The position numbers and the translations under genes were made by a program. 64,000 nucleotides of DNA, from positions 62,001-126,000 of the forward strand of contig JYFJ02000741.1 of the NCBI GenBank assembly GCA_000934665.2. The letters run 5' to 3'. The notes below the pieces were generated by a model. It worked only from the letters and a program-made list of their open reading frames with translations, was not told where the DNA came from and searched no databases. Of the stretch, positions 1-64,000 are shown piece after piece. The stretch comes from Catajapyx aquilonaris. Taxonomy: Eukaryota. How positions within the stretch are numbered: the stretch's first letter is position 1; the number at the start of each line of letters is the position of its first letter.

Positions 1-3000
1 ACTGCTCCTAGTTATTACCTGTTTAATGCAAAATGACGGCGCAATCTGGAGGAGGGAGGAGGTCAGCGTGACCCGGAGGTGTGTGACGTGACCCTTCCCA
101 AAAAAATCAGCTGCTTTTTTTGGGGAGGGTTTGGGGGGTTGTTGGTGGACACCGGAAGGCAGCAGGTTCTTTGGTGGGCCTCTGCTGCCAAGATGTGTGG
201 ACGCCGATGTGAGGTCAGCTGCCTGCTGCTCCTTGCCATGGCACTCGCGATGCCAAAAGGTAAAAATTTGTAACCAATTTGCTACCTTTCATACTTTCAA
301 AAAAATTTGTGTTGAGAGTGGGGTCGAGGAGGGGACGACTAGAGCATTTTTCATCGGGTTGAAGTGTTCGATAAGGTGAGGACAAAATGCATCATGGGTA
401 GAAAATCTGAAGCCGTGTTTAACGTCAGAAAATTGGAAAGGTAATCAATCAGTGATCTGAAAATGATCGATTTCATGCTGGAACGTGGGTACAGCAATAT
501 GAAAATAATGACACGAGTTAGATGGGAGGTTTGCTTTTAAAAGGCGTGAAATGATGTTTTGAAATTCACGTGTGATTAAAATAAATTGATGTTTTAATGA
601 GCAGTTGGGCTTAGGGCATTTGTGGAGTGTTCTTGCCCGATGTTGATCCAGAGGAGTTCAATGTTTGGCCTGCCGTTCATTAAACCGCCTTATTAGGAGT
701 AAGTGTTTTCGCACCGAGTTCTGACCACTTAGGAATGAAGAGACACCCCAAAAATGTTATGCACTTTAAAATGTCAGAGCACAAAAATAATATTTACATA
801 ACTGCAGTGTTAATGAACATACCTGCACACGAAGGAATTATTTACTGCATGCGATTATGGTTTGCCTTGGTGAGAGTCGTGTCATTAATTTGCAGAGCGT
901 TGGCACTATTTCTGCTAAACATTGTTAGTGTAATGTGATTTTGTGTCGTTGGCATAACAAAATTAAAGTCTGATTAACAGAATTAGTGATGCGGATTTTT
1001 TCCATGAATATTACCGGAACTGGTTGGAGTCAGGGCTACATTTCCATTGCAAAACTTAGTTTTCTTTTTTTTCCCATCGAACCGTAAAAAACATCTCATT
1101 TACACATTCTCACGTTGTCAGTTCATATTTAAGTGACCAAGTTCATCAATATTCACAATTTTAGGCCATGCAAAACCGTATTTTGTAGTGTGTTTTACCT
1201 ATACGCTTAAAAATGCCAGCCTTGAATTTTTTTTGCAGATGACTATTCATGAGGCATTAGAGTGACTGAAACCCTCGTAAAATTCTGCGTAGGTTAACTT
1301 TTTGACTTGATAATGAGATTTCCTTCCCTGTTCCATTTATTAAACCTGACGCAAATTTTTTTTACTCCCTATGTGGCATAACGTGTGATGCCATTTAACT
1401 CGAATCTCTGAGGCCTTGTTGGATCTGCTAATTCAGCAAATCCTCTTGAAGCAGGCAACCCGCACTATTTCACTGTCAGGAAGTGGCACAACCCTCACAC
1501 TTCATTGCAAGTATGCCGATATGTCAAAGTTTTTTTGACAACAAACTCATACTCGGGCTGTCTGCCGATTCTGAAGAATCGTCTTGGGATGGTCGTCACT
1601 CGAATGATTTCCTCTGGGATTGAATATGACCAGAACTTTTTTTTTCTCCTTCTCCTTTTTCCCTGTATCCCCTTGTCAGTGGCTGTCTCTCCAGTAGTTC
1701 CTATTTCACTATGTCCCGTCGGCATCCACATTTTTTCGCCTTGATAACAAAACTGCCTGAGAGGTGAAGAAGAAAAAAAAGTCGACTACGAAACACAGGG
1801 GCAAATGTTGACTCTAGAAGATCCGAAAAGAGGTCCTCTGGGGGGGAGGAAAATGTGAATGCTTTCTAAAAAGAGTCTCGGGGTGAGAATCTAGTATAGA
1901 AGAAGAGTAGGAAGTGCCTGCACCTCTTCCCCATGTAAACATTGGGTTTGGCCCATTTCCAAACTCAGAAGCCTTTCCAGCCAGTGTGTCGCAAATCCTA
2001 TCGGGCCAAGGCGGCTCCATAATTCAGGCCCTTTTGGTGGGTTGGGTTTTCTTGCCATTTCTTAACCCGTCTGACCATTCAGCAGACATTTGCGGGTATG
2101 TGCAATTAAAATTTTGTCAGCTTTCAAGCCTTCCTCTAGAGGCGTTGAACAAAACGAGATAGTTAGCTGTAAATTACATGGCGGAAATTATTGACTTGCA
2201 CATTAGTTATAGCATCGTTTTTCGATTCTGCCAACTCATTATGCTATCGAGAGAAACAAATTATCGGTTATTAAATAGCACACATTTCCATACTTAAATT
2301 GAGGTCTGACGTGTTTCTGACATGTTGGGGACTCTAGAAAAAAATGGTGTGGCTACACACGACTGGCCTTGCTTTTGAATTGCCGATGTTATTTGGGGCG
2401 CACATATATATATATTTTCGTTGTATTCATTTACTTCCACTTCAAAGGAACTATTTGCCCCACTTCTTTTTGGGGAGGTTTGAATTCCACATGTGGGCAC
2501 CGTACGCTAACAATCGATTATTGAAGTAGCAGTTGGATCAACTGGAATTTTTTCTGTGTGTGTTTGGCAGGGGCCACTACATATTTGGAAAAATAAATGA
2601 CCAAATAGCTTGTCACAGGCTGTTGGCTCGCTGTGTGCCCTGGTGTATTCGACATTACACCGAAAAAAAATAATAGAACGCAGACCATGATATGAAGGGA
2701 GAATGCTTCCGCTGCCCTGCATATAGTTCAAACTGCACGGATTTTCTATTCAGCACATTTCATTCTGGTTCAGCACAGTAGAATAAGCAATAACCAGTTC
2801 GTATTTGGGCATCGAGCGCAAGCAGAGTTAGATGTGAACGGATCGTGTCAGGCAGTCAATTGATATCGAGCTCACTTTGCCGCTGCTTGACAAATTGCAT
2901 TATTTCACAACAAACGGGTAAATTTCCGGCCAATAACTCATTAAAAGCAGGGGCTTCAATTATTTTGCCCGCATTTGTAAGAGTTGCACTATTGCAGAGC

Positions 3001-6000
3001 TATCGATTATTTTCTCTTTTCGCTCATTTGTTGTTTGGTCTTCCACCTGCCTGGAAGCGCAACTAACTACGTAGCTCCTAGATCCATGTTGTTTACCTGC
3101 GCCTATATATAACGTCACATGACACAGTCCACGCAGATGATTGATGGCCAATTGTGCATCGATTTACCCAACCCCCGGTATTAAAATACCTAACTAACGC
3201 AGGGAAAACTCTTGTTTTCGCGCACATTCCACACTGTTCTCTGCTGAAACTAATTAGAGCAAAGTAAGTCCGGCCATAATCAGTCAACCGTTGTTTAATA
3301 GTTCTTCCAAGCAGGCTCATCAATCACGAGGCTTCACTTAAAGAAATGGAGCAATTTTGCAACTGTGGTAAATGGCCATCGGTTTTTGTCCTGAAAAGAC
3401 ATGTACACTGTATCTCTTTTTCATTGGTGCCTGATCTCTTCTGTGTGCTCCAAACGGGTCTTAATACACTTGTTGAGAGACGAAAAAAGCCAGAGACTCA
3501 ACGAAGCAGAAAATTGAACTAGGTTTTTTTCTGCAGAGAACTAGGCCCGGATTTTTTCTCTCTCTATTCGAGCTCATCCCAGTTTCTGCCCTCGCTTTAA
3601 AAGGACCTCGCAGCTTCCAATTCACTTGGCTCCGATTATCATCTGACTGGAATTGTCCTCTATATGTTTTTGTCCCACGGGGCAAAGTGGGAGACCTGTC
3701 TGTTCGTGACGTTTGCAGCCTCCTATAGGATAAGATAGGGACGGGTTTTTGGCCCCCTTTTCCTTTTGGAGGTGTGCAGGGTCTACTCCTGAGGGATCTT
3801 CCACAGGTCCTTGTAACTCGAGCGAAGAGTCTTACGACGCCATCCACTCCTTCGCACGCTTGCCATTCCCACTGGCAAATGAAGCACCACGACCTGTCCA
3901 AGTGCACTTGGGAAAACCTGCCAGAGTAGTGCAACCTTGACGTTGAAGCCTTTTTGGACAACTCTGGAGGTCCTGACAAAGCACTAGTCGTGAACAGTGC
4001 TGCGGAAAAGTTTTCAAACCTGATTTCTAGCACAGCCGACTGAAAACCTAAGCGGTTGTGCCATAGGGTTGAAAAATGATGCAAACTTTTTGGTGGGGGG
4101 GGGGAGGGGGGCATGAATATTTCCAAGGCGCAAAACTTTAGTGCAAATAGCAAAATCTGGAACGCGATCAGGATTTTTTTTAACGACAGAGTGCGTTTGT
4201 TCAATGAATAATTGAGCGAGATTGTAGAGAACGGGGGCAAATACAACTTGCTCTGAGGTTACTCCTGACTTTTCGTTTTAAATTATGAATGTGCAAGTGC
4301 GGATTACTTGCTACAAGCAGGTCTGTCGCCTTAATCTTCTGTCAATTAAAGATATAAACGACATTTCCTCTTAAAATATATCACCAGTTGGCAGGCATCC
4401 CTCCCCAAGTTTCCTCGACTTTGAAAAGGGCATATGGTGGGAAAGGAAGAGGAAGAGGCAACAAAAGCACCTTATTCTATTGTGCCCTCTCTGGCGGCCT
4501 CTAATTGACTCCGAAGGAGATATTTTGTTGTTCTGTGCAATTGGGGGCTATTCTCCAGAGGCGTATTGTGCAAAGCGACGGGCCTTTTGTTCCATGACGC
4601 TGAATCTGCAACGAGCATCATCTTTCCTGGAAGCTGAATTTGAACTCCTGCAGGCCACGGCGCATGATTCCTCGACTTCAATGATTTTTTGTCGCAATAA
4701 TGCTATGCAAAGACTTTTAGCGAATCGTGCATTAAAAATTAATAAGGATGTTCATTCAATTCAAGAGATAACGTGCAGAAAATATATTTTAAAGTCTTAA
4801 AATATGTGGAGGCCACCAGGGTGTGCTCTACAAGGATGCTGGTTGTAGTCGCGACTTTTCTGAGCTAATTAACATTAATGACCGATAAAGTGTGAGGTTG
4901 GGGCGGGTCCCAAGTGCGGGAATAAAGTCACGACAACTTGATTGGAAGCTAAGTGCGGGTTATGGCCAGGGGGATTACGACCCACCGTTCATCTTTCGAC
5001 CATAACTTGGTGTCACAGGTACACCGAAATCTTCCTCCCAAAACCGTAATTACCGTCTCATCCTGCACTAAAATTTATCGTTATTAAACGTTCCCCCAAT
5101 TGAGATGAGGTTTAAGCAAAGGGGAGGGGGTAGGGGGCTTGGCTTTTATTTTTCTCCGCACTTTAATGGGCTAAACCTGCCACTCGGCAAGATTCGGGCC
5201 TCATTAAACGACAGCCTGTCGGATTTTAGCTATTTCTCGAGTCACCTTGGGCTCGGATCTTTGAAAAATGAAGGGTCTTCGGCTGGAAAGATAAGGATGG
5301 AAACAGCTTACCTTGCAGGATGTCATACTAAATGGACTAGATTTTATGGGAAAGTTTGCCCCTGCATGCCTGAAAACGCAAAGAATTTAATGACGCGGGG
5401 GGAGTTATCAAAAACGATTCATGAGAAAATAATGAAAATTGAAGAGGAAATTGTACAGGTGCAATGCAAATCTATTATTTATTTCTCGCATGTGAATAGT
5501 GTTGAGAAAATGGCGCAGCATTTATGATTATTTCACCGTTTTCAAACCACAGGCTGCATACAATATGTATATCAGAATTAATATTCTCTTAGTGGTCGAC
5601 ACTAGACGTCCAAAGTTCGCCAACAGCAGCATACAGGAGAGCTTTGCATAACCCGAAGCCGCCTGGAGAGATGCCACATACTTCGGGAGTGCACCTTTTT
5701 GCAGTGATATTTGTTTCACAGCTACTAGAGAGCACTATAGGAATCTATATGTGCTCAAGATGCCCGCGGCGTGAGGAACATGAATAAATTACGCGAATTT
5801 TATTTAAAGCCGCAAAACTCTCTCACACGCCCATTGCCGAATTTTCTTCGCTGCTCCAGTCCGTTAGCCTCAAAACTGCGAAAGTGTCGGCTAATGTTAC
5901 ATACGCCTATAACTAAAAACTGCGGATTGCAGTTGTTTCTAATATTGCAACTTTGTATAATTTTGATTTCATGGAAATATTGTTCCAAAATGTCGATTGT

Positions 6001-9000
6001 TTGCTCACGATTCCAGACCAGTTATTATGATTATTGAATCAGTGCCACATTTCGATTTAATGAAAGATACAGTGCAGTTAAAACGGCACCTTTAAATTTC
6101 CTATTTCATTAAGCTGGAGGCCCTTTGGAATGTTAATAGCTTACGAATCTAATCCCATGTAATTTAACAGAGATCAACTGAATCACTGTAAATGGTTTCC
6201 ATCCACATTTTATGTGTTTAAAAAAAATTTATTGCCCTCTGAAATGTCTTCTTGGAAGGGGACGGATTTCATACCATTTCAAAAATTATTTTATCTTAAT
6301 ATTAAATCCTTCGAAATGTTGACAAAAATTGATTTTGCTGTGTCCTGGGTTTACGGATTATATTGGAAATTAGAGGCATAATTGTCTGAACGATTTGTTA
6401 GGCAATTTGAACCTGCAGATTGCATTTCCTTAGGACTAGCTTGTGGAATGTAGACTCATTTAATTCGCTTTAATTCGTCAAGTGTCCTTAATACATCCCA
6501 GCAGTAAACACTCGACACATCAAACGGGGTTTCCCCTTCTGGCCACCACCGGCTGTAATGTCCCCAAGCCCCAGACACAATTGAGACCGCCGCACAAACA
6601 AGGAATTCGCCAATAGGGCATTTGCAGTGCTGATGGATTATGCCGGAATCCGGGTTGCCCCCGATAGCACCAAGGAACATATATGCGAGCACGGAACATG
6701 CCCTAGAAATGAAGGGTGGCGGTTTTCGCACACCTCATACTCCCCACCCAATTTTTTTTCATCCTGCAAATTTTGAAGGACTTGATGAATTCCGGTTTCA
6801 TCATTGATGAAATCTGGACTTTTCCTGCAGCCTCCGGGTCCAGTATATTGTTTCGGACTCCCGGAGTTGATTCCACAAACCATATACGGGCCAGCCTTTT
6901 TTTCAATATCGATGCTGGCGTGAACTATTGTTGGTGTGGGAGGTTGCGGCAGACCAAGTGCAAAAATGGAGACTTTTTTTGGGGCCCCGTATGGTCCGGA
7001 GGGAAAATTTTGGATCTCCCTGGGGTTACATTTGGGGGGGGGGGGGGGTTATATTTCTCGCAAGAAATTACACTGCAGGGGATGAATGGATGCGTGACAT
7101 GCATTAGTACTTTCGCTTTCACAGCAGCTTTTTTTTATGGTGAGGTTTTGCACCCAGTATCCTGCACCTTCGGTGGTTGGCGAGCCCCGGAATTTGTCCA
7201 TTCATCAAACGGCCCCCTATGGCAGTGCTCATTCGAACAGGGAACAATTTGTTCTCTTTTTGGAGCTCAAATTAGCTGCGGTTTTTGCTAAACGTCAGAG
7301 TCTCCTTAGGAAAATCAGTCAGCTAAACCTTGTTATGAGAAAGTGATAAATGAAAAAAGGTGTGCGTTGGGGTGCAACGCTTTGTCTTCCTACATTTGAC
7401 GGACTGGTTTTTTTTACCAATCATGTTATGAATGTGTGGTCCCATGTGCAAGCCATGTAACCATCAATTTTGCGTGCAGATTGATAGGTAAGCTGTTCAC
7501 ATCTCACCCAACGATGCAGATTTCAGGCTAAAACTGGCATTTTCATAGTCCCAAAAGCCAGTGCATGTTGTGCCCTCTGAATCTTCTGACCAACATTATT
7601 TTCTGCATTGAAAACATTTTTAAATGTGTTTATTATGCTAAACATGCTATCATTTTAAAAGTAGACTGTATTTGTCCAAAGGCCAGTCAGCCTTCACAGG
7701 TAAATAAATAAAAATACAACATGTTTTCGAATTTAAGCAAAATAATGAGAAATTACTATTAGTAAGGTAGTTCAGTACTTTGAATAGTAACAGTGAATTT
7801 TTTAACGCCCATGCAGCTTACAGTTAAATCAAGATATATATGCTGCTTGTTGCGATAAACTACGGTGCTTTAATCCGTCTTAGATGGATTAAATTGAGAG
7901 CTTAACGCATTTTTATAGCCCTAGTGTCTTCGAATATTCAAGGCTCGACCCCGGCTTTTCCACGGGTTTCCATCGTCGAGATTGAATTTTGTGAGTGCAA
8001 GCACTTAATTTGCTTTATTTCTAATCCATACTGTCCAAATCTGTTCCGTGCCATATTTATGTCCTTTTAAGTGTCACTGGAACACTGGGAGTTTTAATGG
8101 GTAATTGCGTCGGATGACAGTGAAGCGTCGGCGTGGAATCTGGGTCAGAAAACGGGTTCTAGGAAGTTGGCTAGGAAGCTAGAAATTATTTCCGATAGCG
8201 GTTAACAAGTACATTACTTAGCAACAATCGCCTTCAAATTTCAGCATCTTAAAAAAAAAAGAAATAGGATTTTCTTGATTGAGGACGCCAAAGGAAGCTT
8301 CATTAGTCCGCATCGCTAATAAAGTTTCACTGCCTAGAGCAAACTCTTCAGCAGCAGCAATTAGGCATTCCTTTTTTTCAACTCTTTCCAAATGGCATGC
8401 ATAAGAATTAGTCAAAAAAGTTGGCAGAGCCAGCTACTCTTTTTAGGTCCTCTTTACTCCCCCCAAAAATGCGCGACAGCCAGGGATCGTTACCGGACTC
8501 GAAATTAAACGCTGGACAAAGTACAGCAGATCAGCTGTGGATTGTGCGAGTACGTAGTACAACCCTGGAAAAAATCCTGTCCGGATTTGTCAGCTGTCAC
8601 TGCTTTACTAACGAGGAAAACTGGCGACTGCTCATCGAACTAGTGCTGACTGGACTGCTGAATTGGCAGAAAGAGACTTTCCAACCGTGATTCTAACACC
8701 TCCAGTTTCCATTTAATTCTGACTGTAAGATGGGAGTGCATGATAACTGATGGTCCAATTTCCCCATCCCATAATTATTTTTTTCTTTCTAGTGCTCTCG
8801 CTACTTCCTTGCGCCTTCTGGGTGGGTTCAGATGGCTGCATATAACGAACGATGTAAATTTTAGTTTTCAAGTAAAAAGAAGTGCCTACTTTAAATTTGT
8901 CTTTTTGCATTTTTTTGAATGCAAAAAAGAAATATCTAATCACACGCATTAATTGGCAATTTAAGTGACTAGGTGACATGAGCGGAGGGAATTTCGAATA

Positions 9001-11086
9001 GTTTTAGCGGTGATAGAAGAGCCTTCACAGAGTAAGGGAATTTCAGGGAGGAAGCAACGGGGCGAAGTGGTGGCAACTTTTCGCATTAGTGCCCACCTAA
9101 CTTCTGGTGCTGCTAATTAGGCTTCTTTAAAGCCTCCAGATAAACAGGGCGAATGTGAATGAGCGCAAGAGTATACACCATGGAAGACTCGTGTAACATA
9201 TATATATTTCGGGAGCCAGGGTTGCTTGAACTTATAAAATTTGATGCTTTTTTCGGGTCGTATCCGAATAACGGCGGTTTGATGATGTGTGAGAGAATTC
9301 TCTGGAGTCTCCAGGGCACGAGTCGAACCCCGGATAGAAAAGCGAGTTGTTTTTACGTCTCCAGAAATGCAAGATTCAATCGGAATGGAGAATGCAAAAA
9401 AAACTATCCCCTGTGCCGGCATTCTGGGAAATCAGGAAGAGATCCAATTTCAGCAGAGGTCGAGAGCTTTTTGCTTTCCTGGAGTTCAAAATGTGACAAG
9501 GAAGTGTGTCCCCTGGATATTTTGCATTATTTGTGACACCGCAGTGTACCCGGGTTCACCTCCCATTCACACACGGACTGAAATTTGCAGCAGGTTTGGC
9601 AGTAATCGTGCCATCAACATCAATTCATTATAATGGTTGCCATGTGGTGTGACCATCCAAAATGTACATTCAAAAAAATATATGTAGTTGAACAAATCAA
9701 AATAATGTTCCATTTTTTGTGATTGATTCCATGCATTTAATGGCGGTCACAAACGGCTTCTCCTATAATGGCGGTTTTTCCGATGAAGAATCGGCCCTCA
9801 TCTTTGTTGCTTGTCCAACATCAGGCAACCTCAGCATTCTGGGGTTAGTGCACGCCCAATTTATCTGTAATGGTAAAGTCGATAACGTGGTGCGATTTGT
9901 GGGGGGATGTAGTTTAATTAGTCTGATTCCTCATTGTCAACTCTAACGCGAATTGATTCATCGCGGACACTTTTTTCCAACATGGTGTGATCCAAATTTT
10001 TCCACCTGTTGGGAGTAACTTCAGCTGAAATCAGGACACGTAGGCATTTCGTGACGAATTGATTGAGCTTCCTAAAGGCAGCCGCAATTCCAAAAAAAAA
10101 TCTGACTGGAAATTGTTACCTTACGACGCCTTTTTTGAGGCAGGATTTCCAGTCTGGCGCCGATCCCGAAGGAATCCAAAGAGGCTTATTTCCTTCGTCC
10201 GATGTAGCCAAAAGAAGACGTGACACGTGGTAGTAATTTTTCGCGATTTTGCCAGTTTTTTTTCTCCTCCCAAAAATTATCGTCCGCTTTTTATCTCTCT
10301 ACGGGCGCTGTCTTGATGATAGCGTGTGGCAATGGGTTTTCTAGTTAGCCCCGTTAAATGAGACAGCTGATTTACAACGTGCCCGCAAGAAAAGTGCTCA
10401 TTAAGACCCCCCTCAGACTTTGCGGATTTTATAGCTGCAGGTGTACATTAAACGGAGATAAAGACGAATAAGAGACTTTCCATGCATTTGGGAAACATGA
10501 GCCCTAATAAGTGCTTCGTTTGATCACCTTAAGGCGATAGCATTTTTAGGTAAAGGGAAAAGTACAAACTTGCTGAATTCAGCCTGGTGTACATAACTGG
10601 GTTTGTTCTTTTGAAATGAATTGCAGTCCACCTATATGTCTCCAGCGGCCCGAAATATTGGTTTCATGGTCCACTTTATTCTCGAATTGAAGGCCCCTTT
10701 TTTTAGAAAGGCAACATTGAGAGGAGATTTTCCGTATATGGACAAAAAAAAACTGAGAGGGCGGTTAGTGGCTATAGGAAACTCCTAAAGCAAGCCGAGC
10801 CTGGCCTGACCGTGATGGAATTCGGAGAGTCGTAGTCGGTTGGAAAATGCGGGACTTGAAGGTCCGAGCGTGGCAAGCATGGCTATCCTGTTATGGATAC
10901 AACCTGCATTCGCCATGGCGAGTTTAGCCGCTGATGAGTCTGCTGTGATACCTACATACAGAAGCAAAAGCGTCTGGTCGAATCTGCTCGTCCTTTGTGC
11001 ATTTTTCACGATTTTCTCATAAGGAAATAATGTCAATTTGTGAAAATAGGGGTATGATGCGCTTTGATCGTCTCTAATTTGAATTA

Positions 11087-11335
11087 AGGTGAAGTGGGGT
11101 AAGTGCATACACGGGGTAAGTGCATACACGGGGTAAGTGCATGCACGGGGTAAGTGCATAAACTGGCCTCCATATCGGAATGAAAGTGGCTGACATGCTC
11201 ACCTCTTGTGGGGATGTGATATGCAGCTACACAAAAGAGTGCCTGACGTGCTTTGGTGTCGTCAGTCATTTTCATTCCAATATGGCGGCCCCGTGTATTC
11301 ACTTACCCCGTGTATGCACTTACCCTACTTCACCT
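11087..11335. mobile_element. Non-autonomous TIR DNA transposon (MITE/foldback-like), 249 bp, with modular TIRs
   Basis: Left end TA|AGGTGAAGT then 4 copies of the 17-mer GGGGTAAGTGCATACAC (11096-11163). Right end has 2 inverted copies of the 17-mer then ACTTCACCT|TA. An inner 30-bp arm GGCCTCCATATCGGAATGAAAGTGGCTGAC matches the reverse complement of 11261-11290 at 26/30. TA flanks both ends (11085-86, 11336-37). No coding capacity. Confidence 0.9.
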
Positions 11336-14300
11336 TATATTATATATAAGTGTCCCATAAATTATTGGTCGTCATTAAAATTACTAGAAATTGGGATTGA
11401 TAACATAGTGGATGATATAACGGTTTGCATGCATGCCTTTCCATTACAAGCCATTGAGTTAACACTGTACAGTATTTCATAGGCTGACATTGTCAAGTAG
11501 TTTTATCCGCTTCACTCTCTAGGAATGATACTGTTGAAAAATTAATTTGTTAAATGCTCGATTAGCATGTATCAGTGGTCTGAACAACCCTTCACTAGAG
11601 GGTAGGCTAATCACTCCCGAACCCTAAAAGCACTCACACCAACAAAACGTGCATAATGACTCCAAACAGCACCTGAATTTGAAAGAAATCGGCCCATGCA
11701 ACCTTGGAATGCCTTAAATGCCATCAACATGTGCCTGAAGGACCATAAACGATTCCTCCCCCAAAGTTAGACTCTCCAACGGGATTTAAACTTTTGAGAG
11801 TCGCCATTGCGGCCAGGCCTCCACTCTTGAACAACGCACCTTTTCCCTCCAAACTAAACCGCTGGGTCCAAAACGAACGAAGAGAAAGAGGGCTAAGCAG
11901 AGCTGCGGACCCACCCCCGCAATTACCAAATCAGTTTGGCAGCGATTCTGTTAAGTGGATCGGTCTGGTGCGAGAAAAGCGAGTCCCCTCCCCAAAAGAA
12001 GCGGGCGATTTGAATGCGAATGAGTCCCCAAGCTTGGGTAGGAGCTACGGAGGCTTCAGGTCCCTTCAGAGTCGTTGAGTTGCGGCCCAGGAGCCAAGGA
12101 AAATGTTGCGTCAAAAGAAACCGCTCCCAAAGGTGCTCTTCTCCGCTTTGGGAGAGAAGGAGGCAAACTGTATACAGGAAGGGGAAAAAAACTGTACCTT
12201 GCACCAAGGCAGATGAATAGGCGGCCGGGGATAATGAACACACTTTGGGTTTTTAGGATTAATGGCGGGGCATCCCTCCGGTGCTTAATTGGTGCTTGGG
12301 ACAGACCAAATGGCACTAATTAAAAGGCGCGGGGTTATAGTGCTTTCCGATTTGCCAGTTGGGAAGAAACTGCCACCTCAGACAATGCTAGTGGTCGTTT
12401 TGCTAACTATATGTCAAGGCAGGAGGTGAAAATATTTTTAAACAAAAGTCGTTAGTCAGCAACAATTCAACAACTGATGATTTCGCCACCACAGGGTCTG
12501 CCCATAAAAACATTATTAAAAAGCGCGAAATTGGCAGCAAATCAAATTATCGTTTACATTGTAGAGTAACTGCAGGGGCAAGTGCCTGAAAATGATTTTG
12601 TTTTGCAAATGTTCCGGGATTAACCTCGATTTTGAATCAAGCCTTCATAAAACGGGGTTTGATAGGTTGACTGCAGCAAATATTTTCCGTTGCCGCAAAT
12701 CCGATTTGATCTCGTCATGAATGGTTACCGTGAAACCATTACTAATAAGCATAATTCATGTAGCGTAATTGGGCCTCTGGTGGTACCCGATTTTGTCAGC
12801 GTTGTACATAATAATAATAATGGAGCCACCCAAAAATTTCACTTCACGCTGGGAGCGATGTATTCTCTCTACACTAGGTGGAAAGAGTTACTCTTTACAT
12901 GCTAGATCCTGTCAGTACTCATGTAACATAGAATTGACTAGGCGAGACTGTGTCTATCCACGGTGACCGATCATCAACGTGCATGTAGCACTACTTTCCA
13001 CCTGAGAGCGGCAGTAGTGTACAGAGCCTGGGCGCCACCTGTTAGTGTCATTTCGTACTACATCCAAGTGGGGCAGTATTGCCAAGTTTTGTAATGAGGG
13101 ACAAAATAATTGTATTATGGCTGCAAATGAATGTGTACGAGCGATATAGTACATAACAAAGCGTATGGCTTTGCATAGCATTGGGTGGTAAACGGGGCAA
13201 GGTTCAAACTTAATGGTCCTGATATTCGGTGTACATACCGTACATAACACCGAGCCTTCCCCCAGTGGCACCATTTGTCAAAGGGCCGCAGTCAAGTGGC
13301 GGCCTCGCTAGATAGAGAGCGAGCCAACCGAGCTATCTCCCAAGAATGTGATTGAATCGTGTGAACTACCCCGGATGTTTTGGATGGGGCGGAGGGGGCG
13401 CGTTGCCGCCAGATTACCGCCCCCCACTTGGGCCCCCCCACGACTCATTTTCCTTCTCCCGGAAGCCCCTCGCAGCTTAATCTCCTTTGCGCTTCCGTGC
13501 CCCCTCGCAACATTTTATTTTTTAAACTGAAACCAGTAATGTTGTCGGGTAATGGCGGCCTAGGCGCAGCTGAGACAGGGTCTCCCAATTTGTGTTTTAA
13601 AGGTTCCTACACGCAAATATTGTCACTATCCCGGCCAAGCTTAGGACTCGGATAGGGCTTTACCCAGAATCGACCAGGAGACAAGCCCAAATGAGAGGCC
13701 CTTGTTTTTTTGGGATGGGAGTAAAGGCTCTTTAAGGTTTTAATTATCGCTAAACTAATTTACAGCCTCGGGTAATGAAGGGTTGGCGGGAAAATGTGGT
13801 CCTGATGCGATCGTGACATACGACAGGCTTTCGGCTGGAATGGACCTGAAGCTGAGGTTGAACACTGCTAGAACTGGATAAGAACTTAATGAAAGCCAAA
13901 AGTACAGGGTGTGGCAGAACTCTGTCGTTGGCAATAAAAGAAAACCTTGAGTGCTTGTGAAATAAGTGCGGCCAAGACCTTTCGTAGAGTGGTACAAACA
14001 GTGTATATCGGATTGGTGAATGGTCCAACCCATCTCCTGGAGATGACGACCACTCCAGGAAAGATTCTTCCATTTGAGCAGCCGCATTTCTCTTTTATGG
14101 GGAGCGTGTCAGAAGGAAGGCCACGTGGAGCACTTCAGATTGTGGCTATGGCTCTTGGAAGAAGAAGAAAAAAATGGCGACTGAAAAAAATAGCGGTGCG
14201 ATTGGCAGCGTTATCTGCTTGCTGATCCGTGACCACAATGGAGTGCCGATGGCTCAAGCTTTGCACATAATGACCAGGGAGGATTTTCAACCGAGGAAGA

Positions 14301-17300
14301 ATTTGATGACCACTCTGGTCCTCTGAGGGTTACAGGACAGGAAGGAAATTGAGCGGGGGAAGAGGTGAAGGGAGAAAAGCCCTGGCGCTTTTTTAAAAAA
14401 AGAGTTTTTTGGGGTGTCATCAACGTGCCGCACTTGAGCAAGGAATGTCGTTATTGTCTATGGAGAAGGATAAAATAATATCTATTTCGGAGGGTGCTGG
14501 AGGAAAAGTGCTGCAGCCGGCTTTTGGAGAGAGTATTACAGAGGCGTAAGTGTCTAAGTTAAGATGACTCGCTAAAATACGAGGTAGCCATATAGACTTG
14601 AGTCTAAAGTGCGCTGCGAGTGCGAAAGAAGTTGTTAATGGCTTTTGTTCACTTTGTGAAATCAGAGTTTCTCCTCATCACAGCCGACACACAAAAACTG
14701 GTCACCGCAACAACAGGTTGACACCATTTCATTCAAAAACTGTAATTACTTTTTTCTGTGCAGACATGTCAAATGCAAAAGTACTTGGCATTTGCGCGCA
14801 ACATATCACATAACGCAGCTTGATAATTTTGATGTCATTACAATTTGCTGTTCAATGAATCTAATATGAGCACGAAGGCTTTGCACAGCGGCTGTGGGCT
14901 GCTTAACTTGTGTGTTCATTGCTTTTCATCGTACTGTTAAAAGCGTCATTAGCTGGAGTTACTATCATGAGCTCAAAATAATCTGGGATTTAACTTTCCC
15001 ACGCGCATTATTATTTATCCATAGTTTTGCAAAAACCTCTACTTATTGTGTGCGCTTCAAAACATGCAGTGAGCCCATCCTAAGTCTGGTTATATTTTAT
15101 TTATTTCCTTCTCGCAAACCCACCTAGCAGACTTTTATTGTGAGTGGGCGTGCATGGTTTCAGTCGTCCCCATTGGCCACTTGCCTTGATTTATAGACCC
15201 TCTTGCTGCCCCAGAAAATTTACGATTGCTGGTCCAAGGAGGGTCATTTCAGTAATATGCAACCCACTCATCGCACCTTCGAACCGAACCCTATGAGTAG
15301 AGAGGCCCATATGCAACTCAAGATGCTTTTCCTTGCTTCCCCCCCAAAAATGAGGGCTAAAAAATGATCCATGGCCAAATTACCTGCCTCTCTCCATAAA
15401 GCAACCGACGCTTGTTCCTTGTCATCAAAACATTATTACACCTAAGAGGAGTAGACGGATAAGATGGGGGAAGGATGGCTTATAAATGTCTTAATTCTGA
15501 AGGCCTTGCAAGATTGCATGCTTGGCAGAGGCAGCCGAGGCCGTTACGCCTCTAAATTACCGTCACTTAGGGCAGATTTGGGCGTGGGTCCACATGTAAT
15601 CCGTTCTCTTAGGCGGGCCGGAAAATTCATTGGTGTTGGGAACCTACGTAGGAGAAGTCTGTTTAATCCTTTTCATCACTGTGCAAGGGTCACCTTGTAA
15701 GGTGTCAACACTGCACAATTTTTTTGGCACTGGAGACAAACTTTTTTAGGTTTCAAAATTTTGAGTAATCCGTGGGGGTAACACATGAACAGTACATGAT
15801 CCGGCCAGTTGTTGAACATGTGTGCGATGTGTGTGGGGAAGGGTGCTGCAGGCGCTGGCATTATTATTCATGCATCCTGCTTCATCCAGGGGTTTTCCGA
15901 AATGCCTGGGACATAGTTGGAGAGAGAGCAGGGTTCATTCCAAAATGCGGAGGGAATCCATTAATGCAGCGGGTGCATCATAATCAATATCATCTCATAT
16001 TTTGCAGCGGCCCGAGTGAGGCAACTGTTGATGATGCAGATGACATGCGATCTGTTCTGGCGATAGTCGATGCTTGTTTTAGTAGCCCTGAATAATACAG
16101 GCCTTTCATGCCAAAGTTGGTAGGCTACGTACAGGATGTTTCATAACAATGCAGAAGCTTGGATCATTACGGAGCACCCAGTGCCCACGATTTTCTGAGC
16201 CTACCTTTCTAAATTAAACCCACCTTTGTTCTTAGTCCTTTGTGCTTGAAACTGGCGCAAGTCCCTAGTATGTGTGCGTGAGGCTGAATTCTAAAGTTCA
16301 GAGAATTTTAGCGAATTAAAATTGCAGACTCGCCATAGAGCCAAAGAGCCGCTACATTTGGCCCATTACAACGTCAAGTTACAGGAGCGTGGCAAAAGAA
16401 GTGCTCCAGCATTGCATTTCGGGGGCCGCCGACTGGCTTAACGTTCATTAGCGGTCAACGGTCCGGATGCACCGGATCTCTGGAGACATTCGCCTCAGCA
16501 CATTTATGCATAATTCTGACTATTCCCCACACGGGAAATAGAATCAGTTTTTTTTGCCGAAATGCGGGGAGTAACTGGCGGTTGTTGCGAATCCGCATTT
16601 TTGTTTGATTCCGGGAGAATAGAGAGATGGGAAAGTTTTTACTGCCATAATGTATTGATGGAATTGGACCCCATCTTGGATGCTGGAGCGGTGTATATAT
16701 GCCGCTATGGGATCTCGTAAAAGAAGTGTCTCTTTCCTCGGGGCTGCTTGGAAGGACTGCCAATGAATGGAAATGCACTCGGAGTTAGAATTACAGATTT
16801 CGCCACAACCTGAGAGGCAGAAATTTTTGCTTTGTTTTACTTTACCGTCTGGCGGCAAAGGGGGGGGGGAAACGCTTGGTTTGCTGTGTGGACTCTTTTT
16901 TTCCTATTTTTTTCGGAAAAAGTAACTAGTGTAAATGTATGCTAGCTAGTGCTTTCCGTTGGGGTTGGCCAAGTTGGCTAGGGCTCAGCTGTACGGGGCA
17001 GGTGTTGAATTGACAAGGGAGTTCTTTGGAGAGGAAAAACAAGGAATGGCTTTCTTGAAGGCTCTCTTCATCTTCCCGATCTCGTTTTCTCTGGGGCGAA
17101 AGGTTACGGGGATTATTTTCGACGGATTGTAATTTGCTTCTGAGACTTCAAAAGATGAGCTTGGGAAGAAGGAGGTATAATTATTTAATTTATGGAGTCT
17201 GAGGCGTACCACCGGAGACTAATCCGAATAATTATGGCACATTATTTTGAAGCAGAATGTAGCCAATATTTTGACCTAAGAATAACCCGCAGTGAAATAA

Positions 17301-20300
17301 ATTTAATTGATGGCAATCAGGCAGAAATGAAACCACTCTTTGCGAGACATGTCTAATGGCCAACCGCACTACTTTGTGGCCTTGCATATTGCAGAAACGT
17401 GGACTCGTCCTAGAAATATTTCGCAACGAATTGCCCATTTGCGTAATGTGCGTCACACCGCAACTGCAATATCACTGCTGCGTAAAAAGTAGAAAGATCT
17501 CATTCCCATTAGTCTTTCTGCTGGTCAGACACAAGAAAAACAAGGCTCCAAAAAGAGCTTCATTAACCGTCAGAATGTATATAAAACCACAGGAAAAAAA
17601 GACCATGGTTCCAGGATCCTGCGAAAAAGGTCGGGTGTTCATTAGTGCGCGACACGCAATCAACTAATTGGGAGCGAACGTAGGAGGACCATAATTTTCT
17701 GCGAGGTCCACTCTCTCTATATCCAGTTTGTGTACAGCACCAGACAGGTTATGAAGTGTTGTGGTGAACACGACCCCTCCCATACACTCCCCCCCTTTAA
17801 AAGATGGCGACCAACATTGGACGCAGAGCAATAATGAACCATAAGGCCATTCTCTGGGGGCCGTAAAGTGGCATAAACTTGGTGCTTATAAACATCAGAA
17901 CCGGCGCTTAGTACCCGTCCGAGACCACTGTAATTGCTGTGGAATTTGGGGGCCTCCAGTTTGTTGTCTCCAGGGCCCGGAAAAGGAAGTCTTTCCCAGG
18001 CTTCCAGCTATCTCTCCCCTTTGACGAATGCTAAGGGCTTTGGAACTGATCCGGGAGACGAATGCGGGTATCAGGGCCATCGGTGGATGTGTGGAGAACT
18101 AACAGCCCAGCACCTCATCACTCGAATAGAGGTGTCAATCCCCGTCTTTCTGAGAGGAGAAATTTTCGCTATCTCAATCCGACACTTTATTTTACAAAAA
18201 ATTAATGGTCGTGTCTCTAAACTCGGATTACAATCGAATTATACGAGGGAACCCGTGGGGATAATAACAGAGAGACAACTTTGAACTCTCTCTTGGGGGG
18301 GTTACAATTACGCCTGATTTTATTAGCTCGGAGGAAAACCATGTCAGTAGGCGACGATCCTCCAATCTCTCCCTGTAGATTTAGCGAATCTGTCTTGAAA
18401 TTTAAAATTGTGAGATGTTGTAATGAATACCAATGATTTTGCCCTTGTGTCCCATCACGTTCGTGTCTTTTCTCAGCCTTTTCCCTCAGGCTCTTTCTGA
18501 TGCTAATTGGGAGTATAAAAAATATGAAAGAGCTGGAAAGCAAAAGTCTAAAAAGTTGTGCTTTTTTGTGCCCCGTTTTCAGAAAAGCCAGCTCCTATCG
18601 GAGTGATTAGGTTCTCCGGTCACGACGGTCTAGACCTGGCATGAGTTCAAAAGCAGTCATAGCAGGATCGGTTGGAGACCCGGAATTGTTCTCTTGGATA
18701 GGTCCCAGCGTCGCCTGTTGAGCTCCGGAGGACGCCTTACCACTAAAAAGGGAAGTCCGGGAAGGAAATCCTTTTTTCAAACGAGAGTCTATCAGAGGCT
18801 AAACCTGTGCCGAACCTTGTTGCCTTTTCCGATGATGTGACATATAAACCCTGGGCAGAAACTATTTTTCAAACTATCGAAAAAGGGATCAGTTTCGAAT
18901 TTTTACGCCCGGAAGTGATTACCAGAGTATTTATTACAGTTCGATAGTGACCTCGATTCACAGCTATAAAAATTGGCTTTTTGGTGGGGGAGGATTGTAG
19001 TGCAGAAGTTATAGGTTCTCCTTTGTCTCGAAATTTGTCAGTAAGTAACTTAGGCGTCTAGGTACTGACAAGTGAGAACTTCACTAAAGTAGGGCCTACG
19101 GCATTGTGTTTGGGATGGCGCAGCAGCACTCAGGCGTTTGAATGAATGAATTAGTCGTGTTTGCGATAGACATTTTTGTTATAAAATGTCCATATTTTGC
19201 ACGTACAGGTGCCAGACATGCAGAATAAACAAGCAGTAAGGTCCTTTGCCGATTTATTATTTACGAGCTGCTTATTTTCTTCTTCATTGTAATGTTATCA
19301 TACTGTAAGAGTGTTGCGCATGATAACAATAAATTATTATGCTCCCTTTATGTCTTGAATTTTCTTAGAAAAGTCTCAAATATTTACTGATGTGAAAGGT
19401 AGATTTACTGTACACTGCGTTACAGGAACTTGCTGCGAGAACCTCTTTTCAGTTCGTAAAGTTTCAGTTGTTCCAAAATATGTTCAGCCTTTGAATAGTA
19501 TAGCTCGTAGTACTCGTAGTATTATTATAAGACTGAATACGTTATAAGATGTTATAACATGTGGCTTACTAATACATTGCATATTCACAGTAAATTCAAT
19601 TCATTCATTAATTAACAGCCTCCGAGGAAGTGGTTCAATTTTGTAAGAAATTTTGGGTACTCGTATAATTATACCCTGTGATCTGTTGGCAGAACCAGTT
19701 CTTCAATGCTTCATTTGACTAATTATAACAATGACTCCTGTGTTCGTTACTGCGGAGTTTACATGACGGTGATAAGTAGTGACGCTTGGCCTTCACCTCG
19801 GGAAGCATGATGGAATTTCAGAGAACCCTTCCGTGACAGTAAATTAAGAGAATAGATTGAGCCAACGTGCCACTTGAAAAGTCCTGGCGAACTATCAGAA
19901 AAGTAATGCAATTCAACGGGGGAAGAGAAAAACTTCAAAAAAGTTCCTATTCCTTTTTCCCATTCCGTAAGGATTATTGGATCTTCCTCCTTTTTATTAG
20001 TGAATCAAGTCTATATCTGGAAGCTCCGTAGGGATTCTCCGTGCTGCTGGCCAAGTGACAAAACAGTTCTGCGTAAACTTTGTGCCAGATCAGCGAGTCG
20101 TGCACATGTTATTGCACAGGACAAAACCCCATCAATTTCAAGTATCCAGGACTTCGCAACAACAAAAAAAGCTAGAAGGACTGAAGAACTCGTCTGACCA
20201 CTTTAAGGATATTTTGTTTCCCCATGTGTTTTCTCCCTTCCTCAACTTCTCCGCTGGGCAAACACAGAGAGCTGAGCAGGAGGATCTGTGGAGGCTGGGC

Positions 20301-23300
20301 TTTGGAAGATTCATGATCGGGGAAGCCTTTGCCGGTTCCAGCATGCATGATTCAAGTCGCCCTCCTGCATTCCCTCTGCCTCGCCAAGCCTCAATCCTCC
20401 AACCGTAATCGGGGATGACCTCTCGGGAACCCTAAATGTACTCGTTGTGACCTCGCTTTTCTTTCCGACACCTTCGAGTTTTCTCTCTTTTCCTCATGTA
20501 GGGCTGAGCTTTCAGGCTGTTCCAGGTGTTACCTATATCCGGCTGTAAGGTTTGAATTTGCCGCCAACTTATTGCTTAGTTATGCCCGGACTTTCAGGTA
20601 GAATGTAGTTTGAAAACTTTCGCCGGTACGTGTCAATGCCACAGGTCACGTGGCAGAGGTTCAAATATTGTCAGTAGCCATGCTAATGCGAAATTCAAGC
20701 AGTGAATTGGAACAAGTTAATTGAGCAATGACCTAGCCGCAGTTAATCAGGTGATGCGGAATAATTACATAATGACTCCAATTTTGCACAAATGATCAAT
20801 TATTTTATACCATTCGCTGCACCGATATGTGCTGAAGCGAATCTATTCTAAAATTCATTTTCACAGTGCGAAATAATGACATCCGACACCTGGTAATAAT
20901 TTGCCAATAGTTTTCATTTTTTTTCTCTCCCAATATTAATGGGATGCATAACTATTGGGCTCATCACACACTATCCCTGTGACTAATAGGCATTATCCCT
21001 TAACGATGCGGTTTATAACAGAACGATATTAAATATGTTCAAACGAGGGTAGTTACGTTATTAGAAATAACCCATTATCTTCATTAAGTATGGAGTTCGT
21101 AATTATAATGCGTAATTTAAATTATCATAATTTTACACTGAATGAAACGCTGAAAGGCGGAATAATTATTATCAGGCAGTCTACTTTTATACGCTGACCA
21201 TTATTTCTACTGTATACGACATTGTTTTCCTTTGTGTGCATGTTAATTTGTGAGGAACTCGTTAAGTTTCTGCCCATTTATATGTGGCATGCTGTACAAA
21301 CAAACCCTAAGGCACCAACCCACGTAATTTCAACGAACTGCTGGACTCTATTCCAGAGTTAGTATAAGGTTTGTCCCCTATCCCTCCTTTTTTAATCCTG
21401 AAAATGTGGGGGTCGGAAACCTCCCAATTGTTTGCTCTCGTGTCCCCGGGATGAAAGACTGGATTGTTTGAAGGCTCCTCCATCTTGGCCCAATGTTCGG
21501 GAACACTTGAAACAAGTGTTGCTTCCCGAGTGGTCCGGCTTCCCGTCGACAAGAGATAGAAGAAGAACAACACACAGTAAAAAAAATAGGAGGAAAGATG
21601 CTCGATCTTGTGTTGTCGCCAAAACGCTGCAGGCCAACCGTCTCTTCATTTTGGAGACACTGCGACCCCCCTCTCTGGGGATTGCATTTATTCAGAGTTG
21701 ATCCCTCATCTTTTATATAGGGGCTTGGATTCCAGTGTGACACGTAAACGATTGTCGGTGCAATCGCCTCCCCATCCGTAATTCAACACGAGCAGTTTAG
21801 CACGTCGGGAAATTATAGCCGGGTGAAAATACTTGATATTCTAATGCACTGCAATTGTTTCATGAATTTTGCAACATCAGCTGTGACACACTATAATACC
21901 GGACGGGGGTGGTATGGTGAAGTGAAAAGTGTCGAGCATCATTGAGTGTGACCATGTTGTAGAATTGATGGAACTGTACACTGCATCGAGCTTTAGTGGA
22001 TGGGTCGCGGTTTTGGGGAATATTCTTGTTCAAAATGAATGGAGGCCAAAAATGTCGAGAAATCAACAGGTTAGGCAACCCGCACTACACCTATTCTTGA
22101 ATTATTTGCACCTTATACTGGTCAGTTTCTCGGATTCCTCATCTCTACATTTTACACTTGTTTTGGGTTAATCTTGCTGGCTCTCCTGTACTTATGTCTC
22201 ACCCTGTACGTAACCATTGCGAATTGCCACAAATTTTTCTCGATCCTGCCCTGTGTGGGGGCTAACCCATAAATTCCAGGCGGCTTTGACAGAGCGGCGC
22301 ATGGTTAGGAAGCAAAGGCGCATTAGTTAGATTGTACCAAGCGAAGAAAAGGAGGGAGGTCGATTGTGCGAAAAGGTCGGGTTGGTGGGGATACGACCAT
22401 TAATATTCCTGCGGGCCTAAGACAAAATGGGGCGTGGTACCTAATGAATGGAGGATACTGTTCATGGGGCACAATGAAGCCCTTGGTGGTCGCCACCTCC
22501 TCTTGCCGCTAATTAACTCCCAGAAAGGGCTTTCACAGGCGCGTCAACCTATTCCGCTGGCTGAACTCAACCCAGGGGTTTGTATACACCCACCAACACC
22601 AGTCATGTGTTGGCATCATGTCGCGTCACACACGTCGGAATCCGAGGGGAGTTGACGTGACCTGCCAGACGTCTTGAGGAGGAAGCTGAACCCGACTGAA
22701 TAGCCGTGTTGCATTGGGCGTGCTTAACCTTATGGGTGCCAGGGTTTATCCGAAACAAGCGAGGCATGATATGGGGTTGATATGTATCTATAGAAGACTA
22801 GACAGATGAATAACCCACGTGATGCGGAACTGACCCGGTTCAATTCAGGGAGACGGTCTGATAAGAGCACCCGGTTTTGGAGATAGGGATTTTAGCGTGC
22901 TGGTATCAGGACAGTGAATACCTCCCGTGTAATTCATTGAGCTGGACCATGTTCCAGCATGGAAAAAAATGTGGATTGTTTTAAAGATGCAAATGTTGTT
23001 AAGAAAAATGTCATAAAATTTTCATCTAACAATACAACGGCATCGCTTCCCTAAACAAGTACACAGATTACAGATGCAATGACACGCAATTATTTCCTCA
23101 GAGAAAAGTAATGGTTGTAATAAATAAATACGTACAGGAGCAGTCTACTTTCTTTGAGTAATTAATGTTTTGTGCATTTTTATACGTGATCAAGACATGT
23201 GGAACGGAATGCAATTATGATCATATTAGTAGCACAATATTATGCATGGTTTTCTACTGGCGAGCTATATGTCATAACACGATGCTCTACTAATTATTTC

Positions 23301-24025
23301 GATATGCGCAACGCATTATCGAGACTCATATGCAAAATTTGATTTTATCGGCACCAGCACGTCACTGGCACAATGTGCAAGTGGCTCTGTACATGACTAG
23401 ACCAATTGGTAATATTTGAATTATTTCACGTAAATATATGACAGAGTCTGTCTCCATGCAAAAGGAATATCTGAAACCAGTAGTCTTAACTAATTTAACA
23501 TTAACCTCAAATTCGCATCATCTGTAATAATATATTACCCTCGTCACCACCGGTCGCCACATAAATCCCAGCAGTCACTGCATTATTGCAATCATTGCAA
23601 AAACTAATCTTGATTCCAGCACAAACCCTGGACATTTTTAGTCTGAACCAAATTGGTAACATTGGATAATCCAAGCATTGTGGCCGTGTAGAGGTCAAAC
23701 GGAATATTATATTCCATATCTATACTGCTTTTGACATACAGGACCCACACGGCCAAATAAATTTTCACATCTCCGCCTTTAAAAAAGCAGTAATTTTCAC
23801 CACATTTACCTCCTAGAACATTGCTCTGTTACTGCCTCAGTACCTGCAGGTTGAACTCGAGTGAACTGCGCCACGCACATACGCCCAGTGAAAATATGCG
23901 TCGCCCTGGAAATGAGTGCGGTTTAATCACGACCCATTCTGATAAAAACTGAAAAGAGGGTTGGTTGAGCATAGAGGGTTGAGTATAGAGGGGGAAAATA
24001 CTTTGGAGGCCGTTTGGAATGAAAA

Positions 24026-24041
24026 TGTGTGTGTGTGTGTG
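24026..24041. repeat. (TG)8 microsatellite
   Basis: Perfect TG dinucleotide run read directly. Confidence 0.85.
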
Positions 24042-27000
24042 GTATGCAGCTCTTCTCCACTCTAGTTTTTTAAGGGTAGGTCCATCCACCCAATCCTGGT
24101 GGCCAAAAACCCGGGCTCTGTGAGTGCGTTGTGAAAAATTCAAGGCTCACACAGAAGCAGAGAAGAAAAAGCCCCAGGAAAGGGATGAGCCCGTGCAAAC
24201 CAAGGAGTCTGATGCCCGCATTTGGCCCAGGAGCACAGGATGGCTAATTTTTCATTCGCCCACCGCATCATCCAACTTGGGGTTTTCCAAAGCCCAGATT
24301 TATTATTCCTTTGAACATTTACGGAGTCTGCGTCGGGAAGCTCGTTAACGTGGGATTTTGGGGAATCTGAAAGGAGTGTAGAGGAAGAAAAAAAAGAATA
24401 TGTGGGTTAGGTTTTGGGAGAGTAGGACTTGCGGGCCAGCGCTTTCTGAAAACGCAATTAAGTGAGGTCTATCGAAAAGGCAAGTGGCCTATGGCTACTG
24501 GAAAAGGAAGTGGAACAGATGCTGGGGACAGCGACCAACTTGGAGTCTTGTTTATTTACACGGGACTGGACCATGGTCGATGATGAAGTAGTTAAAGGGA
24601 GATGTGCAGGACGGAACCTCCAGAGAGAAATCGTCTGATGTCATCAATTTCTGCACATACGTGACAACAATTGGATGTTTCAGTGTACGTCGGTAAATTA
24701 ACCAGTTACCGTCACTTTGCAACTACAGCTGGTTAAAACGGCGTAACACGAAGTTCTCACTATTTTGCAATTTCCAGCAATGCCTGAGCATATTACTCAC
24801 CCGTTTGAGTGCACTTCCCCGCCTCTGAGCCCGCATTTTGGCGCCTACTAAAATTCACTAATACGGGTTTGTAATGGTTCCCGGGTAAGGCTGCGGGAAT
24901 TGCGTTAACACGTACAGCAGTAGCATTAGCATGTGCCTTAGGTAAAAGGTCTGTCAATTAAGAGAGTTAGCGGCAATGAGGGGGCCTTGGCATGTTCAAC
25001 TGTCGCGCCGTTGTCGGGAATGTCGCGAGAGGGTTTGGTGGAGTCCGGGATTCCGCGAAAAACATTTTGCGGCCAGAGTTAAGTTCGCGTTTTCTACGCT
25101 TTCCAAGCAGGTATATTAATTGACTGAAAATGTATGCGTTTGGAGTCAAGTTCAAAGCAAACTGGGGTGTTGCGACAGGTCGGCCTGTCAATTGCATGTT
25201 TTGTGAGCTGTGTAAATGAGCAAATTGACTCTGCCGTCAATGTTTGTGCAAAGCCGCGGTTGCAAATTGCACTTTCTTTGGACCCAGAGAGATTTTTGCG
25301 AGCGCTTGAAATGTAGTTTTTGCTCCAGTTGAGCCTTGGCGCTGATTTCCCGCAAGGAGAGCAGTTATATAGTGGCCAACATCATTTCTGTCAGCCAGTA
25401 GGAAAAGGGAAGGGTCTGACACATTGGACACCAAAATCCGAGCCGTTAACCAAAATGGCTAAATCGTGTCATGGACACTCTTCTCGACTTTTGAGACTCA
25501 GGAATTCGCTTCGTTTTCCCCAGGAATGTCCTTCCAGAGTTGACGTAGCCATCACTCCTCATGATTTGCCAAGTAGTATACGTCTCCCCGTTGATTCCGA
25601 GCCCCCCTGCCCTTCATTATTCATTCGGCTCATTTCGCCTTGGCTCTCTCTCTCCCTCCCTCACACATTACACTGCCAGGAATATTCACCAGCTAGAAAC
25701 TACATCTCCAGTTCACTGCGAGCAAGGCCCTCTTCGATGTTATATTATGTATCAAACGCAGCCAGTTATTTTAATCATTGTTTCCGTACAAGAGGGAACA
25801 TTTCATTCTGTCCTTTGGGAATGGAGGAACATATACAGAGAGAAGAACATGAAAACTCTTTGACTTTCGTGCTCCGACTGGAAGTTTTGCCTTGTTTACA
25901 TGGCCTCATAGCGTATTCACTTTATTTACTATGCGAAGTCTTCAAAATCACGAGGCAAAATCTTCGACCGTAAAATGTCATTTGCTAAGTTCAATATTTA
26001 TCAACTGATTCGGGGTGTTAATTTGGGCTCGCAGCTCATTTTATTAAATAATGAAATCAGTTTATGAAACTGGTCAGTGACATAAATAATCTGACAAGTA
26101 TTTTGGACCACTCGGCCGTATATGCCTGTTACTGAATAGTGTTTGTTCAGCGGTAATGGACATAAAATATTCATTTAACGAACTGGCTTCTGGTGTGAGC
26201 GAAAGGAGTGATATTTAATATTTGCCGTCCCTTGAAGGGATGAGCCGCTCTAAGTACAGCATAAACACGCCACCAAATAGCTGAAAAGCAGGGATTTGAA
26301 CCTGCGTTTGTATATTCAGGGTTTTTACCCTCGGTTGGTGTTGCTGCAACCCGATTACCACCAGCCAGGCCCCGTATTTAGAAAAGAAACCAATTTATGC
26401 CCCCAGCTCGCTTGGGAACTTTTTAAAAAGACAATCATCCTAGCCCTCCTGCATATGCAAAGCCTGGTACTTTATCACTGTTGGCACTATCAACCTGCAG
26501 ACCGATCCGGTTGTCTTTTCGCGTCTGCCAGCCCCTATGAAACGGATAGAAAATAGCAAACTCGATTCCGTAATTAAATTTTTAGGACCCGGATATTAAT
26601 CACCGTTACACTCTAGCGCTTCAAAAAAATTATGGGGAAAAAAATTCCTGGTCCGCAGATGTAATATCAGGCAGTTTTTGTCCAGCTGGTCTAAAGGCGA
26701 CGGATTTGAACTGATCTCCAGCAACTTGATTGTCCTTCCTTGTTTTGATATGGCCTCAGAAATCCTTACCTTTAATTGGACAAAATGTCCACTACAGCCC
26801 GGCCCAGATTTAGCCTAACGACGAATTAATGAATGGAATTAGCCTGAGAAACAAAAGGAAAATTCCTGGCTCGCATTAACGACAGATGGCAGTCCACCGC
26901 TCTCTAATATTAACATGAAACCGGTTCTTGCTGTCGGGCCAGGGAAAAAGATATTCTGCAGGAACATGGCTGTGATAAGCCCGGTTTTTTGCAGCACAGA

Positions 27001-28908
27001 CCCATTCATTAAAACGATGGCCCCGGAAAACAAGACGCAAAAAAATGGGTTCCGTTCATCAGCACTCTTGTATGAATATTTTTACGGGCAGCGCTATTAT
27101 ACTTTTCGTTTATTCCATGACACATGCGGATGTTTTTCATGGTTGATTAATTCTCGCTCCAGCACTGAGTTATTGCGCGAGAGAAGTACACTTAATAGAG
27201 ACAAAAGAGGTCTTGCTCTTATTTCGCATGGCTTTTACGCAAATGAAGCGCAGTTTTGTGTTTTTGCACACGATATAATTTAACGGGGCATTGCCACACG
27301 TTTGGAGTTGCAAACGGTAAGGCCTTTGTCCCTGAATGTACTCGGTAATCACATCGTGTGCGAAACTGCGCAAAGTAAATTCGAGTTCTGCACAAAAGGA
27401 GAAGCCACGTGAAATCCCCCTAGGAACACAGCTCACTCGGTGTGTATAATTAGTGCCCGGGAGTATGAGTGTGCATTTTGTAGCACAGAAGCTCACCGAG
27501 AGTGCACATATGCCTACCTGGGGTTGGACACTAGTTGTCTCAGCAAAAGAGACATGTATTCCACACGTGACGTAGCTGAAGCGTGACGGTCAGAGGCTAA
27601 TAGGCAAGTGTACCGACCTTTAATTATCGATTAGTTATAATGAAGGCCCGGCTAAGTGGAAGCGATAATGAGCCAGCCAATGTGCTTTGTATCCTCTTCG
27701 GGCGGTGGAAAGCAAATGCACTTGCTTAATCCGACTTTCCACATCGCCTCTCGCGTTTCCGGCCTCCTCCGACGTAATCCATCCTACTTTGCGTGCAGAG
27801 ACTATTCCGCTCTGTCTCTTAGGCTGACCAGAGAGAGACCCGAGGATTAACTAATTATTGCCAACGGTTTCTTCCTACCTGGCCCAGGTTATTCGTAATC
27901 AGGACCCGTAATTTTCCAGAATTTAATTAAGGAAGGCCTCCGTACGCACAGGGGGAGTTAGAAGAAAGTGAATAACATGTTGAATAATTTATCGTTCGCC
28001 GTAGTTCATCCAGGTGATAATTGCGGGCTTAACGATGCAAAGGGGCGCACAAAGACTCGAAGTTGCAATTACAACGTGGGGAAAAAATATCATCCTGGCG
28101 ATTGTTTCGGTCGTCCGCGGCTAATTAGGTCCCAGAGCTGCTTAAGTCCGGGATTCCCGAGGAGAGTTAAGTCAACGATGCTTGTGTTATAAACATTCTA
28201 ATAAGCCCGACCTGAAAATCGCTTACACCCAAGCTTTGTTAAGTGCCAACCGATGTTAATGGCTAAATGGTGCGCATCGTCTCGTTAAGTTAATTCTAAT
28301 AAAACCAGAGCGCAATAAATTACTTCTTGTTATTGGAAGCGGGTATCCTGAACTGTTAGGCATCTGAGTGGGCCAATAGAGGCTGTTGGGTTGCGTGCTT
28401 CCCAGGATGACTTCGCCTCCCGCCCATTTCGACACCCTTTTGTACGGTGACCTTGACCTCCCGGTTGTGACCTTACTCGTTTCAATCCGCCCCCGCCCCT
28501 ATCTTGCATCCGTGGCAGACTCCCGAGGCCAGCCAGCCAGCCTCTTTCGCAGGTATTGATCCTGCCGCCCTTTGCCCGGGAGGCTGCTGGTCCATGCGTC
28601 CGGGGCAGGAAGAAGAAGAGTGAGGCTGGCACTCAACGCAGTTTGGGACACCGGAGGGGGAGGGGAAAAAAAGGGGCAAAAGACACCCGGAAAAAGTACG
28701 GCCCAAAAATGTGGGGAAGCCAACCGGTTCCTCTTAGACACACACGGCCACCCACATATCGTGCCGGGTATTTTTTCTTGGGCGAAAGTGTGGAAGTAAA
28801 TTGCATCTGGATTTGCATAATGGCTCCCATATGCTTGAATTTGCATCCGGCCCTTTAAAATGTTTGGCTTCCTTCACCATGTTTTTTTATATTTTTTCTT
28901 GTCGAAAA

Positions 28909-29092
28909 ATTAGACTTTTTCTCATCGAAAGTAGGTTATTATAAACAGGTTCTGTCCGTCCGTCTGTCTGTGGACAGGTGTCCGGGTCTAAACCGCAAGA
29001 GATAGGGACAAACGGTTTTCGGATTCGCATTAAAAGAAACCAAAATATGTTTCATGGCCAACATCATGACCGGCCACTTCCGGTTATCATGG
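28909..29092 (+). mobile_element. Possible Helentron-associated (HINE/DINE-1-like) non-autonomous element fragment
   Basis: GTCY-type microsatellite TCTGTCCGTCCGTCTGTCTGT at 28951-28971, downstream of a T-rich stretch. Short stem-loop ATGACCGG/CCGGTTAT at 29066-29087. This layout resembles DINE-1/HINE elements. Boundaries are approximate and the family is inferred from architecture only. Confidence 0.45.
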
Positions 29093-31885
29093 TGCACTGG
29101 ATCCTCCAGTATAAAATTTATAGGCAGGTAACAGTACTAAATTGGGTCCCTTGAAGGTTCCTTGGTAATGAGAAGTGAGACTGACAACAATCCCAATTAG
29201 AATCGCATCGGGTTTGTCACCCTCATTTCCCGCTGCCCACTGAGCAAAGGTCTACTCCAATCACGCCAGTCTTGGTTCAGAACAGTGACAAGTTTGCTTC
29301 GGATAAAACCTGATTTTTCACCCAATAATAAATTGCGTTATGTTATCGCGACCTATTAAGGTTGAGTCCTCTCTTAACTACTGGAGGGGATGTCCTTACA
29401 TCGTGGATTACATCTGAGCACACGACGGTTTAAGTAAACGTACAAAAGCCCACCCGCGGTGATTTACACGAGCCTAAACTTAACGCGTGGGAAAAGGAAG
29501 AATAAAACCACCTGTTGTGTGGTAGGCAGATTTGGCGTCCCATTGAGGCAAGTGCAGCTTGGACCCGCCCTATATCCCCCTGATATATGGATATGGAGTG
29601 AGACATGGCACAAGGAGGAGTGAATAGAGCTCCTGGCTCGAATTGGGGCTATGCCAGGGCTCAATTCTATGGCTTCGTTCTGGCGGAATGTGCTAGGCCC
29701 CTGAGTCTAGGGAAAGGGGGAGGGGGGAAAAAGGGGGAGGTCTGCCTTACCCTATTTTCACACCTTTTTTGAGAAGAGGGGCGTGGGGGACTTCTCAAAA
29801 CGGGAAGAATGGGATGGAATATATAGTGTGGAGAAATTCCTTGCCTCCTGAGAGATGAAAAGTAGTGGAGATTTTGCATGCAACCCTGGGATTTGGGAGG
29901 GGAATCGTCTCACGAAAGATCTGTACACACGTCGTGCTGTGTGCTAAAAGTATCGATTGTTTGCTGGAGAAGAGTACAAATTGATGCTGAAAATGTGAAG
30001 ATCTAAAAGATATGAGGGCTTAGTACACTCTTCCTCAAATCTGAATAAAGATGTTTCATGCGAATTGGCGGAATTAAAACCGCAACACAAAAGTTTGGTC
30101 TGGTTCAAATAAGTGGGTGCAACTGCAGCTGGAGGAATAAGAAGAAGCCTTCCCCGCAATGACTAATTGGCTCGTGAAATGGAGATTTAGGGAGACGGAT
30201 AAGAAAAGGACGAGAAGAGAAGGAGGAGGGAGAAATTTGCATTCAAGTCGTCGCCAGACTCTTCTACTTTCTGCTGCTGCATCTAGAATAAATGGCATCC
30301 ACCAAGGAAAATTTTAGCATGAGCTTGATATACGAGCGGGTATTTCCCTCGCGGCGACAAATTCTATTAACATGGCCATGACATGTTTACGGCTCAAACG
30401 GTCGCGGTCATATTAATGCCGAATAAAGTTGAATATTTTCTGATCCAACCTGAACAGTAACAGGTCTGCAACTGTATAAAGTGTGCACTCTACACACCTC
30501 GAGATAATCCCTTACCCTTTCAAGATAGACTTGTTTATAGCGCTAGTCCTATCAGATCCAACAATTCCTACTCGATAGCGTCGGATCATTAATACCGACT
30601 CCTTCGGGCTCGTTTGGGACAAAAGCTTGTTAATTCTAAGTCGTAAACCGGATTACGATAAGGGTCCCCATTATTGGAATCGACACCGTTGTCAGAAGAG
30701 CGATCGTTGTCTTCTCTAGCAACAAAAGCAAGTGTGGCGGGCCCCAGCACTCTGCCGGTATAAAGATTCTTCCAGTGGAAACCTGATTAATCCAGGGCAG
30801 GACTCGAGTTTTTTTCGGTACCAGCCCGAACCCAATGTCCCGTAAAAGCCAGCCAGATGCTATTACGACCAAATCTTCATCAAAGTGTCGCCCTGCCGCA
30901 TGTTACAAGCTTAAAGATGGTCCCCGAACTTTCAGAATGGCAATGTGGGGACCCAAAATTGCGGTTAACTTTATTTCCACGACGCGCTCGGGAGAAATTT
31001 ATGCCATGAAACATGCAGCCAAATGATTTTACCCAGAATTTTATTGGCCTTTAGTGTAACTAAACTAGTTATGCGGATGAAATGAAGCAAGAATTCGATT
31101 ACCTGTACTATAAATCAGTGAGAAAAAAATCGGGGCTCAAAGTGCGTTAATGACTCTCTCTCTCTTTCCCTTCCCTCCCTTGTGCCTTTGTAACATTTCC
31201 TCTCATTCATCGTCTTAGTAATGCAATTCGGCTTCTTGGAGCTAACTGATAAAATGCGTTTATGGAGCATTTAGTAAGATTGAATTACGCAAGGCCTCGA
31301 TATCGTCGAAGCTCGCCTAATACGCTTTCCAGGTAATGCTGCCATCCGCACTTCCGCCTGCAAATTGAATTCTTTGGAAATAAAAAAATGGAGAGACTGA
31401 AAAGGGAATTACCAAGCACAGGAAGTCAAAAACCGAGTCATTCTTTCCTTTCTAGGGAAGGAGTTTTTTTGAGCGACAGACAGTGAAAGAGTCTTTCAAC
31501 ATGGAAACCAAGACGTCGAGTAACGTCGAGATTGCTATCTGGGGGAAGGTCTTGCGCTGCTCCATCGTGCGGATCGGGAGAAATTTTCAGGAGAGTTGGA
31601 GGCATATATGGATAGAAATCGTATTGTCGATAGTGAAGCCTGGAGGGAGACAGAGGCATCATTATAAAAATAGGGAAAGGCACATAGGCTTGTGCAGTAA
31701 AAGGAGCTTTACTTACCTGCAACGATACCGACTGATCATGCAACACACAATAATTGGAAGGTCCATGTACAAAAAGTACGCATATTACAGGCCACTGAGA
31801 TGCCAATAATGACTGCGTATCGTGCTAATAGTGCTAATTGCAATAGGAGCCTGCTGTTATGATGAGTAATCTACCATCCTTTTTA

Positions 31886-32363
31886 GCGTCGCCAGGAATG
31901 GTGGACATCGGCCTTGCGACTCCTGCGCCCATAAGCTACATAGGGTTTGAAGTGTAAAACAGCTGTAACTCGGTTAATTTTGATCGAATTAATTTTATTT
32001 TTCAATGTGTATGAAGGTAATAGACTCCTGCATACCCTGGTGACTCTAAAAAATTAATATTGCAATTATGTTTGGGAGATAATGGTGTCTCATTCCGCTT
32101 ATGAGGTTTTGCGTTGCATTTTGCTCTTGGGCCCGAAAAAGCTACTTTCAATTGAGATATTTCATTGATCTCAAAATGTGTATGAAATATACGATGTGTG
32201 TGACAAAATGGCTATTCCATATTTAAGATTGGTCCACAAAGTAGTGAGATCCTGGTGTCTCTTTCCGTCAGAGAACTCTGGTTCATCCCGTACAAATGAT
32301 CGTCCGCCTCCTATCGGTGGTAATATGAAACACTGGCAGAATGTCCACCATTCCTGGCGACGG
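31886..32363. mobile_element. Tc1/mariner- or pogo-type MITE, 478 bp
   Basis: Perfect 22-bp inverted repeat CGTCGCCAGGAATGGTGGACAT (31887-31908) / ATGTCCACCATTCCTGGCGACG (32341-32362), 22/23 including the terminal base. TA on both sides (31884-85, 32364-65). AT-rich interior with no transposase ORF. Confidence 0.85.
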
Positions 32364-35300
32364 TAGATATGCCTTATTTTCCTCTAGTTGCATCGCAGGT
32401 GTTGAGATATTAGATGAATGTTGTTACCGACATGACGTTGTTTTAAATTGAGTTTGCCTTGCAGAGAGGCAAGAAGATTTGAGGCCCAAAAGTCTACTTC
32501 TTAATTCATTAATATCCAATCATACTTTTGGAAACAGTGTATAAACGCGAACGCAGTTCTTATTAATTATTCGACAGGATTAGACTCCATTCTTGCAATT
32601 TTTATAGTATAGATGCAGTGTAGTAGAGGCAAAAAGTCAGAAGGCTTCGGAGAATAAAGCAAAAAAAGTACTCAAGTTTTAAGTGCAGCGTACTGTAATA
32701 TAATGAAGGTATAGGAAAGTATTACTGTATCAACATTTGGAGTTATAACATGTAGATTGGACTCGTTAGAATATACCCTGTACTGTACGAAGCTTTCAGA
32801 AAAGATTTTTAATTATTTTCAAGTCTAATATACGTGCTTCCTTCCATACCTCATAAGGCATAAAATATAGTTCAATAAAACATTTTTATAGAGATTGTTT
32901 ATTAACTTCGCTTCTTTTAGTGGCGTCCCGTTTTCCAGCCGTTAATTAAAGCCATACACTCATATTTTGTTTGCAAATTGTTACCGTAGGTAATTATAGT
33001 TGTTTATGATCAGCCCTGCTACTCAACCCTTGTCATCAACGTGCCTGTCATTCGTCAATCTTTTACTACAATGTCACTTTTAGGACGCTTCCGTATTCAT
33101 CCTTTGCAAAGTTGGCTTTATCAAATGTTCAAGATGGCCTTGGTGCATGAAATTAGATAATGTTACGACAAAATGGACTTTATTACATCAAAGCGAAAGT
33201 AGACCAGTGTCCAAAGCTGACCTAAGAGGGAATTCATACAGCGGAGTCTGGACAGCCGGAGTGACTCATGGAGGCAGGTAACATTCCAGCTCTTGAAAGG
33301 GCCCAGCAGGGACTGTGCAAATGCCTTGTTACAAGCATGGAATTCTCCAGCATTGTCTAGTGATTCATACTGATTGCCCTATATTATCTAGGACGCTCTG
33401 GTTATTAATATTCTGGAGAGTCAGCAGTGCAATTGATAAACTATTGTTTCTATCCCAGTGCAGTCACCAAGAAGTACGTAGCGCTACTCGACTTCCACCA
33501 AGTGTTTTTTTTCCATAGTGTCTCCACGGGTCTCTCCACGTGAAATTAATTTTTAAAATACTTAACCCCCACAAGCTTTTCCACAGCGTGGAGCTTAAAA
33601 TATCCAGAAAGCTAGGCATCGCTATATACAGAAGAGCAAGCCGTTTCGGGTGCTCAGAATGATCTCGTTTCTCCAGTGAAAGCAGCCCTTTTCACGCGGC
33701 ATACACTTTGACCATCTACATGCTGGTGATATTGCACTGCTCTTCAGCATGTTTGGATTGAATGGCTCGTGCTGGTGGTTTTGGCCTATCTGTTGCATTG
33801 TGTTGTGCAGTCATACTCATCATTTTTTTATATTGTGTTAAGATATAAGTTGGCATCATGCACTTGATGCTTTTAGTTTGTACAGGAACTACAGTACTTA
33901 GCTGAATTCTATCACTGGAGGGTACAGTGCGAGCAAGGTGAAGGGCCTGTAATTAGTCAGTACATGGTGAATAGCAGCACAACAGTAATGTTAAAGTGAA
34001 AAGGCGAGATTCTGCCCCGTTTTACCAGGAAGTGTCATAATATTGAACACTACAACAGGACCCTTGTTATTACTCTAAAATCAAATATTTTGCCAAAAAT
34101 GTTCACATGCTGGCATGCAAATCTGGAGTGTATGAAGCAGCTTATAGGTTTGGTTACCGTAGAAACCTGCTATATATGGACCTATGCTAACGTTTTTGTT
34201 ATTATTTTAAATCCTGCCGTTGGCCTCATCCTTTATGCACCTAATGCATTAATGTTGTGATCTTTTGAAGTCACTTTGCATGCGTCCAATTATTGAGAGT
34301 GATTCCCGCAAATAGTCTTAACAGATTAGGGTTACCATTCATCAGGTTATCGACACATGTTTTTCCCGCCATGTATAGCCGGACTTTGAATAAAGTCATT
34401 GTACCTTTTAGCTTTGATTTCTCCCTCAGTTATGCATACTCCATACATTCAACCTCTGCTGCATAATTTTATCTATAAACACTGCAATTAACTTCTCAAT
34501 TAGCAAGAGTGCGTCTCCACACAACCTGTGTGGTGCTCACACATTTCGCAATAATTCCATCAAAGAGTCTGCGATGATGTAAACCCACAGTAATATTTAT
34601 CCGCTCAGTCTGTATTTGCACTTACCATTATTATAAATGCGATCAGCAAGCATCTGGCTGGTCCTGTGAGTGTGTCCATCCCTATATTTCCGAGGGAATA
34701 AAAGGGGCGGGTCAGTGGACTGGACGCTCTGTTTGCACTCGGGCTTTTGTAGACACCGCCAGTGAATGAGCCGACGCCGGGCCAACTGGAACCGCTGTAA
34801 ACAAGTCAGCAAACACTGAATCAGAGCTTTTCCCGAAATTCCTTATTTGCCCATGGGAACAAGCCCCTAAGCATTTTAGGACTGCTCTACAGTTATGCCT
34901 CAGACTCGCAATTTTTGTATTTTCGGGGGCCTAATTCCACTCTTTGGACAAGGTCGGACTCGAGCCAAGATTTTCTACGTCTCAGAAAATTTGCATCTTC
35001 TCTTCCCAATGAGAAGAATGCCTCAATGGGAAAACGGCTTCGCCAGCATCAGGAGAAGGGTTCGAGAAAATTTACTGATCCAACCTTTCCCTGTAGAAGG
35101 AGGAGGGGAAAAGGGGGGGGGAGGGAAATTGGTTTTCTGTGAAAACAGGATGTAAATCACGGCGAGGAAAGGGGGTTTAATCCCTGGGCATGAGCCATGT
35201 CCCCGCTAGCAAATGGAATGGGGGAAGGTCTAGCTAGATCACCCCTCGACTCTAGCAGAGCCCCGGAAACATCCGTGGCTAGTTATGGCCCAGGCATATT

Positions 35301-35946
35301 TCACGGGGATGCGAGCATTTTCCAGTACCGGTAACCTCAAACCCCCTCGAAAAAAAAACTGGGGGTTTTTTGGTACTTTTTCTAACCTATGGAAGAGAAC
35401 CGAAAGTCCGCTGTGAAAACACTGATGTGGTTTGGATTTGCGACCAAAACGTGCGAGTCATTTGGGTCGGATCCAAACAAACGGCCGTTTCGGAATGCTA
35501 TTCTGGTCGGGGACTCTACACGGGTCATTCGCAGGAATTGATGGTATTGTTCTTCGGCAGGGAGGAGTCAGATGTGACGAGGCAAGTACAGGCTAGTATT
35601 GTACTGAAAATTGATAGCGAACACAGAAAATTCTGGCACTATCATGCATGTACCGGCTTGGAGACGGTACATGAATTATTACAGCGTGCAAAGAAATGTA
35701 GAAAAATATCAACACATCCCACTGATCGTGATAGCGCAGTTCGCAATGAAAAAAAAAATCACAATTTTTCCACCCCTTACCAAAGCCGCACAATTTAATT
35801 GTTGCCATCCTAGAGAGATGTCCTCAGGACTTTTCAATCTCGACGTGACAATGGAGTCCGGATTTCCCCGCTGTCAAAATGAGCGAAGGGCAGCGAAGTA
35901 GATGGGGATGAAAAGAAAATCGCACTTTTTTTCGGCCATCATCAGA

Positions 35947-35947
35947 N
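35947..35947. other. Single N (assembly gap or ambiguous base)
   Basis: 'n' in atcagancct. Continuity across this point is not guaranteed. Confidence 0.9.
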
Positions 35948-36328
35948 CCTTACCATTCAAGGTTTGGGTGCCGGGCGTATACAGCCAGGGTTCAAAAGGC
36001 GTGTCGGGGGATTGACTTATCAGCATCCAAAGAAATGCGCGTTTTTGACCCTATGCGACTCACTTTTTTTACACCCCCTTTCCGAGCGTTTTTGAGAGAA
36101 TTGGTGCGTATTTTTGGCTTTACGAACTACTTTTTCACTCCGGCGAGCACGTAACATTAATATTCGCTGGCGCTGAGATATTCACAACTCATCCTCTCAG
36201 TCAGCACCGCTCCTTTTTTGAAGCTGGAAGATTCACTCTTGCGAATTCTTTAAAGATGTTCACGAACGCCATGAAAGAAAAATGTTCACCAATTTCTCAG
36301 CAAAGAAGAATAAGTGCCCCTGCTCACA

Positions 36329-36392
36329 CCTAACCTAACCTAACCCTATCCCTAACCGAAACTAACCTAACCTAACTCTAACCCAACCAACC
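36329..36392. repeat. Degenerate (CCTAA/CCCTAA)n telomere-like tract
   Basis: Reads cctaa cctaa cctaa ccctat ccctaa ccgaa actaa cctaa cctaa ctctaa cccaa ccaa, about 12 units. Flanked by the direct repeat GCCC(C/A)TGCTCACA at 36316-36328 and 36393-36405. Confidence 0.8.
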
Positions 36393-39300
36393 GCCCATGC
36401 TCACATCTATAACCCAGATTTGTCTGAATAATTTTTTTGTTGATTTTTTACTTTTCTCTTTACGAGAAAAAAATTACGAACTAAAATAATGCCTAAAATT
36501 TAACTGTACAATATAATTATTGTCCCTTATGTAGGACTCTCGGTATTAATGAGGGCTGAGAATTCATGCCTGGACTTATGGTCATATGTGCCCATAGTAC
36601 ATGACAGATATGCCCGACACACCCGTCACTTACAGCCGGACAGCAATCGAGTTAAGACGACAACGCTGCAAATTACCTCGACCCTAGTCTATAACTAAAT
36701 CATGAAGCAAACGTTATGGTAGATATGATACGAGCCAGTCCCCGAGAAGACAGAGTAACTCGGGTAAATACAGACGTGACAAGTTGGGTAGCAGAACTTT
36801 TGGGAAGGGGGAGTTTGAGGGAGAAGATTAGAGGGGATATCTCTAATAACTTGTGACGTGCATCATTCCGCCTTGTAGAGCAGTTCATCTCCGGGGACTT
36901 ATCCCGAGTACACAGAAGCAGAAATTTGCTTCTCAGTTACCTCGGGGATGGGAGGAAAGCGAGGAAGGAATAAAGCCCCGGTGTTCATTTCCCAGGGACG
37001 ATCAAGGAACTATTTTTTTCTAGGCACTACCGCTTTCGCCAGAGGAAAGTAATCGAAATTTCCGACAAATTTATCCGCGCTCATAAATTATTCGAGGAGT
37101 AAAACATAGGGTACTGTCCTTTTTTTCACACATGCTAGGACCGTTTGGCAGAAAGTGGACACTTGGCCGAAATTTTGCAAGTAATTAAAACTAATGACAG
37201 TGCGTGTTTATTGTGCCATTCTCCCGTAAACTTGGACTGAGTACAAAGTGCCAATTATGCTAAACTTTGTTCCGCGGACCGAACGCGCTCTAAGCGTTTG
37301 CTGTTAGCGCAAATTTTGCTACTTGCGCCTACGCCCGTTCCGCGCCCAAAATGAGGCATTAAATACTGTATTAAGGCCAAGTTTCCAAAATGGCCTTGCT
37401 CTTATACTATTTCAAACTCCGGTGATCATTATAACACTGCGCTAATAGGCAGGGGGTTCTAAACGCGACGCTGTTGCCTTTTGAAAATTCTACCTCGTCC
37501 AAGCAAAATGCTCCTCGTAAATAATAGAGCGGATTCCTCCTTCAAGCCTGCAAAAGACGACTAAAGCCGCTTAAAAGATTTTTTATCTCCGCTCTTTCGA
37601 ACGTCCTTGGAATTAGTCCAACTATACAGTAGCAAGGATATTGCCAAACAACATGGAAACGAACCCTCTTTAGTAGGTGCTATCTGCAAGCTCCATTACT
37701 GTAGTGCTTGGCAATGTCAATCACGCGGTAAATTCGACAAGCCCTTCCTTTGTTACTGTAATTCACCACGGTATTCCGGCCCAGTCTCTATGCATGAAAT
37801 TTTCGGCCACATAATCACTGGAGGCCGCAAGTTAAAGTCGTGTATGTAGAAGATGTGCTGATTTAAGGCTCTTAAATCCAGTGAGATTAACACGTATCAC
37901 ATCCGGCTCATAGTTGGGTCGGAATATGAAAAGAGACTCGTCATGTGTGAAACATTTGAGCATCTTTGACTGCTTGGCAACTAATCCGAAATGGCCGGTA
38001 AAATTTCATGAAGCGAGGGCTTCCATAATTATCATCGTTGGAAACCCAAGCCTTACGCCAAGTTTTTGGGCGAGTGTAACCGGACCATTCGGCTCTGGCA
38101 TCCAATTATCTGTCCAAACTTGTCGTCGCGATTGCGGATGAAAAGACTCCATTACCTGCACGTTATATGTACTATCGGGATGGGACTGAATTATATAGTG
38201 AGGGGGGAGTGCGATTATTTATGCCTCCTTTGGGGATGCATAGGGCTAGCTTTGATCTCCCAAAGTGAATGGTATGAAAATCAATACATCCCCCCCTTCA
38301 TCTCGGGGAAGCTGTTGACTCTGTAGGAACTACTTGACTGATGCAGATTAGAGAATTATTATCGACAAACTGGGTGGGCAGACTTGGTTTGCTCAGCTTC
38401 CTGCTAAATCCAACTCTGGTGAAGTTACGTCCAGTGTCCATCTTAAAATCTAGGCACTAGTGATTAATATTGCACGTTTAGCAACATCATTATGTTGCAT
38501 AATATGCAACATCTGATAAGGCCGTTTTTTTAATTTTCAAAAATATGTAATATTGATCCCAGCAGTCACTGATATATCAACATCTGCCCATCTCTAAGAT
38601 ACAGGATATCTGGTGCTGTACCATATGGTGTAAATGTACCGTAAATTCGGGTAGTAAACCGAGAAGGCTGCTGCGGTGATACCCGGGCACAAGTTATAGC
38701 CGTTTTACATCAAGAGGGAGTCATTAGCAAGCTGCCTCTCTCCGAGTAACAAATTTTGGAGGGCTGCTTTGAATTGGTTGTAATGACGTGGCTTGTCTGA
38801 GACAAAGGACGCTTCCAGCTCAGATTCATGTGTGTGAGTCTGCGATCATTTCCTTCAGCTTCCGGCGTGTTACTTGAGGTATATATATTTTGCAGAAAGT
38901 GTATAAGGAAGAGGTTTGCTTACACAGCAGGTAGCCAATTTGTTTTGCTCGCCTGGGCCCGGAAAAGTGATGTACTTTCAATATCTCCACCTTGCGGGCT
39001 TAAAAGCGCTGGCAGGCTGCACCTGATGAAAACATTGCAGGATGAAAATAATATTATGAAAGGGGGTAGAACTTGATTGCATGAACAGGCTGCCGTATAT
39101 AAGGATTGGAGTCTATATACCATTTGCTTGAAGTGAATTAAAACCGTTGCGGATGGAATGGCATTGTCTCTGCTGCCTCCGGAGGAACTAAGCTCTTTAC
39201 CATTTGTAATAATTCTCCCTGTAATACTTTCTTACTATAGACGGCTCGGCGGATCAGTCGAGATCAAAGGTAAATCCTTGCAATAATGCCTGCCAGTTCC

Positions 39301-42300
39301 CGGAAAGCGAAATTAGCATAGGGACCTGGAGTCCTGGAAATGGATAAAACTTTGCTTTTATGTGACGTACTCGAATTCCTGAAATATTTATGCGGGATTA
39401 AATCGTGTGATATAATGTAAGACATAAGCACTATCCAGTCTATAACTAAATGATTAGAAAACCTGCACTTCATCGACGACTCTTGATGAACTTTTTAATT
39501 GCATGGAGTGAAAACAATATATCCTATTTTACTGCTGTCAGAAGCAGATTCCGTATATGTCCCGAGGCGAAAAAAATGTTTGCAATGTTTGTACAAAGCA
39601 ATGTCCGACGCAGACCTACTGTACAAATGGTTTCAGTTATTTACAGCGTAGACAGGGAGAGCGAAACTTTGTGAAGATTCGCCTCCCAATATCCAGGCTC
39701 ATATCTAGGAATATTACAGGTGTACGGCCAACTCTACAAGTCGATTATTACCCTAGAGTAATCCATTATTAATGCGATGATTAAGGAATCTTTCGGAACA
39801 GATTACCCAGACGTCGCTTGATAATAGTCCCCCTCTTCTTTTTTGGTCTGACTCTCTTATACCTTATAAAGTAGAGAAAGTGGGGTTGTTGACAGACTGA
39901 AAGGGAAAGGGGTCTGAATGGGGGTTAGGTGTTTGCGCCGCTTGTTGGGGCGGAGCCGCTTCAATTTGCAATGCCAATTAGATCAAATTGAGTTCCATCT
40001 TTGGGTAGAGGCTGGCTTTGGAACGACGTCACTTGAACCCGGGTTTTTATCTAGGGCTTCAAATGATATTCCTCTACTCTCGCCTTGGCAGTGACGGACA
40101 TCAATAGGTATATATCCTACGTGTCTGCGCAGAATTGAATCTGAGGAGGTCACAGTCTGCCCACAATGGAGTTCTCCCTCTTTTCTTCTTCGCCTTTTTT
40201 TTCTTATCCGAGACTTTGAAACTTTCTCGACGCCTACGAGAGGAGAGCCTCGGCAATATATTCCTTCCGAACCACTTGGCGTTCCAAGAACACCAAAGCG
40301 GAGAAGAAATGTAGCCCCATCCAGGTCCTCTTTTTTGTGGACCAGGTTCCGGCTTTATGATACTGAATTTTGAAGGTTGCGCTCCTTGCTTAACCTTCGC
40401 CCAATGCGGTGGAACCAAGGCCAATGGTGTTAGATTTCACAAAGTTAGAAAATGCCAATGAGAGATGAGGGGCTTAAAATTATTTGGAGTGTCGGTTTGA
40501 TTAGGCATGTGGAGAGGTGTTGTATTGAATTTCACTCGTGAGTCACTTTCCTAAAATTGCCTGTTAGGAGAGTGATCCGGATGGGGGGAAAAAAGTGATT
40601 GATCCTTCCTGGATGCTGTTGCCACGGAAGGTAATTGCCGCGTAGGATCAGTGATATGTTTTGACTGTCAGAGCCTTGGATGTTGCCTTGACTACCCAAT
40701 TCACTTCACCCGCATTTTCATAATAAAAGGAGCTCTACTTCGCAGGTTACTTTGTCCAACAATGCACCTGATGGCCTTACAGAGCGGTGCTGAAAGCTGG
40801 ATATATCGGATTACAGTGTACTGATCATTAGGACCGATAGAGTGTCGGAAAGAGCTATACGGACAGGTATAGAGCACAAGGTCGGTCCAAATGTCTGTCA
40901 AGATAGACTTTGAATGTCACGCTATTAATAATTAAGTGACTGTCTCATTTGATAGCAAGTCATTTGTTTTCATCTACTGGAATCAAGAGATTTTTTAACA
41001 TTTCGGCTAGAAGCGAGGCAGCATTTGAAACGCGAGACTTTGGAGAAAAAGGGACGTTGGAGGATTGTGAAAGCCAAGAAATCCCTTTCTTGACGCCAAG
41101 CTTTTGCCTCCGGAATTATTCATTCCGCTTCGAGGCGCAGCTCCTTTTGTGCTCAGGGGCGAGAAAAATAATGTGCATAAGATAATGGGGGCTTTGCAAC
41201 TGATATCAAGACCGGAAAGCAGCAGCTGGGTAATCAATCTTTGCAGACTGATCCGTGGCCTAAGAAGCATTGTCTTAGTAAATAGCTGTCAGGAGGGCTC
41301 AAAATGGATGGCTTGAATTACTACACGCCGTGGTTAGGATGCAAACCGTCATACACCAAAGTTTCCATGGGAAGGTACAAACCAAGTGAATATTGATGCA
41401 GGCTCTTTCGGTGGTGCTAAAATTTTTTGACTATTCCCGCCAGTCCCGCGACATTAATACTCACGTTCGGTTATCTCGGCTTTCAAAGCTCCGCAGGCTT
41501 TTTCCAGAGTTCTATGCAGTTATGGCTGAATCATTTCGAGTGCGGCTTATCTCCGAAGGAGATAAGATTTGCATAATATTATTGGTAATGTAGCCCCCTT
41601 CCCCCCATCCCACATCCCCCTGCCGCCGGAATGTAAATTATTGTCGGCGCCATTGTCCGCTCAAAGTGTGTTTGGTGTAGTTATCACTCACTGCGCTAAT
41701 CCCTTTTTAGATTAATTGGAAAGATAGGCGGAATAATTAACTCGGAAATACGTATTCCGAAGTTGGGAGTAATTCCCAAAAGTTGACACGTGCTAAAGAA
41801 ATTATCTCAGTTTTTTTCACAAAAACTCGACGAGCCATGCGATATGGTAAACACTAACAGACGACAAATAATGAAGTCAGCAATGCACAGCATGCTGCCG
41901 TGCTAATGAGTAGAAGCATATAAACAGTTCAAATCATTTTGCTCCCATTCCACTCATTATAGTCGCTCAAAGGACCGACTAAATTACAATTTTAAATACC
42001 CCCCCCCCCTCACCCTGTCCACTTTTTTCTCTATTATCCCTGCAGGCCTGTGTCACTCGCATGGTCAGTCCGGCGTACAAAATGACCTCGTTTGAACCAG
42101 CGCCAGTTAGATATTTTCAAGCCCTTAAATAATGCTTGTTAGTAGCCGTCCATAAATTTTCGTCACTTACTAAGGGATATGGAACGTGGCATATTGTGAT
42201 GTGGAGTTAAATGGTATTTGGCCTCAAGCTTTGAAACTGTAAATAAACAAGAGCTTCCTTGAATATCTCCATATTAATATTTTTAAATAAATATTTTATT

Positions 42301-45145
42301 TCATTTTCTAATCGTGTCAATTTGACAGTATTTTTGACACAATGATTATAGTTGGTGATTTTGTATTCCTATAATAATTCTCGTCAGTCATTGTTGTGAT
42401 GTCAAATACATTATGACACATACCTTACGTGAGCTCTCCTGAAGAATGAATGAATATAAAATCACGGGTGCCAGATTAAGTTATTCTCCGCTACGACGAA
42501 CGATCCAAACCCTTCAAAATGTTGAAAAAAAATTGCGGGAGACATATGGTTAAGAATATAATGAAGGTGTGCATACATGGGCCAGGTTGTCATTTATTAT
42601 TCATGTTTACCCTTGCGAACGAATTCATAATGAGTTGCTTGATATGCACATCAAATTGTGTGGTAGCCTGGAGCCGAGTAGAAAATCTTGTTTGCGATTC
42701 CGTGCTATAGACACGGCTTTGCAGACTCCCCGTCCTCCCCCACCCATCCCCCTGACAAACTACTGCACTGGGCGAATTACCCGCGTGGAAAGTTGCGTGA
42801 ACTTTGTCTGAATGCAGCAGGTGTTGTGCAGTAGGTGGCAGGGAAATCGGCGAGACCAACAATTCCGTGTTCCCACTGAATGGACCCCCGGAATTCAAAC
42901 TGCAAACGTCGCCTCCGCAAAATTTCTGTGGACGTAGCCTGCTGGAGATGAAACTTGGAAGCAAATCCGGTGGGCCAATTGTGAAAGGCTCGTGCGTAAG
43001 CTCCTTGGAGGAAACTTAAGGGAAAGACGCGCAAAGTGCTAAAGAGCGCTCGCCTAATTCCCATTTGCGACTTCAGCTCCAAGAGACACCCACATTCCCC
43101 TCTTTACTGATAAGAGCAGTCCGTTTCCAGCTTAACATCCGCTGCAGGTAACGACATGGATGATATCTAATCGGATTATGGTGGTCTAAGCCCGCCTCTG
43201 CCATTTCCGATATATGCGTCCAGAAAGCGAATCTAGTCTTCAGGAACATTTCGCCAAACCTCACCAAAAAAGGGGCAGAACTGGTGGGAACTAATTTGGG
43301 AGCATGTTCCGGGATTTACTTGCAGGGAGTTTCCGGGGGGATGAAACTCTCCTTTTTCGCCCCCCCCCCTCCCCCCACTCTCTTGCCAAGGACTTTTTCT
43401 GGTGAATTATTCAATGGGAAATGCGGGCGGAATTGGCGCGGTTGGAGTGCAAGCGCGAAATTTTGCCCGCGGGTAGGAAATAGGCAAAGTTGAGCGAAGT
43501 TGTCTCTTTTTGTGAAGTACCGATTTTCATAAACCATTGGTTGGCCTTTAAAAAAAACAGGCTTTGATCTTATGTTATTATTTAGCAGGTTAATGAACTA
43601 TGGTTTAATTTCCTGGAAGGTCAGGGGGTTTTTTTCGCAAAAGGCTAGGGTCCGGTGCGGGTGATTAATTGGGCCTATATATCAACTCGTGCCTAGGATC
43701 CAATTTCGACACCCCTCTTTACATTTGCCAATTGAGATGCGGAACAAGTACCCCGAGCGCGCTTTTACTGCTCCGCGTGTGTACTTTGCGGTTTTCAGTC
43801 ACGGAGCGCTGCGCAATCATTGCCGCTAATTCCAGCTGCAGAGGCACTAATCATGAGGTATAGCCGAGTGTAATCGTTCCAAAGAGATAACATTTGGGTG
43901 CGAAAAAAAAGTGCGAACTGACTAGTGTACTTCCGGGGGTGTCCTTTCGTGCAGTAAGCATTGATCGGACGGGCGACTTACTGGAGAAGACGTGATCGGA
44001 TTAGGAAAGAAGCACTGTCGGATATACTAAGACTGTGCTGTAATGAAAGTCGGCACCAAGATGGAACAAGCTGGTATCATTTAGTGTTACTTCAAGTCAC
44101 TTAACTGTTCACGCATATTTATGAGTGAAAAAGTCGTAAAATATCGCGTACAGAGTAAGCAGCATTATTTCATCTCCGAATTTCTGAAAAATTGTCGGAA
44201 TTTTATGAAGTTGAAGCGTATTTCCAAGTGTGTCCATTGTCAGGGGCAAAAACCTCTGGACGATTCAGTTCTCTGCTAATTAATGAACCCTGAGCAGGTT
44301 CCCTTGGTGGTGTATGCAACCGGTTGCTCACTTTTGTTCCCATACTTATGCAGTGGAGGATAGTCGTCTGGGGGATAACTGACACACGTCAGAATCCATT
44401 TGGAAAAGGACCCAGTTGGAAAACCCTGTGGGACCTTGCTTCCTATCGACATGCAGCTGCGGTTCGCTTCCGAAGTGTTGAAAGAACTTGGGAAGCTGGA
44501 TTTACTGCGATTGGTGCCGTACGCAGGCGGATCACATTCGGTTCCAATTTGCTATTAAGAGAATTACTGCAACGTTTTTGCAATAAAATATAGCAACAAG
44601 TATGGCATGGCCTGGAGCCATGATTTCAGTAATTTTATCATACGTGTGATAGGTGGAAATCCAACCCGGGACAATGTTACGTCGCTTCCTGTCGGTTTGT
44701 TCGAAAAGAGGCATATCCGTTGGGGAATCGCGGTGTTTATCCGATATAGGATTTCATTGGATGTGGTGTGCTGGGCAGATTCATAATGGAGGTTCAGTCC
44801 ATTTTGGGGATGTAAAGTGTTTGTTTTGCGGGATGGGGAAGGTTTTCGCAAATTTAACATTTAAAAAGGGCAATACGCTGATGACAGCTGTTGAAAGAAT
44901 CACGAAGCGATATTTCCCACAGGGGAACGGATTTGTTTGAGAAATAACTCTGCAATACACTTTCAGATCAATTAGCTCTTGTTTTACCAAACACAAACAA
45001 AATGTGGGCATTTCTTTGCTATGTAAAACGCACACACTTCCATTGTTCGCCAACATTTGCTCAGCTTTCTGGGCGGCTGAATAATTTTACATGATGCATT
45101 GCTAGCATGAAATTATCACGGTAGTAATAATTATACAGAGCACTG

Positions 45146-45239
45146 TGTAATGTTCCTGTTCCATTTCAGGTATGTGGATCGTTGGAAAGGTAGAGAAAGA
45201 GCCTCGACTGTGTAAGCTACGCCAACAGGTAGCGTAAGT
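45146..45239 (+). other. Candidate recursive splice site (ratchet point) with cryptic RP-exon
   Basis: TGTAAT-GTTCCTGTTCCATTTCAG|GTATGT, with AG at 45168-69 and GT at 45170. Downstream donors: GTAAGC (45212), CAG|GTAGCG (45229) and GTAAGT (45234). Confidence 0.55.
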
Positions 45240-48200
45240 GGAGCGTTTCTTTATTGCCACCCCGAGGTGCAATGTATGCACTTCAGTTAATTGCCTTTCG
45301 GGGAGGGTTGAGCGTCCTGGATGACCCTATTTGACCTTCCAAAATTGCATCCTGGACCTATAACGCAATTACTCCAGTGGAAAGGTCCGTTCTACTATAT
45401 TTCTGTCCGTGTCTATTCGCCTATTTTTTTCTCTAGCATTCCCACTCAGCGGAAGCATAACAGGACGCTATTAAACTGCGTCCAAGTCCATTTCCAGCTT
45501 TACGAGTAGTAAAAATCACTGGGAAAAGGCGGCCAGCCTGTAACATGGACTGTGCGGAAGGACTATTGGGAAAATTTGGCCGAAATGTGTCGTCGGAATA
45601 AAAACGGAGGCGGGGGGAGGGTGGGGGCATGACAACTATCGATCAGAGGCCTTCAAATCAATGCAACAAATACAGCTTGGCGATGTAGCTGCTCCTGTTG
45701 GCGATGGGCCAAAACTCTAGGAAAACAATTGCAGGAAGATCAGTTTTTTCTTTCTTTTCTTCTAAAAAAAATCACCGCCATTAACCTTCGAGGTTTATCG
45801 CCAGCACAAGCCTTCTAACCGTAATGAAGTAGGGGGGACAGCCATATTTAAAAATGCGATAAAGGAAGATTATTGCCCGCTTTATTAGGAACTGAAGAAG
45901 GAATTAAAACGGGGAAAATGAACGTGAATGGAAAATAACAGATGGGCATAAAGCCGCCTTTTTTATGGAAGAAAATGGAATATTTAACCGCTTTTCCAAT
46001 GCCCCGAGTCCGGCTGTATCACCCAGCACATAAATCCTTGGGGGGTGCGAAAACAGTTATTTTTTGGCAAAATGCAACGACCAGTTTTTTAAAAAAGTCG
46101 GGGTTATAATTCCTCTGTGTTTCTATCCCCTGCTCTATTTCCAAGGGGATTTTCGGCGCGGACTCTGGCTTGCATCTCATTTGTTCTCCTCTGTCGTTTG
46201 ATTCAATACGCCCGGCGAATACTGTATTAGCGTGTCTTTTATATTCCCCTTCGGAGGACATTCCGCAGCTTTTGCGGATCGTTGCAGTGGACCTGAACTG
46301 CATTTGGGAGGACATGCACTATACGGAAAGAAAATTTAATTTCAGTTCCATGTACTGAAAGTTTTGATGTAGAATCATGTGGCTGTTTTAATCTGGAGGA
46401 ATCGAGGGCCCCCGTACCTCCTGATAATTAAAACATAGGTAATATTGTTCGTTGATGACGAGCCAGAGAGATTGGGAGTACTCGACTAGGATTTCATTAG
46501 GAATTAGACAGCGCACCTAAGGGCGATAAAGTACGGACAAGCACCACCCCCATTGCATTTTACAAAACCGGATAATTCCTCCCTGTAGTCCATAGGCCTC
46601 TTAATGCTTTATGTATCTCGTCCTCTTAGCCCACACGTCATTAACCAAACGAGATTGTGGCGTCGGCCCAGAATTGTGAATGATTACTCTCTGGGAAAAC
46701 ATATCCGGAAGGGGGCCTGGGTTGAAGTTATACGGGTTCATTTATGGACATGAGGGGGCTAGTGTTTGGACAGTGCGAGCGATTAGAGAGGTTTCGGAAT
46801 TGACTGCAAATCGTGGCAGGGCGTCGATGCGCTTGCTTTTGTGCTGTTCATCTGGGCGGATTCAATTGGCCGAGGCGACTCAACCGTGGCAGTGTTGCCC
46901 AGGTTCGGATCTCCTGACCTCGATTAATTCGGCGGTAATGAGATGCGCTGAGGGGGTTTCTTGCTCACAGACAGGTGAGAGATCGGTTTCTGCGGTTTAG
47001 GATCGACGCAAGGTTTATTTTTCAAGCCCGGACCTGATTGGAAGTCAGGCCTATAGTGGGGGTGCTGACACAGGTTGATTTTAATGAGACGCCTCGTTAT
47101 TTAAAGAAAGTTGCTGTGAAGTGTGTTCCTGCGGAAAAATATTTGTTAAAAATGAACATTTCAAGTAGAAAAACATTGCTCAAAATTGCATCACTGGTCA
47201 TGTTTTAACTCAAATTAGCCCTATTATTCGGTATATAGGAACCTAGTCTGAGGTCATCACAACTGAAAACTGATGGAATTACTACCCTTTATGGACACGA
47301 ATGAAAGTGGATTGTCCCCTAAATTTTTGTGTCATACAACTATAAGGCTCGTCACTCATGAAAATTGTCATGCATTCGGGAGAATGTGCAGTCATCCCGC
47401 TGCATTTTTGCAGAATGTTCCACACTTTCGCCGGAAGTGTTGGACATTATCAGTCGTGCATAAACTTAATATGGCAACTTAATGCCGGGCATGCACTGAA
47501 CAGCAATAGTAACTACTTATTTTACAAGTGCTCGACTTTTGTACTTTAGCAGATTTTAACGCAACAATATATTATGCATTATAGCGTCGTTTTGAGGATC
47601 ATCTCATAGCCACACATTTGCATGGATATACTGTAGTATTATATTTGAGCTTCTATACCTTGGAGCAGTTTAATTCCTTTAAACAATTACAGTACAGTAT
47701 CTGGCCCACTTTTTCTAAATCGCCTGCCAAGTATACGGCATGGTGAACAAGAGAGGCTCATAGGTTAGCGAAGTGCCAGGATGAAGCGAAACTTCAGGGG
47801 ATTTTTCTTCAACCTTGAGTAGCGCTTACTCAGGAAGCAATCTCCGTGCATATATAAACATTGCATTTTTTTAGCTGAAACTGCGCTCGAGGGTCCCTCC
47901 AAAAAATTCTTCAGATGAAATGGAAGATGAATGTTCAAGACGGAGGAAAAACCTGCCAATCAGCGCGAAAGGCTTACGTGCAAAACAAGGCGAGAATTGT
48001 GCAGAAATATTTCTTGAATTGGTTCCAATTTCAGGTGATCCTTCCAAAAGGTTTAATCACTGTTTCAGGAACTAGATCATCCTCATAAATCACTACTTTT
48101 TTGAACTCTCTTAATATTCCTGGCGTCGTCCCTGTTTACACACAGAAATAGATCTTATATCTCAAGCCAGTAAACTTGGTTCCGATGTGTAGAGAGAAAA

Positions 48201-48992
48201 AAGGCATTGCCTCCAACGGAATCCTGCACCTCATAATGCTCTTCACGTCTGCAACCGACGTATAGCCAAGTCCCTGAGGTCTTCAATCGCAAAAAAGAAG
48301 AAGAAAAAGGGCCAAAAAAGGGCCGAAACTAGCCTTTTTTGAGACGGAGGAAAAGGAATGAAAGTGTGCTCGCCGAGAAGCAGCCTCGAGGCTCTTCTCA
48401 TGAAAAGTGTGCATTCAATTTCTCCACCTCGTTAATTAAGGCCTCCCTCTACTTTTTAGAGTACTTTAAAATCATAACCTCACGTCACTAGACTTGATCA
48501 AATGCAAGCTCCTTTTTTCCAAGGGGGTCTCCCGCAATATTTCTGCAAGTTGAGCGAAAAGAGAGCATGAATAAGTAATGAAAAAATGTCGAGTAGTTTT
48601 AACCGCTATTGAGGAAAATGAAAACTTGAAATTAATAATCCGCAGCACTCATGTTAAAAGGTGAATGGAGCTAGATTCTTACTCATTAGCTGTTATACAC
48701 AAGCCACAAGGTAAAACCAAAACGTGTGTTGGAAGGCAATATTTTAACATTAAATGGTTCTTGTAGGCGAAAGGTATGGTAGAAAATATTTCTATTTCGT
48801 TACTGGAGCACGTAGCGAGAAGTTAGGCTCTCGAGTCATTCATAAAGACGGCAACTAAAGCGCTATTACCGGTACTGTTTCCCCCTCCTTATATTTTTCT
48901 GGGTTTTTTTAGAGAAAGAATGGAGAAGGATGACTTCCGCAATACATTTTCTCCACCAACTGAAGTAACGGCGGCGTGGCCACCATTAGAAG

Positions 48993-49166
48993 AGAGAATA
49001 ATGACAGGGAGGCCAGTACTTTTTTGTGTTGCGTTTGGTGCCCTCTCTTCAATGCGGGCCTTTCCCCCCCCCCCTATCNAGAGAATAATGACAGGGAGGC
49101 CAGTACTTTTTTGTGTTGCGTTTGGTGCCCTCTCTTCAATGCGGGCCTTTCCCCCCCCCCCCTATC
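48993..49166. repeat. 86/87-bp direct duplication flanking an N, probably an assembly overlap artefact
   Basis: 48993-49078 and 49080-49166 are identical except for poly-C length (11 vs 12). A single N at 49079 separates them. Confidence 0.9.
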
Positions 49167-52100
49167 CCTTTGCCAGCTTTGTTGGAGTAAACTCTGAAAA
49201 TTGGGGCCATTGATTGGACATAATTATTCACTACTAAGTCTGCTCTTGGATGGCGGCAACAACGGGCAAACTGTACAAAGGGGGAAAAAAGAGCTCAATT
49301 ATAGGTCAATTAACTGTAACTTGTTGACAAACACTGGAAGTTCTTTCATGCTCTCTATATGCAAATGTTTTGTTAGTCATCTTGTTTCCGCAATAATAAT
49401 CATTGATTCGACCAGAATGATGTGGGTGGAAGTAGCGTCTCGGAGTATTAGTTTCTAATGCGATGGTAATATCGAATTAAAAACGAGGGCTGACAAGAGA
49501 GGCTTTTTACCTCTTAAAACTAGGAGGCAAAACTTATCTCGGAAAAGTTTTCCAGCTGTATCAGGCCAAGATTAAATTCCAGCACAGATGCCTCCTGGCT
49601 TTATGAAGCGAGCAATATCGAAGAGCGGCGGGTGCTATATTTATGATACCCTAGGTAGAATTTTCGTCTGACGTGATATATCTCGTCGAATCGAAACATA
49701 CGCATCCAGGAAAATGAACGGCACTGAAACTGTCCCGCATCCCCAGCATTTCCGCCGCAATTAACAAACGCGGGATTGCAAGTCTTTTTATCAAAAAAAT
49801 GCAATTTTATTATGACAGCTCCGAACATAGACAACTTTTTTGATTCTGACTGCGAGGAATGAGCCAGGGAGCAATAAATTGCAGTTGTGTGCAAATGGCA
49901 TCGTAAAAGCATCAAAACGCCGCAGATCGTCGAGTAATGCTCATTCAGCGGGTAACAAGTCGGGTATTCAAATCGCTGGGCCAGCTTCGGTTACCGGTGA
50001 TTGGGTCATCAAACTTCGGTCGCTTCGTGGCCACTGTGGGATGTCGCTAAAAAAAAATTTAACGTGCCCTCAACGATGGAGACAGGACTATACTTTTAAC
50101 TGGAATTACAGTGGGCAATATGAAATGTGAATCGGAGAGGACTGTCCACAATGTGCTGTTATGAGTGGTACTTCCTGCATTCAACTTTTTTTTGTATCAT
50201 TCCATGTTCACAGCGATATATTCAACACTCTAAAATGTCACACAGTGTCACCGAGCCATTTTGTATTCCCAGCACATCTGAGTCGAGGGTAATACCTTGG
50301 CGAATTCATAATAGTAGCGGGCCTATTGCACCCCGAGGGCTTTTCGATTGCACCATTGCAGCTTAGAATATCACGGAAGGATCAAAATTGCATAAACATT
50401 CCCGAGCAGCAAACCCCCAGCCATTCGGAATGAACAACCTGTGTTCGCTTTTCACGAGCCCAGGTCAAAATGGCACATGCTGAACAGCGTACAACCAACT
50501 AGAAAATCCGCTTATTGGATAGGGTGAGAGGCATAGCAGCTAGGAACTTACAACTTTTCTCTCTAGGCGACCCTGCAGCTGTCACCCCAAAATCACGTTT
50601 ATTTCAAGGGGGCATAGCCGGAAATAACGGCCCGTTTTCCGACCAACTAGACCCTTGGCAACTAGCGGAACATTGCACAAAATTCCTGGCTAACGAGTCC
50701 TGCTCACCCTCTCCGAAATCGCTTACTTCTTGCTTTACGAACGTGTCCAATAGCGAACCAAGCTGTTCTTCGGTGACAAAAAAATAATATGTCGGTGAAG
50801 GACGTTGGGCTTTTGGAAGGTACCAGACTCTTTTATGCTGCCAGACTCTGATAGGGCTCTATCACAATGGAGCGTAAAATCTAGCTTCAGGCCTGTATAC
50901 ATCAGTGCATTGGTTACAGTGCGCTGTTTAGCCTCGTGTATGGATAAGCTGAGAGCGGATAATGGGCTCGAAGGAGTGTATGTTACGCCAGGGTATGTTG
51001 GTTACGTACGTGTTTTTCACTTGAACACCTGTGAATTTATACAGTGTTGATTTTGGAGTGGTTTTGAAGGGCTGTTTACGTGCCCTGCGGAAGATCAAAT
51101 AATATTTTGTCACCTTCTGTTGATTAAATTGTTACATTGCTTCTATTTTGTCCAACATTGTGGTCTGAGGTCTCGATAAGTTGATGGTGAGAAGAAAGGT
51201 AAAAAAAAGTTTCCTCGGCACTGTAAGGCAGTTTCCTCCTGTGGTCAGTTCAGCGTGACGCTTCCTCCGGTGTAAGACTGCAACAATTTTTCTCTCGAAC
51301 GCGCTCCGGCAGGGTCACTACGACTTCCTGGCTGGAAAATGCCGGTTGGGCTTCGGCCCTTAAGATAGCTCGTAACTTGTCACTTGGAGGTTGCGATTTC
51401 ACCGTCCACCTACCGCCCACTCGCGTCCATTCTCTTTTTTTTATACTTAGGGTCGACGTGACCAGAGCACGTCCTCTAACTATACACTGAAGGGAAACAG
51501 AGGCTATAAGGAAGGTCCTTGGCTTCTATAGGAGAGGGTCTTATAGCCTACCATCAATTTTTTGTGTCTTAGCAGCCCCCCTGGATCTTCTCGGCAGGCG
51601 TCTGTATGATTTGATAATCAAGAGAAAGCATTGCAGTGCAGTAGATTTCAAAAGAGGTGGACTCTGCTTACGTCTGGGATGAATCATAGCTGTTGGAAAA
51701 ATGCAATTTTCAAATATTAGTTTTCCAGAAAGTTACTGTCCTCGTTTTATTACATTTTAATAGAATATGTAATGCAAATGGGACTGTGTTCGCCTGCACG
51801 GATTATTATCGCGTACAATTCGCATTCTTAACCATCACACCTATGCGGCTTCAGCGAACTGGAAATACTCTATTCTTCTTTGCAAATGCAAATTTGTGTC
51901 AGGGCTTTTTCTCTTGCATCTTTGAATACACCTTATCAGGGTTTCGCAACTGAAAAAAAGTTAATTTAAAAACGCGCCGAATGAAGCTTTATCAAAGAAA
52001 ATCTTCTCGTCTGTGCATAATGAAACTTTTCAGCACTCGGTACTGTACTAATATCGTTACAATCATGCTGGGTATGCGTCACCAGAAAAAATAATTCAAA

Positions 52101-53464
52101 AGCTCTTTGAATTCAGGTCAGATAATGTGATGAAGGTTTTCTGAGGTTTGAACTATACTCTGTTTCTATCAGATGCAATTACTGCTTGCGTTGTAAATAG
52201 ATGCCAAATAGAACCTTGGAAAGACGAGAGACATAGTGTCGACGCCAAGTAGACACTCAGAAGACACTGCGCCACAGCAGGACTGACTCGAAGGTTGCGG
52301 GTTCCTCGCAAGCTGAAGAGTTGCCAATCCAATTAAGAGGCTCCGATTTGTGGCAAGGATTTGGGATTTGCATGGGAAAGTCCTGGCGACTATTTGCAGT
52401 CAGATTCTAGTGTCAGTTCGACCTTTAGACTCCAGTTCTTCAGCAACGCTGCAAAAAGCAGTGAACTTGAAATTACAAAAATTTGTGAATAGTGAGAGCT
52501 GGTGATGGCCATCTTGACTTCGGGTCTGAAACCAAATGAGAGATGAATATTGTGAAAGGCTGGGCTTTGAGGCAATGAATAAAATTGTAATGCGCGTTCG
52601 AGTCTTGCTGTCGTCGGCAGATTCAGTGGGTTTCAAGCTTTAGCAATTTTGTTGGCCTCCAGCCAGATTCCAGATGGTCCTTGTAACGGAGTTCTCGTTA
52701 AAGAGATCCTCCAGTTCTCCCCAAAAAATAGGTATGAGAGTTGGCTAGTGTCAGACAATTTAAACTTGGACCCCCTTTAACATGCGACTAAAGTTTTCCG
52801 CGTTTTACTGAATGGCTGCGAAGATATGACGCACTCTAATTAAACACGTTAGGCTGACACTCATCTCTTAAATAATAGAGCAGCAGCTTCCTTTTTATTT
52901 TAAAAAAAAAGGAACGATCTAGATGAAGACTCCTTGATGAATGACGGTTTTATCTTGTCGTACTCAATTTGTCAAAACACTGGGAAAGGAAAGTTTCCCA
53001 TTGGGAGCGATGAAGTGTGCCACGATTATCTCTTCGCGGCTGAGAATAAGTTTTAGCCTTTTTTTATTGTTCAAAAGTGTTTTCCTAATTTCACCAATTT
53101 TCATCCCCATTCAAGACGCCCAGACACTATTGACAAGAACACTCTTATCCTGCCTAGCCTTAATTTAACTAATGCCGAATTGATTTATTACACCAAGCCA
53201 AGGAGAGATGGAGGCCGAGATGGAAATCAATCTTGCTCTTTTTTTCGCACTTTTTTTTTTACAAATTCCTTCCGAAATTGGCACGGATCTATCTCAGGCA
53301 TGATGATGGATGGTCGAAACTTCGGACCCAAACTTTCTTTATTACCAACCCCCTTCCATCCACCTACCTGGTAGTCACCTCACGTACAACAGTAATAACT
53401 GCTATTGTATGGTAGTCATGTACTAATTAAGAATCACCCAAATATCTAAAAAAAAAAGTGCATT

Positions 53465-53569
53465 AAACGCTATTTTAGCAGTGATAGTAACGGCTATTCT
53501 GGTAGCAGTGACAAAACCGCTACTTTTGCTCGCAGTGACAAAAACCGCTACTCTGCTATTCTAGCACCA
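53465..53569. repeat. Degenerate ~27-bp minisatellite, about 4 copies
   Basis: Units resemble AAACCGCTACTTTTGCTAGCAGTGACA: aaacgctattttagcagtgata / gtaacggctattctggtagcagtgaca / aaaccgctacttttgctcgcagtgaca / aaaaccgctactctgctattctagcacca. Confidence 0.75.
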
Positions 53570-56126
53570 CAGACCTATAGGACCATTCAACCATTAGCTT
53601 TTAGACGAATTGGTAACCACACGTGACAAGAGTCGAAAAGCTTTGAGACCTGTTGTTGTATACCTAAAACTTAATCCTCTATCTCCACTTTCCGGAGACT
53701 TTTTCCCTTCCAGCCTCTCTTCCCCCTCCCCAAAGCTTCCGATTCCCTCCCCCTTGAAGCGTAATGGAGTCGAGCTGCTTATCTGAGGAGTTGGGCAAGT
53801 TCTTTCCTATTCATCATGAGGGAAGGAGGTGGAAGGGAGGAGGGGGAGGGGAGGGGGAGGATGGGGAGCAGATAGCGGCAAGCACAGGATGGGATCCGCC
53901 ATAGCGGGCCCTATTGAGCTTCCTATGCTGCCAGATAAAGTCCCCTGGTTGCTCGCATCTTCCCCTCGTAATTACTACACGTCTTGCTTTGCACTGCTTC
54001 ATCGGATACACGCGAGGCTCACAATAGTCTAAAGTTTTGCTTGCAAAATCTGCGCCAAAAATATATGCTGCTTACACACCAGCATTTTGTAGTAATAGCA
54101 ATTTTGGTGGGGGGGGGGGTGCCGGAAATATCTCCGGGGTGTTTAAAAAAATGAATGAAAACTGGCTCGATTTTGTTCACAGCACACGCGCCTTCTCTTC
54201 CAGAAGTGGTGGAAACGACATACAAACGTCGTTTCGCTGCTTGAATAATGGAAGGGAAGTAGGGGTCTCCCAATCCCGGACAAAGTCTTGTAATTTCCGG
54301 ACCTGGCTGTAGAAACAGATTACGCTACAACTTGTAGTCAATCGTTGCACCTGATTCCGGGAGATCCCGTACAAAGGGAGAGGAGATAGTAAAACTAAAT
54401 GTATAGTCGGCTCCAGCCTATATGTTCAGCACATTATGCACCGATCAATTTGTTACATGTCTTCATTAATCTGCTTTAACCGAGCTGGCATAATTAATTT
54501 GAAATTAAAAACAGTTTAGTCCTATTAGCAAAAACAGTTTGATGTCATGGGTGGATAAACAAGGAATTTCATTAACGACATTCGGTGATATATTCAGGTT
54601 TTGGTACATTGAGTGGATTGTTGGCCGTTAGGTCCAAGTGCTTGATGTATTAGATTATTGAACCACACATCAGCGCCGCCGGTATTTAACTGCTGCACTT
54701 TTGGGCGCAAATCATTGGGGCTAGCTTTAAGGGCACGGGATTTTGGGTTAGAGCCCACAGTTTTGCGGTTACAGCAACATGCTAGTCTCCACAACATTAT
54801 TAGGCTGCTGGGCTAACCCGGGTTTATTACCGCGTTTCTCGATACATGCTCAGTACACTCGGTAATGAAGTTTTCGGGTGGAATCGGGGCTTGAAAATTT
54901 TCACACCCCAAGAATTGTTGTAGCTTGCCTCTCGCCAAATTAGGGTATAATTAGAGGGTAAAGTATGCCGCAAAATTGCAGTACAGAGAGTGGGAGTGAA
55001 AGGCGAGCTAAATTGTTTTTCCATTTGAAGCAGCTTACGGTGGAAATAATTGAGAAAAGCTTGCGTTTATCAACTTCAGAATCATTCGGCTCGTGCTCAG
55101 GGTATATGAACCGTCAATCAACCTTTTCTTTCTTGTCCAATCCGATTTTCTGACCGACAATCGATTTCATCCTGCGCATGGGAACTATTAAGTTCAATGC
55201 TATAAAAAATATGGCCCTTCCTGTACTTCTACATCCAAAGGACCATCGAATGGGTCAAGCGATTTTCCCAACAGAACCTTCTGCTCTTCAGAAGCAAAAT
55301 AGATGTCTCCCCCGAGACATTATCGGCACTTTGCTTCTGAGTAGATTATGCAGCCTCCTCCAGTCTGCCAAATTTCCTCCCATTTATATCGCGTCAATAG
55401 GGCCCTCCCATTATTGTACTTCGAGCCTCGTCCTTCCAACAGGATAATTGTAAGACAAATTTCAATGCTTTTCCAGATGTAAAAAAATTGTTTGGAATTC
55501 TATAGGCACAGCACGCTGACTTGAAGAAAAGGCGCCTCCTTTATCCTCGCAATCGTTGATTTTTTTTTTACCAGAATTTTCCTGCCAGTCTCTTTGACCA
55601 AACGAGCGTTTCTTTCGTGCAAGCACAAGACAAGCACTCGTCACAGTATTGGCTAGTTTGACAACAACAAAGAGGGCTGGAATCTTAACGAGCGCGTGGG
55701 GTTTAAATATGCACTCAATTTGCGAGCAAAAATTTTGCGATTTAGCAAAAGAATGTTGGAACCAAATTGCTGGCACCTTGGATTCACCCACGGGGGTTGA
55801 AGCATCGTAGGTTACGCTCCGCGCTGATTACTGCATGCATAATACGGGTGAATCGGCCGTTAATGACGTGATTACACTAAGGCCGGGAATAGTGATTATG
55901 AATTCGTAACGACTGTCCCGCTTACAGTGTGTCCCCCATTCCCCCAAAAAATGGGAGAGGGGGAAAAGAGAGGAACGTTACGTCCATCAGACCCATTGTT
56001 TGGACCCTCCAGAGTTTCACATAAAATATTACAGTTGGGATAGTTTGGGCCATTGTCGAGGGCTTGTAATGCCTCCGCTTTGGCTTGTGTCCAGACTCTT
56101 TTGTAGTCTCCACCTGACTGGACGCG

Positions 56127-56148
56127 GTGTGTGTGTGTGTGTGTGTGT
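56127..56148. repeat. (GT)11 microsatellite
   Basis: Perfect GT run read directly. Confidence 0.9.
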
Positions 56149-56874
56149 ATAATACTGTACTACCTGCGACGCTGAATCAGGGAACATGCCAGAAATTGTA
56201 TTTAGAATGGGCTCAAGTGAGGAGAGATTTGAGCTGAAACACCGGGTGTGCAATCCTCTTTGGTGTTTCGGGGGCTATTATCTCCTGCTTGGCCATTCAG
56301 GTAGTAGGAGTGTTGGTCGCATTGCTTATTCATTTGCGATAATTAAGGCGTACTCCTCCCTTTACTCGTGTCCCTGCTGCATTTCAAGAACAGGTACAAG
56401 AAAGTCTGTGGTAATTTTGCGGAAAATACTCGAATAGACAAAATCAAATGCATTTTTGCAGCACACTGTTTGATTACTATTATTATTATTGCCAGCAGAA
56501 AAACAAGTCGATTATTATGAAGTGGAGCTCCAATATTTAGTATTAGCCAATTTCAATAATCATATATTTACCATTCCATGTTATGTGATGACAGTGAATG
56601 ATGCGATGATAATTTAATCACAACGAAAATGAATATTTTGTGGCACAGATCAAGCATACTACGACCTCCGCTATTTAATTTGCATAATTGTTATAATAAA
56701 TTAGTTAATTAACTCTTTACTTGAAAGTGCCAGTGGCTGTATATCTGTAGCATACAGTTTACGCTTAAAAATTGTTCACGCCCAGTTCATTCTTGTTCAG
56801 AATTAAACTGAATGAAAAGTCGTATACCATTTGTTTGCTAATTTGCAATGCATGTGATGTTTTCGCCCATTTAT

Positions 56875-56961
56875 TGATTAACCTGCGCCTTGTTTTTGTC
56901 ACTTTTACAGGTAAGTATTGAATTATTAAAATGGCCAGAGGTGCATGATTTAAGGGTAAGT
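56875..56961 (+). other. Candidate recursive splice site (ratchet point) with 45-nt cryptic RP-exon
   Basis: Branch-like TGATTAAC (56875-82), then pyrimidine tract CCTTGTTTTTGTCACTTTTA, then CAG|GTAAGT (AG 56909-10, GT 56911). No AG dinucleotide from 56820 to 56908. A second perfect donor, GG|GTAAGT, at 56956. Confidence 0.7.
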
Positions 56962-59900
56962 TCAGGCTGGCACGTAAATAATTCACCTATCCTCGCACAA
57001 GATGCAGAGAATCTGAAAACCACGCCTGTGAACCGATGTCTCAAGAGCTCAGTAGGAGTAGCACCTAACATTATTGGAAGGCTCTCGTTTGATGTTGGCA
57101 GGATTTTGCGAAAGAGGTAGCTATAGTGTGGTGTATCCTGGTTTGGTGATGAAGCCCGGTGGCGTGCGTTTCGATCAGGATAGAGACTGCGGTGGTGCAC
57201 AAAGCTATAGGAAAAGTACAGGGTGCGGCGAGAGTAATCAGGCTTTGGAAATCACTGCTCTCCCACAGGATTCCTGAGGCTTATCTGTGCCTGACCAGAC
57301 AGGCCTCTTCATCTCTTTTCCCTTTCCAACACCTCCTGGATAAAAAAGGAGAGGGTTCCTGCTATTGCAAAGCTTAACCGGTCGTTAAGATCGGCAAGCC
57401 TGAAAAGTTTGAGCTAAATTGCTCAACAGTGGAACTTAATGAAGTCTTCGGATTGTGCTCAAGGCACTAAATATACACATTTTTGGGCCTCTCTCCGGAT
57501 TTGTCTGTGCTTAAGGAACGTGTTAACTTAAACTCAGCTTAATTGCACCTTGAGTCTGGTCCGAAAAAGAATCCCAATTTGCTGTGCAAAGATCCACGTA
57601 CTTTTTTGCATGTCGACTGTGCCTACATTCCTTTCCCGAAGCTTCCGCCGAAATCAGCAGGACATTTCAGTCGGATAATGAGTCCGGAGCTTTAATTCGA
57701 AATTTAAGAAGTTCGCCTTTCATTTCCTGGCTAACGATCTCCCTGTTGAGCTATTTCAACAAGCCTGCAATCATTCGTCTTCTTTTTCCGGACCCAGAGC
57801 AGGGGCAAAAAAGAGAGCTACATTCCGGAAAAAAGGGACGTTCATAAATTATTCTCAACCCTGTTTGTGACCAACCCCTTTGGAATTTACAATATATCGT
57901 TTTGTCAATTGGCTCGATCATATACGGAATGGTTAATATAGATTTGAAAATTCAAAATAATTGTTTCAAGGCTAGCAGCAGATTTTAGTTGCATTGCAAG
58001 AAAAACTGGTTGAACGGGATAGCCAGTTTGTGTACCTAGGTATAGGTTCGATGATGATAATCTTGCACCTTAAGACAGTTTTTTGACATATTTTTGATTA
58101 ATCATCACCGCATCTGAATTTGATATGAAACAGCGACCAACTTGTCAATTTGCATTTCTGCATCCATTCCGTAAACCGGTTCAAAAAAAATAAACAAAAG
58201 TCGCGTTTTAGGCCCCAAATTGAACCAGTAATCGCGCAGTTATGAACAGGGCGCGCGGCCAGAAACCCCCGCGAATTAATTTGCGAAAATAATGCTGTTA
58301 GTCGGCCGCGCCAATACCCGGGCCCCGACACGCCATCTGCTAGTTTAGTGGGCCCAACCAGCACATGTGAAGCCGCAACCATGTCAGCACCGACTGAATA
58401 ATTCCTCCTGGCCTGCGAAAGACAACCAAGAGGGTACGCCACTTCATACAAAACAAGACACTGCGAAAATCACGCAGACTAATGCAATTTTCGGAGCTCT
58501 TGGAAAACGGCTACAAATTTTGCACAGCTCTCAGAGATTTAAGCCGCGGATGGAAAACACCTCTTAACAACAAAGAGACGTAAATCAAACGGTTAAAAGC
58601 ACCAGCAGTAAATCACGGATTAACCGTCCACTTAATAGCATTAAAAAGGAAGCGTTAGTCTAGGGCGTCAGGAGCGTGTCATGGCCGCTTGATATGAAAT
58701 ATTTCAACACCTCCCGCGGCATAAATTCATCGGCTGCAACTTTGCATGGGACACAAAGTGCGCTAAGCACTTTTCCCTGCGACCCTACCCTGAATCTGAT
58801 GGCGACAAATAAAATTAGAACCCCCTGTGTCCCGGTTCATTTATCAGCGTCAGACCCCGGTAAAATTTAGTGTACTGCTGCAAATTGCACAGTCCCGTGT
58901 GATTGTCGCTCAGCCCCCCCTTTTTTTATCCGGGCTACCCTTTTCACTCCGGGGGTTTTGCAACTTGCCGAATTCCAACTTGTCAGTCGTTTGAGCCTAA
59001 AGCGTGAAAATGGCTCATTCCAACATTTTTTGCCCAGGTGAGTCGCACCTGAAAAGGTTCGTCGTTTCTCTTCCACACTACTCCGGATTCCTGATCCGGA
59101 TTTCTGGCTTTGTGTGGCGACCCGGTCCTTGCAGAAGCACTTGGAGGTTAGAGAAAGTGAGGAATCCGGGGCTGACAAAATTATGCGGTTCATTTGGCAT
59201 CTAGTGGTGGCCTGTAGATTATTATCCTGTACTCTAGGGGTCGGACTGTCGCCTTATACTTTCTCCGGTCTCAGTTGGGGACCGAAAAAAATGGTAGAGA
59301 GAAAATGGTTTTTGATTGCTCGTTTCATATTTCATGGGGGATGGTGCGGAAGAAAACGACCGGTCTGATCTTCGTCTGGTGGCATGGAACCAAGTAAACG
59401 ATGGAGATCGATGTTGCCTCCCTAGAGCCAAACCTGAATTTTCTGTACAGGAAAAACTTTCAGAAAGTACTGATGGAGCTTTCCGGTATTTAGGGTGCCT
59501 AGACGGTGATCAGAGCCAGAAAATGCCCAACAAAAATAGTGAGCAGAAAACCACTAAAAATTAGCCCATACTCTATAGTATGCCTAGTGTCCTATACTGT
59601 ATATAGGACGGTTGTCCCTCCAAAAAATTACAGTATTTTTAAAAAATTAATAAAAACACATTTTAAATTCTTCAGAGAGTAATATGGCAAAATATTCAAT
59701 TTCACATTATTATGAATTTTTTCATCTTGCTTGACATTAGATCGATTGATTGAACTATTTTCAGGAAGTGGGAAGTTTCGAGCCTCGCCACCGAAAAAAG
59801 AGCGTTAACTATTCTAGGGCCCGGGTGAGAATTTAGGGAACATTGAGATTCATTGCCCCCTGGAAGTAGCAGCTGCAGCTTCCTCTCGGACAAGAACGGG

Positions 59901-62900
59901 TTGGATGTAACTGTATATCAGGGGATTTATGGGCCGGAGCTGCGGTGCTTCCATCCCACATTTTAATCTCAACTACGCTCGCTTCACGCACTAAGACATT
60001 ATGTGCTAAATGCAACTGTTAGCATTTCCATGTTGGATGAACATGATGAATCGTCCTGATTTTGGGTGCTGGGCCTCGAGCCCCTGAATTAATCTTAACC
60101 TTTGTACCTGACTCTGGACAGTGGAAGTAACAACTCTATACACATTAAAGCCCTCTTGGGCTTCCATATAGTGCGATTCTGTGAAATACGAGGCGTTGAA
60201 AAAAAACGGGTGTGCACAAATGACATGATTGTGTAAAGTGACAGCGTCACCAACTGTTATTGTTTCCCATTCGATTAACTTGTTAAGTTTCGAACTGTCA
60301 CTGACAGTTCCTCTAATTACAGCAAAACCGCGGTGTTTGCTTTGTAGCGTAATAAGTCTGCACTACCCCTCTTTTGTATTAATTAGTGGGGGGTACTACT
60401 GCGGAATAGTGAGTCCCAAGAGGGTGGTCTGATTCGCCAATTTATAAAACCAGGTTTTCTTCCCACTTTTTCATAGATTAACATTGAAAGCGGTAATTAC
60501 GCAGAACTTTAGTTTTTGAGGGCCCCAAAACTTTGACACAATAAGGCCAGAAAATGACAATGAATAATTACGGGTTTAATTTGCCTTTTGACAATGTGAA
60601 AACGGCAATGCACATTATAATACACAGGGGGTGACAAATAGAGAGTGGCAGGGTGGGTGGGGAGGAGGTGGGGAATTAATTAGACCTAGGGAAGAATATT
60701 GATTTTGTACAGTGAAAGTAGCAGGAAATTGCCATTTGACTTGAAAATGAGCGGCAGGGAAGGGTACGCTTTATATTTTGTAAAATCGGGAATGCAAATG
60801 ACTGATTACGTACACCTTGTTTATTGGAAGCGGTACGTGCAGTGCGGGCTCGTCATTTAACGCATGCCAAGTATTACACGGAATTGGTTGTTGTAAACTT
60901 AACCACAAACGAGAGCGCTCCCCCACTGCTCTCTCTGTACTCCACTAGTGCATGCAAGCTACACCAGGGTTCGAATTTTGTTATTGTAACCGGCTCTGTG
61001 ATCCACATGCACAATTGCGGCACATTACATAGGAAAATGGGCGCAAATGGTATAATTAGTCGTTATTTTCCACCCCCACTGAAGCGATGCGACTTTAGAA
61101 ATTGTGCCAATTAGACGGATTAGTCTTTGCTTTTGATCTGCGAGTATTGTAAAAGAAAAAACTCCGTTTGTCATCCCTCCGCTCTGGCGAATATAAGCGA
61201 TATTAGCGAGGACCATAATCAGATGACATACCTAGGTTTGACAGCCCTCCTTTTGGGCAAAAGGCGACACACTCCGACGAAAACTGGAAATCGATTATTA
61301 TAACGACGTCTCTCTCTTCTCGCCACATCAAACGACCCCCTTTGATTTTCTGAAACCACGCCTTTTTCATTTTCTTGCAAGACGTGGTCCGTAATGGTAC
61401 AAAACTGGCCGGATTTTTCGCAGTGTATCCCTCCGCAACAAGTTAAAGTCTTGTCAACTTGTTAAATTCCATTTGTTAATAAGGGATTTCCAGACGGGGC
61501 CCGGTTGCCTTTGAGTTGTTACAAGCCGCGGGCTTTGTCCGCACTACAGCAAAACGAGTGTAGAGCACTGCGGGTGGGGATAATACCATTGCAGGGTTCG
61601 TTGCGCCCGGGAATTCATTGGACAGCTGGGTGGAGGCTTGGGGGATATTATTGCGCTCGTTACGAACCAAAGTTATGTTCTTTTATTTTGGTCTCGACGA
61701 TGGGCACACGTTTCTGCTCATCCTCGCTGGAGCTGTTCATTTCCAGAAGAGAAAAAAAATTTGTTGGACTTTTGGGAGAAAAAGTTCTGGAGTAAACGGC
61801 CATCTTTGAAACAGGGGGAGAGGCTGGTTCCGGATGTCGTGGCAGAAAATGTGTTTACCCCCGTAAATATATATAGGGGAGTTGCTTTATCTTGGGAGGA
61901 ATGGTCCGTCTCTAAACCTTCAATGTTGCCATCTGGAATTGATTCCTGCCACTTGAGAAGTCAGGGGAAGGAGGCCATTCTGCCTTATCCGCTGTTCATG
62001 CGCTTGAATGGCTTTTGGTAGAAGCCGATCGGGGGTAAAAGTTTGGAACAAGGTGTCGCTCCCCGTTGCACTCATCTTTTTCTGGAAGGGGGGGAAAAAG
62101 CCAAGATTATTTCAAGCTAAAGGATGCCACGCGCAGAAACTGATCTTAGGCGAAAAAGCTCAGGTTTGCCAACAAAAAGCCCTACAAGTGCGGCTTAACT
62201 TTCACCTTCGTTCCAGTCCAGGGCTATACCGGGTGCGGTGTGGGGGTGCTTATCTCAAGTTAAGGAGGCCTCCTCGTTGTCCTGAAATTGAGCGACATGG
62301 TTTGGCACTTGGCTGTATAGGGATGCAAGCGGTGGAGCGCGAAATGTGATGATAACATGGCTATTTTGTTTCGGGAACATGAAAAATTTGAGTATCTTTT
62401 ACTATATGAGCTATAGCTGAATAAGGTGGAGGCAGTGATTTGCAGGCTACAAGATCCCACGCGGACTGTATCTGCTTAGGGTACAGTATTCAGTCAAGGA
62501 CCTCTAGAGGTTATTCTCCCTTCGCAACTTCTTTGTAATTTGATGGCCACAGTTTTGGACATAATTATTCGCTACACCTGTTTAAACATGCTGATTATTC
62601 CTGGTTGTTGGTGGGAAGTTCAAAGTTCCGAGTTTTCACTGGCGATTTTGTAAGCTCGCTGCCCAGATTAACTGGTTATTTTTAAGTCAGTAACCGACTG
62701 AGGTACCATATGAGATGTTCACAAAGTGATTTGCCTGTTGCAATCTAGCACATCTTGCCAATTCCTGCTTGCCAGAAGGTATGTAAGGAACGTCTGTGAT
62801 GTAGAAGGAAATGACAGTTTATTGACCTTAAAGAGCTGACTGTGTTTAACCAACCTATACTAAGTACAACACTTCCCACTATTACTAATGAGTGCCCTTT

Positions 62901-63894
62901 AACCCCTATGTACTAATCATTAAATCTGCATGTTTAATGGGTAGTAAGATGCTTCAGTGACTGTTTGGAAAACATCATAAAACTTTTACATAACAATTTT
63001 CATTTTTTTGCCAAAGGCTGATGGTTGTTTTCAACTGAACACTTCTCACTTTCCCTGCAAGAATATTCAGTACACTGTAATTAAATCATGACACAACTGC
63101 CTACAACAGCCAAGATGTTTGTACAGGGTGCCAGGTCAAAACCTCTCCTCCTCGGCCTAGCAGTGGAGCCAAGCCCCTGCATTATGCGTGCCCTGCTTCA
63201 CTTGAATGTCAGAGAGTTAAGATTTTAACAGTAAAATAATTAATGAACATAAAGTGGGACACAGAGGTGTTGGCGTGACTCCAAGAGCGGGGAGGCTGCA
63301 TTACGCAACTCACAAGCAGCGTATGAAGTCGAATCAAGAGTCTCCATGCATCTTTCATTCCTCCTGGAGCCTAAGGGAGTTTCTCAGTTCCTGTCCTTCA
63401 TATCAGTTGGGTCCTTCCCACTAAAATTCTCCTATTAAACATTCCAATCTGTGCTGGACAGTCGCCCCGGTGAACGAGCACAGACCTTGTTCCCACCCTA
63501 ATCGAATCTCGCTGATTGGAAGGCAATGATGAGCATCCTCCTTCCTCCCCCGCGTTTCCCACAATCCAACAGGTCCACAGGGCTCGGAAAAGCCCACTAG
63601 GACCCGGAGGAGAAGTCACATCTGTCAGCTCCAAACCGGCCTTAAAACCGACTCCTGCTTGTTAACAACCGAACCCAGCCTACAACCAGTTACGGCATAC
63701 GAATCGTGACGTAGCCAGTGATTTGTTAAATACCATTTATTTCAATAGTGGTGAGCTTCTGAGAGCTGGGGCGTCTTCATATTTCCCACTCTGCTCCATC
63801 AGGTCCATGCAGCCTCTCGCTGGATCGATTCCTCTTTCCACGTAGCCCCACCTTGCCTGGGGTGCATGAACCGGTCCTCTCTCTGCTTTTCCAG

Positions 63895-64000
63895 TCGCAC
63901 TCACGCATGTTGTACGTGTACGCACGCACACCTGCGCCGATGTCAAGCACAGCCGGAGAGTCGGTTCGGAACGTGGTTTTCACAAAGTTTTGCTCCGGCT
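63895..64000 (+). other. Possible exon running off the window end, product unknown
   Basis: Acceptor TCCTCTCTCTGCTTTTCCAG (63875-63894; 17 of 18 bases before the AG are pyrimidines; no AG from 63846 to 63892). All three + frames stay open to 64000, with an ATG at 63907. A minus-strand exon reading PEQNFVKTTFRTDSPAVLDIGAGVRAYTYNM and ending at a GTGAGT donor (63904-63899) is also possible, so strand is uncertain. Confidence 0.3.

Follow-up and report, generated by a model that had tools for sequence, protein, structure and literature searches.

Two interleaved sequence textures in a 64-kb stretch of non-coding DNA from Catajapyx aquilonaris

Introduction

Two published observations bear on the non-coding sequence organization reported here. 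Conserved non-coding elements (CNEs) from fish, human, worm and fly have an A+T content of 58-62% and GC-enriched flanks, according to the part of the source available (PMC1852409). Poly-purine and poly-pyrimidine tracts are associated with recombination hot spots of 1-2.5 kb in yeast and human, as given in the accessible part of a second source (PMC1543642).

The window analyzed here, 64,000 nucleotides of contig JYFJ02000741.1 (positions 62,001 to 126,000, forward strand, assembly GCA_000934665.2), is non-coding DNA in which two textures are interleaved: a run- and tract-rich texture, state A, and an AT-rich, balanced texture, state B. Blocks of state B resemble CNEs as portrayed in the available part of PMC1852409, with 62% A+T and with 9 of 14 adjoining a GC-richer A block within 350 bp. 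The mosaic looks like a known kind of pattern rather than a new periodic system.

Results

The period-3 signal is absent across the window (1..64000). A Pfam scan of 474 of its ORFs gave a single match, a weak one, and none to a transposon protein domain; codon-position bias was not found in the nine longest ORFs. The longest ORF of all, 265 aa on the minus strand inside the A block at 3480..4130, has no Pfam match and a codon-position chi2 p of 0.33, and is not coding.

A preliminary description of this DNA had listed 15 A blocks and 14 B blocks, which prove to be clean extremes covering 27.5% of the window. They are given below without strand, with the fraction of purine-purine plus pyrimidine-pyrimidine dinucleotides (RR+YY), GC content, and the HMM posterior, which in every row, B rows included, is the probability of the A (run-rich) state.

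1560..2070: A block; RR+YY 0.637, GC 0.464, posterior 0.98
3480..4130: A block with the longest ORF; RR+YY 0.603, GC 0.493, posterior 0.98
5100..5400: A block; RR+YY 0.617, GC 0.465, posterior 0.94
6700..7300: A block, G15 run at 7034; RR+YY 0.573, GC 0.478, posterior 0.92
11750..12300: A block; RR+YY 0.620, GC 0.525, posterior 0.99
18450..19030: A block; RR+YY 0.612, GC 0.448, posterior 0.89
19850..20560: A block; RR+YY 0.606, GC 0.466, posterior 0.89
21330..21740: A block; RR+YY 0.612, GC 0.474, posterior 0.92
23950..24640: A block; RR+YY 0.593, GC 0.479, posterior 0.96
28380..28800: A block, highest GC; RR+YY 0.586, GC 0.580, posterior 0.97
34830..35450: A block, 34-nt purine tract at 35095; RR+YY 0.635, GC 0.481, posterior 0.99
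42830..43660: A block; RR+YY 0.593, GC 0.487, posterior 0.94
47780..48550: A block, not GC-rich; RR+YY 0.612, GC 0.423, posterior 0.89
58900..59560: A block; RR+YY 0.595, GC 0.472, posterior 0.93
61560..62280: A block; RR+YY 0.590, GC 0.488, posterior 0.98
740..1000: B block, AT-rich alternating; RR+YY 0.442, GC 0.352, posterior 0.04
5450..6100: B block; RR+YY 0.475, GC 0.396, posterior 0.11
7400..8100: B block, weak; RR+YY 0.501, GC 0.369, posterior 0.16
12500..13250: B block with the multi-copy repeat near 12975-13026; RR+YY 0.457, GC 0.419, posterior 0.10
14560..15100: B block; RR+YY 0.470, GC 0.392, posterior 0.08
19100..19800: B block; RR+YY 0.471, GC 0.364, posterior 0.07
20620..21300: B block, many TAAT-type motifs; RR+YY 0.451, GC 0.361, posterior 0.02
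23000..23700: B block, most extreme; RR+YY 0.443, GC 0.364, posterior 0.01
27050..27650: B block, not AT-rich; RR+YY 0.472, GC 0.446, posterior 0.16
33700..34650: B block; RR+YY 0.458, GC 0.391, posterior 0.03
41830..42480: B block, weak; RR+YY 0.489, GC 0.376, posterior 0.18
47300..47750: B block; RR+YY 0.449, GC 0.386, posterior 0.07
56420..56900: B block; RR+YY 0.454, GC 0.324, posterior 0.01
62800..63250: B block, weakest; RR+YY 0.516, GC 0.381, posterior 0.21

RR+YY ranges from 0.573 to 0.637 in the 15 A blocks (mean 0.606, GC 0.481) and from 0.442 to 0.516 in the 14 B blocks (mean 0.468, GC 0.380), the window mean being 0.537. The four purine/pyrimidine switch counts made by hand for the preliminary description (14, 18, 38 and 35) reproduce exactly. 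An unsupervised HMM with two states and first-order emissions is better than a one-state model by 227 nats, where two homogeneous simulations yield only 6.6 and 9.9 nats. It recovers all 29 listed blocks: the posterior of the run-rich state is 0.89-0.99 in each of the 15 A blocks and 0.01-0.21 in each of the 14 B blocks. The SD of windowed RR+YY exceeds that of order-1, -3 and -5 Markov simulations at all window sizes (100 to 1000 bp, 40 simulations each; z 5.3-13.6). GC content alone is not the explanation, accounting for 11% of the variance in windowed RR+YY (r2 = 0.11). The proposed check for bimodality came out the other way: in 250-bp windows RR+YY is unimodal (Shapiro p 0.53), with one Gaussian preferred by BIC. 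Because the states are separated by only 0.09 and dwell times are short, unimodality alone does not exclude two states.

By BIC the optimal HMM has K=3: one tract state rich in R, its mirror image rich in Y, and a balanced state that is AT-rich; the tract states R (0.59) and Y (0.42) have a dwell of ~55 bp, and the AT-rich state one of ~220 bp. Mirror-image tract states beside a balanced state amount, in effect, to two strand-symmetric textures, the run/tract-rich one occupying about 58-62% and the AT-rich balanced one about 38-42%. Composition changes sharply between adjacent patches.

Self-blastn of the window returned only three small local repeats, none common to blocks, in agreement with the earlier observation that blocks share no homology. 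There is no k-mer offset excess in the window, base identity at offsets of 1400-2000 does not exceed that at control offsets (maximum 0.467 for each), and 19.3% of 455 weak HSPs lie no more than 10% away from a multiple of 1675 bp, versus 20% expected. These self-comparisons show no residual similarity and speak against an ancient ~1.5-kb tandem unit, for which a self dot-plot had been proposed as the check. Multi-copy short repeats occur near 12975-13026 (depth ~500 versus ~31) and near 28930-29236; within 11500-31499, 28 out of 30 depth bins show single-copy coverage (~28-42x), as judged for copies at 90% likeness or above in one nearly homozygous sample. Both textures are real, and are not explained by repeats, coding sequence or a decayed tandem unit.

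State A is GC-richer (~47%), TpA-poor and of low complexity. Its blocks contain 124 homopolymers of at least 5 versus 88.6 expected, and 65 R/Y tracts of at least 10 versus 40.6 expected, an excess of the type that slippage generates; local 4-mer repetition stands at 1.26x (1.06x in B blocks), and the local 3-mer simplicity excess is small (1.10x, mean z 1.1). The corresponding counts in B blocks, with expectations drawn from B's own dinucleotide content, are 43 homopolymers versus 46.5 and seven tracts versus 5.9. Across the window, 100 simulations from the K=3 HMM predict 0.86 G/C runs of at least 9 and 14 A/T runs of at least 8, where 9 and 39 are found.

State B, with 61-62% A+T, is balanced between strands, and ATTA/TAAT occurs 207 times in its blocks versus 145.9 expected (z 5.1). 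Observed/expected ratios for TpA are 0.54 in A and 0.86 in B, for TpG/CpA 0.99/0.95 in A and 1.29/1.33 in B, and for CpG 0.69 in A and 0.81 in B. CpG is no more depleted in B than in A, and a methyl-deamination signature is therefore missing. Since all R-Y and Y-R steps are elevated in B, GpC (1.40) among them, the enrichment reflects purine/pyrimidine alternation and is not TG/CA-specific. No 10-11-bp nucleosomal periodicity appears in the WW/SS autocorrelation of either state.

HMM-decoded patches have median lengths of 349 and 213 bp (CV 0.87 and 0.94). After pieces shorter than 100 bp are absorbed, the median lengths rise to 558 and 340 bp and the A+B cycle has a mean of 1171 bp (CV 0.49); the lengths do not depart significantly from shifted exponentials (KS p 0.11 and 0.97). 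A window-wide switch every ~1-2 kb was an overstatement: the textures are real, but patches are mostly 0.2-0.7 kb long with near-exponential lengths. Such broad, close-to-exponential lengths, at a mean cycle of ~1.2 kb, require no periodic process.

The periodicity first proposed for the whole window is found in one part of it:

1..21000 (no strand): texture modulation of ~1.675 kb, crests near 60+1675k, ~12 cycles, homology-free

Here a ~1675-bp sinusoid gives an r2 of 0.18 with binned RR+YY and 0.35 with the HMM posterior, and GC, TA+AT, homodinucleotide fraction and RR+YY share the same best period. Sliding spectral power reaches 16.1, for which p, corrected for the look-elsewhere effect, is 0.020 by segment shuffle and 0.007 and 0.010 by HMM simulations. 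The ~1.68-kb signal (p 0.007-0.02) does not extend into the other 43 kb: at 21-64 kb the best r2 is 0.048, that at 1700 bp is 0.008, and the suggested FFT over the whole window yields a periodogram without a significant peak (p 0.40). The autocorrelation has a negative lobe of -0.115 at 600-1000 bp, a depth matched in 0 of 3000 AR1+noise simulations, 0 of 300 HMM simulations (150+150) and 0 of 500 segment shuffles. Lobe and 1.68-kb peak both lie beyond every null that was built, so the memoryless patch model is incomplete. G/C runs of at least 6 are located at 133, 1840, 4095, 5397, 7034, 8459 and 9901.

Discussion

The mosaic probably represents the ordinary compositional patchiness of long non-coding (intron or regulatory) DNA, in which AT-rich, module-like patches are set among low-complexity spacers. 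State A consists of patches of ~55 bp, some purine-rich and others pyrimidine-rich, with an excess of homopolymers; these would arise and be maintained by replication slippage and small indels in spacer under weak constraint. State B, enriched for TAAT-type cores, may hold information-dense cis-regulatory modules; if this is true, B blocks are the modules and A blocks the spacers. Slippage as the cause, a regulatory role for B and the intron context are all things we infer. The preliminary description had mentioned constrained elements between slippage-prone spacers as the mundane alternative, and this fits better than periodicity, given the runs and tracts of A and the TAAT motifs and CNE-like composition of B. 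Several observations count against it. The AT-richness of B is also expected for unconstrained DNA under AT-biased mutation, and the strong TpA depletion in A is not what slippage would obviously produce; from that depletion, A rather than B could be the non-neutral state. The small size of the 3-mer simplicity excess in A, and the lobe and 1.68-kb peak that a memoryless model leaves over, count against it too.

The 1.68-kb regularity is, most likely, a succession of similar spacings due to chance. The preliminary description had suggested a chromatin, modification or repair periodicity imposing two mutation spectra, an idea that finds little support where periodicity is local and modest, lengths are near-exponential and methyl-deamination left no signature. 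Its local form, a real kb-scale process laying down evenly spaced, run-rich, GC-richer patches, through regular chromatin features, nucleosome-array boundaries or recombination/gene-conversion hot spots, seems unlikely. It would account for the sinusoid (18% of RR+YY variance, 35% of that of the posterior), the agreement among GC, TA+AT and homodinucleotide fraction, the corrected peak, the unmatched lobe and the series of G/C runs, and would be in keeping with the tract and hot-spot association in the accessible part of PMC1543642. Yet the signal is missing from 21-64 kb and from the whole-window periodogram, its significance is about 1 in 50 to 1 in 150 in a window chosen by eye for texture, and the near-exponential lengths, the CpG ratios and the missing 10-11-bp periodicity speak against such a process. 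Only a very small probability attaches to the first 21 kb being the ghost of an ancient ~1.7-kb tandem array, its similarity decayed and its simple patches regenerated by slippage: a local periodicity of ~12 contiguous cycles from the window edge would suit it, but no residual similarity emerges from self-blastn, k-mer offsets, offset identities or weak HSPs.

Patches might instead be fossils of old insertions, decayed transposable elements or retro-copies that keep the composition of their source, a reading we regard as doubtful, though not negligible. The sharp jumps in composition between neighbors, the two multi-copy repeats and the TpA depletion of A, which resembles that of transcript-derived sequence, agree with it; against it are the ORF scan, empty of transposon domains, the single-copy depth bins within 11500-31499, for copies at 90% likeness or above, and the lack of homology between blocks, and a texture common to all A patches and another common to all B patches would be unexpected for unrelated insertions. 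A mosaic of DNA methylation, with B methylated and CpG-deaminated and A unmethylated, is already disfavored and hardly credible: B is AT-richer and its TpG/CpA ratios are raised, but its CpG ratio is higher than that of A, the opposite of the prediction, and the other alternating steps rise as well.

As to the setting of this patchy DNA, the plus strand has a G+T excess in 16 of 16 4-kb bins, and one exon-like ORF stands near the start of the window:

193-258: candidate first exon carrying a signal peptide and a GT donor, as read from the sequence

Because of this single exon-like ORF and the strand skew, the window most likely belongs to a large intron or a regulatory landscape, with the plus strand presumably transcribed.

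Two textures in the window

The preliminary description of this sequence had listed by eye 15 GC-richer blocks full of runs and tracts (A blocks) and 14 AT-richer blocks in which purines and pyrimidines alternate (B blocks), and had claimed that the whole window switches between two such states every 1 to 2 kb. The textures themselves are borne out. The four hand counts of purine/pyrimidine switches proved exact on recount, and the fraction of purine-purine plus pyrimidine-pyrimidine dinucleotide steps (RR+YY), 0.537 overall, ranges from 0.573 to 0.637 in the A blocks and from 0.442 to 0.516 in the B blocks, with homo-dinucleotide steps (0.342 in A vs. 0.270 in B) and AG/GA/CT/TC steps contributing roughly equal shares of the difference. 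In windows of 100 to 1000 bp, RR+YY is over-dispersed relative to Markov simulations of order 1, 3 and 5 (z from 5.3 to 13.6), and GC content accounts for an r2 of just 0.11 of the windowed values. An unsupervised two-state hidden Markov model (HMM) with first-order emissions gained 227 nats (the two simulated homogeneous sequences gave gains of 6.6 and 9.9), reached the same solution from three of three seeds, and agreed with the visual assignment for 15 of 15 A blocks (posterior of the run-rich state 0.89 to 0.99) and 14 of 14 B blocks (0.01 to 0.21). The blocks show no mutual homology, as had been stated.

By the Bayesian information criterion, three states (174,778) were preferred to two (174,833), and four were worse than three (174,819). 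The three-state model contains a pair of mirror-image states, R 0.59 and R 0.42, each with an occupancy of about 0.31 and a dwell of about 55 bp; the third state arises because A divides into purine-rich and pyrimidine-rich patches that mirror each other. Counted strand-symmetrically, the textures are two.

The regularity claimed for the mosaic fared less well. The statistic expected to be bimodal is unimodal in 250-bp windows (Shapiro p 0.53; one Gaussian preferred), which does not disprove two states, because the states lie only 0.09 apart and their dwell is brief, and the distribution shows the listed blocks to be the tails of a smooth continuum. In the decoded path, median patch lengths are 349 and 213 bp (CV 0.87 and 0.94). 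Once pieces shorter than 100 bp are merged, 109 patches remain; their medians are 558 and 340 bp, the A+B cycle averages 1171 bp (CV 0.49), and the lengths are compatible with shifted exponentials (KS p 0.11 and 0.97). Centers of the listed A blocks are spaced anywhere from 1.3 to 11 kb, the periodogram of the whole window has no significant peak (p 0.40), and adjacent patches show no enhancement of contrast (r 0.08, p 0.51). What looked like a regular mosaic of two states comes mostly from selecting, out of a unimodal and near-memoryless patchwork, the 27.5% of the window that the listed blocks take up.

Character of the two states

Expectations for runs and tracts in each state were taken from block-specific dinucleotide simulations. 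A blocks contain 124 homopolymers of at least 5 nt (88.6 expected) and 65 purine or pyrimidine tracts of at least 10 nt (40.6 expected), with local 4-mer repetition at 1.26 times expectation; 3-mer repetition is weak (1.10 times, mean z 1.1). Across the window, A/T runs of at least 8 nt number 39, against 14 expected, and G/C homopolymers of at least 9 nt number nine, where the three-state HMM predicts 0.86 (maximum of 4 in 100 simulations):

4095, 7034, 16860, 35113, 41999, 43360, 49064, 49151 and 54109: G/C homopolymers, 9 to 15 nt

Excess runs and short-motif repeats are usually ascribed to replication slippage, under the name "cryptic simplicity." Tautz, Trick and Dover in 1986 and Behe in 1995 are said to have described, for the non-coding DNA of eukaryotes, such simplicity and an over-abundance of oligopurine/oligopyrimidine tracts. 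State A likewise carries locally repeated short motifs, homopolymers, and purine or pyrimidine tracts above composition-matched expectation, but the excess there is of moderate size and limited to patches, and Tandem Repeats Finder (TRF) returned only 7 rows, all short tandem repeats, in the 64 kb. One caveat is the strong depletion of TpA in state A (o/e 0.54), for which slippage does not account. Within A-state segments of at least 200 bp, the autocorrelation of W-W/S-S dinucleotides is lowest at lag 7-8 and peaks at 13-14, a weak signal that points to an alternation of short A/T runs and short G/C runs; the nucleosomal periodicity of 10-11 bp was not seen.

State B matches its own dinucleotide expectation in homopolymers (43 vs. 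46.5), purine or pyrimidine tracts (7 vs. 5.9), and 4-mer repetition (1.06 times). B blocks are enriched in ATTA/TAAT (207 vs. 145.9 expected, z 5.1) and in AATAAT (43 vs. 20 expected), although AT-rich simple sequence could yield either excess. Mean GC is 0.380 in B blocks (62% A+T) and 0.481 in A blocks, and nine of the 14 B blocks have a GC-richer A block no more than 350 bp away. A single metagenome scan with a 28-mer from one B block gave no matches. The excess of TpG/CpA in B might be read as the mark of methylation and CpG-deamination domains. That explanation was rejected, since CpG depletion is not stronger in the AT-rich state (CpG o/e 0.81 in B vs. 0.69 in A); because, in addition, every purine-pyrimidine and pyrimidine-purine step is raised in B, including GpC at 1.40, the excess of TpG/CpA does not record deamination.

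Coding content, repeats, and intron context

The 64,000 bases are 43.8% GC and include two isolated N's; o/e is 0.80 for CpG and 0.74 for TpA, and AA, TT, GG and CC are each over-represented. Only three ORFs reach 150 aa, and scans of the window for tRNA genes and Rfam families each returned no matches. Pfam was searched with 474 ORFs, namely 239 stop-to-stop ORFs of at least 70 aa from both strands plus all 235 plus-strand ORFs of 45-69 aa, a set that leaves out 236 minus-strand ORFs of 45-69 aa. One match passed its curated cut-off narrowly, and three were sub-threshold (E 0.003 to 0.006). The passing match and one further stretch considered for coding potential are:

15769-16092, plus strand: weak Pfam match to ADK_lid, in a CxxC-containing stretch
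193-258, plus strand: possible first coding exon, with an ATG, a signal-peptide-like hydrophobic core, and a donor-like end, AAAG/GTAAAA

The ADK_lid match (27.1 bits against a cut-off of 26.6) was rejected as a gene. No single stretch passes alone, the translation is unlike protein, and adenylate-kinase motifs are scattered across six frames, across strands, and over far positions, with none beside the match and no coherent set among them; the match is judged spurious and attributed to the CxxC-containing stretch. Period-3 power in 300-bp windows never rises above shuffled sequence (99th percentile 2.93 vs. 2.90), and the nine longest ORFs have no codon-position bias (chi-square p 0.31 to 0.77). 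From the scarcity of long ORFs, the Pfam, tRNA and Rfam results, and the lack of period-3 and codon-position signals, we conclude that the window is essentially non-coding eukaryotic DNA. Alternation of exons and introns, which might have produced the GC-richer blocks, was rejected, as these have no support from period-3 power, codon-position bias, or Pfam.

A mosaic of transposable elements is likewise disfavored. Depth data, from contigs of one nearly homozygous sample matching at 90% likeness or better over 11500-31499, show 28 of 30 bins to be single-copy, and transposon protein domains were found by Pfam in none of the 474 ORFs. Young repeats do not account for the blocks in that span.

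To judge by its start codon, hydrophobic core and donor-like end, the short ORF at 193-258 could serve as first coding exon in a plus-strand gene, with the window filled by the first intron of that gene. On the plus strand, G+T exceeds C+A in 16 of 16 bins of 4 kb (z 6.1 for G-C, 3.4 for T-A), a uniform asymmetry consistent with a single direction of transcription or replication over the whole window. Skew toward G+T is associated with transcription. Together, the candidate exon and the skew hint that the window is a long intron with plus-strand transcription.

A local regularity of about 1.68 kb

The leading idea of the preliminary description was a kilobase-scale periodic process in chromatin, DNA modification or repair; a local signal of modest significance answers to it within the first 21 kb, with none in the remaining 43 kb. 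In 100-bp bins the autocorrelation dips to -0.115 between lags of 600 and 1000 bp. None of 3000 simulations of an AR1+noise process (look-elsewhere p 0.005), none of 150+150 simulations from fitted HMMs, and none of 500 sequences made by shuffling decoded segments went that low. The first 21 kb show this negative lobe most strongly (-0.21), together with a value of +0.24 at 1.6-1.9 kb. A sliding spectrum shows 16 times white-noise power at 1700 bp in the first 16 kb, fading past about 20 kb. Over 0-21 kb, a 1675-bp sinusoid captures 18% of the variance in RR+YY and 35% of that in the HMM posterior, and GC, TA+AT and homodinucleotide fraction share the best period of RR+YY; over 21-64 kb, the best sinusoid has an r2 of only 0.048. 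With look-elsewhere correction included, the 1.68-kb peak has p 0.020 by segment shuffling and 0.007 and 0.010 by HMM simulation. G/C runs of at least 6 nt are spaced 1.3-2.3 kb apart over the first 10 kb.

A decayed tandem repeat of about 1.7 kb would give such a period. It was rejected: there is no excess of k-mer offsets, base identity at offsets of 1400-2000 is not above that at control offsets, and 19.3% of 455 weak HSPs fall in phase where 20% would be expected. The ancient tandem unit of about 1.5 kb that the description had proposed to look for did not appear, as successive units of 1.5-1.7 kb lack similarity. It is unlikely that the first 21 kb or so of the putative intron hold a true alternation of texture at about 1.68 kb, some 12 cycles with no homology between them; the signal is considerably likelier to be chance than real.

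Should the alternation recur genome-wide, it would mean that a regularly spaced process writes composition into DNA with no repeat underneath. Candidates would be chromatin domains in phase, hot spots of recombination or gene conversion at even intervals, and self-renewing simple-sequence remnants of a lost tandem array. Bagshaw et al. 2006 (PMC1543642) link poly-purine/pyrimidine tracts to recombination hot spots of 1-2.5 kb in yeast and human. The window has GC-richer, tract-rich segments on that same 1-2.5-kb scale, and the hot spots could be one guise of a periodic process, though the association comes from yeast and human. A non-exhaustive full-text search of the literature found no description of a homology-free, kilobase-periodic purine/pyrimidine texture. 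Genome-wide replication of the 1.68-kb period would point to a regularly spaced, previously undescribed influence on sequence evolution.

Likeness to known patchiness

The best-supported reading, and a probable one, is that of a long regulatory intron with patchiness of the ordinary kind, in which slippage-prone, low-complexity spacer (A) would alternate with AT-rich, motif-dense modules (B). In essence this is the mundane alternative entertained from the start, that of constrained elements separated by slippage-prone spacers.

Patchy purine/pyrimidine texture and low-complexity tracts have been known in non-coding DNA since the 1990s, and the window is one instance. Its texture falls within the literature on compositional patchiness and mosaic organization of DNA, for which PMC13404986 cites Karlin & Brendel 1993 and Peng et al. 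1994. Shared features are patches that differ in purine/pyrimidine content, down to opposite strand biases (0.59 and 0.42 in the three-state HMM), and in nearest-neighbor usage; local composition over-dispersed against homogeneous Markov models (z 5.3-13.6; 227 nats); and broad patch lengths (CV 0.87/0.94, KS p 0.11/0.97), although the negative lobe and the local 1.68-kb peak (p 0.007-0.02) leave it doubtful that the lengths lack a characteristic size. The window differs in that its contrast lies chiefly in the frequency of RR+YY steps (0.58 vs. 0.48) rather than in strand purine content alone, and in that one third of it also has a weak characteristic period.

State B also resembles, in composition, conserved non-coding elements (CNEs) and clusters of cis-regulatory modules. 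According to Vavouri et al. 2007 (PMC1852409), where Walter et al. 2005 is cited for the flank signature, CNEs of fish, human, worm and fly are 58-62% A+T with GC-enriched flanks. B patches, at 62% A+T (GC 0.380), fall within that range, often adjoin GC-richer sequence (nine of 14 near an A block), and are TAAT-enriched, but at 0.3-1.3 kb they are longer than single CNEs, and the likeness is one of composition only, CNEs being defined by conservation. Should B patches turn out to be conserved, an HMM on composition, simple as it is, would offer a low-cost means of predicting the regulatory modules of a genome that lacks annotation. The finding matters little at present; its main use is as calibration, in that the eye finds genuine extremes, 29 of 29 listed blocks having been recovered blind.

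Other local features

Several smaller features stand apart from the two textures:

11096-11160 and 11289-11325: foldback, a 17-mer array of 3.8 copies facing its reverse complement of 2.2 copies about 130 bp off
22652-23478: variant cluster of 16 substitutions and 2 small insertions, the only one in 20 kb
28800-28855: three ATTTGCAT-like octamers within about 55 bp, directly past the A block with the highest GC (0.58)
48993-49166: tandem duplicate of an 87-bp unit, 98% identity, containing a C11-12 run

The foldback may represent a locus for hairpin RNA, or else the two termini of a small mobile element. Short dispersed repeats occur at about 12975-13026 and 28930-29236, where summed contig depth is about 500 and 2000, respectively, vs. 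about 31 elsewhere; many contigs stop there, and the flanks are unlike. The variants at 22652-23478 are carried by extra contigs, at a depth of about 8-19, additional to the full-depth reference contigs, and the region looks like a diverged second copy or rare haplotype rather than ordinary heterozygosity. The octamer cluster may mark a promoter or enhancer core. One of the two N's in the window, at 49079, falls at the junction of the 87-bp duplicate.

Follow-up and report, generated by a model that had tools for sequence, protein, structure and literature searches.

The segment that begins at position 56911 of the 64-kb window (the whole stretch of DNA analysed here) has the sequence architecture of a Drosophila-type recursive-splicing unit on the + strand, and we put at about 0.45 the probability that it is genuinely used as such a unit, with zero-nucleotide use as the default. 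The architecture comprises an extended AG-free zone, a branch-point-like motif, a pyrimidine tract, an acceptor directly adjoined to a consensus donor and a second consensus donor 45 nt further downstream, and this combination is clearly unusual, well beyond what chance would give in a single window. The same elements suggest that the fly ratchet architecture (TT at −6/−5, the branch A placed at −30, an RS-exon of ~45–50 nt ending in its own donor) may recur in unaltered form within the giant intron of a non-model invertebrate far removed from flies, a proposition that we hold to be somewhat short of an even chance.

All elements of the candidate lie on the + strand. The AG-free (AG-exclusion) zone before the acceptor AG, read directly along with the rest of 56500–57300 and re-indexed by script, covers 89 nt (56820–56908), with the nearest preceding AG at 56818–19; a zone of at least this length is found before 19 of the 3787 + strand AGs of the window. 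The stretch 56820–56910 is T-rich (41 T in 91 nt). Within it, the branch-point-like motif TTAAC (56878–56882), a match to YTNAY, supplies at −30 the candidate branch A (its second A, 56881), and TTGAT, a second YTNAY, offers an alternative A at 56877 (−34); the AG-free stretch spans both of these As, each of which is proposed from the motif. The pyrimidine tract and acceptor, again located by direct reading and by script, occupy 56891–56910, where positions −20 to −5 read TGTTTTTGTCACTTTT (13 of the 16 bases are pyrimidines, and those at −19, −13 and −10 are purines) and the acceptor end has TT at −6/−5, A at −4 and C at −3 ahead of the AG at 56909–10. The putative ratchet-point donor GTAAGT (56911–56916) adjoins this AG, and the junction CAG|GTAAGTAT, which spans 56908–56918, has the core of a fly-type ratchet point.

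The putative RS-exon, whether cryptic or expressed, extends over 56911–56955 as delimited by script, and its length of 45 nt is a multiple of three. It would be defined by the candidate downstream donor AGG|GTAAGTTC, whose GTAAGT lies at 56956–56961. The two GTAAGT hexamers (56911 and 56956) are spaced by exactly 45 nt and, a foldback repeat at 11085–11337 aside, are the window's only pair no more than 100 nt apart. Both donors carry GTAAGT at +1 to +6, and the downstream donor has G at −2. The 140-nt candidate region is single-copy within the window, and no terminal inverted repeats surround it. The original prediction had described an AG-free zone of ~89 nt, a TTAAC about 30 nt upstream, a pyrimidine tract, a CAG followed directly by GTAAGT and a second GTAAGT 45 nt downstream, all of which were recovered at the positions given above. 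Its remark that the first frame of 56911–56955 contains a TAA was mistaken: frame 1 is open (VSIELLKWPEVHDLR), the TAA closes frame 2 and a TGA closes frame 3.

At the sequence level, the candidate agrees with Drosophila ratchet points in its core, its TT and its short unit closed by a donor, and it has a putative branch A at a matching position. TT at −5/−6 is found at 196 of 197 Drosophila ratchet points versus 44% of all introns, and mapped recursive branch points of this species lie between −36 and −21 with no AG between them and the junction, are mostly A and peak at −30 (Duff et al., preprint 10.1101/006163); the candidate has TT at these positions together with a pyrimidine tract, and its branch-like A falls on the peak. 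The adjoined acceptor and donor, of the form (Y)n N CAG|GTAAGT, are shared with Drosophila ratchet points such as those of kuz, Bx, Ubx-RP, luna and pum, and the consensus given by Shepard et al. (2009, PMC2773006) is (y)nncag|gtaagt. The cryptic RS-exon of flies is described as ~50 nt long with its own downstream donor of consensus type (Joseph & Lai, PMC8605326), compared with 45 nt in the candidate, where the unit likewise ends in a donor. The reading of the motif as a ratchet point therefore stands on firmer ground than was originally claimed, with TT at −6/−5 and a branch-like A at exactly −30 added to it. In the S1 table of Pai et al. (PMC6110457), which holds 539 candidate fly sites, 37 carry AGGTAAGT, 51 carry AGGTGAGT and 34 carry AGGTATGT, and the exact 12-mer of the candidate, TTACAGGTAAGT (TTACAG|GTAAGT), is present in 3. 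Fly introns with ratchet points measure 11–133 kb (10.1101/006163), and 63% of Drosophila introns longer than 40 kb are reported to contain one or more recursive sites of high confidence (PMC6110457).

There are also differences from the fly sites. When judged by eye against 47 high-confidence Drosophila motifs from PMC6110457, the tract of the candidate (13 of 16 pyrimidines) falls at their weak end. Its RS-exon donor equals its ratchet-point donor at +1 to +6, whereas in flies the ratchet-point donor is described as usually the stronger (PMC8605326), and the 45-nt unit is open and keeps the reading frame, in contrast to the usual cryptic RS-exons of flies, which the same review calls ‘generally out of frame’. 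Conservation is reported to be the best discriminator of true ratchet points from other AG|GT sites (10.1101/006163; PMC6110457), with true fly recursive sites being ~2-fold as conserved as control AGGT motifs (PMC6110457).

If the segment is used as proposed, U2AF and U2 would recognize the CAG acceptor together with its T-rich tract and a branch A close to −30, while U1 bound at the 56956 donor would define the short exon 56911–56955. Splicing would join the exon upstream of a long host intron to 56911 and, because the ‘exon’ starts with GTAAGT, ligation would regenerate a strong 5′ splice site, xxx|GTAAGTAT, at the junction, with positions −3 to −1 contributed by that upstream exon. The regenerated site would compete with the 56956 donor: where it wins, the 45 nt would leave with the rest of the intron and the segment would behave as a zero-nucleotide ratchet point; where it loses, a frame-preserving microexon of 15 codons would be included. 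For an upstream exon ending in AG, a hand count against the donor consensus suggests that the regenerated site would pair with U1 at 9 of 9 positions versus 8 of 9 for the downstream donor, which favours skipping only narrowly and makes partial inclusion of the 15-codon microexon plausible. Since the putative RS-exon is in frame and open, one element could serve as a zero-nucleotide ratchet point and, optionally, as a microexon. The same scheme is described for the vertebrate RS-exons of long neural genes (Sibley et al. 2015, as cited in PMC8605326), in which a downstream donor defines the exon and the regenerated 5′ splice site skips it.

How far chance accounts for the candidate was assessed with Markov models of order 1–3 trained on the window and with 9000 windows simulated under the third-order model. 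The core CAGGTAAGT occurs once on each strand of the window, compared with an expectation of 0.29–0.38 per 128 kb (both strands), in agreement with the original caution that the 9-mer by itself could arise by chance in 64 kb. The − strand copy, TTGCAG|GTAAGT at 31716, has a poor tract, showing that strong cores occur in the window without the full context. The longer motif TTNYAG|GTAAGT is expected 0.05–0.07 times per window and was met 446 times over the 9000 simulated windows. A YTNAY with its A at −21 to −36 precedes 90 of the 376 TTNYAG sites, so that the branch motif adds little; taken together with at least 12 pyrimidines in 16 and an AG-free zone of at least 30 nt, it is found at 6 of the 376, the candidate among them. 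At least 13 pyrimidines combined with an AG-free zone of at least 89 nt are seen at 4 of the 7448 AGs on both strands of the window, and the probability of a donor-like motif 20–100 nt downstream of a random position is ~0.012 for GTAAGT and 0.021 for GTRAGT, rising to 0.089 for the shorter GTRAG.

The composite of these elements is expected ~1e-5 (strict, factorised) to 3e-4 (loose) times per 64-kb window, both strands included, with a factorised value of ~2e-4 for the loose form. Over the 9000 simulated windows the strict composite was met once and the loose form three times, small numbers that are compatible with 1e-5 to 3e-4. The original prediction had drawn its support from the co-occurrence of the five elements. 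Once hundreds of thousands of windows are scanned, the combination is no longer beyond chance: the simulation yielded one strict composite in 9000 windows, and very large scans will meet chance cases.

A coincidence of motifs without function, in DNA that is untranscribed, antisense or intronic and unused by the spliceosome, is accordingly a serious possibility, to which we give appreciably less than even weight. It draws on the frequency of the core and on its − strand copy, on the commonness of the branch motif and on the one strict composite found by simulation. The local T-richness also means that the tract, the TT at −6/−5 and the AG-free zone are partly one feature and not three, and some thresholds of the composite were chosen after the site had been seen. 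Against this, the factorised expectations are very low, and the A at −30, the TT at −6/−5 and the 45-nt unit with a consensus donor match fly criteria that had been published before the site was seen. Coincidence is also made less likely by the motif densities reported for large introns of invertebrates. Table 2 of PMC2773006, for introns >50 kb and with the score threshold set at 80%, gives densities of ratchet-point motifs per 100 kb of 2.20 on the sense strand and 0.10 on the complementary strand in fly, 1.03 and 0.00 in mosquito, 0.81 and 0.10 in beetle, 0.54 and 0.07 in sea urchin, and 0.48 and 0.12 in bee. If the window is the sense strand of a giant invertebrate intron, these densities imply that most such motifs exceed background. 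The same source gives ~0.1 motifs per 100 kb on both strands for vertebrates, whose large introns are not enriched. The window is unlike vertebrate DNA, as its CpG observed/expected ratio is 0.80; its G+C content is 44%, and its source is evidently not Drosophila.

Whether the window is such an intron bears directly on these odds. Pfam assigned no family to 450 of the 451 stop-to-stop ORFs of at least 55 aa in the window, including all 25 of at least 120 aa; the single match, among the 426 ORFs of 55–119 aa, was to ADK_lid (15769–16092, + strand, 27.1 bits versus a cut-off of 26.6). We regard this match as spurious, given that phmmer against the PDB returned no adenylate kinase, the ORF is Cys-rich and no stretch of it passes alone. 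Rfam found nothing in the whole window at gathering scores and at E ≤ 1, a tRNA scan of the window gave none, and 3-base periodicity reached a maximum of 4.42 in the window compared with 4.92 in shuffled sequence, which is no exon signal. Donor/acceptor pairs of the kind expected for short introns number one per strand, no more than chance by a rough estimate from site frequencies. The 126-aa − strand ORF over the candidate gave no homologue (0 of 7 candidates passed), and the one match that an exhaustive search gave for the 128-aa − strand ORF at 31441–31824 (E 5e-7) was rejected, being one 26-bit alignment of 21% identity repeated over identical ankyrin-type tandem repeats. Relatives were sought in metagenome contigs with a 22-mer around the junction; two loci were retrieved, one matching over 29 nt (93%) and the other over 23 nt (100%), neither was alignable further, and both were dismissed as chance. 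Credible coding sequence is absent on either strand. The lack of Pfam, Rfam, tRNA and periodicity signal is compatible with a giant intron, but the absence of coding sequence would be just as natural in an intergenic desert.

Base composition does not settle the transcribed strand. Over 32 bins, G exceeds C on the + strand (mean skew 0.036, positive in 25) and T exceeds A (mean skew 0.017, 20 bins). On their coding strand, introns of Drosophila have C>G together with T>A, and a C excess is cited for invertebrates and a G excess for vertebrates (Bergman et al.). The two skews of the window therefore point to opposite strands, and they were rejected as a guide to transcription. The GT and AG dinucleotides are slightly commoner on the + strand than on the − strand and are not depleted. 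Because no credible coding sequence was found and the skews are ambiguous, the giant + strand intron of the original prediction is an assumption, and the same two observations leave room for coincidence. Taking 5–20% as an assumed prior for a 64-kb exon-free window being a + strand intron, the odds of a true site on the motif alone are roughly 1:5 to 3:1. An RS-exon donor is expected at true sites and rare by chance, which raises the odds several-fold; our confidence in a recursive unit is lowered in turn by the ambiguous skews, the equal donor strengths, the tract at the weak end of the fly range and the possibility of further copies elsewhere in the genome.

A different function for the same segment would be that of an expressed 45-nt microexon contributing 15 residues in phase 0, either as an ordinary cassette or constitutive exon or as an RS-exon similar to mI and mII of Ubx, the GTAAGT at its start being incidental or regulatory. 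We consider this unlikely, and an expressed microexon would mechanistically still be an RS-type exon. The length divisible by three, the open frame 1, the strong acceptor and the strong donor all suit such an exon, as does a downstream donor that is no weaker than the ratchet-point donor. There are also precedents, as the Ubx microexons mI and mII are 51 nt long and start with the donor-like GTAAGA (10.1101/006163; PMC8605326; from Hatton et al. 1998), and expressed RS-exons are put at <50 in flies and potentially >6,400 in mammals (PMC8605326). The candidate resembles Ubx mI/mII and other expressed RS-exons (Blazquez et al., PMC6224609) in being short (45 nt versus 51 nt), frame-preserving and headed by a donor-like hexamer, and the Ubx type of control, in which a 5′ splice site is regenerated and donor competition sets inclusion or skipping, is what we propose for the candidate too. 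However, the Ubx microexons are described as ultraconserved and are present in mRNA, whereas the 80-aa + strand ORF through the candidate is without a protein match in two large collections (0 of 52 candidates at E ≤ 0.01) and belongs to no Pfam family. Two of the three phases are closed, 15 codons are too few for any coding test, and at a hexamer frequency of 1.5e-4 per nt an accidental GTAAGT start would be seen in ~1 of several thousand exons. Alternatively, the junction could be the plain 5′ splice site that closes an upstream exon, perhaps a non-coding one; the GTAAGT 45 nt further on would then be an alternative donor, and the tract and the AG-free zone would be accidents of a T-rich exon end. 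CAG|GTAAGT is the perfect donor consensus too, and ORF tests are blind to non-coding first exons; yet this explanation requires the tract, the TT at −6/−5, the 89-nt AG-free zone and the branch motif to have come together by chance, as they do at 6 of the 376 TTNYAG sites. In addition, all three upstream frames are closed (TAA, TGA) inside the AG-free zone and the window holds no promoter or exon evidence. We therefore think a plain donor very improbable, and retain the recursive unit as the best reading of the segment.

Experimental proof of recursive splicing comes from Drosophila and a few vertebrates, and for other invertebrates there are the motif statistics of 2009 and one partly supported site in locust. 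The original prediction described recursive splicing as documented in few lineages and a case in a non-model invertebrate as notable. This holds for experimental documentation, and is overstated with regard to prediction, as a 2009 study had already described enrichment in the large introns of bee, beetle, mosquito and sea urchin, and a locust site has been predicted. The predicted RP-sites of sea urchin, mosquito, honey bee and flour beetle (PMC2773006) are motif predictions like the candidate, from which they differ in having annotated introns and sense/antisense enrichment behind them. The site predicted in intron 2 of locust NPF1 is, similarly, a sequence prediction in a non-Drosophila invertebrate, to which partial support from U2AF65 RIP is added (PMC8892266). 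A literature survey turned up, in the titles and abstract openings of the matches listed, no genome-wide experimental catalogue of recursive splicing for a non-dipteran invertebrate.

The candidate is a good one for sequence-only evidence, and its value depends entirely on RNA evidence. If validated, it would place the full fly architecture in another lineage, implying that recursive splicing through exon definition is a conserved mechanism, and it would offer a concrete locus for RT-PCR and minigene work. Exon-definition-based recursive splicing would then be ancestral to the long introns of invertebrates and not a dipteran speciality.

The window also contains, at 36328–36392, an interstitial (CCTAA)n array, the complement of TTAGG. 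TTAGG is the arthropod-type telomere unit, and the array is a weak hint that the source of the DNA may be an arthropod.

Two further AG/GT junctions on the plus strand, and one on the minus strand, bear comparison with the putative recursive splice site at 56911. The layout of the main candidate is repeated at 45140–45240, where CCATTTCAG/GTATGT at 45170 carries a weaker donor; TT, a feature of Drosophila ratchet points, occupies positions −6/−5, the upstream tract holds pyrimidines at 12 of the 16 positions from −20 to −5, the AG-free zone is 27 nt, and GTAAGC and GTAAGT follow 42 and 64 nt downstream. Among the 539 candidate recursive sites of fly tabulated by Pai et al. (PMC6110457, S1 table), 34 contain GTATGT. 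The other plus-strand junction, TTTTTTGCCCAG/GTGAGT at 59038 (59009–59045), lies in a fair acceptor context, with a 12/16 pyrimidine tract, an AG-free zone of 33 nt and GC instead of TT at −6/−5. Upstream of it lies gaaaATGG with a nine-codon reading frame (MAHSNIFCP) located after an in-frame TGA. The 59038 site could equally be the donor of a first coding exon or a chance occurrence.

The AG/GT core 9-mer CAGGTAAGT recurs in the window only on the minus strand (31640–31720), as TTGCAG/GTAAGT with the donor G at 31716, where the upstream tract is poor (9/16 pyrimidines) and the AG-free zone is 13 nt. A strong acceptor, TCTGTCTCCCTCCAG/G, sits 77 nt past this donor, and the pair looks like a short minus-strand intron. 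It is spanned by a 128-aa minus-strand ORF (31441–31824) whose 3-base periodicity reaches approximately the 99th percentile; the single database match of this ORF was rejected as an artefact inflated by repeats.

A foldback element at 11085–11337, with 49-nt arms that are 96% complementary and spaced 155 nt apart, is composed of 17-nt tandem units of GGGGTAAGTGCATACAC and its complement, and contributes 4 of the 11 plus-strand and 2 of the 8 minus-strand GTAAGT hexamers in the window. An interstitial CCTAA array at 36328–36392 (period 5, 12.6 copies, 78% matches) is interspersed with CCCTAA-like units; CCTAA is the complement of TTAGG, the telomere repeat of arthropod type, and the array hints weakly at the lineage from which the DNA comes. 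At 48993–49166 an 87-bp unit containing a C-run is tandemly duplicated with a 98% match, and one of the two Ns in the window falls within it (49079), which may reflect uncertainty in the assembly there.

A plus-strand ORF of 108 aa (15769–16092) gave a marginal Pfam match to ADK_lid (27.1 bits against a cut-off of 26.6) over residues 6–29, which include VCDVCGEG. Adenylate kinase was absent among the PDB matches of this ORF, and the ADK_lid identity was therefore rejected as probably a chance match to a Cys-rich segment.

Strand asymmetry, which may stem from transcription, replication or neither, persists along the whole of 1–64000: in 2-kb bins of the plus strand, G exceeds C with a mean skew of 0.036 (25 of 32 bins) and T exceeds A with a mean skew of 0.017 (20 of 32 bins).
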